Shown: piece after piece, positions 1-64,000 of the stretch | Numbering within the stretch: the stretch's first letter is position 1 | How the letters are laid out: each line of letters starts with the position of its first letter | From: Lepidodermella squamata | Lineage: Eukaryota > Animalia > Gastrotricha | Assembly (NCBI GenBank): GCA_047495785.1 | Contig: JBLDXI010000054.1 | Coordinates: 124,001 to 188,000, forward strand | Length of the DNA stretch: 64,000 nucleotides | Direction: 5' to 3' | Made by a program: the position numbers and the translations under genes | The notes under the pieces: model-generated | What the model was told of the DNA's origin: nothing | Databases searched by the model: none | Seen by the model: only the letters and a program-made list of their open reading frames with translations

Positions 1-1180
1 ATTCATCTTCCCACATTGTCGCGACGTCCAAAGCAGTCTCACCCACGTCATTCGTTACATTTACATCAACACCAAGATCGAGCAAGGCCACAAGAGTTTG
101 CTGCCGATCTTTTGACGCTGCTGAAGACATGAGAGCGGTATAGCCCGCATCTTTAGCCCGAATGTTGAAATCGTAGCCTTTACTGGCTAAGTACTGCATA
201 ATTTCAACAAGAGCCCAGTCGCTCACCTGCCAACCATTTCGCCATTGAAGGCGATAGTCGCAGGCTGCAGCTTTCGACCTTGAATTAACGTCATTCTGTC
301 CGATTTCAATGGCAAACTTGATAAACGTTAAAAGGCCCGACCCAGGACGATTAATTTGACAAGCTTGAAGCAGCATATTATCACTTTGGTTATTTCGAGC
401 CTGCGCATCCGCTCCTTGGTCGATCAAATATTGGAGTAGACCGATGGAATACCCAGTCCTAGGCGCGATCAGCAAAGGCGTGTTGTCTTCCTTGTCTCTC
501 GCATTGACTTCCATTTTGAACTGTTCGACCAGTAATCGAGCGAAGGGCACGGGATCAATAGTGTCAACCGCGCAAAGTAAGTGAAGGGCAGTTTGTCCGG
601 CGGAGTTTCTGGAATCAGGCGATTCGAATGGTAACAAGTAGTAAACAAGCCGAAGATATTCTTGAGTGATTGGGCCGTCAAAAGCAACCATCAACGCCGA
701 CTGGTTCTTCTGGTCTCGAAAATCCGTCCTTGCTGCGAACTTTTCAACGAGAAGTCTCGCTAGGTCCAGCCGGCCATTTCTTGCTGCCCAGAGAAATGGA
801 GTTTTTGAATCGTCTCTAGCGTTGAAGTTTTGGCCGCTTCGCTGTTTGTTGAAGCCATCGACATTTGCACCATTTTGTAGTAGTAATTCGACCATTTCGT
901 AGCTCTGATTTGTTCGAATTGCATTAACTAAAGCCGGGGCTCGGCTTCCTGGTTGGTAATATGCCGTGGAATTTGCGTTAACAAGGCCCGAATTCAACAT
1001 TTGCTGAACTGAAGAAATTTGGCCCGACATAACAGCTTGGTTGAAAGCCTAAATGAGCATCTTGAAACCTGAAGTAGCCAAACATGTTCAAGGTCTTACG
1101 CTGTCGTAATCGATCGCCCTTGCGTGAATGATTGCACCCAGGAAACATATTTCGAGCAAAAATACGTAGATGGTTATCAT
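1..1180 (-). CDS. Ankyrin-repeat protein with N-terminal signal peptide (Ank-1); 3' end runs off the window
   Basis: Exon 1 at 1180-1100 (MITIYVFLLEICFLGAIIHARAIDYDS), GT-AG intron 1099-1049, then an open frame from 1048 to position 1 with ankyrin motifs (TPFLWAA, GQTALHLL, NTPLLIA, GYTALM, GETALDVA). Paralog of 12521-14030. Confidence 0.85.
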
Positions 1181-1230
1181 TTGACTGCTTCGGAAAATAT
1201 GTATGAAATAAGTCTGAATTCAACGACACG

Positions 1231-1643
1231 TGAATGTTTTTTCAGCTGTCATTAAGCAATATTATAACACGATTCTACTACGGCATTGCCGAGCGTGGTC
1301 ATCCAGGTTTGCCAAAAAGGTTTTTTCCACCTTGAGGAATTTTGTTTTTCTACTTAGGTAAATGGCAAACCTTTGACATGCAAATATTTAATTTTTGAAA
1401 TAATGCTCAAATCTAAGGGACAGGAATGTTTTTTCAGCTATTGTTAAGATAATATAAAAACAGGATTCTACTACGGCATTGCCGAGCGTAGTCATTCAGT
1501 TGTATGCCAAAGAGGTTTTTCCACCTTTAGAAATTTATTTTTTTCTCCTCAATCACGTAGCGCTATTGTGTGCTCAAGCCATCTTCGTGATGATATGGTC
1601 ACCCAGTTTTGCATCATGGCCACTGTTTACTGAGGCAAAAAAT
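1231..1643. repeat. Duplicated upstream non-coding module of the ankyrin genes (two tandem copies, ~1231-1353 and ~1424-1643)
   Basis: GAATGTTTTTTCAGCT...ATTCT(ACT)ACGGCATTGCC...TTTTTCCACCTT occurs twice here and once at ~14088-14295, upstream of the paralogous ankyrin gene. Confidence 0.8.
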
Positions 1644-1654
1644 CGCTAATAGAG

Positions 1655-1842
1655 TGTAACAGTATAACACTTGTGATATTTCGATATTGTTCTCGTTATT
1701 ATGATACGCTTCTATTGCGCAGTCGTTGATTGATAATCATTGGCGTTATAAGCACGCGTTTGTACCATGGATCTTTATTCTGGTTATTTCCTTGTTTTAA
1801 TAAACACCAATGTTGCCTTAAGGGTGTCGTTGTTTGCTTACA
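1655..1842 (+). repeat. 5' LTR
   Basis: TG...CA termini, TTATAA at 1746-1751, AATAAA at 1799-1804. Differs from the 3' LTR at one position (C1807 vs T6468). Confidence 0.97.
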
Positions 1843-1855
1843 AAATAACCAGAAT
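1843..1855 (+). promoter_or_regulatory. Primer-binding site complementary to the element's own LTR (self-priming)
   Basis: AAATAACCAGAAT is the exact reverse complement of ATTCTGGTTATTT at 1777-1789. There is no TGG-type tRNA PBS. Confidence 0.85.
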
Positions 1856-1894
1856 CAATTCATCGTCTTTGGCCCTACCCAACATTGGTGTGCG

Positions 1895-4800
1895 ATGTCG
1901 ATGCCTGCACCTACGACTGAGCAAGTCGAAGCTCTCGCCAGCCAACTTGCGGCTGTAACTGTTCAGCTCAAGGAACTTCAGGGCACCAAGGCAAGTTTCG
2001 AACCACGACGTGGCTCCAAACCAGCGACTTACGATGGCGACCGAAAATCTTTTCGAAGCTTCATGAACCAGTGCGAACTCTATTTGAAAATGAATCCGAC
2101 AATTTACTCAACTGAACCGCTCTGTGTCGGCCTGGTTTTGTCACTTCTTTCTGGCCCGGCTCGCGACTGGGCTGCGCCGCTCATCGAGAAAAAGGAAGAT
2201 TTTCTGGATGATTGGAAAACCTTCAAAATTCGTTTTGCTGCGGCCTTCGATGATCCTGATCGGAAGGCTACGGCCCTGTATCGGTTGGAAAAACTGGTTC
2301 AAGGCAATCGGCCAGTATCGATCTACGCATCCGAATTCAATCAAATCAGCGTGGATCTGGATTTTAATGATGCGGCTTTGCGTCACCAATTTCGACTTGG
2401 TTTGAATGGCGAAATTAAGGATGTGTTGGCTTACAGCGAACCATGCACTACTCTGAAGGCGTTGACCGACCAGGCCAATCGAATCGATATCAGGCTGTCC
2501 GAGCGGCGTGCCGAAAAGCAACGTGAACCGACTCGTCGACCAGCAATTTCTTACCGCGCTTCTACAATGGAGCCGTCTGCGAATCAAGTTTCAACTTCAA
2601 CGAACACCAGCGATGCTGAACCTGCTCCGATGGAGATCGGCAGAGTTGCTAGGGCGCCTCTAAGCAACGCGGAAAAGGAACGACGCCGGCGTCTGGGTCT
2701 TTGCTTCTATTGTGGCTCTGCTGATCACTTGTGTGCTCGATGCCCGAACGCGTCCGGCCGTCGAAGGCCAGTTCGAATTTTTAACAATGTCAACACGAAA
2801 AAGCTAAGTGATGATTACAATAAAATTGAAGATGATGATTGTTATTCAGTTGAGCTTTTTGTAATTCAAGGTATGATCGTTGAACCGCTGACTGACCAAG
2901 GCACATTTGCTCTCGCGATGGTTGATTGTGGCGCCGAAGGGAACTTCATCGATGCCAAATTCGCCCGCCAACGAGGCATTCCGCTGGTCCCGAAAGCAAG
3001 GCCGCCGCGCGTCGAAGGCATTGACGGTCGGCCGCTTGGCACTGGCGTCGCTGAACTTGAAACTGTTTCGCTGCTTTTCGAAGTTGCCGGCCACAAAGAG
3101 CTGATCAAATTTGATGTTATCGAGAGCCCGCATTACAACGTGATTCTCGGCATGCCTTGGTTGAAGCTTCACAATCCGTACATCAACTGGGACGAGAACA
3201 TTATTCATTACACGTCGAATTACTGTAAACATCACTGCCAATGTGATGGCCAAGAAAATACGGCTGCTGGTCGATTACTCTTGGGCAGCATTCGCGAAGA
3301 ACTTCCGAAGAGCACTGGAAACGCTTCAACTGCCCAGCATTTGCCTGAGAAATACCGCGAATTCAGCGACGTCTTCGATGAAAAAGAAGCTGACAAGCTT
3401 CCGCCCCGTCGTTCTTACGATTGCTGTATCGACATTGAACCTGGTAAAACTCCGCCGTTCGTCCCTATCTACAGCCTCTCCGAAACCGAGCTTGAAGTGC
3501 TTCGAAACTACCTCAAAGATAACTTGGCAAAGGGTTTTATCCGTCCGTCCAAATCATCGGCATCATCCCCAATCATGTTCGTGACGAAAAAAGATGGCAG
3601 TTTACGCCCAGTTGTTGATTATCGTGGTCTAAATCGAGTAAGTAAGAAGGTACGATATCCGCTGCCGTTAATACCGCAACTACTTGATCGCATCGGCAAG
3701 GCAAAAGTGTTCACCCGTCTGGACTTAAAAAATGCCTACAACCTGTTAAGAATTCGCGATGGCGATGAATGGAAGACAGCCTTTCGTTCGTGCTACGGCC
3801 TATTCGAATATTTGGTTATGCCCTTTGGATTGTCCGGGGCCCCGGCGGCATTCCAGCATTTTATGAACGATATCTTTCGCGATATGATCGACATTTTCGT
3901 CATCGTCTATTTAGATGACATTTTGATCTTCTCAAATTCGCTGGCCGAGCATGAAATTCACGTCAAAATGGTGCTACAACGGCTTCGAGAAAACAAGTTG
4001 TTCGCTAAGCTCACAAAATGCGAGTTCGAAGTTGAGAAAGTGGAGTTTCTTGGATTTCTTGTCGGCACGGATGGGATCACCATGTCGCCAGCGAAGGTTG
4101 AAGCTGTCCGAAGCTGGAAAAGCCCGACCAACCTCAGGGAAGTTCAAACTTTTTTAGGCTTTGCTAACTTTTATCGTCGATTTATTAGAGATTTTGCCTC
4201 GATAACAAAACCGCTGACCCGATTGATGCGCAAAAACTCGGTCTTTGTCTGGAGCCGTCAAGCTGAAGAAGCCTTCATGGAATTGAAGAAACGATTCACG
4301 CAAGCGCCCGTGTTGATTCACCCTGATCAAAGGAAGCCATTCACTGTCGAAACCGATGCGTCCAATTATGCAGTTGGTTGCATTCTCTCTCAAGTGGCGG
4401 CAGATGGCCATCTTCATCCTTGTGCGTTCTACTCTCGAAGCCTCACAGCGGCTGAACAGCGGTACGGCGTACATGACAAGGAACTGCTGGCTATCAAGGT
4501 CGCGTTTGAACAATGGCGTCACTACCTTGAAGGCGCCCGCCATCAAATAACAGTTTACACTGATCATCGGAATTTGGAGTTCTTCGAATCGAAGGTGAAG
4601 GTTCTGAACCAACGGCAAGCAAGATGGGCGATGCTCTTTGCAAGGTTCGACTTCGTCATCAAGTTTCGGCCTGGTTCACAGGGCGGTAAGGCCGACGCAC
4701 TCTCAAGGAAATCGGAACATCGGTCCTCCGTCGCTGTAACCGAACCCGAATTTGTTTTCCAATCGAAAAATCTGAAGATCATGGCTCTTCGCTCGTTTGT

Positions 4801-6303
4801 TTACTCGAAAAACCCGTGGCATGACCGCATTCGCAAAGCCCAGGAGAAGGACGAGTTTGTCATTGCTGCTCGCAATTTGCTCGCCGGAAAACGTGCCTCG
4901 ATCAATCTCGACGTGACTCGATTAAGCTTATCAAATGAGATCCTGATGTACGAGAATCTAATTTACGTGCCAGAATCCATGCGTCTCGAAGTCGCGACAC
5001 GACGAAAAGGTCGCCGGGCACCCTGGAATTGCGAAAACGCTCGAGTTGGTCTCAAGAGATTACTGGTGGCCGCGACAACGCGACTTCGTACGGACCTTCG
5101 TTCTCTCGTGCGAAACTTGCGCCAGAGTCAAGAGTCAGAGTCAGAGTCAAGAATCACCGTCACAAACCCTACGGTCTCCTCCAGGCGTTACCGACGCCGA
5201 CCCGACCTTGGTCGTCGATTTCGATGGATTTTGTTGTTGAACTTCCGCCATCCAACGGTATGACATGTATTTTAAATGTTGTTGACCGTTTAACTAAAAT
5301 GGTTCATTTTATTGCATTTCCGGGACTACCGACTGCTGAGCAAACGGCGCAAGCTGTTTTGGATCAAGTTTTTCGTCTCCATGGTCTGCCGGAGGATACC
5401 ATCAGTGACCGCGGAACACAGTTTTCGTCGCATTTCTGGAAAAGATTCCTCGAATTACTCAATTGCCAAGTCAAAATGTCGACGGCGTTTCACCCCGAAA
5501 CTGACGGGCAAACGGAACGTGTCAATTCTTGCCTCGAACAATATCTACGCTGTTACTGTTCTTATCAACAAGATAACTGGTTCGAGCTACTCCCTTTCGC
5601 TGAATTTTGCTACAACAATTCCATTCATGATTCAATCAAAACCTCGCCATTTTTCGCAAATTACGGGTTTCATCCTCGCTTCGATTTTACGACACCGTCC
5701 ACTACTCAAGTACCTCGAGCCGAATTTCGAGCAAAGCAGCTAAGCGATTTGTCTGAAGTTTTGACCAGCCATCTTGAAATTGCTAAGCAAAACTACAAGA
5801 AATTCGCCGATCGTCATCGTCAAGAAGCACCAGATTTTAAGCCGGGTGACAAGGTCTGGTTGAATGCCTCGAATTTAATTACGAATCGACCTTCAAGGAA
5901 GTTGGATTTCAAGAACCTGGGCCCATTTCTCATCGAAAGATTGGTCGGAAATCGTGCGGTCAAGCTTCAACTCCCTGCTTCGATAAAAATTCATCCGGTG
6001 GTACATGTTTCTTTGTTGGAACCTTTCATTGCTAATGTCATCGAAAATCGAACCCAGCCGCCGCCACCGCCTGTTGAAGTTGACGGCGAAGAAGAGTTCG
6101 AAGTCGAATCTATCGTTGACTCCAAGTTCGAACGTGGAAAATTGAAGTATTTGGTTGAGTGGCGTGGCTACGGCCCAGAGGAACGGACTTGGGAACCTGC
6201 TTCAAATGTTCGAAATTCTTCGGAGCTAGTTGCGAAATTTCACGCGGAGTATCCCAGGAAGCCGGGCCCATGTCGCACGTTCTCGAAGCGACGCTCACCT
6301 TGA
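1895..6303 (+). pseudogene. Single-ORF Gag-Pol polyprotein, disrupted by two frameshifts in the integrase zinc finger
   Basis: ATG at 1895. Retrotransposon Gag, zinc knuckle CFYCGSADHLCARC, protease VDCGA, RT YLDD, RNase H (ETDAS, DKELLAI, TDHRNL, ADALSR), integrase HDEKVAGHPG...CETC (shifted frame ~4995-5130) and SMDFV/SDRG/GQTER, GPF motif, C-terminal chromodomain (FEVESIVDSK...YLVEWRGYGPEERTWEP). Confidence 0.93.
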
Positions 6304-6315
6304 AGGAGGGTATAG
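6302..6315 (+). other. Polypurine tract
   Basis: GAAGGAGGGTATAG lies immediately 5' of the 3' LTR. Confidence 0.85.
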
Positions 6316-6503
6316 TGTAACAGTATAACACTTGTGATATTTCGATATTGTTCTCGTTATTATGATACGCTTCTATTGCGCAGTCGTTGATTGATAATCA
6401 TTGGCGTTATAAGCACGCGTTTGTACCATGGATCTTTATTCTGGTTATTTCCTTGTTTTAATAAACATCAATGTTGCCTTAAGGGTGTCGTTGTTTGCTT
6501 ACA
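6316..6503 (+). repeat. 3' LTR
   Basis: 187/188 identical to the 5' LTR and followed by the TSD TAGAG. Confidence 0.97.
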
Positions 6504-6858
6504 TAGAGCCAGTACAGTGTGGTCTGAAACTAGTGAGGAACGCACACAAATAATGGCTAATGATCACGAGGCTAATCCATTTCATCAATCCATTGATCAT
6601 CTTCAATTCAATGGCGCACATTTGATATCAATATCGAGATAACAAATCAGATCTTATAAAAGTTCTTGAAAAATAGGGTCTAAATAAAATAAAATCAGAT
6701 CAGATCCAAAGCACTGCTAAGATTCTCCCTAGAATATCACCGACAAAATTTAGTTAAAAAACGTTTCAGAGGCTCAGCATTCAGATCAGTATTCAGCTTT
6801 TCCAGTCTTTCCTCGCGACAGTCCTGGCGGAACAAATATCACGCACTCCGCCTGAATA

Positions 6859-7187
6859 AGTCTGGTCGGATAGGACGAATTCGGCCGGTTTGATTGAATT
6901 TCAATAGCGTCGTCATTTTTAATTTCCAACTCGAAAGAATCCACAGAAATGCCGATGAGGCTGTGGCGGACACGGGGGTATCTTTTGTTTGATCAAAAAT
7001 TAGATCAGAAATCTATGAAATTTGTTCAAAAATATCGAAATTTCACTCTCAGGTTGACTATTTTCAACAACAAAGATACCCCGTGTCTGCCACATCGGCA
7101 TCTGTGTAAATTCTTTCGAACTGTGTAAAATGACGACGCTATTGAAATTCAATCAAACCGGCCGAATTCGTCCTATCCACCCAGACT
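6859..7187. mobile_element. Foldback MITE with TA flanks (Tc1/mariner-type)
   Basis: Left arm AGTCTGGTCGGATAGGACGAATTCGGCCGGTTTGATTGAATTTCAATAGCGTCGTCATTTT is mirrored at ~7127-7187. Inner arms are also complementary. TA on both sides. Confidence 0.75.
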
Positions 7188-7467
7188 TATTTGCTATTTT
7201 CAAATAGCTAGTATGTCCTGCCATGCAAGATAACGGCGTTTTGGTCTAAAAGCCTTGTAGCCAACATCGAAAAGCAATATTCATCAAAAGGGCGATCAGG
7301 AATTCATCGAATTCAATTTTCGGCGAATTTTCAAAGTCGAAATCGTCCTTCTCGCCGTGAAAGGGTTAAGAGAAAACCCAGTAAAAAGTCTAGACTAGGC
7401 TACTAGGCCTATCATAAGTCTTATTGCACCAAGCCTAGTTCAGGTCTTCGCCTAGTCTCAGCTTAAC

Positions 7468-7892
7468 AAGAGCTTTGGATTTGATTTGGTTTGATTTACA
7501 GCCTAAATCACGGACCTCCTTCAATCAATCAAAATCAATAATTGTCCCAATTTTCAAGGACAAAATCAATCAAATCAAATCATCGACACCCATAAATCAC
7601 TATTAATCGCGAAACATCGGGATTTCTAGTAATGCTGGGGGCTTCGAAATGTCAAGAAGAAGATACAATACGCGAATTTGAAAACACTGTCCCTTTCTAA
7701 AGCAAATTTTCAGGAAAAAGGAGGAGAGATTATAGTTTCGCGGTATCAAGTTTTTCGATTGCATCACCAAGGGTAAATCAAAATCAATGAAATCAAAATG
7801 CTTTCCCGCGTAAATCAATCAATTCAAATCTAAATAAGCGAAAATAGGGTCTAAATCAAATCAAATCAAATCAAATCAAATCCTAGGCACTT
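7468..7892. mobile_element. hAT-like MITE family 1 (ATCAA-rich); other copies at 10433-10826 and a partial right end at ~6620-6716
   Basis: Terminal inverted repeats GAGCTTTGGATTTGATTTG / CAAATCAAATCC..GCACT. Internal sequence is collinear with 10433-10826. Confidence 0.7.
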
Positions 7893-8167
7893 GGCCCAAC
7901 ATCAAAGCTTTGAACATTTATTTGGCCCGATAATGCTGGGCCTAGCCAATTTTCTAAATCCAGACTAGGCTTAGGATTTGAGTGAAATCGACTGCATATA
8001 TACGTTATTTGTGTGTACGATATGTCCGTTTCCCAAAATTCCAGAGGCAAATCGCAAGAATTTGTGAAATCATTGCACCTAGATGAGGTAATTTTTTTTT
8101 TACAGAGAAAAGTGCTGCTAGTCTCAATATATCGGTTTACTCAATAATCATTCTTCTTGATATAATA

Positions 8168-9619
8168 CAGTGACACCTCCAAAAATGCAACCTCCATAAA
8201 ACCTCCATTTTAGCCAATTTAGCCAATTCGGCGATTGAGATTTTCAATTTCAAAAAAGGCAATCTTTTTCGGTTGATCGCTGCTCACATTTTGCATTACC
8301 ACATCAAGTGATTTTTTCCGGCACGCGACTCAAAAAGCAAAATATCACACATAAATGTACTAGCGTATCAGATCTACTGTATTTAGGTATTCAATCTAAG
8401 TACTTGAAACTAATTTCTAATCATTCCCGTATTATCCGAAATAATTTGTTCGCTTCGACGTAGCGGAAAATTTTGAGATACCAAGCAAATTCAGCCGTCA
8501 TGCTCTTCATAAAATGATAAGCAGTGGGCAAAAAACCATGCAGCTCGTATATAGCCAAGCCCTTAAGTCATGGTTCTGATGATTTGCTATTCCGCGTTTC
8601 TTGAATTCAGGGTTTCACGTGGGAATGAACTCGAATATTGAGCATAATTTCATTCCTAATACAACAATGAGTGCGTTTCTTTATTCTGTTGAATTTTATT
8701 TTATTCTTGCTGTTTTTAACAAGGGAAGGAAGGGAAACTCAATTAAATGCAAAACGTTTTGTAGGGTAAACTCATCACTAATTCACTTTTTCAAGACGCT
8801 GAAAACAGCCTCGGAATCAGCTCGACGAGGAGAAGACGTTAGGCTATTAAAACGCGGAGAAAAACTGATTTTCTGATTTTAAAATTTTCCAAAAATAATT
8901 ATTTCTCCGCGTTTTAATAGCCTAACGTCTTCTCCTCGTCGAGCTGATTCCGAGGCTGTTTTCAGCGTCTTGAAAAAGTGAATTAGTGATGAGTTTACCC
9001 TACAAAACTTTTTGCATTTAATTGAGTTTCCCTTCCTTCCCTTGGTTTTTAAGCAAAATAAACTCGCGTGCCTCTTAACATGCGTAAAACACACCGGCTT
9101 TAAAGAAATGTCATGTTTTTTTCGATTTTATAAAACAAAAAATCAGAAACACGAGTTTAGAAACGCACTCAATATTGTTCGATGTGAGCCTAACTGGAAA
9201 CATGACGAAAATGAGTAGTTTCGATTTATTGATACCAAACATGTGCTACCCTGCATGCAGACTTTAAAAAAGGGATTAGTACTCACAATTCTGAAACTTT
9301 GTTTTTAAAGCAAATTATCATAAATTCGACAGAATTTGCATGTTAGCCTCCGAAGTTACCAGTATCTTTTTGTTTGCAGCGCAGGGGGAATAACGACTTG
9401 GTCAACTCCATCGATAATCAATGAAAGTTTACTGAATTCGCCCAGGCTTATCCCAAAATATGGCTAACCTGTAAAATCAAGCAACTAAGAAAAAACATTT
9501 AGCGACGCACTTATGATTCATCGCTAGCTCTTTAACAGCCCTCTATAAATGCAAACCTCCGTAAATCGTAAATGCAAACGCCCGTCTCCCAACCCTTTGC
9601 ATTTATGGAGGTCGTACTG
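8168..9619. mobile_element. Non-autonomous pogo/Tigger-like DNA element
   Basis: TA-CAGTGACACCTCCAAAAATGCAA at the left end and TTGCATTTATGGAGGTCGTACTG-TA at the right end (imperfect ~23-bp TIR, TA flanks). Confidence 0.6.
8718..9047. repeat. Near-perfect ~140-bp inverted repeat (foldback) with a ~40-bp spacer
   Basis: 8718-8862 is the reverse complement of ~8902-9047 with very few mismatches. This produces the mirrored ORFs 8601-8876(+) and 8879-9094(-). Confidence 0.9.
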
Positions 9620-10432
9620 TACCAGATATATCTGTCGGAAACAGCAACGTGGCAGTATAAGGTTAAAGGTTCGAGGTTCGGGAACGTAGGTGGTAGTTGC
9701 CGCAAGTATTCCAGAAAAAACTGATGAAAATCAATGTTCACAAGTTATTTGAAATATTTAATAGCAATAATATTTAACAATGTTTTGATTAGAAAATCGG
9801 CATTAGTCAATGTTTTTCCCGTAGTATTTCAAGCATATAAGAAGACAGCCGACGTCTTTTTCTAATTATGGCTCGATAGATGTAACCGCTGAGCCTTTCT
9901 TGTGACTTTTTTGCAGTTCTCAGGCGGTGGTGATTACCTAAACATTGATTTTTTCAATAAACTACTACAAACCGAAATACCTACCACTTCGGATATGATT
10001 CATAGCGCACGCCCTTTTTGTGATAATTTGGTGATCAGGGCAGTAAAGCAATATGTAACCGCAAAAGCAGTATTACCTCTAACACTTGAGCGGGACATAT
10101 CAGGTAAGACACTTTAGCCAATCGGCGACCGGCCATATTAGGCATACAGGTTAGGCATACAGGCCGAAGGCCGAACGAATGCATACCGGAAAAGCCATGA
10201 TGCTCTGTGAAGGACTGACGCCCGGTCACTAAACTCGGCCATTGTGACAATCAAATCATTGGGCGGGACTCATTATGCAGTTATTACCTGCAATAGTAAT
10301 AAATATGAACTAACTTATTGCTGTCTAGTTCTGTTGTAGAAAAAACTGCGATCTTCTTTATAGAGAGCTATATAGAGAGCTAAGATCTGTGATTAAGAAA
10401 TAGAAAACGCTTTTTTAGATCTCTGTTTATAG

Positions 10433-10826
10433 CGGAGCTTTGGATTTGATTTGAATTGATTTACGGTTTAAGTCACGGACCTCCCTCGATCAATGTAAGT
10501 CAATCAATGTCGAAATTTTACGGAACTATATCAATCAAATCGAATCATCGACACCGATAATTCAAAATAAATGACGACACATCAGGATTTTCACCAATCT
10601 TGGGGCTTTGCAAATTCAAGAAATTCGCTGTCCCTCTCCAGAGTAAACTTCTATCAAAAAAAAGCCGGAAGTTTTGTTTACCGGCATCCGAGATTTCAAA
10701 TTTTCCATTGCATCCATCGCCGTAAATCAAAATCGAAATCAAAAGGTCTCCACGCCTAAATCAATCATTATAAATATTATAAATCACCAAAAATAGAGTC
10801 TAAATCAAATCAAATCCAAAGCACTG
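10433..10826. mobile_element. hAT-like MITE family 1, second copy
   Basis: CGGAGCTTTGGATTTGATTTG...CAAATCAAATCCAAAGCACTG. Flanks GTTTATAG/GTTCAAAG match at 6 of 8 positions (decayed 8-bp TSD). Confidence 0.7.
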
Positions 10827-10885
10827 GTTCAAAGGATATAGCTATCAGCTTCTCGAAAGTCTGTTATATTATGCCAGTTGTTTGA

Positions 10886-12283
10886 TCAAGATGGACTATT
10901 CCATCCTGGCCAGCTCCGGAGATTTGAGCTGGACCTTAGCAGCATCCCAAGCGTACTTCTGACACCAGTTGTGGTTGTCGCAGTGGTCGTCGTCAAATAC
11001 AACGGCTTCGGTTTAGCCGTAACAGCTCCAGCGGCTCCTAGCGCGGCTATAGCCCGTGTATTGCCGTACATCAGCGCTAAATCAAGCGGGGAATAGCCTT
11101 CTTCATTCAACGCATTAAAATTAGCTCCAGCTTGAATCAACTCGCCAACATTCTTAGTGGTTTCTCGAGCTGAGAGTTTATGTAGTACAGTATCCCCCCT
11201 GCGAAGTTTTCGATTGATATCGTACCCTTTTTGAACTAGAAACCTGGCAAAACCGTTGAACTCGTAGTATTTCCAAATATGGGTCAGACACGTGTCGTCG
11301 TTTTTGTTCTGAGAATTCACGTCTACTCCAGTGATATTTGCAAATCGGCTGGCCCGCGTGAGAAAGATGCCGTCATTCTGACAAGCCAACAAGAACGCGT
11401 TATTCCCATCTTTGTCAACAGCCGATAAGTCCGCACCCGAATCGACGAGAAGATTGGCAACATTTTCCGAAGTTTCACTAGCTGCAATCATTAACGGAGT
11501 TTTACCTGTTGATTCTCGTTCTTCTAGGTCGATGCCGGCAGTTTTGATCAGCAATCTCGCCAGATCAACGTCATCATCACGTGCAGCAAGATGTAGCAAT
11601 GTATAATTTGTGTATCTGTACGAGGTTGAATTAATCCTGATTCTAACATCGGCCCCTTTCGATATCAGAAATTCGTAGACTTGAACGCGATCTGGCGATT
11701 TCAAATAAAGTGCTGCGACTGCAAGTGGCGTCCTGCCTTCGGTATCCTTGTCCGAAACAGAATTGCCAGCCACCTCAATAGCAAATTTTACTACAGGGAG
11801 AGCAGGCATCTTGGAGATCCGACAGGCCTCCAAAAGGATTTGATCTACGTGTTTAGAAGCTCCCTGTGAAATCAGGAATTTAACGATTTCAAGGTTCGTT
11901 GCCGTCGCGTCGAGAATCGCCGTTCTCCCGTTCGCTTCCAAATCGGCATCTGCACCGAATTGCACGAGTAATTCAACCAGATCAAGGCGATTTTGTTCAG
12001 CTGCGAGCATTAAAGCAGATTTCTTGAACTCTGGATGAATCGCATTTGCATCGCCATAATTTTCGAGTAGAATCTGAAGCATTTCCAACGAAGCATTAGC
12101 AACACTTAAAGCAGCAATCACCATTGGGATCGGTTGGTCGTAAATTAAGGTCTCACAACCTACGTAATCGTCGTGCTGTTCAATTATGAGATCGTCCCCG
12201 CGGGCTTGATTGAGTCGAATCATTTCGCGAACAGCAGTAACGTTCCCAGCTCTGACATGTCCTGCAAATCTCTGAAGATGCAT
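10886..12283 (-). CDS. Ankyrin-repeat protein with Thr-rich C-terminal tail (Ank-2); probably a terminal exon starting at 12271
   Basis: 465-aa ORF with multiple ankyrin repeats (KSALMLAA, GRTPLAVAA, TLLHLAA, GKTPLMIAA, GDTVLH, GYSPLDLA). Splice acceptor TTCAG ends at 12272. Confidence 0.88.
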   Translation of the reverse strand: MHLQRFAGHVRAGNVTAVREMIRLNQARGDDLIIEQHDDYVGCETLIYDQPIPMVIAALSVANASLEMLQILLENYGDANAIHPEFKKSALMLAAEQNRLDLVELLVQFGADADLEANGRTAILDATATNLEIVKFLISQGASKHVDQILLEACRISKMPALPVVKFAIEVAGNSVSDKDTEGRTPLAVAALYLKSPDRVQVYEFLISKGADVRIRINSTSYRYTNYTLLHLAARDDDVDLARLLIKTAGIDLEERESTGKTPLMIAASETSENVANLLVDSGADLSAVDKDGNNAFLLACQNDGIFLTRASRFANITGVDVNSQNKNDDTCLTHIWKYYEFNGFARFLVQKGYDINRKLRRGDTVLHKLSARETTKNVGELIQAGANFNALNEEGYSPLDLALMYGNTRAIAALGAAGAVTAKPKPLYLTTTTATTTTGVRSTLGMLLRSSSNLRSWPGWNSPS

Positions 12284-12520
12284 AATAATTAGGCCAAATA
12301 ATTATTTTTAGTCCTACGCTAATAAAGTTGGTTGAAAGGGCTGGTTGATGGTACTAAACGCTCAACTACGGTGGATCTCTGGAGACGATGGTTAACTGCT
12401 GGAAATGGTTGAAATCAGTGTTCGAAGTTGCGTCCTCGAGTTAGGGGGTGTCCCGTTGCAACTTTTGCCCCGATTTGTAGACAAACTGGTTCCCCCCGTC
12501 GATAAAGTCAACTTTGAATT

Positions 12521-14030
12521 TTAACCCACCGAGATAAGCGATTCATTCCGCACAGCTTTAACGACTGATCGAGTAGTAATGCTGGTCTTCATTGCAGCAG
12601 TTGATCTTGCCTTGAAAATAGCTCCAACAATGGGCTGCAGTCCATCATTTATTGCCTCGTCGCTGGGCGTCAATGGCCACATTTTAGCTGAAGTTATTGC
12701 TGCTGGTGTCGTCAAAATTGTGGATGAACCCCAAATTGTTGATGGCGGACCGATGCGCCAGTTCGATGATCTCATGGCTAACTCACTGCCCAAGGCAGCA
12801 CCCCGTCTTCTCAAATTGCCGATGCTGAGTTCATCTTTCCACATTGTCGCGATGTCCAAGGCAGTTTCGCCCCGGTCATTTGTTGCATTGACATCAACAC
12901 CCAGATCGCGCAAGGCCGCAAGAGTATGCTCCCGATTATTGGACGCTGCTGCGGACATGAGTGCGTTATAGCCCGCATGGGACCTAAGGTTGAAATCGTA
13001 GCCTTTACTAGCCAGATACTGCATAATTTTAACAAGAGCCCAGTCGTTGACCTGCGAACCACTCCAAGTGCCTCCTGCGATAGTCGCAGGCAGAAAAATC
13101 AGACCTTGAATTGACGTCATTCTGTCCGATTTCGATTGCAAACTTGATAAATGCTAAATGGCCCAACTCAGTACGATCAATCTGACAAGCTTGCAGCAAC
13201 ATATTATCACCTTCGTAATTTCTCGCCTGCGCATCGGCTCCTTGGTCGATCAAGTATTGAAGTAAACCGATGGAATACCCCGTCCTAGCCGCGATCAGCA
13301 AAGGCGTGTTGTCTTCCTTGTCTTTCGCATTGACATCCATTTTGAACTGTTCCACGAGTAATTTAGCGAAAGGCACGGGATCACTAGTATAAACCCGACA
13401 AAGAATATGTAGGGCAGTTTGTCCAAGCCAGTTTCTGGAATCAGGCGATTCGAATGGCAGCAAGTAGTAAACAAGCCGAAGATATTCTTGAGTGACTGGG
13501 CCGTCAAAGGCAACCATCAACGCCGTTCTGTTCTCCTGGTCTCGAACATCCGTCCTTGCTGCGTAATTTTCAACTAGCAGTCTCGCTAGGTCAAGCCGGC
13601 CAACTCTTGCTGCCCAGAGAAACGGAGTTTTTGAATCAGCGCTAACATCCATGCGCTCCACAACATTTTTACCGATTCGATACTCGGAGTAGCCATAACT
13701 CCTGGCCTCAACATTTGCGCCATTTCGTAGTAGTAATTCGACCATTTCGTAGCTCTGATTTGTTCGAATTGCATTCACTAAAGCCGGGGCTCGGTTTCTT
13801 GGTCGGTAAACTGCCGTGGAATTTGCGTTAGCAAGGCCCGAATTTAACATTTGCCGAACGGTTGAAATTTGGCCTGACATAACAGCTTGTTTGAAAGCCT
13901 AAATGAACAACTTAAAACCTGAAGAAGCTATACACGTTCAAGCTCTTACGCTGTCGTAATCGATCGCCCTTGCGTAAATGATCGCAACCGCGGAACATAT
14001 TTCGAACAAAATTACGTAAAGGGATATCAT
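12521..14030 (-). pseudogene. Signal-peptide ankyrin-repeat gene (Ank-3) with a 1-nt frameshift near 13060-13080
   Basis: Exon 1 at 14030-13950 (MISLYVILFEICSAVAIIYARAIDYDS), intron 13949-13899. ORFs 13029-13880 and 12521-13141 together align to Ank-1, with 22 nt versus 21 nt between CDYR and QV(S/N)DW. Confidence 0.8.
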
Positions 14031-14636
14031 TGGACTTCAACATTGAGATTATAAATTCTTAAGAGAAAGGGCTCAAATCAACGAGACATGAATGTTTTTT
14101 CAGCTATCATTAAGCAATAAAAACACGATTCTCTACGGCATTGCCAAACGTGGTCATCCAGGTTTGCCAAAGTGGTTTTTTCCACCTTGAGGAATTTTGT
14201 TTTTTTACATAATCACGTGACGCCATTGTGTTCAAGCCATTGTGTTTATATGCTCACCCAGTTACGCAGTTTAGCCATTGCTTACAGAGGCACAATAGAA
14301 CCCGTAGATCACACAAACCGTAGTAGGGGAAAGCATTGTTTAAGGAATTTTCTATCATTTCAAAAACAAATTTCAGATAATGACCGAAAGAAGACCCTCA
14401 ATTCCGCGTAATCTCTCTGCATACAGCATACACCGTTCTCATAAGTCTGCTGTAATCGTTATTGAAAATGAATAAGGTATTCCTTTCAGGATATATACAC
14501 CCGCGATTTACCCTGATTCTAAAAATTGGTTGTTGATTTCATCAGACTTGCCAGGAAGCAAAGTTTTATTCACCCGAGAAGACTCATATCTCTCAACAAA
14601 TCACTTTCTCTTCATTTATCGCATCTAGATTTAAAC

Positions 14637-15974
14637 TCACTGCATGTAGGACGGAAGTCCAACAACAGGCGCGAAACCCCAGCGAGCATTTCCGACATCG
14701 AACACGTTGTAGTAGCGCTGGATGACTGGCTTGCCCAGAACAATTTGGTTCAGAGTGTTAGCATAAATGCCGAAAACACCGCCGTATCCGCCACCAAGAG
14801 GGCAGAATCCACTATGCCAAGATAACTCGGCGAGGCCCAGGTAAACAGCCGGCGGGACAGTGACACTTCCGCCATTGAAATCGAAGGTGAAGCTAGGCAG
14901 AGAGGCGAGATTGGACCCGCAAGGCCAGCCCCAGTTTGAAGAGTTGAAATACGTTGCGGTATCTTGGCAAGACGGCAGAGTGCACTGTTGCGTGGCACCG
15001 AGAGCCTTGGCGACAGTCACAGCCATGTCAACAGTTGGGAAATTGATAGCACCTGTGGTACCAGTATCAGGCAGAACAGAGCAGGATCCGTCCTGGCATG
15101 CGACAGCTTTACCATTTACCTGAAAGAACCGTGATGAACATAGTAGTTTGGACTTTGAAAGGAACCTACCGAGATCTTGTTCAGTGAAACAAACCACTTT
15201 GTATTTGACAGGCCGTAGGGGGTTACTGGGCTGTAGACCAGCGAACCAGTGAACTGAGAGTTATCAATGGTTCCGATGTTCAAACCTCCCACAGTTGCGT
15301 TTGAGGCTGCTGTGAGATAGATTGTCCATATAGGAAGGTTTCCCCCAGCAACTGCCGTTGAGATTAGGTTCGGCAGAATGCAAGAAGGGTAGTTCTTCGC
15401 GCATGGCTGCGTGTAGTTCTGCCAGCCCATTCCGATGACACCACTGTGGCCACTCGGAGGACTGCCACTGGTGAGTGCAGTTGTGATTGCCATGACTGTC
15501 GACGCGACTTTGAAGTTTCCCAAAGCAACAGCGTCACTGCCGTACGAGCATTGAAGGGAGGCACTTCCATAGGTGAGTTGACCTGCTGGAATCGAGCTGG
15601 ACAGATCTTTCCATGTGGAGGATTTTGCATAATCGAATCCTGTAATCCCAGTTGTCAAAGATTGAGCGAACTGTGAGCTAGCGACCTGGAATGACTTTGA
15701 GCCGGAATCGACCATCGTAGGTAAAGTCTGTCCCGGGGTTCCAAAGGTGACCATCACATTGTAGGGCGAGAATTTCTGTTCGGGAAATAGCTAGCTTAAA
15801 TGAATTCAAAGATTTTCTACTTACATTCCAGCCAATGCTAGTAACAGGGGCCGTGTATATTACGGCATGTGCTTTCAAAAACAGAAAATAATTTTTTTTT
15901 AATGAGTTAGATCGACTATACTTACCCTGCTGCATGGTAGCTGCAAGAAGTAAAGCTACGAAAGAGGCTGGCAT
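14637..15974 (-). CDS. Secreted pepsin-family (A1) aspartic protease, 4 exons (Asp-1)
   Basis: Signal peptide MPASFVALLLAATMQQAHA, TFGTPGQ...VDSGS, flap LTYGS, GVIGMG, LPDTGT, IVLGKPVIQRYYNVFD. Three short GT-AG introns shared with 48206-49555. Confidence 0.9.
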
Positions 15975-16463
15975 CACGCAGAGAAAATAATTTTCAAAAT
16001 AAAAAGAGTTAGAATGATCTTGTATATGGTAAGAAGGCTTCAACTCGGCATTAGGGAATTTTTATTGTTTGCACATAAGGTTCAGCCTTCACTTCCCGCG
16101 TTTTTGTTTGCTTTTGTGCTAAATTTATCTTTGGCAAAATAACGTACCGGCATCCGTAGATGTTTAAGGCAATCTTGATGCTGCATCGTACTCAATGCAT
16201 GGCTTATTTAACAAATGTGTTTTATTAAAAAAAATCAATAAATAAAATGACATGTCCCTAGTTTGTTATCGTAGTTAGTAGAAGGATAGTTAGGAATGGT
16301 CGTCCTACTTTTAAATTAGCCATGGTAACAGCAATTAATTAATTAATTCAGACATCCTGCTATTCTGAAATGCACGCGATACGTTACGTCTATTAGCAAT
16401 AAGTTACGTATCTCAAAATAATGAATGAAGAATGAAGCAAGAGTACAAATTATCACGAAGAAA

Positions 16464-17071
16464 TCATTGCAAATTGCAAATTGCAATGAAGTAGAGATTA
16501 ATTCCCAAAACAACGCTGACACTTGTGAGCAGTACTACAAAGTCCAAGGCTTGAATCAGAGAGATTGCACTTGTTTTCTTGAACAGCTCAACTCGCAGCG
16601 AATACAACTTCGGATTCTGAGTCATAACCGCTGTCGCAATGACCTCAGGCACCATGCACCATACATGGCAAGTACGGCAATCGTAGCTGTGAGGCTCAGT
16701 ACATAGTTTGCCAACAGAATTTGCTGGTCGGTCTCGGGAACACTCTCAAGCACATCAGACTGAGCTACGATAAGAGATAGCATGATAGTACAGCAAATAG
16801 CAGGCCGATCCGGGGAGCTGGTTCCATAATTAAAGACCCGAAGCCAAGAACAAGTAAGATATAGCAAGGGATCATGAAATTCACTATATAGTAGCCCGGG
16901 TCCCGTTTGAACTTCAAAATAACTCGGGCATAGGACACAGTTGACGAGGCGATCGAACTTGATGCAGTAGTACCTCTCGCGCTGGTCAACCCTTGGTAGC
17001 TCCGAACTCCGTGGCCCAACGGCCCCTTGACCCTAGTGTAGAGCCCTCCAATTGAGAGAAAGCTAACATGC
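16464..17071 (-). pseudogene. 5'-truncated, frameshifted Cys-loop channel relic (end of the extracellular domain plus M1-M4)
   Basis: Fragments in three frames (SSTVSYARVILKFKRDPGYYIVNFMIPCYIL / PDRPAICCTIMLSLIVAQSDVL / LIQALDFVVLL) match the 32620-33777 paralog. Homology stops at ~17071. Confidence 0.85.
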
Positions 17072-18069
17072 TAACCGTTGGAGCTTTCGACCGTTGGTTC
17101 CTAAGAGTCTGCTTTCGGCTTACTTTCCGCGAAGATCTTCCGCAGCCACAGCAGAGCTGAGCAACAGTTTTACCAGCTTTTCAAGTAGCTGAGCTCTGTT
17201 ATCGAATCGGCAGCTACAAGTGCTTATCTGTGTGGGCAACACGATGAATAAGCCAAGCAACTAGCTGCCGAAGACGTGCTCATCAAGACCTCCAGTCTCA
17301 CCAGGCATATTATTGGTTCCGTCAGCACCGAGTCCGTTTAAAACCGTGAGAAACGTTTCGAGCAAGGAGGCGTAGTCAGTTGTTGACGCCATTCGAATGC
17401 CAAGAAAAGGAGTCACTGATAACAATGACCATAAAATTATTCGTGTGCCACGCGAGCCACGTTACTTTCCAACCGTTGATCGCGCGAAAATGTCTCAAAA
17501 ACAGTGGCGAGAGTTTTTTCTGCAAGATCCTTTTCTCTCAATCAGAGCGTCTGAAACGCTTGGACGCGCTTTGAATTAGCTGCAGAACTCAAGAACACTG
17601 TGTTTTCACGATGGTTGCGACCGCAGCTGACCCAAAGCCGTCCGAAGCATCGACAAAAACATCATATTCATCAGTATGAAGCGCTTGGAAGTCACCGGCT
17701 GACGCGCTATCACTATGCTTTGGCGTTTTTGGTCTGATATTCCGCTGTCTCTTTTTTCCTCTAAGCCTAGGATAAGAATCTGACATTCTCAAAAAAGTGT
17801 AAACTTGAATGGCGCAAACAACTGCTTTAATGCCCTTAAACTTAAACTATAAGAAAAAGATGAGAAAAATTATTGTTTATATAAACATTATAAAATAATT
17901 GTGATCAATGAAAACGTCAAATGAAATAATTGTCAGAAGATAAAAAAACGTGTGCTTCTATAAAAATACGTTACAATGTTTTTCATGGGGTGTAAACACC
18001 GAACTTTTGCTAATCGGGCTCAAGTTGATCGGAATCACTTCAGACTTGTTCGTCCGATTCCAGCTGTTG

Positions 18070-21000
18070 TTAGATCCCAGCGGATAGAATAAAGTTGAAA
18101 TTGATGGCCAATATTGCGAATGTAGCCGACAAAAAAGCCAAAATATCGTAAGCCCGAATCAAAGGCAAAGCTTGAAGAGGTTTCATAAGTTTCACTGGTA
18201 ACGAATATTTGTCCTCATGACGAGTCATGACGGCGGATGCGACAATTTGATACATCGCTACCGCTGCTACTGTTGCTGTAAGACTAAGAACGTAGTTTGC
18301 AAACAGAATCTGCTGATCAGTCTCAGGCACGCTTCGCAAGACATCGGATTGAGCGACAACGAGCGACAACATGATTGTGCAACAAATTGCGGGACGATCA
18401 GGGACATCTGGTGCCATCAACATTGTACCGAGCGCGAGGCACAGCAAAATGTAGCAAGGAATCAGGAAGTTGACAATGTAGTAGCCCGGGTTGCGTTCGA
18501 ATTTCAGCTTGAGTTTAACGTAAGAAGAAATTTGAGAAAACAACGGAATGGTGCCGCGTTCTATAGTGTAGCCCTTAAAATTCCAAACGCCAAAGTCGAG
18601 CTTACCAGCTATTTTGACATACATGCCGCCTATCGAAAGAGTATTAATATGTTCCTCGCTTTGTAACACGAGTTCGCAGGTTTGATGGTCGAACGGAAAT
18701 GTCGTGAGGTCAATGTCGCAGCTAGTCGCGAAAGTTCCCACGCGTGTCCAATGGAAAAATAGCGTTCTATTCGGCCGAGTTGGGTAGTAAGCGATATCAA
18801 TCTTCTCCCCGCATGCTGGATTAGTGATGTCGAAATCTGGCGTTTTGTTAGGGAAAATCATCGAGGGTCGCCATATATCAGTTCGCCGGGTTGAGACAAG
18901 TCGCTCCTTATCCTCGGCCTCTGGCGCAGTGTAGCTCGCGTCACAAGAAGATACCATCCACTGTAGGAGTAGAGAACCCCAAAAGTAGGCTCTTTGTTGA
19001 TTTTGCTCGATAGATTCGACGTTTTCCAAGGTTAGCTGAATGTAAATCTGAGTTGCTGCGCCAGGTGCACGCTGCTCTACGTTAAGATGCGGGCAGGGAA
19101 GTAGGTCATCAATTTTAACTGTCTGGGGGAAGTTTCCGAGGAGCAGCTGTGGAACCGGGAAGGTAGTTATTGGATCGTAATAGGACTCGTTTTGCCCGGG
19201 CGTTGATGATGGTGATGTTGGTAATAGTGGCGATTGTGTTTCTGAGGGTGTTGGGAATGGCGATGGCGATGATTGTGATTGTGTTCGTGATAATGAAGGT
19301 AACGGTGAGGTTGATGTCGGGGCTGGCGTTGAAGTTACTGTTAATGTTGGCGTTGGTGTTGGTGTTGGTGTTGGTGTTTGTGTTTGTGTTTGTGTTTGTG
19401 TTTGTGTTTGTGTTTGTGTTTGTGTTTGTGTTTGTGTTTGTGTTTGTGTTGAAGTCGAAGTCGAAGTTGATGTTGATGTTGATGTTGATGATGTCGGTGA
19501 CGGTGATTGTGATGGTGATGTTGTTGTATCGATCACTGTCTCGTTAAAATTTGACAGGACCCAGACAATCCTAGAATAAAGCGGGATTTAGAACAAGTCA
19601 TTGTTATTGTAATGATGCGTCCAGTATGCGGCTATCAGGAGGGGGAGGGGGATGGGGGGATTATCCCTCCCAGCTCGGCTGGTCCAGAAAACAAAATGAG
19701 GATTTATCTTCTTTAATTTTGAGAGGTTCTGTAGCGTGATTCCCCCGTACTTCGCACTCTGTGGGAGAATTATAATGTCGTCGCCGTTGAAAGATCCCTG
19801 AAATCTTCAACGCTGAAGACGACAGTGAATCTGCTGCGCTATATGGCCTCATTTGTGTTTTGCTTGTTTGCTTTACGAGGGGTCGGAGCATGAAGGAAGT
19901 CATATAATGTAAACCTACGCTCGTCGGATGGTGACGGTGCCTTTAAGAGCAGCGACCTCAAGCATTACATTCCCTTGAGGATACGGTAAATTGTCGAAGC
20001 ACATTGCGGATGGGGTCGATCCGTAACCAGGCAATGCCGTAATAGCCACCTGGAATACAATTGAGAGGCAATGAACGCAATATGCAAATGGAAAACACAC
20101 CGAAGCTGTGTAATTGCGCTTTTGCAAAATGAGCCGATACTTTGCGTTGCCGTTCGAATTGAACAGCCCCGAGAGACCACATGATGGGGGTGTCACGTTG
20201 AAGTTGTTGAACGGCACTGGGGTCAAAGTGGCGACCCTAACACTGTTGAATGCAGCGTATAATTCCCCGCTACCGTTCGCGAGTCGCTGCGAAATCGTCA
20301 GGCCTGAATATAAGTTCATGGCGTTGTTTATCGTCCCGTTAGTTGATCCTTATTTCGAATGAATTCAGCGACATGAAAAGTGTGGATTCATACCGGAATA
20401 TCTTACCTATTTGTGAAAACTGAGATTGCCTCGTGTATCCCATGACAAACCAGTATTCCGAGCCGTTTGTAGGATAACTTATATCCATGTCAAATTCGAT
20501 CCGCCAGGACCACGCCTCATGAGTTGGGCCGAAGTCCTATCATTGGCTTTAATTATATTAGCCGAGAGGCCATTTGACCGTTAACAAGTAGGATTGGGCT
20601 AACAGTGCCCGAAGTAGGATCCTCGAACTCGGGGGTATTTTCGGGCCCCAATTTTATGACCAAAGGGTCTCCCCTGTGGTATTTTGGGGGTTTTTCCACT
20701 TTGGCCTGCCGAAGTCGGGGGTACCATACCTCTGTACTTCGCGCCCTGCTGGTTTATTTTCTGTATCTTATCAGTATTTTTGTATTATTAGGGTTGCTAG
20801 ATTTTCTTAGTCAGTTTATCCAGAGGATGTCAAATTTTCAAAATTCAGCAGATCCCAGGAAGACTTCCATCCACCTCAGACGACGGGAGACCCCAAAGTG
20901 TCGCCTAACAGGCTTATCGATTTCGTTTGACGTAATTATCCACTCATCCGTTTTTGACGTCCTTCGATTTCTCGTTTATTTATCCTGGAAGTGGCATCAA

Positions 21001-22837
21001 AATCTCATGATGCATGATGCCCAAAATCTCGCCAAACTCCACTTTTCCCTTGTTAATAGCCATTTTACTTCAAAATTTGAGCTCGTTTTGAATGTTCAAA
21101 TTAGAAGTCCTAATTTTACCAAACAATCTACATAGGATCACACTGTCAAATCTATATATTTATAAACCTGGCGACTGTCTTCCGACAAAATCCCTTAGGC
21201 CCCAGAATTTCGCACTCTCCCTCCCTCAACTCCAAATCCCACGTATGTTGTTAACACCCCTTATGATGTCGTTAGCGACGTTGAATAACTCGGATTTGGT
21301 CTTGTTTACGTCAGTTTCAAGGTACTGGTTGACAAGTAAAAAGCGCTGTTTTTTACGTGAATGAAGAGGCAAACACGATTGGCGTTTTACTTGTCACCCT
21401 TCTCCTTGAAACAGACGTAAACAAGCCTAAATCCGAGTTATTCAACGTCGCTAACGATGTGTGCTTCATTCTTTAGTAAACTCACAGCTATAACTGTAGC
21501 TCGATTTGACGATGGACTGAGCGAACAGCCACTCGAGTTCACGCAAGCTGAGGCCGCCCATCGAGGAATTCCAACCGACGTGCTTTGATTGAACCCATCA
21601 AAGCTATTCACTAGATGCAATGTAGGTGTACCGGATAAATCTGGCGGAAAGGGCAACGTGGAGGTATCGGGCTCTGGAGCGTAGGCGGCGCGGGTATTCC
21701 AGAAATACCTAAGGAAAATCAACATTAAGAATTAAGAATAGATCCAAATATTAACGAGTTAAATTGTTACAGTTTCTTGATAAGAATATCGGCGTTGGTT
21801 CCCATTCCGATGAAAAATGGGCCTAAGGTAGCTTGGTTCATCATAAAGCCGGGTAAGCTGTAGACGCCAGCGTTGTCGGCCATCGGGATGCAAGTGGATG
21901 CATTTCCCGCAAGTGGAACGATAGACAGCTGAGCGAACCATTATTTTCGCACACATGTTTACACATGAGAAAGCAGCTTACACTATGGACATTAGTCGAT
22001 TTTAGAGCTTGAAGTACGATTCGGTAGGTCATGTTGCCCGAACTCGTGAGAATCGCATTGCTACCACAGCTGGGCTGAGACTCGTTAAAGTCTGTCGCAT
22101 TCATCATTGGCGGGCGAAATGTTTCATTAGCAGCAGCCGTTCTACGAGAATCCGAAAAACTCGCATATATCTTGCCACCAGGTTCGAGCTTGTGCCAATT
22201 TATGTTACCAGCCGCGCTGCTGTTGAAGGAATCGAGAAACAGTGCGTTAGGGCTTGATTTTACTGGGATAAAAGCAAATGTCGATGTAACATGCAAATTC
22301 GAGAAGTTTACCTGGTATATAATCAGTAAGACGTCCGATTCCGAACCCGAACCAAGCATCCGATTGAACTGTGTTGTAGCTCACGGACAGCTCGATTTCA
22401 ATCCTGAATGGCGACACAACTCCATGGGCATCTGTTATCAACTAATTTTAAGTATTAAATATGTTCCTGTTTTTCGGTTTTATTTTAACTCACACTTGTG
22501 CTTGCAGTGCCGAAGGTTTTGTTTGGGGAAGTTTGAGAAGAAATTAGCCGGATTCCATTACTCGTGAATTCAGCTGAGTACCCAAGAGTTATACTTGTAT
22601 TGCCGTTGATATTGAGGTTTTCGCGGTCGAACGACAAGCCAGGAATGTAGCGTGGTCTCCCTGCTAAAGTATCTTCAAATGGCACTGATGTTGTGTCTGG
22701 CAGCGGGTCATATCCCGATCGAACCACTCCTATGTTGAAAAATCGATAAAATATGCCATTCAAATTTATGAGTTAGTCAAACCCGATAATGCGAACAAAA
22801 TTAAACTCGTTAAAGTAAATTTCGGAATTTCGAACAT
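18070..22837 (-). CDS. Long-form Cys-loop ligand-gated ion channel L1: signal peptide, two beta-rich domains, mucin stalk, pLGIC (10 exons)
   Basis: ATG at 22837 (MFEIPKFTLTSLILFALS|GVVRSGYDPLPD), eight internal exons homologous to L2-L4. Last exon ~19571-18070 has WRP, Cys-loop CDIDLTTFPFDHQTC and four TM helices. Confidence 0.85.
19345..19520 (-). repeat. Coding hexanucleotide microsatellite (ACACAA/ACACCA/ACATCA)n encoding TQ/TP/TS repeats of the L1 stalk
   Basis: About 12 perfect TGTGTT units on the + strand, flanked by GGTGTT, GAAGTC and GATGTT variants, all in frame. Confidence 0.95.
19622..19761 (+). mobile_element. hAT-like MITE family 2, in the last intron of L1
   Basis: CAGTATGCG...CGCACTCTG ends. 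Body matches 61609-61863 (reverse) and ~38755-38840. Confidence 0.6.
20603..20748. mobile_element. Short hAT-like MITE in an L1 intron
   Basis: TIR CAGTGCCCGAAGTA / TACTTCGCGCCCTG. The end sequence GAAGTAGGATCCTCGAACTCGGGG recurs in reverse at ~45808-45832. Confidence 0.55.
21270..21456. mobile_element. Palindromic MITE, TIR CGTTAGCGACG, 4-bp TSD ATGT
   Basis: More than 50 bp of near-perfect inverted arms. ATGT at 21266-21269 and 21457-21460. Confidence 0.85.
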
Positions 22838-23438
22838 CGGTCGCCTTCTTTTCGAGTTCAAAATTGTGTCGATTTGGTAAAATCGACCAGGCTTCCAACC
22901 AGGCAGACACAATAAAATATATGTCCTATTATAACCGTTGAAAAATGAGTAATCGGCCTACATTTTTAAGACATGGCGCAGACGATCAGGTGTAGGCATT
23001 TTTGAGTTAAAACTTCGCTATTTTCGTACTTATTAATAAAAAATTTTGCTCGCTTCGCTTGAATTCCACATTTTTCTTTCTTTTTCTATCCTCTAGAGCC
23101 AACATTCTCAAGCAGAACTTGGTTCATCAACGCCACTTCGGTGGCGATGTTTGAGCAGCGACTTCCACATCAGCAACTTTCACAATAGAAGTTCTGTTCT
23201 AATTAGGAACTCAATTAAAAAGCAGACGTCAATTCATCGGAAGTCTTGAAAGTTATGACATCACCTCAGTGTTGACTTACTAGTTAAGCAGACTTTTCAT
23301 ATCATACGTTAAAGTGAGAATGATCATGTAATTTCTATAATTTTGAACTCCACCTCCTGATACATCTCCTGGCTGATTTGCAGCCAGTCTAAATGAGCGA
23401 TAAGCGATACATGCCTTTGACAAAAGGCGGTGGGAATT

Positions 23439-23475
23439 CCGGGGAAACCAAATCTAGTTGATTTGGTTTCCCCGG
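23439..23475. repeat. Perfect 16-bp stem, 5-nt loop hairpin
   Basis: CCGGGGAAACCAAATC-TAGTT-GATTTGGTTTCCCCGG. Confidence 0.9.
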
Positions 23476-24508
23476 TCAAAACTGTTTAAACCGTGAACCA
23501 CACTGCTGATTTGAGCAATGTAGAAAAGTTTCTTCTGTTGAAGTGGCAGTTGCTGTAGTGTCGGCTGCTCAAATAACACCAATGAAGGGAAGTCGTTGAA
23601 TCAAGGTGTTCAGAACCGCCTTAAAACCAATCGTTCCATGTTTCAATGGCATGAAGTCAACGCCGGCGACCACCGGGACGCTCTAACGGGCCTAGGGTTG
23701 CCTCGTTAATGCGTTCAAATTATGAATCTCAAAATTTTCATTTCATTATCAGTGCCTTTCGAAAATGATGAAAAATGTGATAAAGAAAAAGAAATGGCGT
23801 TTCAAAATAAAATGATAAAATCAATAATCGAATAAAGCAATAAATCTGTGTTTTGTTCTAATTTTATAATGAAAAATGGCTTGTAAAAAAGAAACGCAGC
23901 ACAAATCAATGCAGACAAGGCATCGTTCAAGCACTCTGTAGCCTTGCGTAAAGCTTCAAAACCGAGGCAAGTGATTTCTAATTGCACTTTGCAATGAATT
24001 AATAATTAAGCCGTGGGCGAGCCTAATTTGTTTACATCGGGTACTTTTGCCGCTTGCCAGGATTTTCAGCCCAGCATTCAATCATTGATAAATAGATGCA
24101 GGCACAGGCAGATTCCGATAAACTTTCTCTGATATAAAATTCAAAATTCAACAATCCAATGGCGATGATGAAAATCGTTGATGTCGGGGCTCTAAGCCAT
24201 GAATTTTTCAAAGCATGCTCAACTAAGCTGAGTGCTTGGAAAATCCATAGCTGATTACTATAGATTCGCGAAATTCAAGAAATCTATCATTGAAAAACTG
24301 CGACAGACAACTACAACCAAGTTCCCAAATGAGTCGATAATTCGAGGAAACCAGAAATCACCTACAACACGAGTCGCCTCACATTTCTCAGGAAGGAAAC
24401 TCTAACGTGCGCTTGCAGCTAGCAGAAGCAAACTCGAAAAACTCAATGAAAGAAAATAGTATAGTTCAAGTTGGAACATTTTGACTGGGATCGAATACAT
24501 AGAATATA

Positions 24509-26893
24509 ATGAGCATGAATAGCTTATCTGCCCTTCTATCACTGTTGATTCTGCAATCTGCGTTCGGACAAAATAGAACGCGAATGAAATTCCTCTTGCT
24601 GTCACCAGTTATTGGCATGGACCCGAAAAACGTTCAAACAGCCGCCATAACCATGCGATACGTCATCGATCGCGTAAATCAACGGCAAGACATTTTACGC
24701 GATTATCTTATCGAACTCGACCATCGCGACGACTTCTTCTCTTTACAATCCGCTCAGCGCTTAATCGAATTCCGCCGAAACTGGACAGAAACTTCGAGTT
24801 TCATTCAATCACCGATAATCGCAGGGCCATTAATCTCAAACGGCTGTAAGGCTATAGGGAAAATGCTACCCTATGTCAATTCTATCGCAATCAGCACTCA
24901 ATGCACGGCTCCATTCTTGAGCAACCACAGCGAATATCCGAATTTGTTCCTGTCGCTAACAACCTCGAAAACTAACGCCTTAGCTATGCTGTTCTATATG
25001 AGAAATGAAGGTAAATGGAACGGGTTTGCACTAGTAACAACATTATCAGTAGCAAATGACGTCGCATTGGCTTATTTCATGCATGACCAAGCTGTTGCTG
25101 GTGGATTTGAAGTTCCCTACTTCAACATGTTCACCGAACCCGGCCCTGAGGCTGTTTTACCCCTGAAAGCCTCTGGGCTGAGAATTATCGTGATCACAGT
25201 AGGTGCAGCGCCTACTTTCAATCGATTTCTATGCGAGGCTTTCAAAGCAGGTCTGACTGGACCTAGATATGTTTTCCTAGGTCTATCAACCGCTTTCTCC
25301 TTGAGTATCCCTAATGGATGTAGTCGGGATGAGTTCCTCAACCAATTGAGGCAAACAATCTACTTCGGATATGCTACGAAACCTGAGGATCCAAATCGAA
25401 TCTCGAGCATCGGAAACACCAGACTCGAATTCGACGCTATGATGAGCCGATTGACTAATCTAACTTCAGATGACTATTTCCTGGCTTTAGTTCTCCACGA
25501 CACCTTAGTCACCTCAATGTTGGCACTGAACAGAACTGACTGGAAGCTCAAAGCTGATTTCAATCTGTCACTGAGGGATTATCATCGATTCCCTGATATT
25601 GTGACCAAAGTTGCGTATAATGGGATTTTAGAGACTAAATCAGTCGGAATACGAGTTGGAACGACTTCATACAGCAAAGCCGGTCAATTGTTAGGCGATA
25701 TTCAGGTAGCATCACAGTGGTCCCTTCAAAACGGCCTGACAGATCTAGCTTGGGTGACCGATTATTCTAACGCATCTTCAAGTGAATCAAATATGTCTTC
25801 GTTCAGTTTGAGAATTACTGGTAAAACAGCTTGGATTTCGGATTCCGTCCCAAGAGACGGGCCTATCTTGATTCGAGAAACAATGACTGTTAAATTGTCA
25901 TCCTCGGTTATAGCTTGGATTTTGATAACTTGTACATCTTTGGTTCAGCTCATGAGCGTTGTCGCGATTATCGCTGGCAAGCCCACAAAAGTCGAATTTC
26001 GAGCGACGAAACTTTTCGGCTTATCCGGATGTCTATTTTTGAACGCAGCATCCTCAGCTTTTACTATGGACCGGATTTCAGGTGGATCAGCCCTAGCTGT
26101 CGTGAATCTTTTCCTCCTCGGATGTGGCGTTGTAGCCACTTTCACGCCAGTTTCACTCCGCCTTTTAGTGATTAATCGATTCGTTCAACAATCAGTTCAG
26201 AAAGGCTTCAGAAAGTCCGACGCGAGATTCAGCTCTACTGCTGCTACTAGAATTTCAAATGTGAAATCTGACGCTAATGGTACCAAAACGAAGCTATTGA
26301 TAGCTTTTCCGTCGAACATCTGGCGAGTTTTTGATACTCAAATTGTTGCATCCTCTGTCGTGATTCTTCTCATCAGCCTATCGATTTTAGTGGCATGGGT
26401 GATCATTCAAGATATGACATGCACAGAAACCTTACTAATCGAGCCTTTTTACAATGAAAGGATTGACACAGTTCACGAACTCTGGGCTGTCATCTGTGGA
26501 ATGAGTAACAGATCATCAGTTGTTAGCTGGTCTCTTTTTGGATCCATATTCTGCGTTCAATTTCTGCTGATATTGGCTAGTTTGTTGGTAGCTTTTCAAC
26601 TGAGGCAAATGAAAGGTTTCTCGAATCAGTGTCACGAATTTCTACCAACTTGCTTGAGTGCCATCGCTAGTGCAGCTCTAATTCCCGCGGGCTTCTTGAT
26701 CGCGTTTGTGTTAAATAGCGATCCAATGAACCAGCAAATAGCTTTGGCTTATGTCACCGTCATTATTTCAGCGATAATTTCCATTTCGTGGATTTATCCG
26801 AATTTCTTGAAAAAAGGTGGCCAATCGATAGCGAGTAGTATCAGTTCTTCGAATTTGTTGCATAATCCTGCAAGAGGATCCGGATTGGTTTGA
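24509..26893 (+). CDS. Intronless class C GPCR, divergent GABA-B-receptor-like
   Basis: 794 aa: signal peptide, Venus-flytrap-like region (IDRVNQRQDILRDYLIEL, GPLISNGC, APFLSNHSEYPNLF, LCEAFKAGLTGPRYVF), PRDGP linker with no Cys-rich domain, then about seven hydrophobic segments. Confidence 0.85.
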   Translation: MSMNSLSALLSLLILQSAFGQNRTRMKFLLLSPVIGMDPKNVQTAAITMRYVIDRVNQRQDILRDYLIELDHRDDFFSLQSAQRLIEFRRNWTETSSFIQSPIIAGPLISNGCKAIGKMLPYVNSIAISTQCTAPFLSNHSEYPNLFLSLTTSKTNALAMLFYMRNEGKWNGFALVTTLSVANDVALAYFMHDQAVAGGFEVPYFNMFTEPGPEAVLPLKASGLRIIVITVGAAPTFNRFLCEAFKAGLTGPRYVFLGLSTAFSLSIPNGCSRDEFLNQLRQTIYFGYATKPEDPNRISSIGNTRLEFDAMMSRLTNLTSDDYFLALVLHDTLVTSMLALNRTDWKLKADFNLSLRDYHRFPDIVTKVAYNGILETKSVGIRVGTTSYSKAGQLLGDIQVASQWSLQNGLTDLAWVTDYSNASSSESNMSSFSLRITGKTAWISDSVPRDGPILIRETMTVKLSSSVIAWILITCTSLVQLMSVVAIIAGKPTKVEFRATKLFGLSGCLFLNAASSAFTMDRISGGSALAVVNLFLLGCGVVATFTPVSLRLLVINRFVQQSVQKGFRKSDARFSSTAATRISNVKSDANGTKTKLLIAFPSNIWRVFDTQIVASSVVILLISLSILVAWVIIQDMTCTETLLIEPFYNERIDTVHELWAVICGMSNRSSVVSWSLFGSIFCVQFLLILASLLVAFQLRQMKGFSNQCHEFLPTCLSAIASAALIPAGFLIAFVLNSDPMNQQIALAYVTVIISAIISISWIYPNFLKKGGQSIASSISSSNLLHNPARGSGLV

Positions 26894-27218
26894 ATCCTTA
26901 TGAAAAGAACGATATGAATTGATATTTTCCCCTTTTATCTTTATCTTTCGCAAGTGTCATGAAATTCGAAAGGGTAGAGACGCCCAATGCGTGGAAGCAA
27001 CATAAATCAGTACTATTATTTCCACAAGGAGGTGGTGGATTGTACGAATCGACAATCTGAGATGTATCGTAAATTTTAAAGTTGGCCAATAGAAAAATTA
27101 ATAATGAAATTATAGATATAGATGTCGGGTATGAATATTTGTGCCAATTGGCTTTAGACCACTCTCAGAACAAAGTCTCCTCCATAGAGAAATGAAACAC
27201 CAGTAGTCCATTGAAGAA

Positions 27219-29134
27219 TCAGACATCATTGCAATCGTACTGTTGTGAACCATCCGAGCATTCGCATGTCATATAGAGGCATCGCTTTGCCACCGCGCAA
27301 TCGCAAATAGCTGAGGAAAATTCACAAACCCGATATGAAAGTAAAGTCAAGTTATACCCGCTTAATTCTACAACCTTTTACGCAATCGTCACCGGTTCTC
27401 CATTTGTCGAGACACGTGCAGGTGTTCGGTGCAGCGCAGTAAGCTGTTGTTGAGCAAATCACCGATCCACAAATTTCTGGCCAAATATAAACAGGGTTCA
27501 ATGGCGATTAAAATTAAAGGGTTCAGAACTCACGCCTGTTGCACGAAGCTCCAGTCCAACCGGCTTTGCAGGCGCACAGATTTATCCCGTAACACCTCCC
27601 ATTTTTACACGGAGGATTACAATAAGGCTTATCGACTGAAATCATAGGTTATAACAAGTTAATTTTAGATTAGTATAGAGCGCGTCTTACAAAATTGGTA
27701 TGTGCGAAGGTCCACCACTCTGGTAGGGCTTACATTCGCAGAATTGCCCCCATAAACTTGAATTATAGGCGGCTCCATTGTTGGATCGATCGCTACGAAC
27801 CCTGGCGAATCAATACCGCTATAAATCGCCGTGCATTGGGTTGACGAGCAAATATCAACCGACAGCTTTGTCGCACGTCTAACAACAATGCCAATACTGA
27901 TACGGCCCCTTGTAAGTTCCTTGCCAAAGCTCACTATATTCGTCGTGCCGAAGACTGTTCTTGTCGGGGACGAGAACAGGGTGAAGCGTTGAAAATAGCC
28001 GTTGTAATTCAAAACAAAACCGGCGAAATTGTTGTTATCGATCGGCTTGAAAGAGCTAGAGGCAGCGTAGTTGAATGAAGAATTCGATACTAAGGATATC
28101 GAGTAGGTGTCCAGGTAAGACCCAGGAACCCCATCGAGATTCAGCGTTACGTTTATTGAAAAATCAGCAAACAGGAAGTACTTTCATGAGTCATGAGTGC
28201 GAAAATTTATAAAAAAAAATTCAATATTCGATTTACTTCAATCGAATTTACTTTTACTTTTACTAAAATTTACTTTTTTACTCGATAGCGTTCCTTCGTT
28301 GGCGGCCTGATTGATCAGAACTATGTCGTTGTTTGGGCCGAGGGCGGGGAAAACTCTGTTACTGGCGTATATCCAGTTATTTTCTGTGAAAAACAGCTGA
28401 AAGTCAAATCTTAAATACGTTGAAATTGAGTTTACGATAATTTCCGTCGTTTATGTAGGAATAATCGGGCGAAAACGTTCTTGGATCAGACATAGGCATT
28501 CCAATGGCTATTTTTAACGATTATTAGGTTCAAGTATACGAGGAAAAGTAATTAACCTTGCGAGCAATCGGAACCTGTAAATCGCGTCAGGCATGTGCAA
28601 GTATTGGTGGCGTTGTTGCAAAAGCCATTTCTCTGCAGGCATGCCGGAACACAATCTGTAAAACGAATTTAGATTTATCCGACATCCGACTGTACCTGTG
28701 AAATAACGAGAGGTCCTCCTTACCGGAACCATCAAATTTAAGGTGAGCGGAACCAAATTATGGAAAATTATTTAGTGGCCTGTGATAACTTTTAGTTTAT
28801 ATTTATTGGGTATCAAGATTCGCCACAATTATTCGCAAAAAAAAATCCAACGTAACATTCTCTACAAGATATTCAAAAAGTGAGTCGTATTTAGACTTAG
28901 GTACGGGAAAATGCAAATTTGGTTCCACTAGAGCATAATTATTGGTTCCGCTGCCGCTTAATTTGGCTCCTCTAACAAGTATTCTGAACATCAACTCCCA
29001 GACTACGAAGGATAAGCTCAGCTGATTTTTAACCCTGGTGTCTTGCAATTTGCAATATAGGTAGTTCATAGCTTACTTGCAAAGCTAACAGAGATCCACG
29101 TGAAGAAAATGATAAATCTTGACAATAATTCCAT
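27219..29134 (-). CDS. Secreted EGF + beta-sandwich + EGF-repeat protein (EGF-1), multi-exon
   Basis: Signal exon MELLSRFIIFFTWISVSFA, EGF CVPACLQRNGFCNNATNTCTCLTRFTGSDC, ~220-aa beta-rich domain, EGFs CNPPCKNGRCYGINLCACKAGWTGASC and CSTTAYCAAPNTCTCLDKWRTGDDC, Cys-rich end, stop at 27219. Confidence 0.8.
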
Positions 29135-30245
29135 GATTACCAGCAAGTTTAAAATGAGGCATAAATGCGATGGCGCGTGTGGCTTAAGCTTCGCGATTGT
29201 GCACAACCAACTGTCGATTAGAGATTGGTGCTGTTTTGCCAGCCCCGATGTATTGGAGTGACAGCGACGATCTGTTAGAGGATTGTTTCCTTAGGATCCA
29301 GGCAGCACCGAATGTTTCGATCAACATCGATATCCCGTTGCGTTATAAATTTGCTTCGCAAATAAATTCCGACTTCTAACCCAGCTTTCTTTCTATTTTA
29401 CGTGTCAGTCATCACGTAAATCGCAAAAGAAAAATGAATCAGAAAAATCTAGCCTCACTGTGTTTTTCGCCGGTTTTCGACTTGTTTTCAGGTAGCCTAC
29501 CTCTTACTACGGAATTTCGTGAAAATCCAATGCTGGTTTCGATTCTTGAAAAAATTGCAAGCTCGCCGTAACTACGTCGAACTGTGATAGCACTGAAATA
29601 GCACTCGCCGTAGCTAAAAAAGTGGCAACTCGGATCGCAATGAACCTTTCACCACAACATTCTGCCGGTTCAGGGCCAAAATAGGGTACCAAAGTGTTAT
29701 GCCCCTGTAGATAAATCGATCTCGGGAAAATCGAGAAAATCGATAGTTCCATGTCGGATGATTTTAGTCACATTTTTGCTTGTCGGATGAAATAAGGATA
29801 AAAAAGACATTGGTCGGATGAACAAAGTCACACCCTCTTATGCTCATCTATTCTGGCAAGTATGAGGCGCTGTGCGTGATCGCATGAAACAAATATGGTT
29901 GGAAATTAAAAAGTGGCTTAGTTAATACCTATTACAGACAATTTTGCGCAGCAGGGTTCCGCTCAAACGTCGATAGCAAATTTCTATCATAATTTTGTTC
30001 TCGAAAACTCGACAAGCGTAGGCTTAATGCTCGATGCTCGTATCCTGCCGCGTAGTTCAAACAAGCTGAGGCAGCTGAAATCGTCGCACCGAAGCCGGCG
30101 TTATAATCACCAAGAAAATATTCTCCGATGTTTTTCACAGGCAGTAAAAACCACGTGGTGGAGCCGATAAAAGCTGGCGGATTTCGTTCAGTTCAATTCA
30201 CAGCATTTTTCCTAGAAGAATTCGTAGATCCCTTTTCCGTTGAAT

Positions 30246-31095
30246 ATGTTTTCGAAGCACATTACTCTTTTCGCTGTAGTCGCCTCAGTTGGTGAGTTAT
30301 TGATAATTGGCGTCTTCTAATTGTAAGCATCTGACTACTTCCTTTCTTACTAAACAGGTGCGATAAATCCGCCCTTCGATTTCGACGAGGTGAAATACGC
30401 GTGCAATTCAGTCTACTCAACGCTTCAAGCCGTCGGCACAGTCGGCACTTGCAACAGCTACTGCTACCTGGCTGGCTCGAAATGCCTCGGCTACGCTTAC
30501 AGCGATACCACGAAAACTTGCCAGTTGAGTTCGCAGTGTGCTAAGACGAGCACCAGCATCCCTAGCGGCTACAAGGTCTTCGCTAAGAATGCCAGTTAGT
30601 AAAGCTAAATGCACTACAACCCAGACTGGCGCGAATGGGTTAAACTTGTTGGGTTAAACAAAGGGGGGAAATCGACGTGTTCGCCGTTGTTCACCGAAGT
30701 TACTTCCAAAATGAGGAGAAAAACGATGAACAAAAAAGTTCACGACAAAATCTTGGGGAACATCGGCGAACACATCTACATCAATCTCACCACATCCAAT
30801 TTTTCATCGCTCTTCCACTAGCCAGTCTGGGATAGAAGGGATACGAACCGTCAATGTTGTATTATTTACTTTTCTAGAGCTCAGCAAGTTCACCAAAGTC
30901 GACTACCAATGCAACGTTTACTACAAGCAGTACCAGACGCTCGACACGGCTGCGAAATGTGCTGACGCGTGCCTTGCCGATCCGAAATGCCGCGGAATGG
31001 CCTTCGCCTCATTGGCTAGATGGTGCTATCTGTATTCGGCGTGCGACGAGAATGCTCAAAGGCCTATCAATGATTACACCTTCTTCAAGCTGTAA
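30246..31095 (+). CDS. Small secreted protein with two PAN/apple-like domains (PAN-1), 3 exons
   Basis: MFSKHITLFAVVASVG signal, CNSYC...CLGYAYSDTTKTCQL and CADACLADPKCRGMAFASLARWCYL motifs, GT-AG introns in phase 1. Confidence 0.8.
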
Positions 31096-32619
31096 TCAAA
31101 GCGGATGCGCTGTAACACGGACGGATGATGAACAGCCCAGTTATTTTAGAGGAGTTTGTGTTATCGTTGTGCGGTTGAGTGAGGAGGTCTCATGGGCTCA
31201 ATAAATATAAATAAAATGAACAGGAAAATGTCATCCAAGAACCTTGATGAGGCCTGTTTTAAATTACATCCGCGGAATATAGTTACAGGCAGCATATTCT
31301 CTATACTGACTTTTTCAATTTATCCTCCAAAGTCTCCAAAAATATCTGATTTTTTAAGGCTAGGAAAACATTAACAGTTTTAGCTCGAATTCTTTCCACT
31401 GGAGAGTTCGTTAAATTCCGTTATGTGCCGTCTGTGAAGTAGTAGTAGTTTATTGATAAAACAATGATCCGACTAAGTAACAGTCTGCCTATTGACACGG
31501 GTATTTGCATTGAACTAGGGTTACCTAAGGTTACCTGAATCTTTATAAAAAATTTCCACTTTTTCCAAACCCTAGCCATTCCAAAAATATGAGGTTCTCC
31601 GGGCTGTTTTGACCATAAACAGTCCGAACCCATTCCAGTAAGCTCACAAAATGTCATGAGCCAATTCGCCACCGTTAAGGAGCCATCGCTGCTGAAAGTC
31701 AAAAAGGCAACATTTTAAAACCGCTTGAAGGTGCCATAAATCTGCATAAAATCTTCACTTCTGAAAATCATTGTTGATGTTCGAAATGAACCCCTATTGT
31801 TGTTCTCCATGCCTTCTCTCTAGAACATATTATCCTGCCACACAGGAGAAGCCGGGAAGAAATTGAAAACAAGCATTCCATGTTTATGAGGCGATTTGTC
31901 TTTGGTCAGACCATTGCTTTGTTTAGCGTGCCAATGGCAATACGTACTCCCACGATAGAAGTACGGGGTCCGCCGCCAGACCAATTTTTTGTAATAAGGG
32001 TTGCTTCTATCAAGGTCGCCGTACGTTTATTAAGAAATAGCGAAAAAGGCACCATGTGGGGTGCTAATCCTTTTCGATCGTAAACGGCCATACGTATAAT
32101 AGAGTGCCTGTAACCAGGGTGCTTTTATCGAGGGAGTGCTGTAGAGCAAAATTCAATTTCGCCTAAATTTGGATGAGCAATGACTCATAATCATTATCAT
32201 ATACGAAGCAATGATACGCTTCACTACAATGATAGTGGTTTTAATTCAAGGATTGATCAATGGCTGTTCGACAGGCGTCGCGTCAATGGCTCCATTTCGC
32301 AGAAATTTCGCGCTATCTCTGTTCGACCGGGTTGGAAAAAATGCCCGGAAAAACATGAAAAAAGGTCGATAAGATCGCTAAATTATGCTCTCAAAAAATC
32401 GAATAAATCAGAGGGACTTTTATTTGCAACAAAAATAAAGGTACGGCTACAATTTTAGTTTAAAAAAATCACTACATAAATCCTATATCTCTACTGTAGT
32501 TTCTACAGATTCAAAAAATTCAAATCGTAGAAAGAAGGCGAAATTCGACGATATCAGTTCATCGATGTTAGTAGTAAACATAGAGTTCTATTCAAGAAAA
32601 ACTATGTACTTGAAAAGGC

Positions 32620-35600
32620 TCAAATCAAGGCCGCGACAATGAAATGGAGGTTGATTCCCAGAACAGCAGTAACCGCTAAGAGAAAAGCAATCGTATCAAA
32701 GATTCGAATCAGGGGCGCGGCTTTTACTCTTTTGAACAAACTAATTGGCATTGCGCACCATCGATGATCGCGAGCCATGGCCGCCGTTGCTAAAATCTCG
32801 TAAACAGCCAGCACAGCCATAGTACCAGTGAGACTGAGAACGTAGTTAGCCAGCAAAATGTGCTGGTCACTTTCGGGAACACTGTGCAAAACATCAGACT
32901 GCGCCACAATGAGCGATAACATGACTGTGCAGCAGATAGCGGGTCGATCAGGGACTTCTGGTTCCATCAACAGAGTTCCGAAGCCGAGAAACAGTAGAAT
33001 ATAGCAGGGTACCACGAAGTTAACGATAAAGTAGCCAGGCTCACGACCAAACTTTAAAGTAACCCGTGCATAGGACACAGTCGAGGAAACGATTGAACTC
33101 GACTCAACAGTCCCATTGTCCTTTGTCAACCCTTGATAGACCCAAACCCCGTAATCCAGAGGCCCCTTAACCCTAACGAACAAGCCTCCGATCGAGACAA
33201 AATTAACGTGCTCATCTACAAGAAGTGTCAAATCGCAAGTTTGGTAGTCGAAAGGAAACGTTGTTAGATCCAGCACGCAGCTAGTCGCGAAAGTTCCCAC
33301 TCGAGTCCAGTGGAAGAACAAAGTTCGATTCGGCCGAGTTGGGTAGTACGCGATTTCTATCTTCTCCCCGCACACAGGGTTGGTTACATCAAATTCTGGA
33401 GTTTTGTTCGGGAACATCATCGAAGGCCGCCATATATCAGTTCGCCGGGTAGAAACAAGCCGCTCCTTGTCTTCAGCGCCTGGGGCTGTATAGTTCGCGT
33501 CGCAAGAGTTGACCCTCCACTGTAGGACAAGGGTGCCCCAGATGAGGACCCGCTGTTGCTCCTGGTCGATTGATTCGATGTGTTCTAACGTAAGTTGGAC
33601 GAAGATATTGGTACCGAAACCTGGGGTTCGCTTGTCGACGCTTATGTATGGGCAAGGCATCAAGTCGTCCACGCTAACAGTCGGTAAGATATTCCCAACG
33701 AAAAGCTGAGGTATGGGGAAACCAGTTGTGGGGTCATAATAGCGGGGTGCAGCAGTGGTCGACGAAAAGTCTTGCATTGTAGTAATGGCCGTGGCATTAT
33801 TTTGCGTTGCAGCAGTGCTGGTCGCAACATCTTGTTTTACAGTAGTGGTCGTGGCGATATTTTGCGTCGCGGCTGAAATGGATGGCGTCAGGCTGAGAGT
33901 CGTAGACGTAGTAGAGGAAACTGGGTCAGTTAAAGCAGTTGAGGACTGTGTCGAAGTTGGCGAGGCATTGCCACTGGTCAGAATCCAAGTGTATCTGAAA
34001 TGCGAACAAAAAGGGGTACATGAGAATCAAGTTTTTAGATGTTAACGGTTCTCCGGTAACTTGAAATGAGCAAATAAGATTTCTTACGTGCTCTTGACGT
34101 TCAGGTCTCCTTTGAAAGACATTAGTTCGGCCATAGTATTTCCTTGTGGGTAGGTCAAATTCGAGAAGCAAACAGCTGAACGCCCGGCGCTGTCGGCACT
34201 TGACAACTGAAAGGAGAGCAGGTGCCAATCGACAAACAAAAATATACGAGTTATGCCTTTTTAATTCGTCCCCTATTCAGATTTCCAATTTCCCGTTATA
34301 AACAGAAATATATCAAGATTTGTCCATTTCTTCCCGATTTTATTTGCTTGCTTGTGCTATTGAAGTTCTTCTAGTCGAAGAGGATAATTTCAATAGATGT
34401 TTTTGAAAACTTTACAGGATGTACAATTGTATAAGTGAAAAATTTAAATGATTTTTTCATAGATTTCGTCGGTAAATTACGGGAAAACCAATTCCGAGAA
34501 AAAGTTATAAAAAAAACAAACCGTGGCAGAGTAATTTATCTTCTGAAAGATCAGTCGATACTTGGCATTTCCGCCAGAAACAATGAGTCCTGAGAGGCCA
34601 CAAGCTGGTAGTGAAACTGAGCTGTAATTGAAGGGCGCTGATGTCATATTCAAGGTTTTATTAGCGTTATAGGAAGCGTAGATTTCCCCGCTCCCATTAG
34701 CCAAGCGCTGCGCGAGAATGAGCCCGTTGTAATTTTGCATCGCGTTGTAAGTCTTATTGCCATCAGTCGAACCTGAAAAAAATGTATAGCCGATTTATTC
34801 GATGGAAATTCTGAATTTTACCGAATGTTTTCCACAAAAACTGCGTAAAGAAGTTTAACACGAGCCATGTCTCCGATCCATTTGTTGGATACGTTGCATC
34901 TATGTCAAACTCCATTCTCCACGGCCATGTTTCGTAAGTAGCCCCAAACTCCTGTTTTGGGGAAGCTGAAACCTACGTTTCTTTAATCATTAAATCTCAC
35001 AGCGAAGATTGTTCCAACTGCCTGTGGTCTCCATATGCTTTTAAGCACACAACCTGTAAGGTACGTGCATTCTCCGGCTCTCCATCTCAAAGGCGAGGGT
35101 GAAACAGTGGCATTGTATCCGTCAAAGCTATTTGAAAAATGCAAATTGGCCAACCCAGAGAGGTCGGCTGGTAAAGCGAAGCTTTGAGCATTAGGCTGTG
35201 GAACTACAGTACCGATCAAATTCCAAAAATACCTGACAAAATAAAGTTGTTTTGTTCAATTACAATTTGTTCAAATTTCAAATAAAATTAGAAAATTGAA
35301 AAATTAATTGTTTTTGCCACATACTTACATTTTCTTCACAACGATATCAGCATCGGACCCGGAACCAATGAAGAATGGGCCGAAGGAACCTTGCATCAAA
35401 TAGTCCTCCAAGCTGATTAATGACCCAGTTGTATCGACACCAGTCACACAGCTTGCAGCGGAGAGGGGCGTAGCTCCGTTCAACGGAATGACGAAAACCT
35501 AATTTTTACAGTATTATTTCAGTAAATTCAGTAATATTATCGTTAGAGCTTTTATTTATTAAAATACCACAGGGGATCATTTGGTCCTAAACTTTGGTCC

Positions 35601-36635
35601 TAACATTCGCCCACATGTGAACATCAGTTTGTTTTATACCCCCTGCCACTAAGCTAGCCTTAGCCCTGCAGCGTAGTCGTTATTCTCAAAACTCACATCA
35701 ACCAAACGATAATTTTTCTGCGTTTGTAAGACAAGTCGATAATTCATGCTGCCTGAATTCGTAAGCACCATGTTGTTTCCACAACTAGCTTGTGATGCGT
35801 ACAAAGTCGATACGTTGATCGGAATGGCGAATGTCGAGTTGATTGCGCTAGTCTTGTCTTGATAGCTCGCGTACATCCGCCCACCTACTTCGATTTTATG
35901 CCAGATAGTTAGTGCTGCTCCGTAGCTGCTGAAGCCGTCAAAACCGATCGAGCTGTTGGTCAATTTAGCTGAATTCGATCACACACCACGAAAGGCAAAA
36001 CAAATCAATTCAATTCACTCAAAGAATATACCGCTACTAAGTAAAAGGTTCAGCGGTCCGGTGAATTTATTTAAAGTTGATTAAAAAAAGCTGCTTATCA
36101 ACTGACCTGGGACATGATCTGAGAGTTTTCCGAGTCCGAAACCGAACCAAGCATTCGAACTGCCTGTTGAATAGGTGACAGCCAGTTCAATCTCGATTCG
36201 CCATGGACTGAGAATTCCCATTGTGTCATTTACCACCTTTATTGTTCAAAGCAGCGTTAATTTGCGACAGAATATATGAATCAAAACTAACCGTTCCACT
36301 GGCCGTTCCAAACGTGCTGTTGGAGTTAGGTGCCATTGACACCAATTGGTAGCCGTTTGACACAGTTTTAGATGAGTAGAATTGCTTGACCACGGAATCA
36401 CCGTTGATGGCCGAATTTTCGCGGTCGAACGATAAACCAGCAACATAGCGCGGCTGGCCTGATAATATGTCTGGCAAGGCTACAGAGCCTGTGTCAGGAT
36501 CAGGATTGGCTGTCGATAGCGCCGATTCTTGATAGTAAAATTAAAAAAATGAGCTTCGAAGACTGGAAATGCCTACGAACCTATCAGAGCTGCGAGAGTA
36601 CCTAAATGGAGAAGCCAACACTTGAAATCAGTCAT
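32620..36635 (-). CDS. Long-form Cys-loop channel L2 (10 exons)
   Basis: ATG at 36635 (MTDFKCWLLHLGTLAALI), the same exon series as L1, S/T stalk, Cys-loop CVLDLTTFPFDYQTC, M1-M4. Confidence 0.85.
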
Positions 36636-37421
36636 GCTTTTGTTCAGTCTGAAATATTTCGACACAATTGCTATGTGATTTAGACCATTGGACGAATATT
36701 TGCCTGATTACCCATTATTACCTGCTGTGAAACCATTAAAAAGCTATTAGCTGGATTTAGAGGGGCGGTGTCTTGTAAGCACCTACACACAAACTGAATA
36801 ACATCCCTTGATTGCATCGCTTTGCATTGCTCCGCCTCCGTTTATACTGTCTACCTCGTACATTACTTATTCATATTTCTGTCAGTTATCAGTTCTCAAA
36901 GAGAGCGAAGTACCGCTAGGGATGGTTGGGATCATCCATGACAGTTCAAGAGGTCCGCAAGGTGAACTCAGTCGAAGGCAAAAGGGGGGACCCTCTCACC
37001 CTCACTCTCTGAGATATCATCTTCAGACAGTAACACGGCTGCAAAATGCGCTGACGAGGGCCTTTCCGATGCGATATGCTGCAGCATGGGCAGTTGTTTG
37101 AGATCCGGTCGTTCCCTGCCAACTCTCGAAAGCACGATCACGAGGAATAGATCGCGCTTCTTTTGCTGTCAAAGGCTTCTCGGAATCCTGATCAGCATGA
37201 ATCAGATTTATTCAGGTAGTCCTGCATCTCCGACTTGAGAATGGACAAAATTGGCAACATTTGGCAAAATGGAATGAGAGTTTCGTCGTTAGAGAGCTAT
37301 TTCATGCAGATATGGAAACGCCGGAGATATACCTCCCATTCGGCTTTCTATCTTGGAAATATTAGTGACTTAATAAACATCTACTTGCACGATGCCACCG
37401 TAAGGGTTAGCCCCTAAATAT

Positions 37422-37601
37422 CGTTAGCGACGCGCCAAAGCAACCACTTTGACGGCTCATTTGATGGACGAGCTGAACGTAAAAAAGGAGTAAGTACTCA
37501 TCGTCGTAATTAGACTTAACGTTCAAGGGTCGAACGTTCTTTCCATAAAAAAAAACTATAAATAGTGAAGTGGCTGTTTCGGCGCGTCGCTAACGCTAAC
37601 G
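37422..37601. mobile_element. MITE with TIR CGTTAGCGACG, 4-bp TSD ATAT
   Basis: CGTTAGCGACGCGCC... / ...GGCGCGTCGCTAACG(CTAACG). ATAT at 37418-37421 and 37602-37605. Confidence 0.75.
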
Positions 37602-37646
37602 ATATGGCTTTTAACTTACACGGCTCTCTCTGAAGGCTCTTTGACA

Positions 37647-38008
37647 TGTTGGGTGATCTTTTATTGAGCTTGCAGTTGCAACCAGAAACCTTCTCTTTGA
37701 CTTGCGCCTGATAGCCTGCGTGCAATGCTCCACATTCGTCGGGACGACAGGGTCCGCGTGTCGGAGTTGGAATCTCGTTGCCGTATCCCGAGTGTCCCTC
37801 GGTTTCTAGAACAGTGCCAGCGCCGTTATGTCGCAAACGCTGCTCAGTTTGTCCTGCCGCTGCGCGAGGATCTCGAGAGCGTCCGCCTGATGGCCCGCCC
37901 CCCTCCGCGCTCGCCCTTCGTGCTGTTGAGCAACAGACGTCCTCGTGGTCCTGTACCCGACTTTTTAGGTTAGGCTCTCGAACACTTTTTTCTTCTTTTT
38001 TTCTAACA
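37647..38008 (-). mobile_element. Probable solo LTR (362 bp)
   Basis: TGTTGG...CTAACA termini, AATAAA on the - strand near the 3' end, flanks TGACA/TGTCA (4 of 5 match), GC-rich body unlike its surroundings. Confidence 0.6.
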
Positions 38009-39244
38009 TGTCATCTGCCCTGCCTCACTCTTCTACGGTGCCGCTTGTATCTCAGCCGTCGCTATCTATGCTCATAGTCCTACTTTTTCCGGTTCCCTTT
38101 GTCTCCAGCGTGGTCTTGCTGTGGCCGCTCCTGTTGTTAATGTTGCCACCTGTAATTCTTTCCCCGTCCTGCCATATTGTCTGTCTTTCAACCTCCTGCC
38201 TTAGATAACTACCCTGTCCCTGATTAGCCCCTTGTTTCCCCATTTACTGTTTCTCATACGCACCGTCGCACACAATATTTGAGACAGCCCTTTATTCAAG
38301 GCCTGACCTTTATTATTTCGAACCCTTCTCAACTCATCACGTGTCGCTATACAACACTTCCAGTCGCTAAGAATTTGCCTCTAAATAGATCGAAATATGC
38401 TTGGCTTTTAACTCGAGGAGAAGGCGATGATGATGATGTCGTAGTAGAATTCGAATTCCTACTATTTATTATTAAGCTTTGTTATTTCGAATGAGTGTGG
38501 GATTATTATTTTGGGCGCCGGCTTATATACGAGGCAGAATTTTATACAAGGCTGACTAACTTTTCGGGCTGTACGGTAATCGGTAATAAAAACGCGCTAA
38601 ACAGCTACAATAACCATAGGCAAATGCGGCGCAATAGGTTGAGTAGCCGCCACATGCTTCTTAGCCTTCGCAGGCTTGCGCCCTTTGGGTTGGAGCAAGG
38701 TAAGGCTCATCAAAGGAGACTGATTTTTCGACCTTGTCGTCTTCTTGTTAGACGCCCCCCCCCCCCCCCCTAACACGACAAAATGGGGATTTATCCCCCT
38801 ATTTCGTCAATTTTGAGAGGTTCTGGAGCGTGTTTTAGTGAACAAAGGCACCCTGAGCATAGGGTATATGCTAGTTGCTAGTGTGGTTTTAGTTTTATTG
38901 AGGCACGGGTTTAACGCTCGCGCCTGCACAATTTGTGCTCACGACATTGGCCGACCGAAGTTAGGATTTTCATCTCTGGTAACTCTATTCTCTATGAACG
39001 CAGTTAATTTCCAAGCAGGCCTGCTGTTTGCAATGAAACGCAAATTTATGCGGATGAAATACACATGTAGATCGTATGAGCTGAGCACATGAGATCGATA
39101 CTGATTGCTTACTCACTCAGTGCTTACTTCTGCCCGATCAGCAAATATTACTATTTTTTTGGTTGCTCATATCCTTCAGCAAATAAAGTTACAGATACTG
39201 GAACTGTAGAATGGTCTGGCAATTCATCTCATTCTCTTGTTCTG

Positions 39245-40399
39245 ATGAAGCGACTCCACATAGCCCTAAAGCTATGCTTTATCATAGGTAACCACCGCCT
39301 AAATGCTCACAATTTGTCCTCCACAGCAACGTATAAGGCCGCTGATATACTGACTGCGAACTGCAACATCGGACCAACCGCTAATTCGCCGACTGAATAC
39401 GACGACCAGTCGACAGCTATCCGTCTTGTCCTTCAGGTTGACAGGTTTTACGGCGTCAACGACGTGGAGGAATCAATCTCATTCAAAGGCGCTCTTCAAA
39501 TGATATGGACAGTTCCCTGTGTTGCGAACTACGTGAACAACCCGGCTAATCAATGGCCAGTAAAATTGAAGATGCTGATGAAAGAACCGCCAGATATGTA
39601 CTGGATACCCCCTGTTGGACTGAGAAACGCAGTCACCCGAATGAATCTCGATACAGCTGACGAAGTGGATGAAGTGTTAACTGTTTATCCGTTTGATGGG
39701 AAATTTATCGGTGGTTACACTGGGCGGTTTATTTACTCGTGTGATCTCGACCTAACTATGTTTCCATTCGACACCCAGACATGTACCGCTGTCATTCATC
39801 AGCGAACAACGACCAATTTCATCGTCATCCAATCAGCGAATTTCCTGAGAATCAGAAGTGAAATAATGGCTAGAAACTCGAATTGGAGGATGATTGCCAA
39901 CTCGACTGCGATTGATGATTTCAAAGTGGAAAATTTGGGCACGCTAAGGCAAGCAAGTTTTACGATGGTTTTGAAGCGAAGAGCCGACTACTACATGCTG
40001 AATATGTTCGCGCCAAGTTTCGTCCTATCCACGCTGGAAATCGCAGCTTTTGGAATCCCGGCAACTGAGCCTGACCGAGCTTCATTCGCCTGTTCAGTTA
40101 TGCTGTCGATTTTCGTGCTTCAAGGCCTGTTTTCTGGGGCTGTCCCACAGTCACCCAGGCCTATCGTCACTTCTTACTACGTTCTCGGAGTAATCATGTT
40201 CGCTATGGGTTGCTCGACCTATGCAGCTATCATGTGTGGCTACTGCATAATGTTCGAAAAACGGGCAAACAAAATTGTAAAATTTTGTGGCTTTGAATTG
40301 CGTGCCTTTGTTGTTATCGACATTGTTGCTTTCATCATTTTCTTTTCGTCTTACATTCTGTTCAATGTTGTCGTTACTTTCTACCTAGCATGCGCTTAG
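39245..40399 (+). CDS. Short-form single-exon Cys-loop ligand-gated ion channel (LGIC-S)
   Basis: Likely start MKRLHIALKLCFIIG (the ORF is open from 39089). YWIP, Cys-loop CDLDLTMFPFDTQTC, LKRRADYY-M1, M2 EPDRASFACSVML, four TM helices. Confidence 0.88.
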   Translation: MKRLHIALKLCFIIGNHRLNAHNLSSTATYKAADILTANCNIGPTANSPTEYDDQSTAIRLVLQVDRFYGVNDVEESISFKGALQMIWTVPCVANYVNNPANQWPVKLKMLMKEPPDMYWIPPVGLRNAVTRMNLDTADEVDEVLTVYPFDGKFIGGYTGRFIYSCDLDLTMFPFDTQTCTAVIHQRTTTNFIVIQSANFLRIRSEIMARNSNWRMIANSTAIDDFKVENLGTLRQASFTMVLKRRADYYMLNMFAPSFVLSTLEIAAFGIPATEPDRASFACSVMLSIFVLQGLFSGAVPQSPRPIVTSYYVLGVIMFAMGCSTYAAIMCGYCIMFEKRANKIVKFCGFELRAFVVIDIVAFIIFFSSYILFNVVVTFYLACA

Positions 40400-42122
40400 C
40401 GTGCAAGACGACATGCTAATCGACTTCTAGTCAACTTGCCTGTTTCACTTTCTAAATAAAAACGCTTGTGTTTAGCCTGTTCGTCCAAAGTGAAATGACT
40501 AATAAATGAAAGGTTTATTTTCGTCCACCAGTTGAAGAACAAAGAACAAAGAGGTCAACAACATTTATACCCTTGTGGGTTTTGTGGAAGGCGCCGGCGA
40601 TCAGCTCGAGTCCGACGGCTCAGTTGCAAACAGCCTGCCTTTTCCCAAAAAATTCATAATTCTCATCCCGATCTCTGGCTGTTATCTCAGCTATTTCTTA
40701 CCATTTCTAGATCTTATCATTTGAGCCGCAACAAGTGAGAAGCGCCTGTTCGTTAATACCTCATAACCTCAGAAACATGCGTCAAGTTTGGGCCTGTTTT
40801 GTAGAATTTATAGAAAATCAAGGTGAGCTCATAAATTGATGAAAAAATGCTGGTAGCCCTGGGATACAGATGTGAAGCCCCAGGATGTTACCTGGAATTT
40901 TCCGAGCTCACCTTTATTTTTTAAAAACGTTGGATTGATTGCTTGAATTTTTGGCCTTAATCTTAAATGCAGCGAGCCACACTCAAATGACTCACCATTA
41001 CTATTTTTGCTATTATTGTATCATATTATTGTATTATTATTTTTGGCAATATAATTGAAATCGGTCCGACAGAAATATATTTTTAGCATAAAATTGGCTA
41101 AAAAAAATAAATTAACGAGTTATCAAGTTATTTGTGGTAACTATCAAGGCTCAAGGCGTTGGGGACCCATTTATCACCTGATAAGCAAGTATAACGTGTT
41201 TACATTTTGCTCGATTTTAACACGGGTTGGTTGGCTATCATCTCGAGCTTTTGGTTTTCAACATTTTTCACCGCCAAAAATGAGTTAACACGGGTCTAGG
41301 GACGTGTTAATACATTTTTTGCAAAGAAATGTCACGAGTTTACTCATTCGGTCCAGCACGAGTTGGCCCGGTAGCTAAAGGGTTAATGATTGTTGAATTA
41401 AAAAGACTGATTTTCGTGTTTTCTCTCGAAAAGGACTAATCAGATGAGCACCATTGATTGAAGACGACCCTGAGGTTGAAGAAAGTGATCAGCTCGTAAT
41501 CATTAGCTAAAAACGCGATTATTTTCATTCTTCACTAATTTCAGACCACACTTCCGAAAATCAGCTCTGAGATGGCATGGCAAAGAAAATGTCCGGCCAA
41601 ATTTCTTGACTATGCCTCCGGAAAGCATATGTTCAGCTTGCTTCAGCTGTCGCGTAGTAATAGTTGCTTATCGCAGATCGCAGCCTGCCTCGTAGTTCAA
41701 ACAAGCCGAGGCAGCTGGAATCTTTGCATATCGATGCCCGCGTTATTATCACCAAGACAATATTCTTCGATGCTTTTCACACGCAGTAAAAAACAGCTAA
41801 AAACCAGAATATCGCATGAAACAGTTATGGTAAGAAGTAACTGGGATATGACGCATGGTTAAGCCTACTTTTCGACGGCAAAATTATATCATGTAATAAT
41901 TTTCTCGAATTCGGAACAAGCGTAGGCTTAATGATTGATGCAGCTGAAATCTTTGCACTGATGCCGGCGATTACCAGGACAATATTCTTAAATGTTGTTT
42001 ACTTGCGGCAAAAACAGCCCAAAACCACGTGGCAGAGCCGACAAAAGCTGACAGATTCCGTTCATTTTGTTCAATTAACGGCGTATTTCCTAAAAGAAAT
42101 AGCAGATCATTTTTTGTTGATT

Positions 42123-42915
42123 ATGTTTTCGAAGCTCATTACTCTTTTCGCTTTAGTCGCCTCAATTGGTGGGTGATAAATTGGGGTCTTCTAATTGTTA
42201 GCAGCTAACTGCTTTCTTTCGTACATTTCAGATGCTGTTCTCCCGCCATTGGACTTCGACGAGGTGAAATACGCATGCGGCTCAGTCTACTCAACGCTTA
42301 AAAATGGCACAGTCGAAACCTGCAACAGTGCCTGCTACTGGGCGGGCTCGGAATGCCTCGGCTACGCTTACAGCGCGACCAAGAAAACTTGCCAGTTGAG
42401 TTCGCAGTGCGCTAAGACGAACTCGAGCGTTCCGAGCGGCTTCAAGGTCTTCGCTAAGAATGCCGGTAAGTAAAGCTTAGCGCAATACGTCGCAGACGGC
42501 ACGAAAATAGGGGAACAGCGATGAAAAACTTGATAGGGTGAATAAATTTGTGTGTTCGCCGTTGCTCACCGAAATTACTTGAAAAAAGAGTATATTAACA
42601 AATTCGATTTCACCCCTGTGATCTCCCATCTTCGTGCCGGTCAGTGATAGAAGGGATAAGAACGCAGGGTATCTTGATAATTTTCGGTTTTTAGAGCTAA
42701 GCAAGTTCACCATAGACCAGGACACATGCCAGCACCGTTGTTACGCCTTTTACAAGTTTGACACGTCTGCGAAATGCGCTGCGAAATGTCTTGAAGATGG
42801 GAAGAAATGCCAAAGGATGCAATTCAATTTATTGACAAAAAAATGCTATCTCTCAGCGTGCGACGAAAATCCTAATATCGCCCACTTTAGTCATAGATGG
42901 CTTACTGATTTGTAG
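42123..42915 (+). CDS. Double PAN/apple-like secreted protein (PAN-2), 3 exons
   Basis: Paralog of 30246-31095 with the same exon layout. CNSACYWAGSECLGYAY..CQL and CAAKCLEDGKKCQRMQF..CYL. Confidence 0.8.
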
Positions 42916-43284
42916 TAACACAGACGGATGAAGAACAGCCCAGTTATCTCGGCATGGTGAGTCGTTGTTGTGATGTCGAGAGGTCGTTGAAACAATAATA
43001 AAACGAAGAGCAAAAGATATACCAGAGCTATTACATCCTTTCCCGAAAATACATGGCTTGAGGCGAGCTGACACCTTTACAGATTTGAATCCATTTTTTT
43101 ATGATGGGAACACCCTCGAGTCAAGTAATCCAAATAAGTATTTAAGAAGGAAATATATTTTGTAAATAGTTGTAAATAGAGCGTAAATAGGAGCGTGGAG
43201 TTTCAAGGTGAATAATGTTGAGTAGATAACATCAGAAGCAATCATATGTTTTAAAAAAAATGTCTTTTTTCAAACGAAATTCGT

Positions 43285-46200
43285 TCAGAGATCACCGAGC
43301 CGCGAATCATTGCAATCGTGCTTTTGCGAACCGTCCTGACAATCGCACAACATATATAGGCATCGTTTGGCCCCTGTACAATCGCATATCGCTGGAAAAA
43401 TGAAAAAGTTTCAACCTTTAATCAGACAATCTATTAGACAGCATTTTCCGTTTCATGAATTCAAAGTGAAATATGACGCGACAAGTGAAAACAGTACCTT
43501 ACGCATTTGAGAGAAATGTTCTTAGTTGGTCTTAGTTGGTCATTAAAACCACTTAAATGAGGCGTTCAGTATATGGTACTAAAAAAAATAAACCTTTTAA
43601 GCAATCGGCACCAGTTCTCCATTTGTCAAAACAAGTACATGTGTTCGTGTTCGGTGCAGTGCAGTAAGCAGTAGTAGAGCAAATAACCGATCCGCAAATT
43701 TCTGCGAACTCCGCGAATCATAATGAGCTCTAGAGTTTACTAACAACTTCAATACTCACGCCTGTTGCAAGAAGCTCCAGTCCAACCGGCTTTGCAGGCG
43801 CACATATTTGTTCCGTAACAGTTCCCGTTTTTACATGGAGGATCGCATTTAGGCTTATCGACTATAATTTTACAGAATAAGAAATTAGAACCCGACAGAG
43901 TAGACAGTTTCTTACAAAATTTGAACGTGCGAAGGTCAACCATTCTAATAGGATTCGCGGAGCCGAAATTTCCACCATAGACATGAATTATGGGATGTTC
44001 CATGGTAGGATCGATGGGCAAGAGCCCTGGCGAGTCGATATTGCTGTAAATCGCAGTGCATTGGGTTGACGAACAAATATCAGCTGACAGCTTCGTCCCC
44101 CATCTAACAACAATGCCAACACTGATGCGCCCTCTCGCCAGTTCCTTGCCAAAGCTCACAACGTTCGTGGTGCCGACGACTGCTCGAGTCGGGGACGAGA
44201 AAAGGCTGAAGCGTTGATAATAGCCGTTGTAATTCAGAGTAAAGCCGGCGAAATTGTTGTTATCGATTGGCTTGAAAGTGCCAGGGACAGAGTAGTTGAA
44301 TGACGAATTCGATATAACCGATATCGAGAAAATGTCTAGGGTGGATCCTACAGCCCCATCGAGATGCATTGTCACATTTATAGAAAAATCAGCAACCATG
44401 AAGTACTCGAGGAAGAAATCGTATAATTTCAAATATTCAATCTATTCAACCAGCAGCTTACTTTCCGGCTTGACAGCTTCCCTTCGGTGTTGAGCGCGTT
44501 CGAGGCAAGAACTATCTCGTTGTTAGGGCCGACATTGGTATAGACTGATGAACTGGCATATGCCCAGTTATTTTCTACAAAATATAGCACAGCGAGTTCG
44601 AAATTTTGATGCCTTGAGCGAGAAGTTACGATAATTTCCGTCGTTAAGATAGGAAAAATCGGGCGAAAATGTTCTTGGATCAAACAGCGGCATTCCGATG
44701 GCTGTTTATATCGCAATAATTACATGAAGTTTTCGAGAAGGGAAATGTATCAAACCTTGAGAGCAATCGGCCCCTGTGAATCGAGCCAGGCATGTGCAAG
44801 TATTGGTTGCGTTGTTGCAAAACCCATTTCGCTGCAGGCACGTTGGAACGCAAACTGAAAACCGCAAAAGAATTCAAATGTTTTCAAAGATTTGAAATGG
44901 TTTTAATGTTTAGAAATTATTCATCCAGTGCAGTAGACAAATGAAACATCGAACATCAATAACTTTGCGCCTTCAAAGCCAGCAAAACTGCAGCGCTACG
45001 CAATACGAATTGCTTGTCACAATTTGCTATCATTTCTAGCATAAATTAAAATTATTATGGCGTAATATCATCAAATTATGTCTGACTTGGTTCGGTTGAA
45101 TACATGTGAATAATATATTTTTATTACATTACAGAAACTGGGTTTGACATTTTTCCAATGATGTCTTTGCATTACTGCACTGGGAGTCCACACAGAGTCT
45201 GGGTGGACAGAGAACCTTAAACTATAACTATTTCATATGGAATATGGAAGCGAAAAAGTTGAGAAAAGTTAGGCCGAGCAAGCGCAGTATTAGCAAATCA
45301 ACAGGGGGGACCCTTACGTTTTTCAGAAATTTTCGAACGCCAGGGGGGTTTGTTTACCCCCCTTCCCCCCCGTACTCGGAGCACTGGAAATGAAGAAAGC
45401 TAATTCTGAAGAGAAGGTGATGAAGGTGACTCTACCTAGGAATCCGTCTGGGTGTTACCGTATTTCATCAAATAATAGCCATGGCTACTATTTTTTCCGA
45501 AACTCCGAAAATGGTCCAAAAAAGAGGCAATTATTCGAGGGGGCTATTATTCGATTATTTATTTATTATTATTATTTATTGGCAATTGGCAAATTTCATC
45601 ATCGCAAGTCGTTTGCGCTGTTGAATTCTCTGTTTTTTGACCCATGCTGCTTATTAATCCTCGATATCAACAAACAACGGCTTACGTCCACCAACTAAAT
45701 TGAAAACTTTGAGTGTTATGAAGCATCAGGGTCGTCAACTGTAAGAAGCTAAGAGGGAAAACACCAAGAAGCCACCCAATGGTCATCACATTTCGGCCAG
45801 AAAATTTCCCCGAGTTCGAGGATCCTACTTCACGCAGTGGCTAAGACTCTGCAGTCGAAAAAGAGATGGTGATTTGAATCGAATAGCGAATATAATTACA
45901 AAAATTTGCGACAGGTTACCATGAATGTACTTAGTTAGCGATATAAGACGAGCGGGTGACTAATGAACGGGAAAAAAAACCGGATGCGGCCTTCGCAGAT
46001 GAGGCATGGCGTTGAGGTTGATAAATTTACCACGTAGATATTGCTTTTTGCTATAATATTAGTATAATCCGCAGGAAATAAACCTTGCGGGCACCTTCGA
46101 TAATCGAATATATCGATATATCGAAGGTTCCCGCAAATGGTGTCCATTGTCACATTTAATTAGTATGTTATGAGGGAAGTACAGGGAATGAGATATTCTC

Positions 46201-46286
46201 AGCCGAGATGTGTTAAAAAAACACTTACTTCCCAGACTAGCAGAAATCAACGCGAAAAGAATCTTGAATCGTAATAACCTCTTCAT
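43285..46286 (-). CDS. Secreted EGF + beta-sandwich + EGF-repeat protein (EGF-2)
   Basis: Signal exon MKRLLRFKILFALISASLG (46286-46229), ~1.4-kb first intron, then exons collinear with 27219-29134. Stop at 43285. Confidence 0.78.
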
Positions 46287-48205
46287 CTTCCAAGGTAAAT
46301 GGTGCTAAAGAGCAGGAAAATTATTGCTCAATCAGTGATGCGTACGCCTTGCGATTTTGCGATATAACTTGTCGGGCTGTCGATTGGTTGCCACATGTCG
46401 ACCCCACGCATTCAATCTGGCGTAGACCACGTGTGTACCCGACATATCGATAATGAGGAAGCTTTCTGTTCCGAAAATAGATGAAACAATGCAAGCTTAA
46501 GCGCTTGCTGCCATCGCAGTTATGGATTTCAGCTATATTTTGCCGCGTACAATTCACGCTTTCACCGCGCCTCTCCGCTAATCAAACGCCTACATCTCGC
46601 AATTTTGCTAGCGCTCGAACCCTCGATTTTCTAAGAAAAATTGAGCGATGTAAATCGTGCTAATGTATGTATGCGGCTTTTCTCTCTTTATGCGTGATTT
46701 TTCATCTGTTGGGCGGTGAGGTTGCATTAATTGAAATAAAATCTTGCGCGGCTAGTAACTTTGACGCCGTTGACTAGTTCTACCCACCCTAAAATGCAAT
46801 TTTCTCCTATGTGAGTTCTTAGCAGCCTTGGAGTAAGAGTATTCTGTTTAAACACCAACCAGTATAAAACGGCCTATACCGGTTTTTCAAAAAGCGATTT
46901 TTTTGAGTGTTTTTTGGTTTTCAGCCAGCCAGAAGTCGTCTAAGAGTCATTAGTCATCATGTCCCCAGGATCAATACCGCACAACTGAACTACTTTGGAA
47001 AGCCAAATCGATTTGGCTAAATTTTGAAAAATTGATCACTCAATCAGTGCCCAATAATCGATAATCGATGGCCGTGTGATACGTCAAACTATGCAGTTTT
47101 TCACGTAGAATCACTTGGTGCTATTCAAATCTCTACATGACTAAGTGCTAGCAAGCTTTCGTTATGTCAAATAATACATTTCAGTGATTTTTGCATATAA
47201 TTAAAAAACCGTTCGATGTATTTTACCCTGCCTGGAGTCGTGGCAGTCAAGAGCGAAACTAAGGGAAAATTTGTAACTGGGCAGAGGCCTTAACCCTTTC
47301 TGCTCTGACTGGGTGGCGGCATTAGCCTCGGCCATAGATCCTTCTCTACACCTGGCCGCATTATCAACATAGGCAGTCGGCAAATATCCACTTCGGCTGG
47401 CAATATCCGAGCTTAGCCGCATTTTGCTGTCCTTATTGATAGTGTGGTGCCAATAGGGTTGGCAGTTTTTCAGATTTATTGTTTCAAGTCCATCCAACAT
47501 TAAATATTAAGTTGCTCTCGGACCAAGCAGTTAGCAGGGCTAGCAGTTAGCAGTCCTGCAGGCTGCAGTTTTCACCTGCTTGAATGTTCGCAAGAGTACA
47601 CTAACAACCTTTTTTTAAGCTGATTCTCCAATTTTCCATCGCATTTTCGGAATCCTCAGTTTAAACAATATGTCGCTCGTCACGTACATAGTGTGAAAAC
47701 GCTTATTTTGTGGGCGATTCTGAAGAAAAGTGAGACCAGGCTGAACTTTGGCCTTTCAACAGTGGACAGTTGGCGAAAGTGGAGCCGATTCTTCAGCAAG
47801 ATTTACAAGTTCCACCAATATGTAATTTCCTATGGCGCAATTTTGGCAACACTATGACGGTTATACGTTATACTGTGACATCGAAAGGAGAAGAAATGTG
47901 TCACGCACATAACAAAGTGAGACAGTGATCAACATGAAACAGTAGAGCTATCCTTTTCATCTTAATAAAAAAATGTTCTCATTTTTACTTATAATGAAAT
48001 AGGCGTTAATTATTATAGCGAGCAGCCTGGACTGACTCACGCATCGACAGATCGCCTACTTAACGCATGTGATAAATTTAGCAAAAGCAAACAAAAAAGC
48101 CGGAATAAGAGGCGGAGCGGCGTGTACAAACAATAACAACTCCCAGTAGTGGAGTTGGAACCTTCTTGCTCTAACTCGTTTCATTTTACATTAATTTGTT
48201 CTCAA

Positions 48206-49555
48206 ATGCCGGTCTCATTCGTAGCTTTAATTCTTGCAGCTGCCATGCAGCAGGGTGAGTATTGTCGACGAAAACTGTATGTAGAACTAATGTTTTAATA
48301 TTTGAAAGCATACGCCGTCATCTACACGGCTCCTGTGACAAGCATTGGCTGGAATGTAAGAGAGGATTTTGTGAAGTATTTAGTTCATTTCAGTCATTTC
48401 TGTTCCCGAACAGAAATTCGCGCCTTACAATGTGATGGTCACTTTTGGAACCCCTGGACAGACATTTCCCTTGATGGTAGATTCCGGCTCAAAGTCATTT
48501 CAAGTCGCTACCGCTCAGTATGCCCAAACCCTCACAACTGGAATCACTGGATTCGATACCAGTTCATCCTCAACCTGGAAGGACCTTTCAAGCACGTATC
48601 CTGCCAGTCAACTGACATACGGCAGCGCTAGCCTGCAGTGCTCGTTCGGGAGTGACACTGCTGCGCTAGGAAACTTCAAAGTCGCTTCGACAGTCATTGC
48701 CCTCGCAACTGGAACCGTTAGCGGCGCTCCTCCTAGTGGCCACTGTGGTGTCATCGGAATGGGCTGGCAGAACTACACGCAGCCATGCGCGAAGAACTAC
48801 CCTTCTTGCATTCTGCCGAACCTTATCTCAACGGCAGTTGCTGGAGGAAACCTCCCTATTTGGACCATTTATCTTACAGCTGCCTCAAACGCGACTGCGG
48901 GAGGTTTGAACGTCGGAACCATTGATAACTCTCAGTTCACTGGTTCGCTGGTTTATAGCCCAGTCACCCCCTACGGCGTGTCAAATACAAAGTGGTTTGT
49001 CTCACTGAACAAGATCTCGGTAGGTTCCTTTTTAAGTCCAAACTACTATGTTCATCATGATCTCTCAATAAGGTGAATGGTAAAGCTGTCGCATGCCAGG
49101 ACGGATCCTGCTCTGTTCTTCCTGATACTGGTACCACAGGTGCTATCAACTTCCCAACTGTTCAAATGGCTGTAACTGTCGCCCAGGCTCTCGGTGCCAC
49201 TCAACAATGCACTCTGCCCTCTTGCCAAGATACCGCCACGTACTTCAACTCTTCGAACTGGGGCTGGCCTTGCGGGTCCAATCTCGCGTCTCTGCCTAGC
49301 TTCACCTTCGATTTCAATGGCGGAAGTGTCACTGTCCCGCCGGCTGTTTACCTGGGTCTCGCTGAGTTATCTTGGCATAGTGGTTTCTGCCCTCTTGGTG
49401 GAGGATACGGCGGCGTTTTCGGCGTGTATGCAAACACCTTGAACCAAATCGTTCTGGGCAAGCCTGTTATTCAGCGCTACTACAATGTTTTCGATGTTGG
49501 AAATGCTCGCTGGGGCTTCGCTCCCGTTGTTGGACTTCCGTCCTACATGCAGTAA
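48206..49555 (+). CDS. Secreted pepsin-family (A1) aspartic protease, 4 exons (Asp-2)
   Basis: ATG at 48206, DSGS and DTGT catalytic motifs. Intron 49020-49072 joins ORFs 48432-49076 and 49073-49555. Confidence 0.9.
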
Positions 49556-49962
49556 GAGCCGTTCAAATGGAGCGCTTGTGAGAATAGTGAGTATGAAATT
49601 GCGTGTGATTGTGAGGCAGATGAGTTCTACAGATTGAATATATTTGATGGATGTTCGATGTTCGGCCTAAACGCAACAAAATGCAGAACATAAAATTTTG
49701 TATTTGACGCCAAAATATTCTACAATATCCAGAAAGGATTACGAGGTGGATGAATATCCGAAAGCTAGTTAGGATGCTATTAAGAGCAGCGGAATGTCAG
49801 ATTAGATATATGAAAGTTGAATATCCGTTATAGCTTGTTCAACCGGTTTTTACCCCGGCTTACATCTGGAGTGAGAGAAAATGATAGAGCGTGATGTGGA
49901 TTAATTAACGAAGGGAGGATTGTGCACGGTGACTGTTCAATGAATGCAGGCGTTCTGAAGTT

Positions 49963-52900
49963 TCAGATTTCTGTGTAAACGGAGAAGTAAAGATTAACTC
50001 CCAAGACGATGAATAGCGCAGCCAGAAAGGCCATGAAGTCATAGACACGGATTAGTGACAGCGCTTTGCAGCAGCGTAGCAGGGTAATTTCGGTTAAAAG
50101 TTTGGCTTCTATACGATTTGTCATGAAGGCTGAAACAACAATCTCATACAACGCCAAGGCAGCCACAGTTGCTGTTAGGCTTAGAACGTAGTTGGCATAC
50201 AGGATCTGGGTATCAGTCTCAGGAACGCTGCGCAAGACGTCAGATTGCGCGACGACCATTGACAGCATGATTGTGCAACAAATTGCGGGACGATCTGGAG
50301 CGGCTGGCTCCATTAGCAGGCTGCCGAATCCGAGAAACAACAAAATGTAGCAAGGGATCATGAAGTTCACAATGTAGTAGTTGGTATCACGTTTGAACTT
50401 TAAAACGACCTTGGCGTATGAAACAAATGATGTTGCTCTTGACTTCGAAGCCACGGTACCCTTTTCAATCTTGTAGTTCTCAAATTCCCAAACGCCGTAA
50501 TCAAGAGAACCAGCTATATTAACATATAACCCGCCAATCGAAAGAAACTCAGTATTCTCCTCGAGTTCCATTGTCATATCGCAGGTTTGATGGTCAAAAG
50601 GAAACGTTGTTAGGTCTAGCTTGCAACTGCTCGCTAATGTTCCAACACGTATCCAATGGAAAAACAAGGTTCGATTCGGTCGGGTTGGGTAGTAAGCGAT
50701 TTCAATCTTCTCTCCGCATACTGGATTTGTTATATCGAAATCGGGCGTTTTGTTTGGGAAAATCATCGAAGGTCGCCATATGTCAGTCCGCCTGGTTGAA
50801 ACAAGCCGTTCTTTATCTTCAGCTCCTGGTGCTGTGTATCTTGCGTCGCAAGAAGAAACCGCCCATTGCAGAAGGACGGAACCCCAAAAGTAGACCCTTT
50901 GCTGGCCCTGCTCGACAGACTCGATGTTATCGAGGTCTAGACTGATGAATACCGATGTAGCGCGTCCCGGAGCCCGCTGTTCGACACCAAGATAAGGGCA
51001 CGGGGTAAGATCATCCGTTGCAATTGTCGGTACCATATTTCCAGCCAAGAGCTCTGGAACAGGAAAGCCTGTAACTGGATCGTAGTATGAGCTCTCATTT
51101 CCTAGATCTGTCATTGAATTCGAACTTCCCTTTTCCGAAGTTGCGAGGCTTGTGGATGTTGTTATCGCATTTGTTTGTTTGACCGACGTGCTCAGTGAGG
51201 TGTATTGCTGCGTAGTAGTTGTCATGAGGCTGGTTGATGAGGATGACGATGTCTTCGATGATGACGAAACAGTTGTCGTTGTGCCGTTTCTTGTCGGCGA
51301 CAAAATCCAAGTCATGCTTTCCAAGAGAATAATGATTTCGAGAGGTTTCAGGTGCAAGGAAACTTACAATCGCCTGACATTGACGGTACCCCTGAATACT
51401 ACCATTTCGGCCATGGTATATCCCGTTATGTATCGTAAGTTGGTGAAGCATATAGCCGAAGGAGTCGCTCCATATCCAGGCAACGCTGTAATACCAACCT
51501 GGGAGAAAATCATTTACCGCCGATAATAAAAAAGAAAGATACCAACCGTCACAGTGTAGTTGACCTTTTGTACTATCAGCCTGTACTTCGCATTGCCGCT
51601 TGAATCAAACAAGTTCGATAGACCGCACGCTGGCTGTGACACACTGGTGTAATTGAACGGCACTGGGGTGTAATTCATGACTTTGACGCTGTCAAAAGCC
51701 GCGTAAAGCTCCCCACCGCCGTTCGCAAGTCGGTGAGAAATGGTCAATCCATTGTAATTCAGCATAGCATTATTGCTGCTCTGGCCGTCAGTTGAGCCTG
51801 TCAATTCAATATAAATGATAATAGCTTGAGGGTTTCAACTCTTCAACTTGCCAAAAGACTTCCACGCATAAAGGGTGGGGAAGCTAAGGATAAACCAGGA
51901 CGACGATCCATTCGTCGGATAATAGGCGTCTAAATCCACTTCGATGCGCCAGGGCCAATTCTCATGAGTATTACCAAAGTCCTGTGAGATACATCACAGC
52001 TTGAAAATGCCTAATCAATCAGACCATGCTCACCCCTGATATGAATGATAACGGTGAGGGTGACTGAAGGGTGCAGCCTTTCAGGTAGGAGCATGACGTA
52101 GGTCCCCATCGATGCGTCCAGGCCGTGATGCTGCTGTTATAGCCGTCGAAGCTGTTGATCATGTGAATGGAGGGAGGCCCAGCTAAATCAGTCGGATAAG
52201 GCACAGTAATGGTGTCTGGTTCAGGGAGCACGGATCCTTGCGTATTCCAGAAATAACTGCGTTTAGAAATGATGCAAATACAAAAACATATTTCTCTTCT
52301 GTCCTCTTTGAAAGACAAATCTTTCAATTATGAATTTCAATTAGAAAGAAAACATTTGCATCATGCCATCTATATCAGATGTTGGAGCAATCCCTCTGAC
52401 ATTGGAATCGATTGAACAGTTCAATATTTAGGAAGGCAATAACATAAACACAACCCTAGCGAAAAAGTTTTCGCGTGTACATGCATCGACTATGAATTGA
52501 CTTGCATGTCGGTGGCGCTATACATCGCATGCCAACGAGTTGTGGTTTTTTAACTAGGGAACGTATTTCCTGTGGCTGATTTTCACTCATCATATCATTA
52601 TCTTTTTTTATCTCTTCAATATCTTTCTCGAAAGTGGCCTACTCTAGGGATCGATCTCTGCTAGATGTTGGAGTAATCTGTCCGAAATGCGACTACAATG
52701 AAGGACATTTTTCAAATGGATATTTTTGCAAGATGACTTAGCATCATAGTCGCGCGATATATATTGAATAGGCAGCAATCAACTTACAATTTCCGAATGA
52801 TGATATCAGAATCCGAACCCATTCCGATGAAGAAAGGTCCACAGTATGCCTGGGCCATCATCAGGTTTTGCAAAGCGTAAACTGTCCCTGACATATCTAC

Positions 52901-53881
52901 GTCTTCAATGCAATTCGTCGACTGTAAGGAATCACTGCCGTTCAGAGGAATAATAGAAACCTGACATTTCGAGTATAATTGTCGAGGTAAAATGCCCGTC
53001 TTTAAACATCAAATAACTAACGTTATACGTGCGATAATTACGCTGCGCTTGGAACACGATTCGATACGTCAAGCTTCCGACATTTGTCAGAACATTATTG
53101 TTACCGCAGCTTGGCTGCGATTCGCCAAAGTCTGTACTCCCGTTTATCGGGGGTCGAAAAGTGACGTTGCCGCTTGGTAGTTTGAACTCAGAAAAGCTTG
53201 CATAGATCTTACCGCCAATTTCGAGCTTGTGCCAGATCGTCGCACTTGCTCCGTAGCTGCTAAAAGTATCGTAAATCTCAGCTGAGCTATTTGATTTTGC
53301 TAAGGTTAAGTTCGAAGTTCGAGGTATAAATCATGAGAGGCTCGAAATCTGACCTGGTATCATGTCAAGTTTTTTACCGATTCCAAACCCGAACCACGCG
53401 TCGGAGTTGCTGGTTTTGTAAGTAACAGAAACCTCGACTTCAATTCGAAACGGAGCCACCAAGCCATGCTTATCAGTTATCAGCTGCGAAATAACTTCAA
53501 TTGGTTGCTTTAGTCTTCAAATGGAGACAACTCACTGTTCCTCCAACCATTCCGAAAGTTTTGTTCAAATTTGGCTGCGAAGAAATTAGCTGAATGCCAT
53601 TTTGAACGTATTCAGCTGAGTAGGAGAGAGCCAGGCTGGAGTTTCCGTTGAGATTCCCATCAGTTAGGTCGAAAGACAGGTCAGCTACATATCGTGGAGT
53701 CCCTGCCAATGATTCTTGAAGAGGAACAGAAGTCGTGTCTGGTATAGGGTCTCTTCCTGATTCAACAGCACCTAAATTCACGTTTTATTCATAATCAGTT
53801 ACAATACTGACGCAATTTTAAACCTGTGGCGGCAGACAGAATTATAACGGCGGAGACCAAATATGAGTTAGAATAAAGCAT
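49963..53881 (-). CDS. Long-form Cys-loop channel L3 (10 exons, one GC-AG intron)
   Basis: ATG at 53881 (MLYSNSYLVSAVIILSAAT|GAVESGRDPIPD). All exons splice in frame to the channel exon. Cys-loop CKLDLTTFPFDHQTC. Confidence 0.88.
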
Positions 53882-54518
53882 TATCAGGTAAATTTAACGA
53901 AAAGCGGAACAAGATTTTTCGCTGTTTATCATCTCAGCTGCGACGCCGTGATAGAAAGCATTATCGTTTACAGATTCACCTTTTAGTAACCAAGGCTCGA
54001 AAGCGAATGACAGACATCTATGGCTTGTATTGCCTTCATCTCAAATGTTTATAGAGCAGCTGCATAAAGTTTTTACTCGGCGTTTGTCGACTCGGACAAT
54101 TTTCTCTTCTGAATTGATAAGTATTTGAAGTAATGCAGAAAACAGGTTTATTAATTTTTAATTATCCCTTATCCCATACACGTAATATATTTTGCATTGG
54201 TCTAAGAGTAAAGGCCGTTGTTTTCCTTGCTCCTCAGATATAAAGCTTGAATGAAAGTATAACCCACATACCGCTTCAGACATTCAAAGATGCCGCCTCG
54301 CAGTGTTTCAGTGAAGAGCAATATCCCATGTGCTGTCGATGATCATTATTCCAAAGTCCAGATAATAAAGCAACGAATTAGTTGGCAGAAATACACCTAG
54401 GGTTGAGGGCCGGTTCAAATTCTGAGAAGCTGATACTATTTGACGTTGTGCACGCGTACAAATTTCTCTGGTCACTGGGGCCGAATTCAAAGCTCAAATA
54501 AGCTTGGAAAATATTTTT

Positions 54519-55106
54519 TTAACATCAAATTACTTTTTCTATCATCAAACTCTTTTTCAACAGCAAAATTCGGGATTTATTATTTGATAGGCAAGAATAT
54601 ACTTTCATGATAATGTTGCGGAGGTGTTGTGCTACATGCGAAAGTCCGGCTACGAGCGATGTCAGTGCCGGGCAAAGTTGCTTCTCGACGGCGAGACATG
54701 GGTGCTGAAGCATTCGGCATTCGGGGCGAAGCAGCGTCACAAGGCGGCGTAAAACGTTCCGGCAGCTTAACCTTGAAGGGCCCTGACTAATTTCACTCAT
54801 TTGAATCATCGTCTTCGACAAAATGGGAATCGTAAAATTATTCGGACAAATATTCGGACAAATATTCAAAAATTCATTTTTTGGCCAAAAATCAAACATT
54901 TGTCTGTAACTTTGCGAAATTGCAGCTAACTCAATTTTTCATAATTTCTTAAACGGGTTCGACAGAACAAACTACATTGTTCGTCCGAATTTTCTGTTAT
55001 TTTTCCGGACTGGTCATCATCAATGAGTGCGGGTCGCAAAAATTAACATATCGAAATTTGCTGTTGAAAAAAGAGTTTGATGATAGAAAAAGTAATTTGA
55101 TGTTAA
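54519..55106. mobile_element. Inverted-repeat element (probable non-autonomous DNA transposon; true ends uncertain)
   Basis: About 50 bp TTAACATCAAATTACTTTTTCTATCATCAAACTCTTTTTCAACAGCAAA is mirrored at ~55057-55106. Confidence 0.6.
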
Positions 55107-56033
55107 GAAATGTGACCCCAAAGCTTCTTACGCGTTTTCCTGCGACAAAAGTGTCGAATAAAACCATAGAATAAAACGATTGCAAAAAATAAGTAAATTC
55201 GTTTTCAATTTCAACAGTAATTTTCTATTAAAAAAAGCTTAGGTTACTTATATGCTTGCGAAATTCTAAATTTAAATATTTATTGTTCATTGAATTCAAG
55301 TTAGAAATTCTGAAACTTCAGACTGCTATTTTTCATTGAAAATTATCTTCATCGCCAATCATAGACCGATTTTGCTCATTGCCGGCCCTCGTTCTTTAAC
55401 CAAACGCTAAAATTGTCTTGGTTATTACGACGGCGAGCCCACTACGCTTCAGCCAGTGCTTCAAACTAATACAGTCTGAACATACCAGATTTTGGAGAGA
55501 TTCATAGTATCTTGCATTTCCTTGCTTCTAGTGAGCCAGGTCACATCGGGAAGCTGGTCTCAGGTCTCAGGGCTGTCATGCTGAACACCCATCACAGGGT
55601 AAAAGTTGTTACAATTGAGCACTGGCTCTTCATGTAAACATCCTCAGATAAATAGCAAAGTTTAACATTTCCAAACACAGTCCAAGCAGTTTGAAGCATG
55701 ATCACAGGAGCGATGTTTGTTAGTTAAATTTATGAAAATGACCGTCTGATGTCCTGAAATCCTGCTTTATTAATTCAAGATTCGTGAAAATAATGGGTCA
55801 ATAAGCTCACAGTAAAAAGTAAATAAAATACTTATTAATTGTTGATAACAATCCTCTACAGCTGAATAGCCGCTCGAGTTGAAGGAAATATACAGCGGGC
55901 AAAGTAACATGGCGATATATGTGACCTAAGCGCTTAACTGCGTGTAACACAATACGTATTCTAGCTTGTGTAATTTGAATTTAGAATCTAGTTAGCAAAC
56001 ACAAGCGAGCTGAGTTGTTGATTTTTACGCAGC

Positions 56034-59000
56034 TCAAAAACCTGCGACAGCAACCAAGTACAAATTGGTGCTTAGGATGAAAAACCCAGCCGCAAGAACT
56101 ACCAGGATGTCGCAGACACGATTGAATTCCACTGGTTTGAAGCGGCGAAAGAGTTGGATCGGAATTGTGTGTTTTACATCATCCCGAACCATAACTATTT
56201 CATAAATGGCAACGGCAGCCATAGTCGCGTTGAGACTCAAGGCATAGTTTGCTAACAATATTTGCTGATCAGTCTCAGGAACGCTTCGCAAGACATCAGA
56301 TTGCGCGACGATCAGTGACAGCATGATTGTGCAGCATATGGCTGGGCGGTCCGGGACGCTCGGATCCATCAACAGAGTACCAAGTCCGAGTACTATCAGG
56401 ATGTAGCAGGGGATCATGAAATTCACAATGTAATAACCATATTCACGTTTAAACGTCAGCGTAATCCGTGCATAGGAAACACGCGAAGACGCCCTTATTC
56501 GCGATGGCATTGTACCCTGTTCACTTTTGTACTTTGATAACTTCCAAACGCCGAAGTCGAGAGACCCAACCACTTTAACGTACAGCCCGCCGATAGATAG
56601 AAACTCTGTGTTTTCCTCTAAAGCCATCGTCATATCGCAAGTTTGGTTGTCAAAAGGAAACGTTGTCAAGTCCAACTTGCAGCTGGTTGCGAATGTTCCA
56701 ACGCGGGTCCAGTGGAAAAACAAGGTTCGATTCGGTCGGGTTGGGTAGTAGGCGATTTCAATCTTCTCCCCGCATACCGGATTGATTGTATCGAAATCGG
56801 GGGTTTTGTTGGGGAAAATCATCGAAGGTCGCCATATGTCAGTTCGCCGGGTTGAAACGAGCCGCTCCTTGTCCTCTGCACCTGGGGCTGTGTAGTTAGC
56901 ACTACAGGTGGATATCATCCACTGCAGCATGAGTGAGCCCCAAAAGTAAGCCCTCTGTTGGTCTTGGTCGATCGATTCGACATTTTCTAGGTAAAGAATG
57001 GCATATACCATCGATGCCCGTCCAGGTGTTCGTTGCTCGACCCCAAGATACGGGCACGGAATAATATCGTCGATGACTACTGTCGGCATGAAGTTCCCAG
57101 CTATGAGCTGCGGAACAGGGAATGTCGTTATTGGATCGTAGTAGCGTTCTCCGCTGGTTTCAGAAGACGGCTGAGCTGAGACTGCAATATCTGATATCGC
57201 TTCAATTATCGAAGAGGTCGTACCAGAACTCGCAGTTTGGGAACTCAACGTCGATGGCCCTGGCTGGTCGGAGGAGGACGATGAAAATGGTTGTTTTGAG
57301 GAAGTTGGCAAACTCGTGGATAACGACGGTTGAGAAAGAGTAGTGGTAGTAGCCATTGATGTTGGCAACCATGCCCAAGTTATTCTTAAATAAAGGTCAA
57401 TAATACTAGAAATACAATGTGCCTCATATCTCATATGTATTGCGCAACTGCTTTTGAATTTTTTCCAGAGAATTTCCATATTTTTTATTAAATGTTGCTA
57501 TCTTCAGCTGTTTGCATCCTTGCTCCACGATTCATAAGAGTAAAATGCAAGTTCATCGAAGAAATTCGTGTACTCTCCTTGTGGGAATACGCGACTTGTA
57601 CAAAAGGTTTTGCACAAAATCGATTTTTTTCATTCGTTCAAATCGTCGAATTCTAAGCATCGCCGGTACACTTGTTTTGAATGGTTGTAAACAAGAAGGA
57701 GCGCGTGCAAATTTATTTCTACGGCACATGATGTTAAATTTGCTTGTCTCTGACGGTTTAAAGGCTCGTTTTCTCATCAATGCGGGAGACAATTTTATTC
57801 CAATTCACTGTCACTTAAATAAAAGTATCAGCGATGCTTAGAATTCATCGACCATTCGAACGAATGAAAAAAATCGATTTTGTGCAAGTCGAGTATACCC
57901 CTCGTTTGCGATATTTATGAGACACGCTGTTTTCTAATAGTTGAAGCTTAATCAAATTTCAGCCTTACGCTCTCCTAATGATAACAGTTCCATTGAATCC
58001 CACCAGATCTATCATGCTGGAACCATTGAGATACGGAAGGTTGGTGAAACACGTGGCAGGTGTTGTTGAGCCAAATCCGGGTAGTGCCGTAATCGTAAGC
58101 TGAAAAAAATAAATAAATTTATAACTTGCTTAATTTGAGCTTGAAACAACCGATCCAGAGTAATTGATTTTCTGGAATATCAGCTTGTACTTGGCGTTGC
58201 CACTCGAATCGAATAGACCAGACAAGCCACAGGCAGGCGTTGTCACTTGAGTGTAATTGAACGGTACCGGGGTCAGAGATCTGACATCTGTGGAGTAGTA
58301 AGCTGAGTAGAACTCCCCTCCTCCCTTGGCGAGTCGCTGTGAAAGTGTGAGACCATAGAACCATCTCATCGCATTAGTCCCCTGACCAACAGTCGAGCCT
58401 AAAATCCTCAATAATCAAGTCATCTAAAGGAGTCCTGTTACTTACCGAAAGACTTCACGCTATTGAATATTGGGAAGTTAAGAACCAACCAAGATTGAGA
58501 TCCATCTGTCGGGTAATTTGCATCTATATCTATTTCAATTCGCCAGGACCAAGTGTCAAGTAGTTGCCCGAATTCCTACAGCAAGAAAGAAAGATTTCAG
58601 AATGATATCATAGAGAAAACAATAACCACTCAATCCAAATATGTGGAAAAAATGCCGCAAAGACACTAACGGAAATTGTGACTTGCGTAGCGGGTTGAAG
58701 AACGCAGCCTGTTAGATTGACACAAGTACCATTCGCCCATCGATTTGGGAAAAGCGTACTGCTACTGTCGTACGCATCAAAGCTGCCTGTCTCATGCAAC
58801 GTCGGAGCTTCAGTTAAACGAGACGGCAGGGGCAAGGTAGCCGTATCCGGCCCCGAAGGAAGTATAGTGGCGCGAGTTCTCCAAAAATATCTCAAGACAC
58901 ATTGGTATAGCATTACTACGATGATGTAATATCAACTCACAATTTTTTTACGATGATATCAGCGTCCGATCCGATGCCCATGAAATACGGCCCAAAGCGA

Positions 59001-60343
59001 GATTGTTGTGCCGCAATGTGCATCATCACATGGAATTGAGTATAAAAGCCTCCTGCCATGTCCATATCTGCAATGCAATTGCTCGCAGCCAGCGCTTGGT
59101 TCCCACTCAGCGGTACAATTGAAATCTGGTCAGTGCAAAATAAGCATGTTTACTTCAAATTCCCAAGGTACTTCGATTTACATTAACAAATCGGAGACCT
59201 CCTTCCCGTTGTAAATCAAACAAATCTCCCATTTCAAGCCCCATTCCCCGCCTAGAAACCGCAAAACAGTGCAGGGGAATCAACGAACAGGAAAAAAACA
59301 ACAGTGAACCCTTCGGAAATTAATTTTGGGTTTGAAAATAACCCTTAGGTCAAGTTTCCTATCCCTCGCACTGTCACAAAATTCTCGATCTGATTTAAAA
59401 GACAGATAAAGGGTCTCCTCTCGAAAGTCTTTCTCAGACTACTGCACTGGAGAATGCATTAAGCCTAAATATCACTAAAATACTAACGTTGTAGGTTCGA
59501 TAAACGCGCTGCGATTGGATGATGATCCTATAGGTCATGTTTCCCGAATTCGTAAGCATCGCAGCATTACCACAGCCTGGCTGAGACACGGCGTTATCCG
59601 TAACACCATTCATCGGTGGTGGATGCAGGGTTTGAGACACCGAGGAAGGACTTTGAGCATAGCTCACGTAGATTCTCCCTCCTGTTTCCAGCTTGTGCCA
59701 AATTGTAAAACCTGCTCCATAGCTGTAGAAGGAATCAAAGTTGACTGAAATATTGTTCGACTTTGCTATATATTATGGGATAAATAATATGTTGGGGATT
59801 TTAATATTGATCCTGAATTACCAGGCGTAAAGTCGGATAGACTTCCGAGTCCGACTCCGAACCAAGCGTTAGGATTACTGGGTTTAAAACTGACGCTCAC
59901 ATCGACTTCCATCCGAAACGGTGCCAGCAATCCAAGATTGGTTGTTATCATCTGAATGGAATAAATTCGAAAAATAAACAATTCGCCCCGAAATCCTCAA
60001 TCCTCACCCTTCCATTGGCTAAGCCGAATGTTTTATTTGCATTCGGCTGCGAGGAAATCAGTCTAATGCCGTTTTGAAGCAATTCAGATGAGTAGCTAAC
60101 TGTCAAGTTTGAATTTCCGTTCACATTTGCATCTGTTGCGTCGAATGATAGCTCTGAAATGTAACGCGGGGTGCCTGACAAGAATTCCTGAAGGGGGATG
60201 GAAGCAATATCTGGTACCGGGTCGTATCCACAGTCGACCACGCCTAATTGTTGATTTAATAAAAGAATTGTACCCAGTATGAAGTTGATTTGCAAACCTG
60301 AAGCCGCGGCCAGTATGATGAACTGTGAGATGATAGTAGGCAT
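56034..60343 (-). CDS. Long-form Cys-loop channel L4 (10 exons)
   Basis: ATG at 60343 (MPTIISQFIILAAAS|GVVDCGYDPVPD), conserved exon series, S/T stalk, Cys-loop CKLDLTTFPFDNQTC, M1-M4. Confidence 0.85.
57580..57900. mobile_element. Foldback/MITE in the last intron of L4
   Basis: TTGCACAAAATCGATTTTTTTCATTCGTTC...GAATTCTAAGCATCGC is mirrored at ~57830-57887. Confidence 0.65.
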
Positions 60344-60899
60344 CTGTAGCTCGCTATCGTTCAATATGACTTTGGTCTTCCTCTTTTCTCTTTTCTATTA
60401 TGCCGTCGCTGATGCGTATGTTGGGGTTCTGGCTTTTAACATTCCATAGGATCAGCTAGAATACTTCAGTCAACAGTCTAAACTCTCAAAATATCATAAA
60501 TGATTCATTGAATTGAGGATCAAAAAGCTTTTACATCTCTCAACGGCTGCTTGCAGGTGCTGCAGACTATCTGCGATTGGAATATTTGACGAAATGGGGT
60601 GTTGCTGGACGGCTTGACTGCAGCATTTGTCCATAATCAAACATGGATGTCGAAAAACATGAAATTTATCGATTTGTATAGATAATTATCAGTGTGATGA
60701 AATACTTCTCCCTTGTAAATGCAAAAAGCTCACTTGTGCAAAAGGCACGAGAGCGTAGGACGTAGGACATTTTCTATTCTCGCTCTATTCTGCATTGAAT
60801 CCGCAGACATCGTAATTTTCAGTAACACCAAGGCTTGAAAGCTTCATTTGTGCGGTCGGTAGCATAGGACGCTGGGACTTGCAGAAAAATCAGAAAATG

Positions 60900-61430
60900 G
60901 GTGATTTTTTATTGAGGTCCATTTGAGGAGCCGATCACAAGGTCATCCAAGGGGGTTACATCAAGACGGCTATTACCCCGTGTTTCGTACTTGAGATTTT
61001 ATGGCTATTTGTTACTTTCATATGAAGTTTAACTGCCGCAAATGGTTCGAAAGTGAGTGCTTTATTTGTTTTTCCGATGGTTTCAGTCAGTAATTTGCTG
61101 TTACAACGGGTGGAATTAAGCTTTGGTACGCGGTTAACGAAGCTGTCGTCCAACTGGCGAAAGATTACAACGAGGCGATTTCCGACGGTTTCAGACGATA
61201 ATCAATTTATTTCTCTTTACAGTTCCTAGTGTTTTGGCTATCAACGAAGGATGAGCTGAGGGCTATTCCTATTGTTTACGTTCACGAAGACTTTATTAAG
61301 TAATTCGAGCCAATTTATATCTATGGTCCGCTGTCGTGTTGGTATGAAGGCGCCTCTGATTTTATAATAATAACGCACTATAACTAATAACGCAACTGAA
61401 TCGCTGAATAATCGGCTAAAGGCTGAAAGA
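60900..61430 (+). pseudogene. Degenerate Mutator-like (MULE) transposase fragment
   Basis: AICYFHMKFNCRKW (~61003-61045), WYEGA, and TNNATESLNNRLK (from 61383) in the expected order, interrupted by stops and frameshifts. Confidence 0.6.
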
Positions 61431-61608
61431 ACTGATATGACTGTCCCGCCCTCACTGCATTTCTCTCGTAAACCCTGGGTTGCTGAGCCTAGACGTGGTC
61501 GCGGGCGTGGTCGTAGTACGGCTTTTGTTCCAGCCTAAGGTGAACCTGTGGTTTCTGAACCAAGGCGTGGTCGTAGTCGGTTAACAGATATAACATCGAT
61601 ATCTGTTG

Positions 61609-61863
61609 CAGGGTGCGATCTTCGATGCCCGAGCTCCCGGGGATGGAAAATTTTTTTTGCTGTATTCGCCAAAATGACGAGTCATTCCGGCTAATAACCG
61701 AGCGAAGCGAGAAAAGTTTGGATATTTTCCACTGAAACACGCCCCAGAACCTTCCAAAATTAACAAAACAGTGGGATAAATTTTCATTTTGTTGTCTGGC
61801 CGGGCCGAGCTGGGGGGGGGGGGGGGGGGGGGGATGATCTCCCCCCCTGAAAGTCGCACACTG
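61609..61863 (-). mobile_element. hAT MITE family 2 with a perfect 8-bp TSD
   Basis: TIR CAGGGTGCGA / TCGCACACTG. ATCTGTTG at 61601-61608 and 61864-61871. Internal poly-G run. Confidence 0.88.
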
Positions 61864-62467
61864 ATCTGTTGACTAAACTGTATGTAGCCGAGGTCGAGGT
61901 CGTGGCTAACTCACCAGCTCTGTTTCTGTCGACGTAGGAAAAAACGGAGGGCTAACAATTCGAAATAAGCGCCGGGGTTGACATTTTCATTATTCGTCGG
62001 AAATCAGTATCTTAAAGTGTCGGAATATACTGTGATTGAATTGAAGCTTTCCGATGAAATGATGCATTTTTAATAGCGAATATTTATTCCGATGGTTCCG
62101 AAGGTTTCAGATAAAAATGGTACGATGAAAGTAATTATTGTTCCGATGATTTGAAGTTACTTCTAAAGCACACGTAAATCATTACTATCTGGATTCTTCT
62201 TGACTGGATTCATCTGGATTCATCGAAGGTAACGAATGAATTGGCATTGGATGAAATATACCTGCGACTTGAACAGATGAGATCGATATTCATTGCTAAG
62301 CCAGATTTACTCTGAGCATGACTCTGTGCGTGATCTGCAGGAAATTGAAAAATTAACGCCCATTCCGCAAACATTATCAGTTTTTTGATTCCTCATATCC
62401 TTCATCAAACAGAGGCGCAGCTGCTCGAACTGAAGAATTCTCTGGCATTTCATCTCATTCCCTTGAT

Positions 62468-62818
62468 ATGTTGAAGCACATATAGCCAGTAAGCTATGCT
62501 TTATTTTTTGTATCTGCCACCTTAATGCACAAATTTTGTCCTCCAATGCAACTTACAAGGCCGCGGAAATACTGACTGCAAATTGCAACATTGGACCAAC
62601 AGCTAATTCGCCGACTGAATACGACGACCAGCCATCAACTTTACGTCTTGTCCTTCAGGTTGACAGGTTTTACGGCGTTAACGACGTGGAGGAATCAGTC
62701 GCATTCAAAGGCGTTCTACAGATGATATGGATAGTTCCCTGTGTTGCGAACTACGTAAACAATCCGGCTAATCAATGGCCAGCCAAATTGAAGAAGCTGC
62801 TACATGAACCGCCAGATA
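62468..62818 (+). pseudogene. 3'-truncated copy of the short-form channel LGIC-S
   Basis: ATYKAAEILTANCNIGPTANSPTEYDDQ...EPPD is nearly identical to 39325-39595. The nearest ATG is out of frame and homology ends abruptly at ~62818. Confidence 0.85.
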
Positions 62819-63102
62819 GCAGGAATTTTATTTACAACATCTACAAGATTGAACAATATCCAGAAAGGATAGTGAGAAGAAGTCTGCTATGAAGAGCAGC
62901 TGAACGTCCGAGTAGGTGTATAAAGATGAAGTTGACACAGAGACAGCCTTGAAATCAGCCGGTTTATAACGGGCGTCACATCTGGATTCTGAATATTGAT
63001 AATTCAACCGAAACTGTCACAAAGCGCCATGGGTTCAAGAAAAGAAAAGAGAGGAGAGAAGAGGGCGTGTCATGGTGACTGTTTAATGAATGTGTGCGTG
63101 TT

Positions 63103-64000
63103 TCAGATTTCAGCATAAAGACAAAAGTAAAGATTAATTCCCAAAACGATGAATAACGCAGCGAATAAGGCCATCAAGTCATAGACACGAATGAGTGGCA
63201 GCGCTCTGAAGCAGCGTAGCAGTTTGATTTCGTTAGAAAGTGTAGCTTCGAAACGATTAGTCATAGCTGCCGAAGTAACAATTTCATACATTGTCAAGGC
63301 CGCAACAGTTGCTGTTAGGCTTAGGATGTAGTTCGCATAGAGAATCTGATTAGAAGTCTCAGGAACGCTGCGCAAAACATCGGACTGTGCGACAACCATT
63401 GACAGCATGATTGTGCAACAAATTGCGGGACGATCTGGGACGGCTGGCTCCATTAGCAGACTGCCGAATCCAAGCAACAGCAAAATGTAGCAAGGAATCA
63501 GGAAATTCACAATGTAGTAACCAGGGTCGCGTTTGAACTTCAATAAGATCTTGACGTATGAAACTTGGGAGGTGACTCTTGATTTCGAAGCCACAGTACC
63601 TCGTTCTGTTTTGTAGCTGTCAAATTCCCAAACGCCGTAATCAAGAGAACCAGCTATATTAACATATAACCCGCCGATCGAAAGAAACTCAGTATTCTCC
63701 TCGAGTTCCATTGTCATGTCACATGTTTGCTGATCGAAGGGAAACGTTGTTAGGTCAAGCTTGCACTTGGTGGCGAAAGTTCCAACTCGAGTCCAATGGA
63801 AAAACAAGGTTCGATTCGGCCGAGTTGGATAGTAGGCAATTTCAATCTTCTCCCCGCAAACCGGATTGGTTATGTCGAAATCGGGAGTTTTGTTAGGGAA
63901 AATCATCGAAGGTCGCCATATGTCAGTTCGCCGGGTTGAAACGAGCCGCTCCTTGTCATCAGCCCCTGGAGCTGTGTAGCTAGCGTCGCAGGTCGAAACC
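63103..64000 (-). CDS. Cys-loop channel L5, channel exon (5' part lies beyond the window); closest to L3
   Basis: Open to the window edge. Cys-loop CKLDLTTFPFDQQTC, M1-M4. The 3' flank also resembles that of L3. Confidence 0.9.
   Translation of the reverse strand, partial: VSTCDASYTAPGADDKERLVSTRRTDIWRPSMIFPNKTPDFDITNPVCGEKIEIAYYPTRPNRTLFFHWTRVGTFATKCKLDLTTFPFDQQTCDMTMELEENTEFLSIGGLYVNIAGSLDYGVWEFDSYKTERGTVASKSRVTSQVSYVKILLKFKRDPGYYIVNFLIPCYILLLLGFGSLLMEPAVPDRPAICCTIMLSMVVAQSDVLRSVPETSNQILYANYILSLTATVAALTMYEIVTSAAMTNRFEATLSNEIKLLRCFRALPLIRVYDLMALFAALFIVLGINLYFCLYAEI

What the first reader, a model, noticed from the sequence alone, without database searches (positions are those of the whole stretch)
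18070..60343. Family of Cys-loop channels carrying two tandem extra N-terminal domains on a mucin-like stalk
Seen: four genes (18070-22837, 32620-36635, 49963-53881, 56034-60343) splice via canonical sites into ~950-1000 aa proteins: signal peptide, domain A, domain B, S/T stalk, Cys-loop extracellular domain, M1-M4. Established: animal pLGIC subunits normally begin directly with the ligand-binding domain. Extra N-terminal domains are known mainly in prokaryotic pLGICs, such as DeCLIC with two jelly-roll N-terminal domains. Inference: a pentamer would display ten recognition domains on flexible glycosylated tethers. That suggests an ionotropic contact/chemo-, glycan- or tether-gated receptor system that I do not recognise as described.
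Basis: partly seen in the sequence, partly recalled or inferred. Interest (0 to 1): 0.95.

Follow-up and report, generated by a model that had tools for sequence, protein, structure and literature searches.

The report
Cys-loop channels with tandem N-terminal modules
Four neighbouring genes of a short-intron invertebrate each encode a nicotinic-receptor-type ion-channel subunit carrying two extra, duplicated outer domains on a sugar-coated stalk, a layout that channel structural papers say eukaryotes lack, although a lobster genome paper has annotated something comparable.

Summary
I rebuilt four minus-strand genes. Each has 10 exons with conserved sizes and phases and gives an open frame of 987-1030 aa. 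The order is signal peptide, module A (about 270 aa), module B (about 245 aa, a duplicate of A), a 76-129 aa stalk that is 43-55% Ser/Thr, then a complete Cys-loop channel.

The channel part is a true pLGIC by Pfam, by a profile match to nAChR alpha7 (E 1e-23), and by an AlphaFold model (pLDDT 89) that matches solved receptors at TM 0.7-0.8. Synonymous sites between paralogs are saturated, yet both modules are constrained (pN 0.26-0.37).

Three things support the fusion:
- The channel exon has no signal peptide of its own.
- The exon 9/10 junction is phase 2 in all four genes, and in two of them the intron is only 51 or 93 nt.
- An environmental metazoan relative carries module(s), poly-Thr stalk and channel in one 812-aa ORF.

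No RNA data could be found. The A/B module has no detectable relative and its fold could not be tested, so "lectin" and "recognition" remain guesses.

The design is not undescribed. The 2021 lobster genome paper reported Cys-loop receptors with lectin, pentraxin or LDLa domains. This scan has also noted similar families on other pieces of this genome. Verdict: real, a new variant of a known kind.

The parts
22783..22837 (-). g1 exon 1: start codon and signal peptide
   Evidence: ATG at 22837, hydrophobic h-region, phase-1 donor
21771..22729 (-). g1 module A, exons 2-5 (22729-22494, 22441-22312, 22262-21982, 21928-21771)
   Evidence: Conserved in all paralogs, E 1e-12 to 1e-34. Model. pN 0.28-0.35 against saturated pS.
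19919..21708 (-). g1 module B, exons 6-9 (21708-21486, 20536-20407, 20348-20101, 20049-19919); intron 6 is 949 nt
   Evidence: A/B homology.
19183..19570 (-). g1 stalk, at the 5' end of exon 10: 129 aa, 52% Ser+Thr, 16% Pro, with a TQ dipeptide run
18070..19182 (-). g1 channel: extracellular domain with Cys-loop at 18676-18720, M1-M4, stop codon
   Evidence: Pfam Neur_chan_LBD E 9e-11
36581..36635 (-). g2 exon 1: signal peptide
35329..36527 (-). g2 module A, exons 2-5 (36527-36292, 36236-36107, 35968-35697, 35498-35329)
34088..35232 (-). g2 module B, exons 6-9 (35232-35001, 34951-34822, 34772-34522, 34206-34088)
32620..33994 (-). g2 exon 10: stalk (33994-33742, 46% Ser+Thr) and channel (33741-32620, Cys-loop 33235-33279). 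Intron 9 is only 93 nt.
53824..53881 (-). g3 exon 1: signal peptide
52788..53771 (-). g3 module A, exons 2-5 (53771-53536, 53483-53354, 53299-53022, 52960-52788)
51368..52256 (-). g3 module B, exons 6-9 (52256-52034, 51981-51852 with a GC-AG donor, 51797-51547, 51498-51368)
49963..51316 (-). g3 exon 10: stalk (51316-51088, 55% Ser+Thr) and channel (51087-49963, Cys-loop 50581-50625). Intron 9 is only 51 nt.
   Evidence: AlphaFold model pLDDT 89. Foldseek matches to solved pLGICs.
60298..60343 (-). g4 exon 1: signal peptide. Intron 1 (54 nt) is in frame and free of stops, so the signal peptide and module A are also one continuous ORF.
58941..60243 (-). g4 module A, exons 2-5 (60243-60008, 59951-59822, 59765-59488, 59125-58941)
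57969..58890 (-). g4 module B, exons 6-9 (58890-58671, 58575-58446, 58398-58151, 58099-57969)
56034..57405 (-). g4 exon 10 (acceptor at 57405 or 57384): stalk to 57144, channel 57143-56034 (Cys-loop 56637-56681)
16488..17070 (-). g0: frameshifted fragment of a channel exon (residues about 791-981 of the family), a pseudogene remnant downstream of g1
   Evidence: tblastn gives three HSPs in different frames
63106..64000 (-). g5: channel exon of a fifth paralog, 85% identical to g3, running off the window end

Best explanation
These are four intact, old tandem paralogs. A fifth is cut by the window end and a sixth is a decayed fragment.

Each encodes one polypeptide. A cleavable signal peptide is followed by two homologous modules of about 250 aa that are rich in N-glycosylation sites and bonded by disulfides. 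Next comes a 76-129 aa Ser/Thr-rich linker that is probably O-glycosylated and extended. Last is a complete Cys-loop pLGIC subunit of the cation-channel (nicotinic/5-HT3-like) type with a very short M3-M4 loop.

Five subunits would form a channel whose canonical extracellular domain still does the gating. The ten outer modules, held tens of nanometres out on flexible stalks, most likely bind an extracellular macromolecule such as a glycan, matrix, cuticle or partner protein. That binding would position, cluster or feed ligand to the channel, rather than drive the gate through rigid contacts as in DeCLIC.

Shown: the gene structure, the domain order, the pLGIC identity and fold, the A/B duplication, and purifying selection on every part except the stalk sequence. 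Inferred: splicing, pentamer formation, cation selectivity, glycosylation, and any binding role of A and B.
For: - Gene models have conserved exon sizes and phases and complete ORFs.
- All N-terminal exons show coding conservation. pN is 0.26-0.37 in A and B and 0.18-0.22 in the channel, against saturated pS of about 0.75.
- No paralog's channel exon has a start codon followed by a signal peptide. g1 has no in-frame ATG before the extracellular domain.
- The exon 9 donor and exon 10 acceptor are phase 2 in all four genes, and a conserved x-T/V-W-x-L peptide follows the acceptor.
- Intron 9 is only 51 nt in g3 and 93 nt in g2, which leaves no room for a separate promoter.
- Relative P0151 (L001) has a signal-peptide exon, a 48-nt GTAAGT..CAG intron, then one 812-aa ORF holding two modules, a poly-Thr stalk and the channel.
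- P0038 holds two Laminin_G_3 domains and a pLGIC in one 1099-aa ORF.
- Pfam Neur_chan_LBD matches all four genes. The family profile best matches nAChR alpha7 at E 1e-23.
- M2 reads P(-2') D(-1') R(0') ... T6' ... L9' when aligned to nAChR alpha3.
- The AlphaFold model has pLDDT 89 and matches GABA-A, GlyR, ELIC and nAChR chains at TM 0.7-0.8.
- The stalk is 43-55% Ser+Thr, and the N-terminal region carries 11-15 N-x-S/T sequons.
Against: - There is no transcript evidence. The only public runs holding this DNA behave as DNA.
- Intron-1 donors are weak, and one intron is GC-AG.
- A stop codon follows the exon-9 donor, so a secreted isoform made only of the modules is possible.
- A and B have no detectable relative or family, so a binding role is only an analogy.
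- The loop-B Trp of nicotinic receptors is absent and loop C varies between paralogs, so no agonist can be proposed.
- Arg at position 20' is unusual for cation channels.
Confidence: 0.6

Rival explanations
1. The two modules are an allosteric gating or modulatory domain, as in DeCLIC. Binding of an ion, sugar or protein to A or B is transmitted to the extracellular domain and opens or tunes the pore, giving a macromolecule- or contact-gated ionotropic receptor.
For: DeCLIC's two jelly-roll lobes influence gating. The tandem two-module layout is conserved in four old paralogs and in relative P0151. A and B are under purifying selection.
Against: DeCLIC's lobes pack against the extracellular domain. 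Here a low-complexity Ser/Thr linker of 76-129 aa intervenes, and its sequence evolves almost freely (pN 0.53-0.59). That makes rigid coupling unlikely. No sequence relation to any known sensor domain was found.
Confidence: 0.15
2. Exons 1-9 and exon 10 are two separate genes: a secreted two-module protein and a plain channel. Alternatively, exon 10 is joined only in a minority isoform.
For: A stop codon lies immediately after each exon-9 donor, so intron retention would give a secreted protein of about 535 aa. Introns 9 of g1 (348 nt) and g4 (563 nt) are long. No RNA data exist.
Against: The channel exons lack a signal peptide, which a pLGIC needs. g1 has no ATG before the extracellular domain. 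The gaps are 51 nt and 93 nt in g3 and g2. Phase and the peptide after the acceptor are conserved. Relatives carry the fusion in single ORFs.
Confidence: 0.08
3. The genes are decaying or non-functional duplicates, or artefacts of assembly or of my gene models.
For: One frameshifted fragment (g0) lies beside g1. g3 has a GC-AG intron. g4 lacks four residues at the end of M3.
Against: All four ORFs are complete, with pN well below saturated pS in every structured part. Contigs of an independent run cover the locus, including the exon 8-10 region (50828-51595), at 98-99% identity.
Confidence: 0.04

Closest known systems
Lobster 'chimeric' Cys-loop receptors with lectin, pentaxin or LDLa domains (Polinski et al. 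2021, PMC8221624)
   Same: They are animal Cys-loop receptor subunits (PF02931/PF02932) with extra extracellular domains, form an expanded lineage-specific family, and have never been tested functionally.
   Different: The lobster domains are recognisable Pfam/SMART families (CLECT, PF00354, PF00057). Here the two modules match no family, are a tandem duplicate, and sit on a mucin-like stalk. The channel has a very short M3-M4 loop. The host is a different, short-intron invertebrate.
DeCLIC, a prokaryotic pLGIC with an N-terminal domain (PMC9897478; bioRxiv 10.1101/2025.02.27.640520)
   Same: It has two tandem beta-rich N-terminal lobes in front of a pLGIC extracellular domain, a short M3-M4 link and an acidic intracellular pore mouth.
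   Different: DeCLIC is bacterial and belongs to the prokaryotic family members described as Pro-loop, and its lobes pack directly on the extracellular domain. Here there is a true Cys-loop, the best sequence matches are animal nAChRs, a disordered stalk of 76-129 aa intervenes, and no sequence link between the N-terminal domains was found.
Nicotinic acetylcholine receptor alpha7 and other cationic Cys-loop receptors
   Same: These are the best profile matches in the PDB (E 1e-23). Shared features are the C-x13-C loop with the FPFD motif, the loop-A W-x-P motif, the loop-D Trp, the M2 9' Leu, and an acidic -1' residue.
   Different: There is no vicinal Cys pair in loop C and no loop-B Trp. The M3-M4 loop is about 20-25 aa. 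An extra conserved Cys pair lies before and after beta1-beta2. About 610-660 extra N-terminal residues precede the extracellular domain.
Unannotated environmental relatives P0151, P0004, P0013, P0033 and P0038 (ENA metagenome assemblies; P0151, P0013 and P0038 traced to BioSample SAMN13674978)
   Same: These are the closest channel sequences found (up to 35% identity) and share the extra Cys pair. P0151 has two modules, a poly-Thr stalk and the channel, and P0004 also has a Thr-rich stalk. Introns are about 48 nt. Contig neighbours are metazoan genes such as CUB+trypsin and Med22.
   Different: Their N-terminal regions show no sequence similarity to modules A and B. Some carry Laminin_G_3 or EGF.
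N-terminal domains of ionotropic glutamate receptors (AMPA/NMDA)
   Same: They are an accessory extracellular layer above the ligand-binding layer that mediates assembly, partner binding and modulation. PMC9897478 draws this analogy.
   Different: The fold and the channel superfamily are unrelated, and there is no mucin-like tether.

Membership tests
Pentameric ligand-gated ion channel (Cys-loop) superfamily | Extracellular ligand-binding domain of the Neur_chan_LBD family | tested here: met
   PF02931 matches all four genes at E 6e-10 to 9e-11, above the gathering score. The family profile matches 316 PDB pLGIC sequences.
Pentameric ligand-gated ion channel (Cys-loop) superfamily | Cys-loop: two Cys 13 residues apart flanking the F-P-F-D motif | tested here: met
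   A C-x13-C loop containing TTFPFD is present in g1-g4 and invariant in the alignment.
Pentameric ligand-gated ion channel (Cys-loop) superfamily | Four transmembrane helices, with a pore-lining M2 carrying 9' Leu | tested here: met
   Hydropathy shows four segments. The model has helices at 242-264, 272-294, 303-330 and 352-378. The M2 alignment to nAChR alpha3 places Leu at 9'.
Pentameric ligand-gated ion channel (Cys-loop) superfamily | Whole-subunit fold like solved receptors | tested here: met
   The AlphaFold model has pLDDT 89 and pTM 0.82. Foldseek matches GABA-A, GlyR, ELIC and nAChR chains at E about 1e-18 and TM 0.7-0.8 over about 360 columns.
Pentameric ligand-gated ion channel (Cys-loop) superfamily | Pentameric assembly and ligand-gated conductance | not testable with these tools
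   This needs expression and electrophysiology or cryo-EM.
Nicotinic-type (cationic) branch | Acidic residue at M2 -1' and no P-A-R anion motif | tested here: met
   The sequence is P-D-R, which aligns to G-E-K of nAChR alpha3. Selectivity itself is inferred.
Nicotinic-type (cationic) branch | Agonist-site hallmarks: loop-B Trp and the vicinal Cys pair of loop C | tested here: not met
   The loop-B G-S-W of alpha3 aligns to a gap. Loop C has no Cys-Cys and varies between paralogs.
DeCLIC-type N-terminal-domain-bearing prokaryotic pLGIC | Two jelly-roll lobes packed directly against the extracellular domain of a prokaryotic (Pro-loop) channel | tested here: not met
   The channel has a Cys-loop and is nearest to animal nAChRs. 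A Ser/Thr linker of 76-129 aa separates the modules from the extracellular domain. The fold of the modules could not be tested.
Lobster-type lectin/pentaxin/LDLa Cys-loop receptors | CLECT, PF00354 or PF00057 domain in the same protein as PF02931/PF02932 | tested here: not met
   Pfam scans of the N-terminal exons returned no family even at E up to 10. The scans were exon by exon, so a weak whole-domain match cannot be excluded.
L-type lectin / concanavalin A-like (LamG) fold for modules A and B | Jelly-roll beta-sandwich recognisable by profile or structure | tested here: inconclusive
   There was no Pfam, PDB-sequence or Atlas match for our exons. hhalign against relatives' N-terminal regions, including Laminin_G_3 of P0038, was negative. 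The only hint is a language-model match of 0.91 between module 2 of relative P0151 and legume lectins. A single-sequence AlphaFold run on that module failed, with pLDDT 30. The spliced A/B protein has no reference and was not folded.
Mucin-like tether | Low-complexity Ser/Thr(/Pro)-rich segment, variable in length and sequence | tested here: met
   The stalk is 76-129 aa, 43-55% Ser+Thr and up to 16% Pro, with 19-30% identity between paralogs and pN 0.53-0.59. O-glycosylation itself cannot be tested here.

The most novel reading that the evidence does not exclude
A metazoan class of ionotropic receptors in which ten orphan-fold binding modules on glycosylated tethers couple recognition of a macromolecule or surface (glycan, cuticle, microbe or partner cell) to a Cys-loop cation channel. 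The coupling could work by gating the channel, or by capturing and concentrating its agonist. That would make it an ionotropic contact or pattern receptor, evolved independently of the lobster lectin-channel fusions and of bacterial DeCLIC.
Probability: 0.2. Interest if true: 0.85.

Novelty: new variant of a known kind. Interest (0 to 1): 0.6.

Why it matters
Structural papers on pentameric channels state that N-terminal accessory domains do not occur in eukaryotic family members (PMC9897478; bioRxiv 10.1101/2025.02.27.640520). The only counter-example I found is an annotation-level report from the lobster genome.

This locus adds an independent case. It is old, under selection, and occurs in several copies in another invertebrate lineage. 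Its accessory module has no detectable relatives and is joined by a mucin-like tether.

If the proteins are expressed, they give a tractable system for two questions. First, what can accessory extracellular domains do for a Cys-loop channel: anchoring, ligand capture or gating? Second, how do such fusions arise, given that an intron-rich duplicated ectodomain is joined here to an intronless channel exon? The stripped-down channel (short M3-M4 loop, about 370 aa, confidently modelled) may also be a convenient structural target.

Tried and rejected
- **Transcript test.** The look-up of sequencing runs returned only two runs. Read laying on 49600-55500 showed DNA-like contigs that span introns, plus tiny contigs with strand-flip joints. 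There was no spliced joint, so expression and the exon 9/10 junction remain untested.
- **Fold of A and B.** The spliced modules have no reference, so I did not type them into the folding tool. That step was left out.
  - Exon-wise Pfam at E up to 10 gave nothing.
  - A PDB profile search of exons 4 and 8 gave nothing meaningful.
  - Atlas feature searches on two pieces gave nothing.
- **Relatives of A and B.**
  - BLASTP, phmmer and hhalign against the N-terminal regions of 158 retrieved proteins were negative.
  - The search for related loci in JGI metagenomes with exon 8, and then with the channel, found no relatives.
  - The search for homologous proteins with exons 4 and 8 was negative, and so was the same search with the N-terminal region of P0151.
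- **Folding the relative's module.** P0151 residues 150-450 folded as a single sequence gave pLDDT 30, which is unusable.
- **Long annotated NCBI/UniRef hits.** Hits from clam, scallop, acorn worm, flounder and Macrostomum turned out to be tandem channel-channel fusions, not channels with N-terminal domains.
- **Identity of the organism.** An exact look-up of a window protein found nothing. I rely on earlier scan notes for 'probably a rotifer' and did not verify it.
- **Rejected origin.** I rejected bacterial origin or DeCLIC membership because the channel is nearest to animal nAChRs and has a true Cys-loop.
Full report
**What is in the sequence**

The window is eukaryotic. It has many GT-AG introns of about 50 nt and a Ty3/gypsy element at 1730-6303.

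On the minus strand, four large terminal ORFs (18070-19536, 32620-33777, 49963-51357, 56034-57479) each match Pfam Neur_chan_LBD at E 6e-10 to 9e-11.

I translated the upstream DNA in three frames and compared the four regions exon by exon. Eight further conserved coding blocks appear per gene, in the same order, at E 1e-12 to 1e-37. Cross-matches between blocks 1-4 and blocks 5-8 point to an internal duplication.

I chose splice sites by frame, by consensus and by homology of the junction peptide. This gave four complete ORFs of 1030, 989, 987 and 991 aa. Each has 10 exons, with nearly identical exon sizes and identical intron phases.

- 35 of the 36 introns are GT-AG. Intron 7 of g3 is GC-AG.
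- The four intron-1 donors are weak but alike.
- In g4, intron 1 is in frame and free of stops, so the signal peptide and module A are also one continuous ORF.
- Nucleotide similarity between paralogs lies almost entirely in exons.

**Domain order**

1. Residues 1 to about 19 form a signal peptide.
2. Module A is about 270 aa and is encoded by exons 2-5.
3. Module B is about 245 aa and is encoded by exons 6-9.
4. The stalk and the whole channel are encoded by exon 10.

Modules A and B align over their full length with the same four-exon layout. They are 22-27% identical, and hhalign gives probability 98.7% and E 2.6e-16. Together they carry 11-15 N-x-S/T sequons. Module A has two conserved Cys and module B has four. 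This fits a secreted, disulfide-bonded ectodomain.

The stalk is 76-129 aa and 43-55% Ser+Thr. It has up to 16% Pro in g1, which also holds a long Thr-Gln dipeptide run. It shares only 19-30% identity between paralogs.

**Selection**

Synonymous differences between paralogs are saturated (pS about 0.65-0.85), so the duplications are old. Non-synonymous differences are far lower in the structured parts: 0.26-0.37 in A and B and 0.18-0.22 in the channel. In the stalk they are 0.53-0.59. So both modules and the channel have been kept under purifying selection in all four copies. For the stalk, only composition and approximate length are kept.

**Is it one gene?**

I could not get transcript evidence. 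One has contigs that run across introns. The other has tiny contigs with strand-flip joints. No spliced joint appeared on 49600-55500. One of those contigs covers 50828-51595, so the genomic adjacency of exons 8, 9 and 10 is seen in reads as well.

The case for a single gene is therefore comparative:

- No channel exon begins with a start codon followed by a signal peptide, which a pLGIC needs. g1 has no in-frame ATG before the extracellular domain.
- The exon-9 donor follows a conserved T-V-x-[IV]-[RK] motif. The exon-10 acceptor precedes a conserved x-[TV]-W-x-[LW] peptide. All four junctions are phase 2.
- Intron 9 is only 51 nt in g3 and 93 nt in g2.
- The nearest database relative of the channel is P0151, at 35% identity. 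It lies on a 3.3-kb ENA metagenome contig (L001). There, a signal-peptide exon is followed by a 48-nt GTAAGT..CAG intron and then one uninterrupted 812-aa ORF. That ORF contains the rest of module 1, a second module, a poly-Thr stalk and the channel.
- From the same BioSample, P0038 carries two Laminin_G_3 domains and a pLGIC in a single 1099-aa ORF.
- Also from that BioSample, the contig of P0013 carries clearly metazoan neighbours, including CUB+trypsin, Med22 and TFIIS.

I put the probability that exons 1-10 form one mRNA at about 0.9. A stop codon sits right after each exon-9 donor, so a secreted isoform made only of the modules, produced by intron retention, cannot be excluded.

**The channel**

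A profile of the family best matches nAChR alpha7 among PDB sequences (E 1e-23). Other nicotinic subunits and 5-HT3A follow, and prokaryotic channels do not lead the list.

An AlphaFold model of the g3 channel part, built on a 40-sequence alignment, has pLDDT 89 and pTM 0.82. It shows the expected beta-sandwich and four helices. It matches solved GABA-A, glycine, ELIC and nicotinic subunits at TM 0.7-0.8.

Features that are present:
- the C-x13-C Cys-loop with FPFD,
- the loop-A W-x-P motif,
- the loop-D Trp,
- M2 reading P(-2') D(-1') R(0') ... T6' ... L9'.

The acidic -1' residue, together with the lack of a P-A-R motif, suggests cation selectivity. This is inference.

Features that are absent or unusual:
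- The loop-B Trp and the loop-C Cys pair are missing.
- Loop C varies between paralogs, so no agonist can be named.
- The M3-M4 loop is only about 20-25 aa.
- An extra Cys pair near the start of the extracellular domain is nearly invariant across this family and its environmental relatives.

**The N-terminal modules**

Everything I could run on modules A and B came back empty:
- Pfam found no family, even at E up to 10.
- A PDB sequence-profile search found nothing meaningful.
- A search of the 5.8-billion-protein collection with the core exons found no relative.
- JGI metagenome contigs held no locus.
- The protein Atlas gave no usable hit.
- BLAST, phmmer and hhalign found no similarity to the N-terminal regions of the retrieved channel relatives, including the Laminin_G_3 regions.

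Two weak hints exist for a lectin-like jelly-roll. First, a language-model match of 0.91 links module 2 of relative P0151 to legume (L-type) lectins. Second, by eye, the starts of A, B and the P0151 modules share an E/x-P-D ... P-F ... S-F-D-type motif. The AlphaFold run on the P0151 module as a single sequence failed, with pLDDT 30. 'Lectin' therefore remains a hypothesis.

**How it most likely works**

I read these proteins as subunits of cation-conducting pentamers gated through the canonical extracellular domain. The ten accessory modules would be held out on flexible, probably O-glycosylated stalks.

The stalk is long, disordered and free to change in sequence. Rigid transmission of a conformational change from A or B to the gate, as proposed for DeCLIC where the lobes pack on the extracellular domain, therefore seems unlikely. 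Binding of an extracellular macromolecule that anchors, clusters or supplies ligand to the channel fits the anatomy better.

My estimates:
- about 0.45-0.5 for the anchoring or ligand-capture role,
- about 0.15 for direct allosteric gating,
- under 0.1 for separate genes,
- a few percent for non-functional copies.

**Comparison with what is known**

Structural papers state that N-terminal domains are 'not found in eukaryotic relatives' (PMC9897478). The same point appears in bioRxiv 10.1101/2025.02.27.640520. The broad inventory of Jaiteh et al. 2016 (PMC4795631) does not mention them.

So the general idea of an animal Cys-loop channel with extra extracellular domains is already published at the annotation level. 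What differs here is the host lineage, the orphan duplicated module, the mucin-like tether and the minimal channel.

Long annotated hits in NCBI and UniRef (clam, scallop, acorn worm, flounder, Macrostomum) are tandem channel-channel fusions, not proteins of this kind.

Earlier notes of this scan describe similar families, some called LamG-like, on several other pieces of the same genome. The genome therefore seems to hold a large radiation of such genes. I treat those notes as leads only.

**Verdict**

- This is a real and unusual gene family, best classed as a new variant of a known kind.
- Interest is about 0.6. It would be higher if transcripts confirm the fusion and the modules prove to be a new fold or a gating element.

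Noticed in passing
window 39089-40399 (+) and 62357-62892 (+): A plain Cys-loop channel gene (h1, a 436-aa ORF with Neur_chan_LBD) has no conserved upstream module exons. It is only 24% identical to g3. A truncated 80%-identical copy (h2) lies near the window end. Channels with and without the N-terminal modules are therefore interleaved in the cluster.
   Followed up: partly
window 16488-17070 (-): A frameshifted fragment of a family channel exon (loop C to M4) lies just downstream of g1. It looks like a pseudogene remnant.
   Followed up: partly
window 63106-64000 (-): A fifth paralog (g5) has a channel exon 85% identical to g3. Its upstream exons lie beyond the window end.
   Followed up: partly
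window 24509-26893 (+): An intronless 794-aa ORF has an ANF_receptor ligand-binding region (E 2e-16) followed by hydrophobic segments. It looks like a family-C GPCR-like receptor sitting between the channel genes.
   Followed up: partly
window 14637-15757 (-) and 48432-49555 (+): Two very similar pepsin-type aspartyl protease genes (Pfam Asp) lie in opposite orientation, one near g1 and one near g3. This suggests a larger inverted segmental duplication that carried the channel genes.
   Followed up: partly
window 43749-44432 (-) and 27665-28012 (-): Two paralogous ORFs encode an unassigned beta-rich domain. The longer ORF ends in an EGF-like Cys pattern (weak EGF_TEN match). No family was found for the main domain.
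   Followed up: no
window 1730-6303 (+): A Ty3/gypsy-type LTR retrotransposon carries gag, protease, RT, RNase H, integrase and a chromodomain. The gag-pol and integrase frames are split.
   Followed up: partly
window 10886-13880 (-): A cluster of ankyrin-repeat ORFs (Ank_2, E 1e-41). An ankyrin gene also neighbours the environmental relative P0038 on contig L003.
   Followed up: no
window 19300-19450 (-), inside g1 exon 10: A long Thr-Gln / Thr-Pro / Ser-Thr dipeptide run, a coding microsatellite, makes the g1 stalk about 45 aa longer than the others. Stalk length is probably polymorphic.
   Followed up: no
L001, L002, L003 (ENA assemblies ERZ23486764 and ERZ23486787, BioSample SAMN13674978): One environmental sample holds a compact metazoan genome with about 48-nt introns. 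It contains many channels with N-terminal modules, including versions with EGF and with two Laminin_G_3 domains. It is the only place where close relatives of this family were found.
   Followed up: partly
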